DNA of 26,209 bases from Gemmatimonadota bacterium (lineage in GTDB: Bacteria; Gemmatimonadota; Gemmatimonadetes; Palauibacterales; Palauibacteraceae): NCBI GenBank assembly GCA_041610455.1, contig JBFIOX010000001.1, positions 1 through 26,209 of the forward strand. Reading direction: 5' to 3'. Within the stretch, counting starts at the first letter, position 1. Every line of letters begins with the position of its first letter. The notes under the pieces are model-generated. The model made no database searches. It had not been told where the DNA came from and worked only from the letters and a program-made list of their open reading frames with translations. This document shows, piece by piece, positions 1-26,209 of this stretch. A program made the position numbers and the translations under genes.

Positions 1-570
1 CCCCTCCGAGGCGGCGCGGGTCCCGGGCTCGAGCCGCAACACCGCGCCCTGGAAAATGCCGCCTTCCGGCCCCGGGGGCCGCGTCGAGAGGGCGAGTGGG
101 CCGTCGGGAAAGCGCGGCTCCAGCAGCCATCCGAGCAGCACGAATCCGAGCGCGACGGAGAGGCCCCATCCGATCGAGAGGCGGCCGGCGAGGCGCTGGT
201 CCGGGCGGAGCACGGCCTCGAGCCGGGGAGCGAGCAGCCCACCGGCGAGCGATCCCGTCCCGTTGAACAGGAGGTCTCCGAGCGAGGCGTCCCGGCCCGG
301 CGTGAAGAACTGGATCGCCTCCACCGAGGCCGACAGGCCCAGGCCGAGCGCCACCAAGATGTCGACGCGCAGTCCCATCCTGCGGCCCGCCAGTCCGAAG
401 GGCACGAACAGCGCCACGTTCAACAGCGCGTCGGCCACCCCCCGATCCCCGCACACGAGGCACAGACCGGGAGTGGTCAGGGTGTTGGGCGAGGGTCGCA
501 GCGTCAGCGCGAGGATGACCCCGCACCAGGCGAGCATGGTCCACGCTGCGAGAGGGCGCCACGGCGTCAC
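1..570 (-). CDS. VanZ-family membrane protein (3'-truncated by window edge)
   Basis: Not in the ORF track. Manual translation from GTG at 570 (1 nt after the TAG of the upstream gene) gives VTPWRPLAAWTMLAWCGVILALTL...DALLNVALFVPFG...VEAIQFFTPGRDASLGDLLFNGTG. The N-x-x-L-F-x-P-x-G and E-x-x-Q...P-G-R...D-L-x-x-N motifs are typical of VanZ-like proteins. The frame stays open to position 1. Confidence 0.8.
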   Translation of the reverse strand, partial: MTPWRPLAAWTMLAWCGVILALTLRPSPNTLTTPGLCLVCGDRGVADALLNVALFVPFGLAGRRMGLRVDILVALGLGLSASVEAIQFFTPGRDASLGDLLFNGTGSLAGGLLAPRLEAVLRPDQRLAGRLSIGWGLSVALGFVLLGWLLEPRFPDGPLALSTRPPGPEGGIFQGAVLRLEPGTRAASEG

Positions 571-571
571 G

Positions 572-2203
572 CTACGAATCCGGCACCGCGTCTCCGGCCG
601 CTTCGCTCCCATCGGGCGACGGCGCCGCCCGTGCGGGGGCGGAATCCGGGGGTTCCCGAAGCGGGACCAACTCCTCGCGGACCGCTCGACACGCGTCGTT
701 CGCGATCCCGGCATCGGGCGGGTGGACCCGGAGCAGCCAGGTGTGGGGCGGCTCGGAGTGCACGACGGTCAGGCGCCGGCACGCCCGCTCGGCGAGGAGC
801 GACAGGGCGTTGATCCCCGCGTACGTGGTCGAGATGAGGATGTAATCGACGCCGGTCAGGACCCGATCCGCTCCCTCCGACTCGATGTCCGCGACGTCGG
901 GGTAGGGCACCGTGAGATTGCCCGTGTAGTAGTGCAGGACCTCGCCGCGAGCCATGACCACCGCCTCCCTGGGCGCCTGGCGGCGGACGAAGTCGATCGC
1001 CCGTCCCACCGCCAGCTCGCCCTCCCGCACGCACTGCGGGGTGCGGGAGAAGATCGAGCCATCGCAACTCAGCGCCCGAGCCGCGTGTACCGTGCCGGAC
1101 GCGACGAGGACGAGCGCCACGGCGATCGCGGCCGGCCGCGCCGCGGCGGGGCGGACGCGTCGCGCGATCGCGGCGGCGCCGATCACGCCGGCCGGGAGGA
1201 GCACGGGAAGGATGGGCACGAGCAACCGGAGCTCGGTGAACGGCCACACGAGGAGGACGAGCGCGTAGGCCACCAGGAACAGCCCCACCGACGGAATGCG
1301 GCGCCCGATGATCCAGCACCCGACGACCATCGCGAGCGTGAGCGGCACCCACGCGAGATTGTCGAGCCACGTGGACCCGGTGAGCGGCAGGCCGAGCGCT
1401 TCGGGAAGCTGGCTCCCGGCCGCCGTGGCGATCTTCGAGGTCAGGGAGAAGGGCAGGGTGCGCCACAGCGGGGCGTCAGGCAGCTTGTAGGCCGCGAGGC
1501 GCGAGGCGTAGGTGAACGCGTCGTCGGTCTCCTGCGTCGTCCACAGGAACCAGGCCCCGAGGCATACCGTGGCGACCGCCGCCAGGGCCAGCACCGCCCC
1601 CAGACGGCGTCGCAGCAGCCAGAACGCCCCCGCCGCCAGCACGACGGCACCGCCCGCGGTCCGCGTCAGCGCGCACAAGACGGCCGTCGCGATGGCGAGC
1701 GCCACGCCCGCGCGGCCGGGGCGCCGGTCGAGCAGCCACAGCGTCGCCGCGGCGAAGAAGATCATCGCCGCCTCCGAGAGCAAGCGACCGCCGGTCGTGA
1801 GGAGGTGGGGATTCACGGCCATCAGGAACACGGCCACGAAGGCGAATCGGGTCGAGGCGTGGACCGCCGCGAGGTGGGCGACGAGCGCCAGGGCGCCCGT
1901 CATGAGCGCGATCCCGAGGACGGAGAGCGTCGCCGGCGCATCCCCGAACACGCTTCCCCACAGCGACAGGAGGAGCGGATAGACGGGTGGGTAGGTCGTG
2001 TGCGGCGGGGTGCCTACCAGGAACAGATCGTCGTAGCGCAACGACCGCAGCGCCCGCGCCAGCAAGGCGTAATCCGCATCGTCGCCGCCCCAGAAGATGC
2101 CCCGCTGCCGCCCGTAGAAGGCGGCGGCGGCGTAGGCCACCAGGACCCCGCCGATGAGCCAGCGCCAGACGCGGTCGGGCGCGCGAAGCCCGGCGGGATC
2201 CAT
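572..2203 (-). CDS. GT-C fold membrane glycosyltransferase (ArnT/PMT/GT39-like)
   Basis: Many TM segments, an acidic GDDADY motif after TM1, YPPxYP, NP and LSE motifs, and a soluble C-terminal domain. ATG at 2203 is preferred over the in-frame TTG at 2206. Confidence 0.75.
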   Translation of the reverse strand: MDPAGLRAPDRVWRWLIGGVLVAYAAAAFYGRQRGIFWGGDDADYALLARALRSLRYDDLFLVGTPPHTTYPPVYPLLLSLWGSVFGDAPATLSVLGIALMTGALALVAHLAAVHASTRFAFVAVFLMAVNPHLLTTGGRLLSEAAMIFFAAATLWLLDRRPGRAGVALAIATAVLCALTRTAGGAVVLAAGAFWLLRRRLGAVLALAAVATVCLGAWFLWTTQETDDAFTYASRLAAYKLPDAPLWRTLPFSLTSKIATAAGSQLPEALGLPLTGSTWLDNLAWVPLTLAMVVGCWIIGRRIPSVGLFLVAYALVLLVWPFTELRLLVPILPVLLPAGVIGAAAIARRVRPAAARPAAIAVALVLVASGTVHAARALSCDGSIFSRTPQCVREGELAVGRAIDFVRRQAPREAVVMARGEVLHYYTGNLTVPYPDVADIESEGADRVLTGVDYILISTTYAGINALSLLAERACRRLTVVHSEPPHTWLLRVHPPDAGIANDACRAVREELVPLREPPDSAPARAAPSPDGSEAAGDAVPDS

Positions 2204-2218
2204 CAAGCGCGAGCGCGC

Positions 2219-3991
2219 CTAGCCTTGTGCCGCCCCGAGCGACTCACGCGATTCTCGGGGTCGCGGATCGCGCGTGAGGCTGCCCTGGTCCAGTTCGTAG
2301 ACGAGGTCCGCCACGCCCCTCAGCGCATGCTGGTGCGAGATGGCGAGGATGGTCACGTCACCCCGAAGCCGCCCCAGCGTGCGCATGATCGCCGCCTCCG
2401 TGGCCGGATCGAGGGCCGTGGTCGCCTCGTCCAGCATGAGGAGTCGCGGACTGCCGAGCAGCGCCCGGGCGATCGCCAGCCGCTGGCGCTGGCCGCCCGA
2501 GAGCTTGGACCCCCGCTCGCCGATCACGGTGTCCACGCCTTCGGGCAACGCTTCCACGAAGTTCCAGGCGTCGGCCTGCTCGAGCGCGACGCGCACGCGC
2601 GCGGGATCGGCGTCGTCGCCGCTCACCCAGACGTTTCGGAGCACCGTATCGTGAAACAGAATGGTGTCCTGCGGAACGTACCCGATCCGGCGCCGCCAGG
2701 CGCGCATGTCCAGCTCGCCGAGCGGCACGCCATCGACGAAGATCTCGCCCGAGTCGGGGCGGTAGAGTCCCGCGACGAGGTCCAGGATGGTGGTCTTGCC
2801 GGCCCCGGACGGACCCACGATCGCGACGAACGCGCCCGCCGGCACGTGCAACGACACGTCGCTCAAGATGGGCCGCTCGCCGTACGAGAAGGACACCGAC
2901 TCGACGTCGAGTCGGTCCTTGAGGGGTGGCGGCGTTCGCGTGCCGGGGGCCGGCTCCGCCATGGCCTCGGCTTCGCGCGTGAGCGCATCGAGGGACCAGA
3001 AGGCGCTCTCGCCCACCACGAGCACCTCGTACTCCAGCTGCACGAAGTGGAAGCGACCGGCCAGCCGGTGGAACAGGAAGGCGATCACGAGGATCTCGGC
3101 GAACGTGACCGCGCCCCACGTGACGGCCCCCAACAGGCCCACCGCAATGATGAGGATCAGCACGGGCTCCTGGAACGAGCGGAGCGACTCGGCCGCCACG
3201 ACCTGTCGCTGCTCGGCCTCCTGGAGCGCCGCGATGTCGTCGCGCACGAGCTCGCCGAACTTTTCCTCCCGTCCCATGGCCTTGATCGGCTTGACGCTCT
3301 GCAGCGCATCGGTCAGCCTGGCGAGCAGGGACTTCATGCTGTCTGTCTGGGCGTCCCCCGCCCGCCGGCTCACGCTCAGGAACGACGCCAGGATTCCGGC
3401 CGCGATCGCTCCCAGCGCGACCGACGCGAGCGCGATCTTCCACGAGATCAACACGATCAACGCTGCGTAGATGGGGATCTGGATCGCCCCGGCGAGCGCC
3501 GAGCACGCGCGTCGATACGAGCCGGCCGCGCGCTGGGCCTCCGTGCTGATCGCGTTGGGGAAATAACCCGTCGGCTGGCTCGTGAAGTAGCTCCAGCGCA
3601 CGCGCATGAGCGCGTTGATCAGCCGCTCGCGCATGTCGCGCGCGACCTTCGCCACGCTGTATCCCGCGTGCCGCATGGCGAGCCAGCGAAAGCAGGCCTT
3701 GAGGAAGATGGCCACCACCACCGTGGCGAGCAGCGCCGGCAGCGTGATCGGGATGTGCAGCAACTCCAGCATCGACCGCACGGCTTCGGATACGGCGTCG
3801 CTGCCGGGCTGCGCGGCGGTGGGGGAGGTCGCCTGCTGCTCCACGCCGGCGCTCAGCACGGGCAGGAGGGCGGCGATACCGATGCCTTCGGCCAGCCCGG
3901 ACAGCAGGAGCAGCGCCACCATGACGGCCGAACGGCGCGGATACTCCCGCACGAAGCGGGCGATGAAGTCTCGGCTCTGACGGTTCAGCAA
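2219..3991 (-). CDS. ABC exporter, fused TMD-NBD (MsbA/PglK/HepA-like)
   Basis: N-terminal TM domain, Walker A GPSGAGKT, Q-loop VPQD, signature LSGGQ, Walker B LMLDE, H-loop ISH. TTG start. Confidence 0.92.
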   Translation of the reverse strand: MLNRQSRDFIARFVREYPRRSAVMVALLLLSGLAEGIGIAALLPVLSAGVEQQATSPTAAQPGSDAVSEAVRSMLELLHIPITLPALLATVVVAIFLKACFRWLAMRHAGYSVAKVARDMRERLINALMRVRWSYFTSQPTGYFPNAISTEAQRAAGSYRRACSALAGAIQIPIYAALIVLISWKIALASVALGAIAAGILASFLSVSRRAGDAQTDSMKSLLARLTDALQSVKPIKAMGREEKFGELVRDDIAALQEAEQRQVVAAESLRSFQEPVLILIIAVGLLGAVTWGAVTFAEILVIAFLFHRLAGRFHFVQLEYEVLVVGESAFWSLDALTREAEAMAEPAPGTRTPPPLKDRLDVESVSFSYGERPILSDVSLHVPAGAFVAIVGPSGAGKTTILDLVAGLYRPDSGEIFVDGVPLGELDMRAWRRRIGYVPQDTILFHDTVLRNVWVSGDDADPARVRVALEQADAWNFVEALPEGVDTVIGERGSKLSGGQRQRLAIARALLGSPRLLMLDEATTALDPATEAAIMRTLGRLRGDVTILAISHQHALRGVADLVYELDQGSLTRDPRPRESRESLGAAQG

Positions 3992-4061
3992 GGATCAGCC
4001 ATCGTTGCCGGCCTGGGTCCGTAGGGGCATGTGTCCCGGGAATATACCGCCCTCACGCCCG

Positions 4062-4077
4062 AGCACATCCCGTGCCC
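4062..4077 (-). promoter_or_regulatory. Candidate sigma54 (-24/-12) promoter for the ABC/GT-C/VanZ unit
   Basis: Minus strand reads GGGCAC-GGGAT-GTGCT. GG-N10-GC spacing is correct, with GTGC instead of TTGC at -12. It lies ~70 nt upstream of the ABC start and points towards it. Confidence 0.4.
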
Positions 4078-4361
4078 GGATCCGGCGCGCTCCGGCCCGC
4101 CGCTCCGGGGCGTCGCGGAGCGGACCTCGGGCCGCCGCCGACGCGGGGTGCGGCCGCCAGGGTCGCCAAGGGGGCGGGCCAAGGGATTCACGGTGCGGTG
4201 AGCGTCCCGAGGGCTGCGGGCCGCCCGACCCGGCGAGACCGGGGCCTGACGCGCCCGGACCGTGGCCGCGGGACCACAGCCGCGGCCTACGTCGGCGACC
4301 GGCCCATGGGATGGCAGAACGGGCGCGAGGCGCGCCCGGGATCATGCCGTTCGAGGGAGAC

Positions 4362-4391
4362 GCGGGCGGGGAGCCGCGGCCCCCCGCCCGC
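4362..4391 (-). terminator. Strong hairpin just downstream of the Ig/beta-helix gene (no U-tract)
   Basis: GCGGGCGGGG (4362-4371) pairs with CCCCGCCCGC (4382-4391), 15 nt after the stop codon at 4407. Confidence 0.4.
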
Positions 4392-4406
4392 CAGATGGGT
4401 CCCGAG

Positions 4407-7220
4407 CTACCGCACCACGCCCGCGGTGGCGGCGTCCACCGCCGCCTTGTCCGCGCCCACGCCGGTGGGTCGGGTCGTCGGGCAAGACCAACCCGCTTCG
4501 CCCGAGTAGTTCCCGCAATTGTCGCCCACCGCGTAGTTGGCGGTGAACGTGTACGTGCTCCCGTACCACTGCGAGATCGCCCGGTTGCGCAGACCGTACG
4601 CCGTGCTCCCCTCGTGCAGCATGTTCTCGATCAGGAGGTTCTCGCCACTCACGTCCGTGACCTCGACCGACGTGTGCACGCCGGGGTTGATGGACGTGAT
4701 GTTCCGGATCGTCAGGTTGTGCGGACCGAGGATCTGGAACGTGCGTGACGTGGCGTCACCGTAATCCCCGTTCGGCCCGAGCTTCTCGATGATGACGTTC
4801 TCGATCAGCACGTCCTTGAGCGGCGTCGCTTCGGCGATCCCCGCGTTGAGCGAGAAGCCCATGTCCACGTTCCGCAGGATGTTGCGCTCGAACGTCACGT
4901 GCGCGGTGGGCGCGAACGAGGCGTCCTGCGCCTCCGGCGACGATTTCAACACGATCGAGGGCCCGTGCTGTCCGTCCCGCCAGTGGTTCTCGAACACGTT
5001 GCCCCAGATGTGGATGCGGAAGCCCGACTTGAGCTCGAACAGGTTCTTGATGACCCAGGGACCGCCGTGCCAGGACTTCGGGTGCCGCACGTGGTTGCGC
5101 GCGAACGTGATGTCCTGAGGCACGTTCGAGGCGCCCGAGATCCCCGCGCCGCCCGACATGAAGTTCTCCGAGCTGCCCTCGAGCAGGTTCTCGTAGATGA
5201 GGATCGGGCCAGGGGTGTTCCACACGAGCACGGCCTGGGAATCGAACCCCCTCTGGTGGCACTCCGTGACCACGGAGCGCAACAGCGCGAAGCCGGCCAC
5301 GTTGGCCATGAAGCAGCGCCGCAGGTCCCAGTTCGGATCGCCGGCGTGCACGTAGACGCGATCGAACACCATGCGGTTGATGACATCCGTCGCCGGGCTC
5401 GGGTGCAGGGCCACCATGGCGGTCGTGCCGTCCCAGCCGCCCGTGATCTCCAGCGTCTCGAAGCGCCAGCCGTGATCCCCGGGCTCGGAGGCGGACACCG
5501 TCGAGCAGACCGTTCCCGTGCAGGTCAGGACCGGGAAGTTCAGCGTCGAGTCGACGCGCACGTCCTTGGCCACGCTGGGCATGTCGCCCCGGATGGTCAC
5601 CCAGCCGCCGTCGTTGCGGGCGGGCAGGGTGAAGCCCTGCGAGCGGCTGTACGTCGTCCCGGGCGTGAGCAGGATCTCGTCCCCGGCCACGGCGTTGTCG
5701 ATGGCCGATTGGAGCTCCGCCGCCGTGGTCGCCCGGACGGTGCGGGTGGCGGTCGGCCTCACCGTATCGGGGATGGCGCGGGGCAGCTCCGGTCGGGACC
5801 AGCTCTCCGACGGCGGTGGCGCGCCGCCCCCGCCCCCGAGCTCCACCCAGATGGAGGCGGTGTCCTCCACCGCGCAGGCCGCGACCACGATGAGCGCGGT
5901 CCCCGCCGCATGGCCGATCACGCGCCCCACGGAATTCACTGTGGCCACTCCTGTCTCGGTGCTCCGCCAGGACGGGTTCGGACACTCGGCGTCCTGCCCG
6001 TTGGCGTCCTTCGGATAGATGGCGAGATGGGTCGAGTCATTGAGGCTCGGAATCGTGTCCGCGCTAGGCGTGACGTTGAGATCGATCTCTCCCACCCCGA
6101 CCGTGGCGAAGCCCTTCGCCCCGTTCGAGGCCGTGGCCGCGATCTGGGCCGTACCGGAGCCCTTCGCGGTCACTAGTCCGTTATCATCGACGTCCGCCAC
6201 GCCCGGACGGTCACTGCTCCATGTGAAACTGGAGCCTGGGACCTCGTGACCTTCGGCGTCAAGCCCGGACGCGGTGAGCTGTACGGCCTGCTCGGGGGCG
6301 CCCAGCGAGGTGTTGGCGGGGTCGATATCCACCGTCTCGACCATCTGCTCGACCACGATCTGGGCCCAACCCGCGCGCCCACGGTCACTTGCGGTGATGT
6401 CGGCGTTCCCCTCGGCGTGGGCCGTCACCACGCCGTTCTGGTCCACGGACGCCACGGATGGGTCCGAGCTCGTCCAGTTGAATCCGCTCGTCTGGGTGGT
6501 GTTACCGTCGGCGTCGGTGGCGGTGGCGGTCATCTGGACCTGGGCGCCGAGCGCCTTCAGGGTGTCCAGACCGGGCTCGATCGTGATGATGTTCTTGCCG
6601 CGGCGCACCTTCACCTGGCTCGAGTCGGAGCGGCCGCGCTTGCTGGCGAAGATCCTGACGTCGCCCTCGGCGCGCGCCGTGACCGTGCCCTGTTCGTCGA
6701 CCGAAACGACCCTCGCATCGGCGCTCCGCCACTGCACGGTGTTGCGCGGGACGCGGAAGCCGTTCTTGTCGCGGGCCTCGAAGCTCAGGGTGCGCCGCTG
6801 CCCGATCGCCTGGAGCGTGTCCTCGCGGGGCGAGACGGCGAAGAGCACGGGAACCTGGTCGACCTGGACCTTGGCACGCGCCCGGTCTCCGCTCGCGGAC
6901 ACCTCGATGGTGGCCGTGCCCTGAGAGACCGAGATCACGCGGCCGGCCCCGTCGATCTGCACGATGTCGGGGTCCAGGCTGCGCCATACGAAGCGGTTGA
7001 GATTGGAGGGCCGACCCTGGCCGTCGGTGCGCTGCGCGCGCAGCTGGCCGATCTCGGCGAGCGCATCGAGGTCCAGCCGCGACGGGAGGATCTTGATCTC
7101 GGACTTCTGAATCGGTACGGGGCCGAGGTGCTCCTCTCCCGTGCAACCGATGAACAGCCCGATGCCGATCGCTGCCAGCGCACCCCAGGTGCCCTTAGAG
7201 GGCGTCCGTCCGATACGCAT
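4407..7220 (-). CDS. Predicted lipoprotein with 5 Big_2-type Ig-like repeats and a C-terminal right-handed beta-helix (pectin-lyase-like) domain
   Basis: Signal peptide ending LFIGC (Cys codon 7145-7143). Five ~85-aa repeats with W-x-S-x-D...V-x-V-D-x-x-G-x-V-T-A. A GGGGGAPPP linker. Then ELQSAIDNAVAGDEILL and Asn/Ile-rich repeats (ENLLE, RNHV, GNVFEN, RNILRN) typical of parallel beta-helices. Start is ATG 7220 or GTG 7229. Confidence 0.8.
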   Translation of the reverse strand: MRIGRTPSKGTWGALAAIGIGLFIGCTGEEHLGPVPIQKSEIKILPSRLDLDALAEIGQLRAQRTDGQGRPSNLNRFVWRSLDPDIVQIDGAGRVISVSQGTATIEVSASGDRARAKVQVDQVPVLFAVSPREDTLQAIGQRRTLSFEARDKNGFRVPRNTVQWRSADARVVSVDEQGTVTARAEGDVRIFASKRGRSDSSQVKVRRGKNIITIEPGLDTLKALGAQVQMTATATDADGNTTQTSGFNWTSSDPSVASVDQNGVVTAHAEGNADITASDRGRAGWAQIVVEQMVETVDIDPANTSLGAPEQAVQLTASGLDAEGHEVPGSSFTWSSDRPGVADVDDNGLVTAKGSGTAQIAATASNGAKGFATVGVGEIDLNVTPSADTIPSLNDSTHLAIYPKDANGQDAECPNPSWRSTETGVATVNSVGRVIGHAAGTALIVVAACAVEDTASIWVELGGGGGAPPPSESWSRPELPRAIPDTVRPTATRTVRATTAAELQSAIDNAVAGDEILLTPGTTYSRSQGFTLPARNDGGWVTIRGDMPSVAKDVRVDSTLNFPVLTCTGTVCSTVSASEPGDHGWRFETLEITGGWDGTTAMVALHPSPATDVINRMVFDRVYVHAGDPNWDLRRCFMANVAGFALLRSVVTECHQRGFDSQAVLVWNTPGPILIYENLLEGSSENFMSGGAGISGASNVPQDITFARNHVRHPKSWHGGPWVIKNLFELKSGFRIHIWGNVFENHWRDGQHGPSIVLKSSPEAQDASFAPTAHVTFERNILRNVDMGFSLNAGIAEATPLKDVLIENVIIEKLGPNGDYGDATSRTFQILGPHNLTIRNITSINPGVHTSVEVTDVSGENLLIENMLHEGSTAYGLRNRAISQWYGSTYTFTANYAVGDNCGNYSGEAGWSCPTTRPTGVGADKAAVDAATAGVVR
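5844..7103 (-). repeat. Five tandem Ig-like (Big_2) protein repeats
   Basis: Repeats visible in the translation: FVWRSLDPDIVQIDGAG, VQWRSADARVVSVDEQG, FNWTSSDPSVASVDQNG, FTWSSDRPGVADVDDNG, PSWRSTETGVATVNSVG. Confidence 0.85.
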
Positions 7221-7328
7221 CCCCACCACCCCTTCCAGTTTCCGAGCTCATCGCGCGCCAGACATCGGTCTGGCCTGGAACCCCCTGCGCCGGGGACGCA
7301 GCCGCGGCGGGGGGCAGCGACTCGGGTC

Positions 7329-7344
7329 GGCAAGCGTTGTGCCC
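7329..7344 (-). promoter_or_regulatory. sigma54 (-24/-12) promoter for the Ig/beta-helix gene
   Basis: Minus strand reads GGGCAC-AACGC-TTGCC, matching the core GGCAC-N5-TTGC. It is ~100-110 nt upstream of the start, in a locally AT-richer intergenic segment. Confidence 0.65.
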
Positions 7345-7456
7345 ATCCAACAATCGGGGATTCGCGATGCTTCAAGTCACAGCGACAGAATGGGTTGCAT
7401 CACTTCATCCGTAGTGGCACGATTCTTGGCTCGCCGGTCCTGCGGGGGGAGCTGTG

Positions 7457-7498
7457 AAAAAAGGTCAGATGCCGACCCGGTGCGGAGGGGGGTCGGCA
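7457..7498 (-). terminator. Inverted repeat plus T6: candidate intrinsic terminator of the wzc-asnB operon (or activator site)
   Basis: TGCCGACCC (7470-7478)-N11-GGGTCGGCA (7490-7498). On the minus strand TTTTTT (7462-7457) follows after 7 nt. Confidence 0.45.
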
Positions 7499-7589
7499 AG
7501 TTGTAGCGTGCGCGGTGACTTGGGGGCCGGCCCGGCGCCTCGGAGGCGCCGGCCGCCGATCGGGGGCCGCGGAGGGTGCGGCTCCGGTC

Positions 7590-9506
7590 CTACGCGCTCG
7601 ACACTCCGGCGCGCGGTCGGGCCTCGCGTGCGCCGGCGACCTCGGACCGGGCGCTCGCAGACCTCTCGGCGGCCAGCCACAGCTCGAGGACCAGCAGCCG
7701 CCAGATCATGGCGCTGTGATCCCGGCGGCCGCTCCGGTGCTCGCGCACGAGCCTCGCGACCGCCCCGGGGAGGACGAAGTCGTACACGGCGGCCCGCGGC
7801 TCCAGGAGCTGATCGCAGCGCCACGCGAGCGCGTCCTTGAACCAATGACGCAGCGGGACGCCGAACCCCTGCTTGCGTTTCGTCAGGACGAAATCGGGCA
7901 CGAGGTCGGCGATGGCCCGCCGGAAGATCTTCTTGCCGCCACCCTCGCCCCACTTGAACGAGGAGGGGAGGCTGAAGGCGAACTCGGCCAGGTGGTGGTC
8001 GAGCACCGGCACGCGCGCCTCGAGCGAGACGGCCATGCTCATGCGATCGACCTTGGTGAGGATGTCCCCCGGCAGGTAGGAGAATGCGTCCACCAGCGTG
8101 GCCCGCGTCAGGGTCGTCCGACCCTCCGTGGCATCCCACCACCGCGCCAGGAGGTGGTCGAGGTCGCGGCCGGCCTCGGCGAGCTCCGGGCGCGCCACGC
8201 CCCCCTCGGCCTCGCCGAGGGCGGTGGCCACCATGCCCGCGTAACGGCCGGCGGTCGAGCGCGAGAGCTCTAGCAGCCGATTCCGCCCGTAGGCTCCGTG
8301 AGGGAGTCGGCGGGCCGCAAACCGGAGGAGCGCGCGGAGCGGCGCCGGGATGGCGACATCGCGGCGGGACAGCGCCCGGTATCGATCGTATCCGCCGAAC
8401 AGCTCATCGCCGCCGTCGCCGGACAGGACCACGGTCACGTGACGCCGCGCCAACTCCGACACGAGCAAGGTCGGGATCGCCGACGAGTCGGCGAAGGGCT
8501 CGCCGAAGGCACCCGCGACACGTTCGATGAGCGCGTCCACATCGGGACGGACGATGAGCTCGGTGTGCTCCGTGCCGAGGGCTTCCGCGACCCGCCGCGC
8601 GTCGGGGGCCTCGTTGAACTCGCGCTCCTCGAATCCGATCGAGAAGGTCTTGACGGGCCGGTCCATCTGTCGGGCCATCGCGGCCACCACGGCGCTCGAA
8701 TCGATCCCCCCCGAGAGGAAGGCGCCCAGGGGCACGTCGGCCACCAGGCGGTACCGCACCGCCTCGAGGAGCAGTCGGCGGATCTCCTCGGCCGCTTCGG
8801 GCTCCGTCAGGTCGTGCCGCTCCTCGACCAGCGGCGACCAATAGGGGGCCACGGTCGTCGCCCCGTCGCGCTCCCGAACCAACCGGTGCCCCGGCGGGAG
8901 CTTGCGGGCGGCGTCGTAGATCGATGCGGGGTCTGGCACGTACCCCAGCGCCAGGTAATCCGCCATGGCCCCCGCGTCCAAGGCGCGGGGGAAGTCGGGC
9001 AGCGCCCGCAGGGCGCCCAGCTCGGAGGCGAACGCCAACCCCCCGGGCCCGGCATCCCAGTAATAGAGCGGCTTGATGCCGAGCCGGTCGCGCACCAGGA
9101 GGAGCCGCTCGCGCACCTGGTCCCAGATGGCGAACGCGAACATGCCCCTCAGCCGTCGCGTGAGGTCGAGCCCGAACGCTTCGTAGGAGTGCACCAACAC
9201 CTCGGTGTCGCTCCGCGTGCGGAAACGGTGGCCGTCCGCCTCGAGTTCGCTGCGGATCTCCGCGAAGTTGTAGATCTCGCCGTTGAAGACGACGTGCACC
9301 GTGCCGTCCTCGTTCGAGATGGGCTGCGAGCCTCCGGCGAGGTCGATGATGCTGAGACGACGCATGCCCAGGGCCACGCGGTCCCCCACCAAAACGCCGT
9401 CCTCGTCGGGACCCCGGTGGTGGATGGCGACCGTCATGCGCTCGAGCTCCGCGGCGCGGCGCGCCGCATCCCCACGGCGGTCGACGAAGCCGGCGATTCC
9501 GCACAT
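7590..9506 (-). CDS. asnB: Asparagine synthase (glutamine-hydrolysing) family amidotransferase, polysaccharide-cluster type
   Basis: N-terminal MCGIAG (Ntn Cys), RGPD, FNGEIYN, PP-loop SGGIDS, SGDGGDELFGGY. GGAG RBS upstream. Confidence 0.93.
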   Translation of the reverse strand: MCGIAGFVDRRGDAARRAAELERMTVAIHHRGPDEDGVLVGDRVALGMRRLSIIDLAGGSQPISNEDGTVHVVFNGEIYNFAEIRSELEADGHRFRTRSDTEVLVHSYEAFGLDLTRRLRGMFAFAIWDQVRERLLLVRDRLGIKPLYYWDAGPGGLAFASELGALRALPDFPRALDAGAMADYLALGYVPDPASIYDAARKLPPGHRLVRERDGATTVAPYWSPLVEERHDLTEPEAAEEIRRLLLEAVRYRLVADVPLGAFLSGGIDSSAVVAAMARQMDRPVKTFSIGFEEREFNEAPDARRVAEALGTEHTELIVRPDVDALIERVAGAFGEPFADSSAIPTLLVSELARRHVTVVLSGDGGDELFGGYDRYRALSRRDVAIPAPLRALLRFAARRLPHGAYGRNRLLELSRSTAGRYAGMVATALGEAEGGVARPELAEAGRDLDHLLARWWDATEGRTTLTRATLVDAFSYLPGDILTKVDRMSMAVSLEARVPVLDHHLAEFAFSLPSSFKWGEGGGKKIFRRAIADLVPDFVLTKRKQGFGVPLRHWFKDALAWRCDQLLEPRAAVYDFVLPGAVARLVREHRSGRRDHSAMIWRLLVLELWLAAERSASARSEVAGAREARPRAGVSSA

Positions 9507-9525
9507 CAGGCGGCTCCCACGCCGG

Positions 9526-10425
9526 TCATTCGTACCCCCACCGGGCCAGCGTGGGCTGCAAGACCCCGCCCAGCGCGTCGGCCTGCCGAGCCGTCAGATC
9601 GGTTCGCCATCGCGATGCCGGAGCGCGCACCGCGCCGCGGCGCAGGGCCGCCGTGATGGATGCGGAGGCGTCCCACCCGGCGAAGCGCAGAATGTCGTCG
9701 ACGACGCCCGCCGGATTCGCGCACAGATCCTCGTACCGCACGTCGAGCCATCTCTCGCGTCCCACCTCCTCGGCGGCCGCCTCCATCGCCTCGAGGACGC
9801 GGCGCCACTGCATCCCCGCCAGCGCCACGAAGGAGCGCCCGTGCCGGTGCCACTCGGCTTCCTCCCGCGGCGAGAGCGGGCCGAATCGCCAGCCCACCGG
9901 TCCGTACCATCCGCGCCACCAGGGGACGGTGAGCAAGGAGCTGGCCACGTCGCGGCCATCGCGGACCAGGTGGACGAATCTCGCGCCCTCCAATATCGCC
10001 GCCAAGAAACCGGCGCGCGGCCACCCGGTGACCTTGATGAGTGGCGCTGGGCGCGACCGCGTGATCAGCCCGTCAAAATAGCCGTGCAGGCGGTCCCGGA
10101 CCCGGAGCGTGACATCTTCCGCGGTGAGGTCCCGACACGGCTCGGCGAAGCCGCGATAGTGATGGCCCCAGAACGCATAGCATTCGTCCGGTGGCCACTT
10201 GCGGCGGATCAGGACGCCGACCCCGGGCGCGGCGGCGGCCCGCACGACCCGTCGTTGACGCCCGGGCCGCTCGGGCGCGGCATCGCAAACGCGAGACAGC
10301 CACGAGGCGCTTTCGTGCCGCGCGAGCAGGCCGTGGAGGAGGGTCGAGCCGCTGCGCCCCACGCTCACGATCACGAGCGGCGCCCGCCGCTCGTGCTCAC
10401 CCGCGCGCGCCCGACCGGTGACCAC
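9526..10425 (-). CDS. PAPS-dependent sulfotransferase
   Basis: 5'-PSB motif GRSGSTLL, 3'-PB motif HLVRDGRDVASS, C-terminal RYEDL...P and W-x-x-x-L motifs. The start is uncertain: in-frame GTG 10425 is chosen because the ORF-track start (10683) overlaps the upstream gene. Confidence 0.85.
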   Translation of the reverse strand: MVTGRARAGEHERRAPLVIVSVGRSGSTLLHGLLARHESASWLSRVCDAAPERPGRQRRVVRAAAAPGVGVLIRRKWPPDECYAFWGHHYRGFAEPCRDLTAEDVTLRVRDRLHGYFDGLITRSRPAPLIKVTGWPRAGFLAAILEGARFVHLVRDGRDVASSLLTVPWWRGWYGPVGWRFGPLSPREEAEWHRHGRSFVALAGMQWRRVLEAMEAAAEEVGRERWLDVRYEDLCANPAGVVDDILRFAGWDASASITAALRRGAVRAPASRWRTDLTARQADALGGVLQPTLARWGYE

Positions 10426-10501
10426 CGGGGCGCGCTTCAGGGAATGCGGGGAAGCGCCGAGACGGGAACCGGACGGGAGACCGGCTTCCGCCGGTCGGTG
10501 C

Positions 10502-11920
10502 TCACGGAGCGGCCCCGACCGGACGCGACCAGCGCCGTTTCGCCGCGCGAGGGAAGGCAGTGGAAGCGATCGCCTCCCGGGACTCCCTCGACGCGGTCTG
10601 ACGCAGGCCCTCCGCCACGATCCCGAGCGTGGCGAGGTGTAGCCACACGAAGATCTGGTGCGCGTACGAGCCGAAAATGGCAACGACGAAGAACGCGTAG
10701 AGCGAGGCCTCGAGGTATTTCAACCTCGTCGCCTGAGTCGGGAACCTGGCGCCGTAGGCGAGCCGGTACCGCCTGGAGCGCGACAGCGCCATCACGAACG
10801 GGATGAGGAACAGCACGAGTCCCGGATAGCCCGTCTCGGCCAGCACGCGGAGGAAGGTGCTGTGCACATCTCGCCGACCGCCGGCGGTCATGGTCTCGGC
10901 GCTGTAATAGGTGTAAGCGCCGTGCGCCCAGTTGTAGGCCGACATCCCGACGCCGAACACGGGGTGATCGGTGATGATCCTCTGGGCTACGCCCCAGATC
11001 TCCCAGCGCTGGGCCGCGGATCCCATGTCGTTGGCCGCCGTCAGGTCCCGCTCGCGCACCGCGGAGGTGAGATCTCCGAAGCGGGCGAAGGTCCCGGCGG
11101 GCGCGAAAAGCACCGCCGCCGACCCCAGCAGGAACACGCCGACCATGGCGCGGGCCTGCTTGCGGTGGGCGAGCACCGTGAGCATGGCCAGCACGCCGAT
11201 CCCGAGGAACGCGCCCCGCGACTGCGTGAGGAGCACGACGAAGGGCATCACGGCCACCGAGGCGATGGCCCCCCGGCGGACCCAAAGGTTCGCGTCCTTG
11301 AGGAGTCCCGCGGCGATGCCCAGGGGGAGAAAGGTGAGGGCCGCCATGTCGTTCGGGTTGCCCCAGGCGCCGTTCCACACCACGCGGCTCGTGTTCTGGT
11401 AGGTGTAGCCGTACACGAACGTGTTGAAGAGAGCGCCGCGGATCGGGTGCGTGGCGTACAACAGGAGGAGGAACACCAGGAAGAACCGGATGCGCGCCTG
11501 GCTGGTCAGCACGTTGGCCGCCACCAGGCAGATGAGCCACAGCTTGCCGAACTCGAGGAAGCCTTCCTCCCACGCGATCGTCCGAAAGTCGCTCTGCGTG
11601 TAGCTGGCCGCGCCCCACAACACGAACGCGGCGAAGCCCACCAGCCAGAACGGAAGCCGCGGGCGCCGCTTCTCGAGGATCAGTCCGCCGAGGGCGACAC
11701 CGATCGCGATGGAGGCGCCCGGGAACCGATACGTGATGACGATGACGAGGTAGACCAGAAACGCGATGTAGGACAGGCTCCAGTCCACATCCCGGTAGAT
11801 GCGCTTCAGGCTCGAGGCCGGCAGTCGGGGCGATCCCCCCCGGGCCGGCCGCATGGCCGAAGGCCTCCAGGGAGCGGCCGGCGCGAGCGAGCGGGGCGGG
11901 ACACGCGGCGACATGGTCAC
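10502..11920 (-). CDS. O-antigen ligase / Wzy polymerase family membrane protein
   Basis: Multi-TM protein with GNPND, TQSRGAFL, the periplasmic R-x-x-x-W...P-x-F-G-V-G motif and H-S-T-F-L. The GTG start overlaps the upstream TGA (GTGA). Confidence 0.88.
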   Translation of the reverse strand: MTMSPRVPPRSLAPAAPWRPSAMRPARGGSPRLPASSLKRIYRDVDWSLSYIAFLVYLVIVITYRFPGASIAIGVALGGLILEKRRPRLPFWLVGFAAFVLWGAASYTQSDFRTIAWEEGFLEFGKLWLICLVAANVLTSQARIRFFLVFLLLLYATHPIRGALFNTFVYGYTYQNTSRVVWNGAWGNPNDMAALTFLPLGIAAGLLKDANLWVRRGAIASVAVMPFVVLLTQSRGAFLGIGVLAMLTVLAHRKQARAMVGVFLLGSAAVLFAPAGTFARFGDLTSAVRERDLTAANDMGSAAQRWEIWGVAQRIITDHPVFGVGMSAYNWAHGAYTYYSAETMTAGGRRDVHSTFLRVLAETGYPGLVLFLIPFVMALSRSRRYRLAYGARFPTQATRLKYLEASLYAFFVVAIFGSYAHQIFVWLHLATLGIVAEGLRQTASRESREAIASTAFPRAAKRRWSRPVGAAP

Positions 11921-13083
11921 GCCGCGTTCGCCGCGGCCGCGCCCGGCTTGGCGCCGGCGAAGCCGATGAGGTCCGCGTAGACGCGCTCGAGCGCGCCGAT
12001 CGCCGCGTCGGCCGAGTAATCGCTCCGCGCGCGGCGCAGTCCCGCTCCGCCGAGCCGGCGGGCCTCTCCCGGGTGCGACAGCAAGCGGTCCAGCGCCGCC
12101 GCCAGCGCCGCGTCGTCACCCACCGGTACGAGCAGCCCGGTCCCGGCGTGCGTGACGCAATCCGGATTGCCCCCCACGTCGGTCGCCACCACCGGTCTCC
12201 CCGCCGCCATGGCCTCGAGGATCGAGTTGGACAGCGCCTCGGTGCGCGAGCAGAGCACGGACACGTCGAACAAGTGGTGCCAGTTTCCCTCGTCCCGGCG
12301 CAGGCCCACCAGGTGGACCCGATCCCCGAGCCCCAGCTCGGCGCGCTGGGCTTCGATCTGGGTCCGGCACGTGCCTTCGCCCACCAGGATCAGGTGCGCG
12401 TCGGGGTGGGTGTCCGCAAGGCGCCGCATGGCGCGGAGCAACGTGGCGTGGTCCTTCTCGGGGCGGAGCTGCGCCACGATGCCGATCACGGGCGCGCCGG
12501 CCGGGATGTTCAGCTCCTCCCGTACGCGCCGTTCCAGACCGACGCCCGGCGGCCGGAAGCTGTCCTCATCGAGGAAGTTGGGGACGATGCGCACCTTGTG
12601 GCGCCTGGCGCCCTCCCGCACGACGAGCGCGGCCACGGCCTGCGAGTTGGTGACGATGGCGTGCGCCACCCGCGCGACCCACCGGTTGGCCACGGCGTGC
12701 GCCGGCGTGGGGGGCTCTTTCCACCAGCGGCGGCTCGCGATGACCGCGGAGACCCCGGCCAACCGAGCCCACGGCACCCCGAACACGTTCCCGTAGGTGT
12801 CGTGGGCGTGAAAGACGTCCACCCGGCGGGCCCGCAGGTGTCGCGCGAGCCACCAGCCCCGGCTCAGCGCGTCGGCGCTCCTCAGGCTGCGGACGTCGAG
12901 CCGGCGCACGGGGATTCCGCATGCCTCGTAGCGGCGGGCGAGCGGCTCGTAGTCGTTGAACGAGAGGACCTCGATGTCGTACCGCGCCGGATCGAGGCGC
13001 TCCGCGGTTCGCACGGCGTTGAGCTCGGACCCGCCGATCCCTCCGTTGTCCAGGCAGAAGGCTAGGCGAATCCGTCGGCTCAA
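11917..13083 (-). CDS. Glycosyltransferase family 4 (GT-B)
   Basis: N-terminal GGSE, HAH motif, K-D-H, and the C-terminal EALSNSILEAMAAGRPVVATDVGG (E-x7-E). The TTG start overlaps the wzc stop (TTGA). Confidence 0.93.
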   Translation of the reverse strand: MSRRIRLAFCLDNGGIGGSELNAVRTAERLDPARYDIEVLSFNDYEPLARRYEACGIPVRRLDVRSLRSADALSRGWWLARHLRARRVDVFHAHDTYGNVFGVPWARLAGVSAVIASRRWWKEPPTPAHAVANRWVARVAHAIVTNSQAVAALVVREGARRHKVRIVPNFLDEDSFRPPGVGLERRVREELNIPAGAPVIGIVAQLRPEKDHATLLRAMRRLADTHPDAHLILVGEGTCRTQIEAQRAELGLGDRVHLVGLRRDEGNWHHLFDVSVLCSRTEALSNSILEAMAAGRPVVATDVGGNPDCVTHAGTGLLVPVGDDAALAAALDRLLSHPGEARRLGGAGLRRARSDYSADAAIGALERVYADLIGFAGAKPGAAAANAA

Positions 13084-15437
13084 GAGGTCTCGGCTTCCGC
13101 GTAGTAGTAGTAGTTCACGTACTGCTCGTAGTACGGCGCGTGCTCGGGCACGGCGTTCAACACCGCGCCCACGATGGGAAGGTCGACGTTGCCGAGCATC
13201 TCCAGCCGGCTGCGCGCCATGCCCTCCGATGTGGCGCCGGCGCGAAACACCATCACGACCTGGTCGCAGCGCTGCCCCAGGATGAGAGTGTCTGCCCCCG
13301 CCGCGAGGGGGGGGCCGTCGAGCACCACGACGTCGTAGCGCTCTCGCGCGTCGTCGAGGAACTGGTCGAGCTGCGTTCCCCCGATCAACTCGGCATCTCG
13401 CGACAGGGCACCCGAGCAGAGGATGTCCAGATTGGGGGTCTTGTGGGTCCGCACCACGTCCTCGAACGGCGCCCTGCCGGCCAGCAACTCGGTGAGGCCG
13501 GGCGAGCGCGGGAAGTCGAAGACCGTGTGCAGACGGCCGCGCCGCACGTCCGCGTCGACGAGCAGCGTTCGCAGGCCGGAGGAGGCGTACGAGATGGCCA
13601 GGTTCGCCGCCACCACCGACTTGCCCTCCCGGGGCGTCGAGCTCGTGATGAGCACCCGGCCGCCCGCGCCGCCGTGGGCGTGGGAGAGCTGCGTGCGGAT
13701 CGAGCGGAACGACTCGACGGCCACCGCGGCCGTCGCCTTGCTCGTCTTGGGCGCCTTCAGCTGGGGCACCACGCCCAGCAGGGGCAGCCCGAACTTGCCC
13801 GAGATGTCGTCGGGGTGGCGAATGCGCCGATCCATCCGGTCGCGCACCATCACGACGCCGACCGAGAGGCCGAGGCCGACCAGGGAGCCCAGCATGATGT
13901 AGAACGGGGGCAGCGTCTGCGGTACGGGGCCGCTGGGGGTGAAGGCCGAGTCCAACGGTTGAATGTTGGACATGGCCGTCTCTTCCATGAGCCGCGCCGC
14001 GTTGCGGCGCCCGAGCAGCGTGTTGTGCAGCTGTTCGGCCAACATGAATTGGCGCTCGAGGCGCGTCTGCTCGATGGTGCGGACGGGGATCTCCTGCAGC
14101 TCCTGCGCCCGCTCGCCGATCTGCCGGTCGAGCATGCCGGCCCGATTGCGCAGATCCGCCTGCAGCTCGCGGATCAGACCGGGCAGCTGCACCTCGTGCA
14201 CGTCACGGATCTGGGCCGTGATGGCCCGCACGTCGGGGTGGTCGCTCGTGTACGTGTAGAGCAGGGTCTGAAGCTGCAGGTCGAGCGAGTCGAGGTTGGC
14301 GATCGTCGCTCCGAGCGCGGGCGAGTTCGCGATCGAGGGCACCAGTCGCAGCCTCAGGACGTTGAGCTTCCCACCCTGGGTGCGGGCCGAGAGAATGGCG
14401 TCGAGCTCGGCCAGGTCGTTCTGGATCTGGTCGAGATCGGTCTGCTGCTGGAAGAACGTCTGGAAGAACGGATCGGGCGCCACGACGCCGCTCGGAAGCT
14501 GCCTCATCTGCGGCTCCCCCGGCTTCGTGATGGCGTCGACCTTGAATCGCTCCAGCGCCAGCTCCGCGGCCCGCAGCTCGCCCGCAGCCATCTCGGTCTG
14601 ACGGTCGAGAATCTCGACCTCCTCGTGAATTCGGCCGTTGGTCAGTCGCGTGGCCGTATCGAGGAAGCTCTCGACCAGGGCGTTGTGGAGGGCGGCTCCC
14701 TCTGCCGCATCGTGCCACACGAACTCCGTGAAGATCATGTTCGCGAGGTCCTCGAGCCGCACGGCGAGCGCGGCCCGCAGCGCGCCGGTGGCCGAGATGG
14801 GCGCGCTCACCTGGAACACGAGGTCTTCATCGAGCGCGCGCAGCTGCGCCGCGTCGGGTATCCAGTGGAAGCCCCGGGTGGCGCCGATCCCGTCGGTAAG
14901 CACCCCTTCCTCGACGAGCGCCTCCGCGTCGTCCTCGACCGCGAAGAGCTGGTATCGGTCGCCCTCCGCCAGCGCCAGCCGGTACACGCCGGGCAGCAAG
15001 TCGCCTCCGACCTGCAGCCCGCGGAGGATCGTGGCGGGCCCCTCGGGCGCCAGGCGCTGGACGTGCAGCCCGAACTCCCGGACCACCGGCTCCAACACCG
15101 CGTTGCTCAGGAACACGCCGACCCATCCCTGGCCCTGCAGCACCTGCCCGGCGCGAATCGGCCCCTGCTGCGCGTTGGGCCGCTCGAGCCACACGGATGC
15201 GCTCGTCCGATACATCGGCTGCGTCGTGCGCGAGTACGCGAACCCCAGCGACCCGCCGATGACCATGGCCAGCACGATGAGCCACAGCTTGTCGCGCAGC
15301 GCCGAAAGCAAGCGTCCCCACTCGGCCGATCCGGGATCGGCCGGCGCCGGGACGTATTGATACCGACCGACGGACTGGAGCTCCCCCTGCGCGTCGTCGT
15401 ACTGGACCGGTAGTGTGTCTCCCCGCTGATCGCTCAC
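13080..15437 (-). CDS. wzc: Wzc-type polysaccharide co-polymerase / BY-kinase
   Basis: Two TM helices around a coiled-coil periplasmic region. Walker A STPREGKS, A' LLVDAD, B VVLDGPP, and a C-terminal Tyr cluster YYEQYVNYYYY. GTG start at 15437 has a GAGG RBS and lies downstream of a sigma54 motif, so the ORF-track start at 15818 is too long. Confidence 0.92.
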   Translation of the reverse strand: MSDQRGDTLPVQYDDAQGELQSVGRYQYVPAPADPGSAEWGRLLSALRDKLWLIVLAMVIGGSLGFAYSRTTQPMYRTSASVWLERPNAQQGPIRAGQVLQGQGWVGVFLSNAVLEPVVREFGLHVQRLAPEGPATILRGLQVGGDLLPGVYRLALAEGDRYQLFAVEDDAEALVEEGVLTDGIGATRGFHWIPDAAQLRALDEDLVFQVSAPISATGALRAALAVRLEDLANMIFTEFVWHDAAEGAALHNALVESFLDTATRLTNGRIHEEVEILDRQTEMAAGELRAAELALERFKVDAITKPGEPQMRQLPSGVVAPDPFFQTFFQQQTDLDQIQNDLAELDAILSARTQGGKLNVLRLRLVPSIANSPALGATIANLDSLDLQLQTLLYTYTSDHPDVRAITAQIRDVHEVQLPGLIRELQADLRNRAGMLDRQIGERAQELQEIPVRTIEQTRLERQFMLAEQLHNTLLGRRNAARLMEETAMSNIQPLDSAFTPSGPVPQTLPPFYIMLGSLVGLGLSVGVVMVRDRMDRRIRHPDDISGKFGLPLLGVVPQLKAPKTSKATAAVAVESFRSIRTQLSHAHGGAGGRVLITSSTPREGKSVVAANLAISYASSGLRTLLVDADVRRGRLHTVFDFPRSPGLTELLAGRAPFEDVVRTHKTPNLDILCSGALSRDAELIGGTQLDQFLDDARERYDVVVLDGPPLAAGADTLILGQRCDQVVMVFRAGATSEGMARSRLEMLGNVDLPIVGAVLNAVPEHAPYYEQYVNYYYYAEAETS

Positions 15438-15502
15438 GAATCCCTCGACCTTGAACCCTTCCGTGGACCGGCGTCCGTTTCCCCGTGAACGCCGGACCCT
15501 GG

Positions 15503-15518
15503 AGCAATTATGGTGCCG
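15503..15518 (-). promoter_or_regulatory. sigma54 (-24/-12) promoter of the wzc operon
   Basis: Minus strand reads CGGCAC-CATAA-TTGCT, essentially the YGGCAC-N5-TTGCW consensus, 65 nt upstream of the wzc GTG. Confidence 0.78.
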
Positions 15519-15805
15519 GTGCAAGACACCCGATAACCCGCTTCCGCAAAGGGGTTTCGGGCTAGTCGAGCGGTGCGGCCGGTGTGCCCCGCGAAGCGCG
15601 TGTGGGGCCGACGCGACACGAGACCCCCGCCCCTGGTCCCCGCTCGCCGTGCGGCGGTACCCCGCGGCCGCGAGTTTGCGCCCCAGAAAGGTGCGGCGGG
15701 CAGGTCCCGGACGCCAATCGGCGGGCCGGCCCGTGCCTTGAACCGTCCCTGCGCGCGGGCGGGACGATAAGGGAACCGAGGGACTCGGGAGATCACGCGG
15801 AAGCC

Positions 15806-16894
15806 ATGCACATCGCACACGTGGTAGGCGCCAGGCCGAACTTCATGAAGATCGCGCCGGTCATGCGTGCCCTGGATGGCCGTGCGGGCTTACGCCAGAC
15901 CCTGATCCACACCGGGCAGCACTACGATGATGCCCTCTCCCGTCAGTTCTTCGAGCAGCTCGAGATCCCGGCCGCGGACGCCGATCTCGGCGTCGGATCG
16001 GGCGAGCAGGTGGAGCAACTGGCGCGCATGATGATGGCGCTCGCCCCGGTGCTGGCGGATCTCCGCCCGGACATCGTCCTCACCGTGGGGGACGTCAACT
16101 CCACCCTGGCCGCGGCCCTGGTCGCTTCCCGGCTGGGACTTCGCCTGGCGCACGTCGAGGCCGGCCTCCGGAGCCGCGATTGGACCATGCCGGAGGAGGT
16201 GAATCGCGTACTCACCGATCGGCTCAGCGACGTGCTGGTCACCACGGAGCCCTCCGCGCTGGAAAACCTGCTGGCCGAGGGCATCGACCGGCACAGGATC
16301 CACGCGGTCGGGAACGTGATGATCGACACGCTCGATCGATTCTACCCCAAGGCGAAGGCGCTGCGCGTGGCCGACTCCATCGGCGTGGCGCCGGGCGGAT
16401 ACGTCCTCGTGACGCTGCACCGGCCGCGCAACGTGGACGATCCGTCGCGGCTCTCGGCCTGGCTCGCGGCGCTCGCCCGGATTCCCGAGGTCTGCGGGGT
16501 CCCCGTCGTCTTCCCCGTGCACCCCCGCACCCGTGCCCGCATCGCGACGGCCGGTCTCGAGCCGGTGCTGGACGGCCTCGTCACCCTGCCGCCGCTCGGC
16601 TATCTGTCGTTCGTGAGCCTGCTGGACGAGTGCGCGACCGTCGTGACCGATTCGGGGGGGGTGCAGGAGGAGGCCACCGTGCTGGGCGTGCCCTGCCTGA
16701 CGGTGCGGCCCACCACCGAGCGCCCCATCACGGTTCGCGAGGGCACCAACCGACTGTTCGTGGATCCGCCGGATCGGCTCCCCGCCGCGGTCGAGGCGGC
16801 CCTCTCTCGACCGCGGCGACCCCATCGGCCGGAAGGGTGGGACGGACACGCCGCCGAGCGCATCGCGCGGGCGCTGGTCGGATCCGAGCCCTAG
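15806..16894 (+). CDS. wecB: UDP-N-acetylglucosamine 2-epimerase (non-hydrolysing)
   Basis: GARPNFMK, HTGQH, GDVNS, HVEAGLRS, PEExNR, TLHRP, DSGGxQEE motifs. ATG at 15806. Confidence 0.93.
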   Translation: MHIAHVVGARPNFMKIAPVMRALDGRAGLRQTLIHTGQHYDDALSRQFFEQLEIPAADADLGVGSGEQVEQLARMMMALAPVLADLRPDIVLTVGDVNSTLAAALVASRLGLRLAHVEAGLRSRDWTMPEEVNRVLTDRLSDVLVTTEPSALENLLAEGIDRHRIHAVGNVMIDTLDRFYPKAKALRVADSIGVAPGGYVLVTLHRPRNVDDPSRLSAWLAALARIPEVCGVPVVFPVHPRTRARIATAGLEPVLDGLVTLPPLGYLSFVSLLDECATVVTDSGGVQEEATVLGVPCLTVRPTTERPITVREGTNRLFVDPPDRLPAAVEAALSRPRRPHRPEGWDGHAAERIARALVGSEP

Positions 16895-17097
16895 GCGGCG
16901 CGTGGGTGGCCCACCTGCAACGCCCCCGTCGTGTCGACTCAGCATCCCGGCGTCACACAGGCACCCTGCACCCCCTCTTTCGGCCTCCGACGACACCCTC
17001 GGGCCAGCCGGGCGTAGAAGGCGCGCGACACCCGCCCTCGATGCGCTCCCGCGGGGTTGGACCCCGACCGACGATCGTCCCCTAATCGGCGCAGTTC

Positions 17098-17126
17098 TTG
17101 AACTTCTGCGTGTATCGCGGTACGAT
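17098..17126 (+). promoter_or_regulatory. Candidate sigma70-type promoter upstream of the NtrC-family regulator
   Basis: TTGAAC (17098-17103)-N17-TACGAT (17121-17126). Confidence 0.5.
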
Positions 17127-17404
17127 CGGGAAGGCCGTGCCCGCCCCCTCTCGCCCCCACGTCGGGGGGCACGAGGCGCGCTCGGCGGCCGGCCGAGGCC
17201 CGAGAATGCGCGCATTTTGTTGCGTTCGCGAGGCATTCGTGAGCCGAGAGCCCGGGGTGGGTGTGGCGGTTGTGCACGGCGCGGCGGCCGTGTCGGCCCC
17301 GTGCAGGTTGCACGACCGCGAGAGCATGTTGCCAGCGTGGAGAACCTCGGAGGCCCGCCTGCGGCGGCCTCTTCAGAGCTGAGGATCGGCGGGGGGTAGA
17401 GAAC

Positions 17405-18943
17405 GTGCGAATCGAAGCGCCGGAGGCGATGGACGGGCTGTCCGACGACGACCTTCCGGTCGACGATCTGGAGGAGTCCGGATCGACGATCCTCGGACCG
17501 GAGGAACGGCAGAGCATCCGGATCCTGGTCATCGACGACGAACAGAGCATCCTCGACAGCTGCGAATCGGTGCTGGCGGCGGACGGCTACCAGTGCGAGT
17601 GCGAGCGCAAGGCCGACGAGGCGCTGCACCGCCTCAAGAGTCAGACGTACGACATCGTGCTCATCGACCAGAGCATGCCGCAGGTGCACGGCCTCGACAT
17701 CCTCGCCGAGGTGCGGCAGCGGTCGCCGGCCACGATCCCCATCATGATGACCGGACACGCCACGACGGAGGCGAGCATTCGCGCCATGAAGGCCGGCGCC
17801 TGGGAATACGTGCCGAAGCCATTCACGGCCACCCAGCTGCTGGTCGTGATCGGGCGCGCCGCGTACACCCTGCTCCGACAGCGCACGCTCTCGGACTCTT
17901 CCAAGCGGGAAGGCGTGCTCGTCGACGGGCAGGTACGCATCCTCGGCGTCTCCAAGGCCATGAGACAGGCCGTCGAGACGGCCATGAAGGTCGCCAAGAC
18001 CGACGCCTCCGTGTTCATCACGGGTGACAGCGGCACCGGGAAGGAGCTCATCGCCCAATACATCCACTCCGAGAGCCGACGCTCGCGTAAGGCGTTCGTC
18101 GCGGTGAACTGCGCGGCCCTGCCCGGCGAGTTGCTGGAGTCGGAGATGTTCGGCCACCGGCGCGGTGTGTTCACCGGTGCGGTGCGCGACAAGCCGGGCC
18201 TCCTCGAAGTGGCCGACCAGGGGACTTTCTTCCTGGACGAGCTCGGCGAGATGCCGATGCCCCTGCAAGCCAAGCTCCTGCGGGTCCTCCAGGACGGCGT
18301 CATCCGGCGCGTGGGGAGCGAGAAAGACGACGCGGTCGTGGACGTTCGCTTCATCTCCGCCACCAACCGCGAGCCCGAGGAGGCCATCCGGGACGGCGCG
18401 TTGCGCCAGGACCTGTACTTCCGCCTCCGCGTGGTCCCCATCCACCTCCCGCCGCTGCGCGAGCGGCCCGAGGACGTGCCGGCGCTGATCAAGCACTTCA
18501 TCGATCACTTCTGGCGCCGGCATCAGCTGCCCGGGGCCATGCCGCCGCGCTTCGCGCCCGAGGCCATGGAGGCCCTGGTTCGGCACAGTTGGCCGGGGAA
18601 CGTGCGCCAGCTGCAGAACGTGCTCGAGCACCTCGTCGTCCTTTCCGAGGCCAACGAGGTCATCGGCACCGATCGCCTGTCCGTGCTCGAAGAGGGGCCC
18701 ACGGTCTCCCCGGCCCTGGCGGGGAGCGGCGGCTCGGTGGGGACCCTCATCGACTTCCACGCCCCGTTCCACGAGGCGAAGGACGCCCTCGTCGGACGCT
18801 TCGAGAGGGAGTACTTGGCCCAGGTGATCTCGCGCACCCAGGGCAACATGTCGGAGGCCGCGCGGCAGGCCGGCATCGACCGCACCACCCTGTATCGCCT
18901 CATGGACAAGCACGAGCTGTCCAAAGACGCGTTCGTCCAGTAG
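17405..18943 (+). CDS. sigma54-dependent response regulator (NtrC/AtoC family: REC-AAA+-Fis HTH)
   Basis: Receiver (IDDE...D-Q-S-M-P...TG...KP), Walker A GDSGTGKE, GVFTGA (GAFTGA loop), Walker B FLDE, WPGNVRQL, and HTH GNMSEAARQAGIDRTTLYR. Start is GTG 17405 or ATG 17429. Confidence 0.93.
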   Translation: MRIEAPEAMDGLSDDDLPVDDLEESGSTILGPEERQSIRILVIDDEQSILDSCESVLAADGYQCECERKADEALHRLKSQTYDIVLIDQSMPQVHGLDILAEVRQRSPATIPIMMTGHATTEASIRAMKAGAWEYVPKPFTATQLLVVIGRAAYTLLRQRTLSDSSKREGVLVDGQVRILGVSKAMRQAVETAMKVAKTDASVFITGDSGTGKELIAQYIHSESRRSRKAFVAVNCAALPGELLESEMFGHRRGVFTGAVRDKPGLLEVADQGTFFLDELGEMPMPLQAKLLRVLQDGVIRRVGSEKDDAVVDVRFISATNREPEEAIRDGALRQDLYFRLRVVPIHLPPLRERPEDVPALIKHFIDHFWRRHQLPGAMPPRFAPEAMEALVRHSWPGNVRQLQNVLEHLVVLSEANEVIGTDRLSVLEEGPTVSPALAGSGGSVGTLIDFHAPFHEAKDALVGRFEREYLAQVISRTQGNMSEAARQAGIDRTTLYRLMDKHELSKDAFVQ

Positions 18944-18996
18944 GAGCGGGACGTGCCGCGCCGTCGCCCCCGCGGGCCCACGGCCGGGGCCCTCGC

Positions 18997-20028
18997 GTGA
19001 ACGATCCCCGGAGACCCCGTCTGGCGGCGTCCGAGCCGGAGGCCCGGGACTCGTTCGACGGGCGCCGGATCGTCCGGGGGCTGGCTCCGGAGGTGCAGCC
19101 GGTCGCCCGCTACCTCCTCCGGCGGGTGGAGCAGGATCCCGAGATCGCGCCCCCGTCGGAGCCGCTTCCGCGCGCCTCGCTGGACGCCACCGTGGCGGCG
19201 GTGCGGGCGGTTCGAGAGCACCTGTTCGAGCTGGCCGAGCGCGACGCGCCCCCCCAACGCCTGCGGGTCTTCCACGGGCGGCTCGATCGCGAGTTCGCGG
19301 CCCTCGTGCGGGACTTCGTTGAGCGGCGCAGGGACGAATCGAGGGAGCTGCTGCGCGATGTGTCGCACGATCTGCGCTCTCCGCTCAACTCGATCCTGGT
19401 GCTGGCCGATGCGCTGGCCGGCGAGCACTCGGGATCGCTGAACGAGGTGCAGCAGCGCCAGGTCGGCGTGCTGTACGCGGCCACCGTGTCGCTCGTCGGG
19501 CTACTCAACGACCTCCTCGACGCGGCCCATCTGGATCGCGCGGAGGAGATCGACGTCGTGCGCGAGGCGTTCTCCGTCGAGAACGTGCTCGACCAGGTCG
19601 ATCGCCTCCTGGGACCGCTCGCGCGGAACGGCGCGGTCACGCTGGCGTTTCGGTTGGAGACGCTGGGCCCCCGAACCGGTGATCGGCGCATCCTCACCCG
19701 GGTTCTGCTCAATCTCGTGACGAACGCCCTACAGGCCTCCGAGCGGGGTGGATGGGTCGAGGTGCGGGCGTTCGAGGAGCGGTCGGGTTGGCTCACCGTG
19801 ACGGTCAGCGACAGCGGCACCGGGGGCGACCTGGAGCGGCTTCGCGCCCGTCTGAGCCGCGCGCTGCTGCCGGCGCCCGGGAGGCGGGAGGAGGGCTGGA
19901 CCCGGGGACTCGGGCTGGGGATCTGCGCGCGCCTCGTCGAGGCGACCGCCGGCGAGATCCGCGTCGATGCGGTGCCCGGCTCGGGGGGGTGCCGCTTCAC
20001 GCTGCACCTGCCGTATCCCCGCGACTGA
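18997..20028 (+). CDS. Cytoplasmic histidine kinase (HisKA + HATPase), no TM or recognisable sensor domain
   Basis: H-box SHDLRSPL, N-box LLNLVTNA, G1 DSGTG, G2-like RGLGL. The GTG start at 18997 avoids overlap with the regulator. Confidence 0.85.
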   Translation: MNDPRRPRLAASEPEARDSFDGRRIVRGLAPEVQPVARYLLRRVEQDPEIAPPSEPLPRASLDATVAAVRAVREHLFELAERDAPPQRLRVFHGRLDREFAALVRDFVERRRDESRELLRDVSHDLRSPLNSILVLADALAGEHSGSLNEVQQRQVGVLYAATVSLVGLLNDLLDAAHLDRAEEIDVVREAFSVENVLDQVDRLLGPLARNGAVTLAFRLETLGPRTGDRRILTRVLLNLVTNALQASERGGWVEVRAFEERSGWLTVTVSDSGTGGDLERLRARLSRALLPAPGRREEGWTRGLGLGICARLVEATAGEIRVDAVPGSGGCRFTLHLPYPRD

Positions 20029-20034
20029 GGGCGG

Positions 20035-20079
20035 CGAGCCCTCGGCCGGCGCGCGAACCGACGCGTCGAGCCCTCGGCC
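20035..20079. repeat. 13-bp direct repeat CGAGCCCTCGGCC x2 between convergent genes
   Basis: Exact copies at 20035-20047 and 20067-20079, separated by 19 bp. Confidence 0.8.
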
Positions 20080-20089
20080 CGATCGGCGG

Positions 20090-20890
20090 CTAGTCGTCCC
20101 GGTATTCGGGAGGGGCGATCGATTTCACGGCGACCGGCTTGGCCGGGATCCCCACGTTGACGTGATAGGGAGCCACGTCGCGAGTGGCCACGGCCTTGGC
20201 CCCCACCATGCCCTGCGTGCCCACGTGCACGCCGGCCAGAATGGTGGCCCCGACGGTGATGCGCACGTTGTCACCCAGCACGGTCTTCTTGTTGGTCACG
20301 TCGACGATGTCGTCGATCGAGTGCGAGTGGCTGAACACCGAAGCGTAGTCCGAGATGGAGACGCGGTTGCCCAGCTCGATCCCTCCACGGTCGTCGAGGA
20401 GCACGTTCCGGTGCACCACCACATCGTCGCCGACCTCGAGATTGTAGCCGAAGGAGACCTCGACGAAGTGGAAGCACTTGAAGTTCTTGCCCACGCGCTT
20501 GAACACGTGGGGCGCCAGGATCCGGCGGAAGCGGACACCGAGATGCACGTTGCCCCCGGCGGGCGACCGGTCGAACATCTGCCACAGCCACAGGAGGGCC
20601 TTGCGCTCGTAGAACCTCGCCTCGTCGATGTCGTGGTAGTATTCGGGCTCCAGCGTCACGTTGCGGGGGTCGAGCTGGGCCAGCGCGACGCGCTCGGTGG
20701 CCGAGAGGTCGTCGGGATCGACGTCGAGGGGGAGACCGGGGAAGAACAGCCCGCGGAGCACCTCGACGCACAGGGCGTCCCGATCGCACGCCGGGTCCGC
20801 GAGCCGCTCGGCCAGCTCCTCCAGCCACCGGTCGTACAGGGCCACGGCGGCGCGGCTCGGTTCCAAGGGACGCAGCGGACGAAGTACCAT
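20090..20890 (-). CDS. Hexapeptide-repeat (left-handed beta-helix) acyltransferase with N-terminal helical extension
   Basis: Repeats VGKNFK, VGDDVV, LGNRVS, LGDNVR, VGAKAV, plus S-H-S-H and G-x-P-A-K motifs. ATG 20890 has GAGG upstream. Confidence 0.85.
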   Translation of the reverse strand: MVLRPLRPLEPSRAAVALYDRWLEELAERLADPACDRDALCVEVLRGLFFPGLPLDVDPDDLSATERVALAQLDPRNVTLEPEYYHDIDEARFYERKALLWLWQMFDRSPAGGNVHLGVRFRRILAPHVFKRVGKNFKCFHFVEVSFGYNLEVGDDVVVHRNVLLDDRGGIELGNRVSISDYASVFSHSHSIDDIVDVTNKKTVLGDNVRITVGATILAGVHVGTQGMVGAKAVATRDVAPYHVNVGIPAKPVAVKSIAPPEYRDD

Positions 20891-21104
20891 CGGACCTCTG
20901 TCTCGAGCTCGGACGACTCCGGAACGTGGAAGCGGCGGCGCTATCGAGCGGGGCCGGCCTCCGACCGTCGCCGCCCCGGCCGGATGCGGTGCAATCGACG
21001 CCCCCGATGGTCGACTGTCAAACCCGGCGGAGGGCCGAGACTTGAAACTTCCGACCCCCCGGTGGGAGTATTCAGGTAGCCCCGAGTACGGAGTCGATGA
21101 GGAG

Positions 21105-21464
21105 ATGAACGAGATCCTCAAGAAGCAGGTCTGGCGCAAGCTCGAAGCCCTTCCCGAAGAGAAGGTCTACGAGGTTCTCGACTTCATCGATTTTCTGGAG
21201 TCGGAGTTCGGGAATCGAGGCGCCCCGCGGCCACCGGTCTTCCAGCAGTTCGCCGAGTCCGTGCAGCGCCAGCTCCGGCGCTCGCGCGCGCCCGCCAACG
21301 CCATGAAGGGGACGATGAAGGTGCTCGGCGCGGCCGACCGCGTCCTCGACTCTTTCCGGCAGGCGGGACGGGAGTTCCTGGCCGAGTTGGAAGCAGGCCG
21401 GCCCGAGCCGCCGCCCAAGGACGAGCGCGAGCCTCCCGAGGAGCGAGAGATCGTGGTGGAATGA
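21105..21464 (+). CDS. Small hypothetical protein, DUF2281-like N-terminus
   Basis: MNEILKKQVWRKLEALPEEKVYEVLDFIDFLE resembles the L-P-E-E-x-x-x-E-V-L-D-F-x-x-F-L pattern. Family assignment is from recognition, not a search. Confidence 0.65.
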   Translation: MNEILKKQVWRKLEALPEEKVYEVLDFIDFLESEFGNRGAPRPPVFQQFAESVQRQLRRSRAPANAMKGTMKVLGAADRVLDSFRQAGREFLAELEAGRPEPPPKDEREPPEEREIVVE

Positions 21465-21477
21465 GCGACGCGGCGCG

Positions 21478-21506
21478 TTGACGGAACCGGCCCCGGCGTC
21501 TACCAT
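21478..21506 (+). promoter_or_regulatory. sigma70-type promoter of guaB
   Basis: TTGACG (21478-21483)-N17-TACCAT (21501-21506), followed by the GC-rich discriminator GGCGC. Confidence 0.75.
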
Positions 21507-21514
21507 GGCGCATG

Positions 21515-23121
<1,607 letters not shown>

Positions 23122-23252
23122 GCCCCCCGGGGCCCTAACCCTCGGGGTGGTGGATGGATGCAACGTTCGGCCGCCGCCGTTCGTCTCTTCGAGGGTGCAG
23201 TGCCGCGGCCACCGGCGGTTCGCGTGTGACACACGAGAGCAGGAGAGGCGAG

Positions 23253-24728
23253 ATGCGGGACACGCGGTCACAATCGGGGCCTTCCCGTCTCCCCGAAATC
23301 GTTTCCACGGCGCTCCTTGCCGTCATCTTGGCGGCGTGCGCGGGCCAGGCCGGTCCGCGGCTCGGCCCGAATCCCGGGGCGACCGAGACCCGGCCCCCCG
23401 CCGGCGCCGAGGTCGAGCCCGCCACGCTCGAGGGCGCCGAGCCGGTCGCGGAGGACCCGACCGAGCCTGCTGCGGCCGCGCCGGACTTCGAGGGCCCCAC
23501 GTCGGAAGAGATCGATCGGGCGATTCACGCCGCGCTCGGTCCCGACCCGCTGGGGCTGGCCGCCCCGCCCGAGCTCGACGCCCGGCTGCCGCTCGAGATG
23601 AACGAGCGGGTCGAGGCGTGGATCAACTACTTCCAGAACGTCATCCCCGAGCGGTTCGGTCTGTATCTGGCCCGCAAGGGGAAGTACGAGAAGATGATCC
23701 TCGAGAAGTTGCGCGAGGCGAAGATGCCGCGGGATCTCATCTACCTGGCGCTCATCGAGAGCGGCATGAACCCCAACGCGTACAGCCGCGCCCGCGCAGT
23801 CGGCATGTGGCAGTTCATCTCGAGCACGGCCAAGATGTACGACCTGGAGGTCTCCCACTGGGTGGATGAGCGCCGCAATCCCGAGAAGTCGACCGACGCG
23901 GCGCTACGGTACCTCTCCGATCTGCACGAGCAGTTCGGCTCCTGGTACCTGGCCGCCGCCGCGTACAACGGAGGACCGGGTCGCATCTCGCGGGGCTTGG
24001 CGCGCGTGGACGGCGGGACGTTCTGGGACCTGGCCGATGCGCGTCTGCTGAGGAGCGAAACCACCAACTACGTCCCGAAGCTCATCGCCGCGACGATCAT
24101 CGGTGAGGATCCGGAGCGATACGGCTTCGGCGCGATCGCGCCCGAGGCGGAGCTGTCGTACGAGGTGGTGCGGATCCCCGAAGCCACGAGCTTCGACGTC
24201 CTGGCCGAGGCGATCGGAACCGACGAGAGCACGCTCCGCGAGCTCAACCCCGAGTTCCCCCAGCGCGTGACGCCGCCCACCCGGGCCGTCGAGTTCCGGG
24301 TCCCCGTGGGGCTCTCCTCGGACTTCGAGACACGCTACGCGGCGATCCCGGCCGACAAGCGGATCAGCTTCACGTACCACGTGGTCACGCGCGGGCAGAC
24401 CTTGTCGCAGATCGCCAGCCGTTACGGCGTCAGCGTCTCCGCGCTGCAGTCCGCCAACGGCAACGTCCACCCGCGCCGGCTCCGGATCGGGCAGCGTCTC
24501 GTCATCCCGAACCCGGCGCGCGTGGCCTCGCGCGGCGGCTCCGGGTCGGCCGCCGGGTCGGCCGCCCGGGAGACGCCGCGGGGCCCGACCACGGTGGTCG
24601 TGCGTCGAGGCGACACCCTGTGGTCGATCGCACGTCGATACTCGGTGTCCACGCGCGACATCATGGACTGGAACGGCCTGCGCTCGTCGGTGATCCGGCC
24701 CGGCGACCGCCTCGAGATCCGGCGCTGA
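23253..24728 (+). CDS. mltD: Membrane-bound lytic transglycosylase (MltD-like) lipoprotein with two LysM domains
   Basis: AGGAG RBS, lipobox LAAC, SLT motifs IESG...AVGMWQF, AAYNGG, ETTNYVPK, and LysM domains HVVTRGQTLSQIA and VVVRRGDTLWSIA. Confidence 0.88.
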   Translation: MRDTRSQSGPSRLPEIVSTALLAVILAACAGQAGPRLGPNPGATETRPPAGAEVEPATLEGAEPVAEDPTEPAAAAPDFEGPTSEEIDRAIHAALGPDPLGLAAPPELDARLPLEMNERVEAWINYFQNVIPERFGLYLARKGKYEKMILEKLREAKMPRDLIYLALIESGMNPNAYSRARAVGMWQFISSTAKMYDLEVSHWVDERRNPEKSTDAALRYLSDLHEQFGSWYLAAAAYNGGPGRISRGLARVDGGTFWDLADARLLRSETTNYVPKLIAATIIGEDPERYGFGAIAPEAELSYEVVRIPEATSFDVLAEAIGTDESTLRELNPEFPQRVTPPTRAVEFRVPVGLSSDFETRYAAIPADKRISFTYHVVTRGQTLSQIASRYGVSVSALQSANGNVHPRRLRIGQRLVIPNPARVASRGGSGSAAGSAARETPRGPTTVVVRRGDTLWSIARRYSVSTRDIMDWNGLRSSVIRPGDRLEIRR

Positions 24729-24984
24729 GACGAGCGCCTCCGGGCGGCGCGGGGGCCCCTGCAACCCGCGGCCGCCCGGGGCTTCGCGACCTCTCGCGTC
24801 GATGGCTTCCCCGCCTCGGCGACCCTTCTCACCGACCGCTTCCCCACCTCGCCAGACGCTCGGCCGGCCGCCCGGACGAGCCCGATTCCGCGGGACCGAA
24901 CCTTGCATGGGGTCGACACGTATCGGAGCGCGCGGTCGCCGGACCGCCCATTCGAGGACCCACGTAGAGGTGGCGCCAGCAGGC

Positions 24985-25689
24985 ATGTTCGAAGTCGATC
25001 TCCACACGCACACGGGCTACTCCCACGATGCGCATACGAGGCCGGCCGATCTGGTCGAGCGGGCGCGGGAGGTGGGACTGGACCGGATCGCGGTCACGGA
25101 TCACGGCACCATCGAGGGCGCGTTGAGAGCTCGCGAGCTGGCGCCCGATCTCGTCATCGTGGGTGAAGAGATCCGCTGCCGCTGTCACACCGAGCTGATC
25201 GGCTTGTTCCTACGGGAGCGCATCCCCATGCGGCTGCCGCTGGAAGAAGTGGTCGAGCGGATTCGGACTCAGGGAGGGATCGTCTACGCCCCACATCCGT
25301 TCGCGTATCCTCGCGCGGCCCGCCGTCGGGCGCATCGCGCGCTCGGCGTGGCCGATGCGGTCGAGGCGATCAACGCGCGGGCCTTCGTGCCATACTGGAA
25401 TCGGGCCGCGACGCGAGCGGGGCGTCGGCGGGGGCTCCCGCTGGCCGCCGGGTCGGACGCGCACTTCGCGAGCGAGATCGGCCGTGCGCGCACGCTCATG
25501 CCGCCGTTTCGCACGGCCGCCGAGTTCCGAACTTCGCTGGACCGGGCGAAGCCGGTGCAGCTGGCGACCACGGGGGCGGCGCTCCACGTGGCATCGATGG
25601 GGCTCAAGTACGGCCGGATGGCGAGCCGGTACGCCGCGTCACTGTCCGTCGCACTACCCCGCGGACGTCGGGTCGCCGAAGCCTCCTAG
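24985..25689 (+). CDS. PHP-domain metal-dependent phosphoesterase
   Basis: DLHTHT, HDA, AVTDH, GEE, HPF, GSDAH motifs. The start could also be GTG 24970 or ATG 24907. Confidence 0.88.
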   Translation: MFEVDLHTHTGYSHDAHTRPADLVERAREVGLDRIAVTDHGTIEGALRARELAPDLVIVGEEIRCRCHTELIGLFLRERIPMRLPLEEVVERIRTQGGIVYAPHPFAYPRAARRRAHRALGVADAVEAINARAFVPYWNRAATRAGRRRGLPLAAGSDAHFASEIGRARTLMPPFRTAAEFRTSLDRAKPVQLATTGAALHVASMGLKYGRMASRYAASLSVALPRGRRVAEAS

Positions 25690-25701
25690 GTAGGGCCGCC
25701 T

Positions 25702-25725
25702 CCGACCCGAAGCTCTCGCGGTCGG
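25702..25725. terminator. Hairpin between convergent PHP and dehydrogenase genes
   Basis: CCGACC-CGA...TCG-C-GGTCGG stem with a 5-nt loop and no U-tract on either strand. Confidence 0.35.
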
Positions 25726-25729
25726 GCGC

Positions 25730-26209
25730 TCAGCCGAACGACACCGCCTGCTCCACCGCGCCCTCCTCGGCTCCACCCGATGGCGCCCGGCGGCTGCGAG
25801 GCGGGCCGGCGATCGGATATACGAGCCCGCGCCCGATCCTGCCCTTTAGCCCGTTGCGGGGATCGACCACGATCGCAGCGTGCTCGAGAACGAGGTCGTA
25901 ATCCACGTCCCGGTGGTTCGCCGTCACGACGACGACGTCGCTCGATTCCAACAGCTCGCGCGTCAGCGGCCGGGATGTGAGGTCGCCGGACTCGAGCTCG
26001 AGGTCCGCCACGAAGGGATCGTGATAGGAGACCTCCGCGCCCCCCGAGCGCAGGAGCTCGATGATGTCGAGCGCGGGGCTCTCGCGCGTGTCCCCGACGT
26101 CGGGCTTGTAGGTCACTCCCAAGAGCAACACGCGACTTCCGTTGACGGGCTTGCGGGCCCGGTTTAGCGCCTGGCCGACGCGGGAGACCACGTAGCGCGG
26201 CATCTCCGC
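25730..26209 (-). CDS. UDP-glucose/GDP-mannose dehydrogenase family (WecC/WbpA-like), C-terminal part; 5' end outside window
   Basis: MPRYVV, LLGVTYKPDVGDTRESPA, YHDP, TANH, and D-x-R-N motifs. The frame stays open to the right edge (…AEMPRY). Confidence 0.88.
   Translation of the reverse strand, partial: AEMPRYVVSRVGQALNRARKPVNGSRVLLLGVTYKPDVGDTRESPALDIIELLRSGGAEVSYHDPFVADLELESGDLTSRPLTRELLESSDVVVVTANHRDVDYDLVLEHAAIVVDPRNGLKGRIGRGLVYPIAGPPRSRRAPSGGAEEGAVEQAVSFG

What the first reader, a model, noticed from the sequence alone, without database searches (positions are those of the whole stretch)
4062..20028. Self-contained sigma54 regulon: three -24/-12 promoters driving the glycan locus with an NtrC-type activator and kinase alongside
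Seen in sequence: correctly oriented motifs precede all three minus-strand units: CGGCAC-N5-TTGCT (wzc operon), GGGCAC-N5-TTGCC (Ig/beta-helix gene) and GGGCAC-N5-GTGCT (ABC/GT-C/VanZ). A REC-AAA+-HTH activator and a histidine kinase lie directly next to the cluster. Established: sigma54 promoters need an enhancer-binding protein, and the proteobacterial PEP-CTERM/EPS systems use a comparable PrsK/PrsR logic. Inference: this is an analogous circuit, but the co-regulated surface protein is a lipoprotein with no PEP-CTERM tail and no exosortase is present in the window.
Basis: partly seen in the sequence, partly recalled or inferred. Interest (0 to 1): 0.68.

Follow-up and report, generated by a model that had tools for sequence, protein, structure and literature searches.

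The report
Sigma-54 promoters in a polysaccharide locus
An uncultured marine Gemmatimonadota bacterium appears to switch on three gene groups for a surface polysaccharide through sigma-54 promoters, with the likely activator and its kinase encoded next door; this is a known kind of switch and the scan has met it before in this phylum.

Summary
Three -24/-12 motifs lie on the minus strand at 15503-15518, 7329-7344 and 4062-4077. Each sits in non-coding DNA, 67-110 nt before the first gene of a minus-strand unit: wzc-GT4-wzy-sulfotransferase-asnB, the Big_2/beta-helix lipoprotein, and ABC/GT-C-like/VanZ.

Each motif is the one conserved block in otherwise unalignable intergenic DNA of related Gemmatimonadota genomes. 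The wzc motif is kept in 10 of 10 loci, the other two in 3 of 3.

A REC-AAA+-HTH activator (17405-18943) and a soluble 343-aa histidine kinase lie divergently beside wzc in all close and several distant relatives. I also found an 18-bp dyad, TGTnGC-N6-GCnACA, at a fixed distance of 86-102 bp upstream of the wzc promoter in 9 of 10 loci. It is the likely activator site, but it is absent from the other two promoters.

So local control is well supported for the wzc operon only. The circuit is not self-contained. rpoN is missing from this 65%-complete assembly, although 30 of 30 relatives have it. The genome holds 8 activators and roughly 15-20 further sigma-54-like sites. PrsK/PrsR membership fails on the curated cut-offs.

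The scan has reported this wiring before in other Gemmatimonadota. It is a new member of a known kind.

The parts
15503..15518 (-). Sigma-54 -24/-12 promoter of the wzc operon (CGGCAC-N5-TTGCT)
   Evidence: CGGCAC-N5-TTGC is kept 76-250 nt before wzc in all 10 genus loci, while the flanks do not align.
15601..15618 (.). 18-bp dyad TGTnGC-N6-GCnACA, the candidate activator (enhancer) site, starting 101 bp upstream of the -24 GG
   Evidence: TGT-N12-ACA occurs 8 times in 6 of 10 wzc upstream regions, at -86 to -116. Spacings N6-N18 other than N12 give 0-1 hits. The background predicts about 0.15.
13080..15437 (-). Wzc-type chain-length determinant / tyrosine autokinase, first gene of the operon
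   Evidence: Wzz, GNVR and AAA_31 domains; TIGR01007 over its cut-off.
7590..13083 (-). Rest of the wzc operon: GT4 (11917-13083), Wzy_C polymerase/ligase-like (10502-11920), sulfotransferase (9526-10683, true start probably later), AsnB-type amidotransferase (7590-9506)
   Evidence: The genes overlap or abut. Best NCBIfam hits are XrtA-associated families, all below their cut-offs.
7462..7497 (-). Terminator-like hairpin with a T-run after asnB
7329..7344 (-). Sigma-54 -24/-12 promoter of the Big_2/beta-helix lipoprotein gene (GGGCAC-N5-TTGCC)
   Evidence: GGCACAACGCTTGC is identical in the window, L003 and L004, inside diverged flanks.
4407..7220 (-). Lipoprotein with a lipobox, 4-5 Big_2 domains and a C-terminal right-handed beta-helix
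4062..4077 (-). Sigma-54-type promoter of the ABC/GT-C-like/VanZ unit (GGGCAC-N5-GTGCT), the weakest of the three
   Evidence: GGCA(C/T)G(G/A)GATGTGC is kept in L003 and L004. The L003 variant GGCAT breaks the possible hairpin but keeps GG and GC.
1..3991 (-). ABC exporter (2219-3991), 9-TM GT-C/PMT_2-like protein (572-2206) and VanZ-like protein (1-714, cut by the contig end)
17405..18943 (+). NtrC-type enhancer-binding protein (REC-AAA+-HTH_8)
   Evidence: It is 73-88% identical in 11 loci and always divergent from wzc.
18997..20028 (+). Soluble histidine kinase, 343 aa, with no TM segment or recognised sensor domain
17095..17313 (+). Activator gene leader: sigma-70-like TTGAAC-N17-TACGAT (17095-17126), half-dyad TGTTGC box (17218-17235), palindrome GTGCA-N3-TGCAC (17301-17313)
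   Evidence: The boxes are kept at similar distances in most orthologous loci.
15806..16894 (+). UDP-GlcNAc 2-epimerase, inserted between wzc and the activator in this genome and in L014, L015 and L018

Best explanation
The window holds a Wzy/Wzc-type exopolysaccharide locus of a marine Gemmatimonadota MAG. Its three minus-strand transcription units each start from a sigma-54 (-24/-12) promoter. The divergently encoded REC-AAA+-HTH activator is presumably phosphorylated by the adjacent soluble kinase. It most likely binds the 18-bp dyad TGTnGC-N6-GCnACA about 100 bp upstream of the wzc promoter and drives open-complex formation there. That would turn on wzc, a GT4, a Wzy-like polymerase, a sulfotransferase and an amidotransferase. 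The lipoprotein gene and the ABC/GT-C-like/VanZ unit have their own conserved sigma-54 promoters and are probably co-induced, but their activator site is not identified.

Shown: the motifs, their placement and their conservation; the domain make-up; the synteny; and the dyad at wzc. Inferred: sigma-54 use, activator binding, phosphotransfer, and co-regulation of units 2 and 3.
For: - Three motif hits against 0.31 expected, all correctly oriented and in non-coding DNA.
- The motifs are the only conserved blocks in the orthologous intergenic regions.
- Genome-wide, GGCAC-N5-TTGC falls in non-coding DNA in 5 of 8 cases, against 0-1 of 8-11 for spacings N3, N4, N6 and N7.
- Consensus-scored sites are 37% non-coding at the canonical spacing, against 14-20% at other spacings.
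- rpoN is present in 30 of 30 relatives, including 18 of 18 in the genus.
- The activator is 73-88% identical and divergent from wzc in 11 loci, even where wzc is only about 41% identical. The same layout holds at about 49% identity in Gemmatimonadales.
- The dyad sits at a fixed distance in 9 of 10 wzc promoters, and only the N12 spacing occurs.
- No sigma-70 consensus promoter is found in 1-20000.
- A terminator separates units 1 and 2.
Against: - rpoN was not found in this 65%-complete assembly.
- No RNA run was listed, so no transcription start site is known.
- The dyad is absent upstream of the Big_2 and ABC promoters, where the best matches have 3-5 mismatches.
- No other motif is shared by the three classes.
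- The ABC -12 element is GTGC, and GGCAC/GTGC can pair as a short hairpin.
- The window's activator reads GVFTGA instead of GAFTGA. All relatives have Ala there, and so do contigs laid from four metagenome runs.
- Seven other activators are encoded in the genome.
Confidence: 0.7

Rival explanations
1. All three promoters use sigma-54, but the local activator controls only the wzc operon. The lipoprotein gene and the ABC/GT-C-like/VanZ unit answer to one or more of the other activators in the genome.
For: The dyad is found only at wzc. Only the wzc-activator pairing is conserved across the phylum, while units 2 and 3 occur in just three genomes. The assembly encodes 8 activators. The Big_2 upstream region has its own conserved box, CAAGAAnCGTkCCA.
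Against: No other activator gene lies on this contig. In known polysaccharide loci such as syp, one locus-encoded activator serves all operons (PMC10162802). A degenerate or distant site could have been missed.
Confidence: 0.35
2. The ABC-unit motif (4062-4077) is not a promoter. It is a short conserved hairpin or a chance match, and the unit is read from another promoter or by read-through from the lipoprotein gene.
For: The -12 element is GTGC, not TTGC. GGCAC and GTGC(C) are complementary, and several genome-wide GTGC-class hits are obvious palindromes. Hairpins lie between the two genes.
Against: The GG and GC positions and the 5-nt spacer are kept in L003 and L004. The L003 change C to T weakens the hairpin. 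The motif lies 72 nt before a conserved start codon.
Confidence: 0.2
3. The motifs are chance GC-rich matches, and the locus is transcribed by the housekeeping sigma factor.
For: 70% GC makes GGCAC and TGC common. rpoN is not in the assembly.
Against: Shuffle control, spacing controls, and cross-genome conservation restricted to the motif. All relatives carry rpoN.
Confidence: 0.05

Closest known systems
Vibrio fischeri syp locus with SypG (18 genes, four sigma-54 operons, activator and kinase encoded in the locus; PMC10162802 citing Yip 2005 and Ray 2013)
   Same: It is a polysaccharide locus split into several sigma-54 units. A REC-AAA+-HTH activator and a histidine kinase are encoded in or beside it.
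   Different: In syp, one activator is known to serve all four operons. Here a conserved dyad is seen at one promoter only. The kinase is a short soluble protein, not a hybrid membrane kinase. The phylum and gene content differ, and nothing is tested experimentally.
PrsK/PrsR/PrsT with the sigma-54 'PEP-CTERM box' of proteobacterial exosortase systems (Haft 2006, PMC1569441; RpoN-dependent pepA, PMC9850573)
   Same: It combines an NtrC-type regulator, a kinase and sigma-54 promoters in an EPS setting. A single-gene surface-protein unit follows a long gap. The biosynthesis genes hit XrtA-associated families best.
   Different: TIGR02915, TIGR02916 and TIGR02917 scores all fall below their cut-offs. 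The kinase has no membrane or sensor part. No exosortase or PEP-CTERM was found in this genome, nor in the two genomes with the same locus type. The surface protein is a lipoprotein.
Sigma-54-wired EPS loci of Gemmatimonadota reported earlier in this scan (e1-2319380, e1-2126238, e1-1202754, e1-3629228) and the palindrome GTTGCG-N4-CGCAAC (e1-2132701)
   Same: It is the same phylum, with the same wzc / divergent activator / soluble kinase unit. The dyad found here (TGTnGC-N6-GCnACA) contains that palindrome's half-sites.
   Different: This genus-level clade carries an exosortase-free locus type, and it has a lipoprotein beta-helix gene and an ABC/GT-C-like/VanZ unit under their own promoters.
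NifA-type upstream activator sequences (TGT-N10-ACA; from my own knowledge, not checked here)
   Same: A TGT...ACA dyad sits about 100 bp upstream of a -24/-12 promoter.
   Different: The spacing is N12, not N10. The regulator is a response regulator, not a GAF-domain activator.

Membership tests
Sigma-54 (-24/-12) promoter | GG and GC dinucleotides exactly 10 nt apart in a TGGCAC-N5-TTGC-like context | tested here: met
   Two sites have GGCAC-N5-TTGC and one has GGCAC-N5-GTGC.
Sigma-54 (-24/-12) promoter | Non-coding, correctly oriented, a short distance before a gene start, and conserved in orthologous regions | tested here: met
Sigma-54 (-24/-12) promoter | rpoN present in the genome | tested here: inconclusive
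   Not found in the 65%-complete assembly. Present in 30 of 30 relatives.
Sigma-54 (-24/-12) promoter | Transcription start about 12 nt downstream of the -12 GC, dependent on rpoN | not testable with these tools
   No RNA run was listed.
NtrC-type bacterial enhancer-binding protein | REC + AAA+ sigma-54 interaction domain + Fis-type HTH | tested here: met
   PF00072, PF00158, PF25601 and PF02954.
NtrC-type bacterial enhancer-binding protein | Intact GAFTGA sigma-54 contact loop | tested here: inconclusive
   The window reads GVFTGA. 14 of 14 relatives have GAFTGA. Contigs laid from four runs read C at 18168, which gives Ala.
NtrC-type bacterial enhancer-binding protein | Upstream activator site about 80-150 bp before the promoter | tested here: met
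   Met for wzc only: a dyad at -86 to -102 in 9 of 10 loci. Not met for the Big_2 and ABC promoters.
PrsK/PrsR/PrsT PEP-CTERM regulatory system | Regulator scores over the TIGR02915 cut-off (502.6 bits) | tested here: not met
   351.6 bits. No protein is over the cut-off in G000, G001, G042, G018 or G004.
PrsK/PrsR/PrsT PEP-CTERM regulatory system | Transmembrane kinase over the TIGR02916 cut-off (300 bits) | tested here: not met
   56.6 bits, covering the catalytic domain only. No TM segment.
PrsK/PrsR/PrsT PEP-CTERM regulatory system | PrsT TPR protein (TIGR02917) | tested here: not met
   Best score 66.6 bits in G000 (77.1 across the five genomes), against a cut-off of 312.2.
PrsK/PrsR/PrsT PEP-CTERM regulatory system | Exosortase and PEP-CTERM proteins in the same genome | tested here: inconclusive
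   No exosortase in G000, nor in G001 (92% complete) or G005 (90% complete), which have the same locus type. Five other genus members have one. The PEP-CTERM search has no working control.
syp-like locus-wide sigma-54 regulon | One enhancer motif shared by all promoters of the locus | tested here: not met
   No motif is shared among the three promoter classes.

The most novel reading that the evidence does not exclude
The unit of wzc, a sigma-54 promoter with the TGTnGC-N6-GCnACA dyad, a divergent activator and a sensor-less soluble kinase may be a phylum-wide master switch parked at the edge of a hypervariable polysaccharide island in Gemmatimonadota. The kinase has no input domain of its own, so it may read the state of the Wzc tyrosine-kinase/polymerisation machinery, or another cytoplasmic cue. 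That would close a feedback loop between polymer export and transcription of whatever glycan cassette sits there, with or without an exosortase.
Probability: 0.12. Interest if true: 0.55.

Novelty: new member of a known kind. Interest (0 to 1): 0.3.

Why it matters
Gemmatimonadota are abundant in soils and sediments but little studied, and nothing is known experimentally about how they control their surface polysaccharides. This locus offers concrete things to test: three promoters, an 18-bp candidate activator site, and a conserved activator-kinase pair beside a variable glycan island. It would extend the general link between sigma-54 and the bacterial exterior (PMC3162934) to another phylum. 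The design itself is familiar from syp/SypG and PrsK/PrsR, and other windows of this scan have already described it in this phylum.

Tried and rejected
- Shared enhancer for all three promoters. I tried 9-mer enumeration with one mismatch (no better than shuffles), dyad enumeration, inverted-repeat search, the GTGCA-N3-TGCAC palindrome (only one exact copy, in the activator leader) and GTTGCG-N4-CGCAAC (not above chance). Only the later TGT-N12-ACA scan gave a clear result, and only for wzc.
- The box TTCAAGAAnnGnGCC. Its copy at 17088-17102 turned out to be the -35 region of a sigma-70-like promoter of the activator gene. Its likeness to the Big_2 upstream box is unexplained.
- Start-site mapping. 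No RNA run was listed.
- The GGCAC-N5-GTGC class as genome-wide evidence. I rejected it because GGCAC/GTGCC palindromes and codon-phase effects confound it.
- An exact dyad elsewhere in the genome. There are two hits, on C12 and C17. The C12 copy lies downstream of a candidate promoter, and the C17 copy is 119 bp before a weak motif at a contig end. Both are inconclusive.
- A sigma-54 motif upstream of wzc in the about-49%-identity Gemmatimonadales loci L019-L024. No clear motif was found.
- Exosortase linkage. In G042 the orthologous activator borders a 40-kb exosortase EPS locus. However, a second, different activator lies next to the exosortase end, so I do not claim that the window's activator is the exosortase regulator.
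Full report
**What is in the window.** The window is a whole 26.2-kb contig of a 2.48-Mb, 355-contig assembly that is 65% complete. It has about 70% GC. Titles of orthologous records place it in uncultured Gemmatimonadota, and near-identical contigs occur in marine metagenome runs. At this GC content long shadow ORFs abound. The 1340-aa plus-strand frame 2-4024 has no family hits, while the minus strand there encodes an ABC exporter.

I built the gene map from codon-position GC, Pfam and NCBIfam.

Minus strand:
- VanZ-like, 1-714, cut by the contig end
- 9-TM protein, GT-C/PMT_2-like by the protein atlas, 572-2206
- ABC exporter, 2219-3991
- lipoprotein with Big_2 repeats and a right-handed beta-helix, 4407-7220
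- AsnB-type amidotransferase, 7590-9506
- sulfotransferase, Wzy_C protein, GT4
- Wzc, 13080-15437

Plus strand:
- UDP-GlcNAc 2-epimerase, 15806-16894
- the activator, 17405-18943
- a histidine kinase that most likely starts at GTG 18997 (343 aa, no TM segment)

**The observation.** GGCAC-N5-KTGCY matches three times, against 0.31 expected. All three matches are on the minus strand and in non-coding gaps. The -12 GC lies 67 nt before the wzc start, about 110 nt before the lipoprotein start and 72 nt before the ABC start. A hairpin with a T-run follows asnB, so units 1 and 2 are separate. No sigma-70 consensus promoter is found in 1-20000.

**Conservation.**
- I fetched orthologous loci from genus members and from public genome contigs.
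- CGGCAC-N5-TTGC(T/G/C) precedes wzc in all ten loci with a close activator, even where Wzc is only about 41% identical and the intergenic DNA cannot be aligned.
- The locus type of this window, with the lipoprotein and the ABC unit, exists in two other genomes (L003, L004).
- GGCACAACGCTTGC is identical in all three. GGCA(C/T)G(G/A)GATGTGC is kept before the ABC gene. In both cases it is the only conserved block.
- Contigs from four metagenome runs show no variant inside any of the three motifs.

**Is sigma-54 used by this organism?**
- rpoN domains are not found in the assembly, but 30 of 30 relatives have the gene, including 18 of 18 in the genus. The assembly encodes 8 sigma-54 activators.
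- I used loss of codon periodicity as a proxy for non-coding DNA (15% of the genome).
- GGCAC-N5-TTGC is non-coding in 5 of 8 cases, against 0-1 of 8-11 for spacings N3, N4, N6 and N7.
- With a consensus score, 37% of sites at the canonical spacing are non-coding, against 14-20% at other spacings. That is an excess of about 15-20 sites.
- Genes behind such sites include a GT2, another beta-helix protein, a cupin, two GGDEF-EAL proteins, a pilin-like protein and a LuxR-type regulator, along with evident false positives.
- So sigma-54 is very likely active here, and the locus is one part of a larger regulon, not a closed one.

**The activator and its link to the locus.**
- The protein has REC, AAA+ sigma-54 interaction, lid and HTH_8 domains.
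- It belongs to no curated equivalog. Its best score is the generic NtrC model at 395.6 bits (cut-off 558.6), and PrsR scores 351.6 (cut-off 502.6).
- Orthologues are 73-88% identical in 11 loci. They always sit between the kinase-IMPDH-SLT backbone and a divergent wzc, or an epimerase plus wzc.
- Activators at about 49% identity in Gemmatimonadales are also divergent from a wzc.
- The conserved unit is therefore wzc / promoter / activator / soluble kinase, at the edge of a variable glycan island.

**A candidate enhancer.**
- General k-mer and dyad searches across all three promoter classes gave nothing above shuffles.
- The dyad enumeration hinted at TGT...ACA arms. An earlier scan note (e1-2132701) had proposed GTTGCG-N4-CGCAAC in Gemmatimonadales.
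- A direct scan then showed TGT-N12-ACA eight times in six of the ten wzc upstream regions, at -86 to -116 from the -24 GG. Spacings N6-N18 other than N12 give 0-1 hits.
- The full dyad is TGTnGC-N6-GCnACA, with 0-1 mismatches in six loci and 2 mismatches at the same place in three more. In the window it lies at 15601-15618.
- The background rate in non-coding DNA of this genome predicts about 0.15 occurrences in the 3 kb searched.
- A half-dyad, TGTTGC-N6-GAnGCA, is conserved in the activator's own leader, downstream of a conserved sigma-70-like promoter. This fits autoregulation, but it is only suggestive.
- The dyad is absent upstream of the lipoprotein and ABC promoters. The lipoprotein gap has a different conserved box.
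- The local activator is therefore well tied to the wzc operon. It is tied to the other two units only by proximity.

**Relation to exosortase systems.**
- The biosynthesis genes hit XrtA-associated NCBIfam families best, but below their cut-offs.
- No exosortase was found in this assembly, nor in G001 and G005, which share the locus type. Five other genus members have one.
- In G042 the exosortase lies in one continuous ~40-kb EPS locus, with an XrtA-type deacetylase and a FemAB protein that score over their cut-offs. That locus ends at the wzc divergent from the orthologous activator, and it carries several sigma-54-like motifs of its own.
- A second, different activator sits next to the exosortase end in G042, G004 and G018.
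- No PrsR or PrsT reaches its cut-off in any of five genomes. The kinase matches PrsK only in its catalytic domain.
- The Prs comparison thus holds as an analogy (PMC1569441) but not as family membership. The multi-operon syp/SypG locus (PMC10162802) is the closer functional model.

**A caveat on the activator.**
- The window encodes GVFTGA (Val255, codon 18167-18169).
- All 14 relatives examined have GAFTGA.
- Contigs laid at that position from four marine runs, including a 741-nt contig that differs from the window at one base only, read C at 18168, which gives Ala.
- The Val is thus a strain variant or an assembly error. I could not confirm from the literature held here what this substitution does.

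**Verdict.**
Local control is well supported for the wzc operon and plausible for the rest.
- The design is known, and the scan has already reported the same wiring in other Gemmatimonadota.
- The additions here are the exosortase-free locus type with a separately promoted lipoprotein beta-helix gene, the placement of the dyad at wzc, and the finding that the other two promoters lack it.

Noticed in passing
window 18167-18169: The activator's sigma-54 contact loop reads GVFTGA (Val255, GTG). All 14 relatives have GAFTGA. Contigs from four marine metagenome runs read C at 18168, which gives Ala. This is a strain variant or an assembly error at a functionally critical residue.
   Followed up: yes
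window 17095-17313: The activator gene has a roughly 280-nt leader. It holds a conserved sigma-70-like promoter (TTGAAC-N17-TACGAT), a conserved TGTTGC-N6-GAnGCA box and a perfect GTGCA-N3-TGCAC palindrome. These are possible autoregulatory sites.
   Followed up: partly
window 7400-7432; L003 and L004 upstream of the Big_2 gene: A conserved box, CAAGAAnCGTkCCA, lies about 85-110 bp upstream of the lipoprotein promoter. On the opposite strand it reads like a -24/-12 look-alike ending in TTGG or TTGA. Its role is unknown.
   Followed up: partly
window 15460-15503: A 15-nt-arm inverted repeat lies immediately downstream of the wzc -12 element, in the predicted 5' leader. Relatives also show leader hairpins, but without sequence conservation.
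   Followed up: no
window 1-714: The window is the whole contig, and the VanZ-like gene runs off its end. No outer-membrane exporter, priming transferase or flippase is in view, so the locus probably continues on another contig.
   Followed up: no
G042:C10:17024-61300 (L083, L084, L005): In a sister species a ~40-kb exosortase EPS locus is bracketed by two different sigma-54 activators. Three of its internal candidate promoters share GGCAAGGAAC(A/C)TGC.
   Followed up: partly
G000:C17:14725-14858: An exact copy of the dyad (TGTGGCGCTCGCGCGACA) lies 119 bp before a weak sigma-54-like motif, in an AT-richer stretch at a contig end. The downstream gene is not assembled.
   Followed up: partly
window 2-4024 (+): A 1340-codon open frame antisense to three real genes has no family hits. 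It is a high-GC shadow ORF that could mislead gene callers.
   Followed up: yes
window 4407-7220: The C-terminal ~460 aa of the lipoprotein is a right-handed beta-helix. Its atlas look-alikes carry PEP-CTERM, Por_Secre_tail or Big_2 parts in other phyla, so the same head appears with different surface-anchoring signals.
   Followed up: partly
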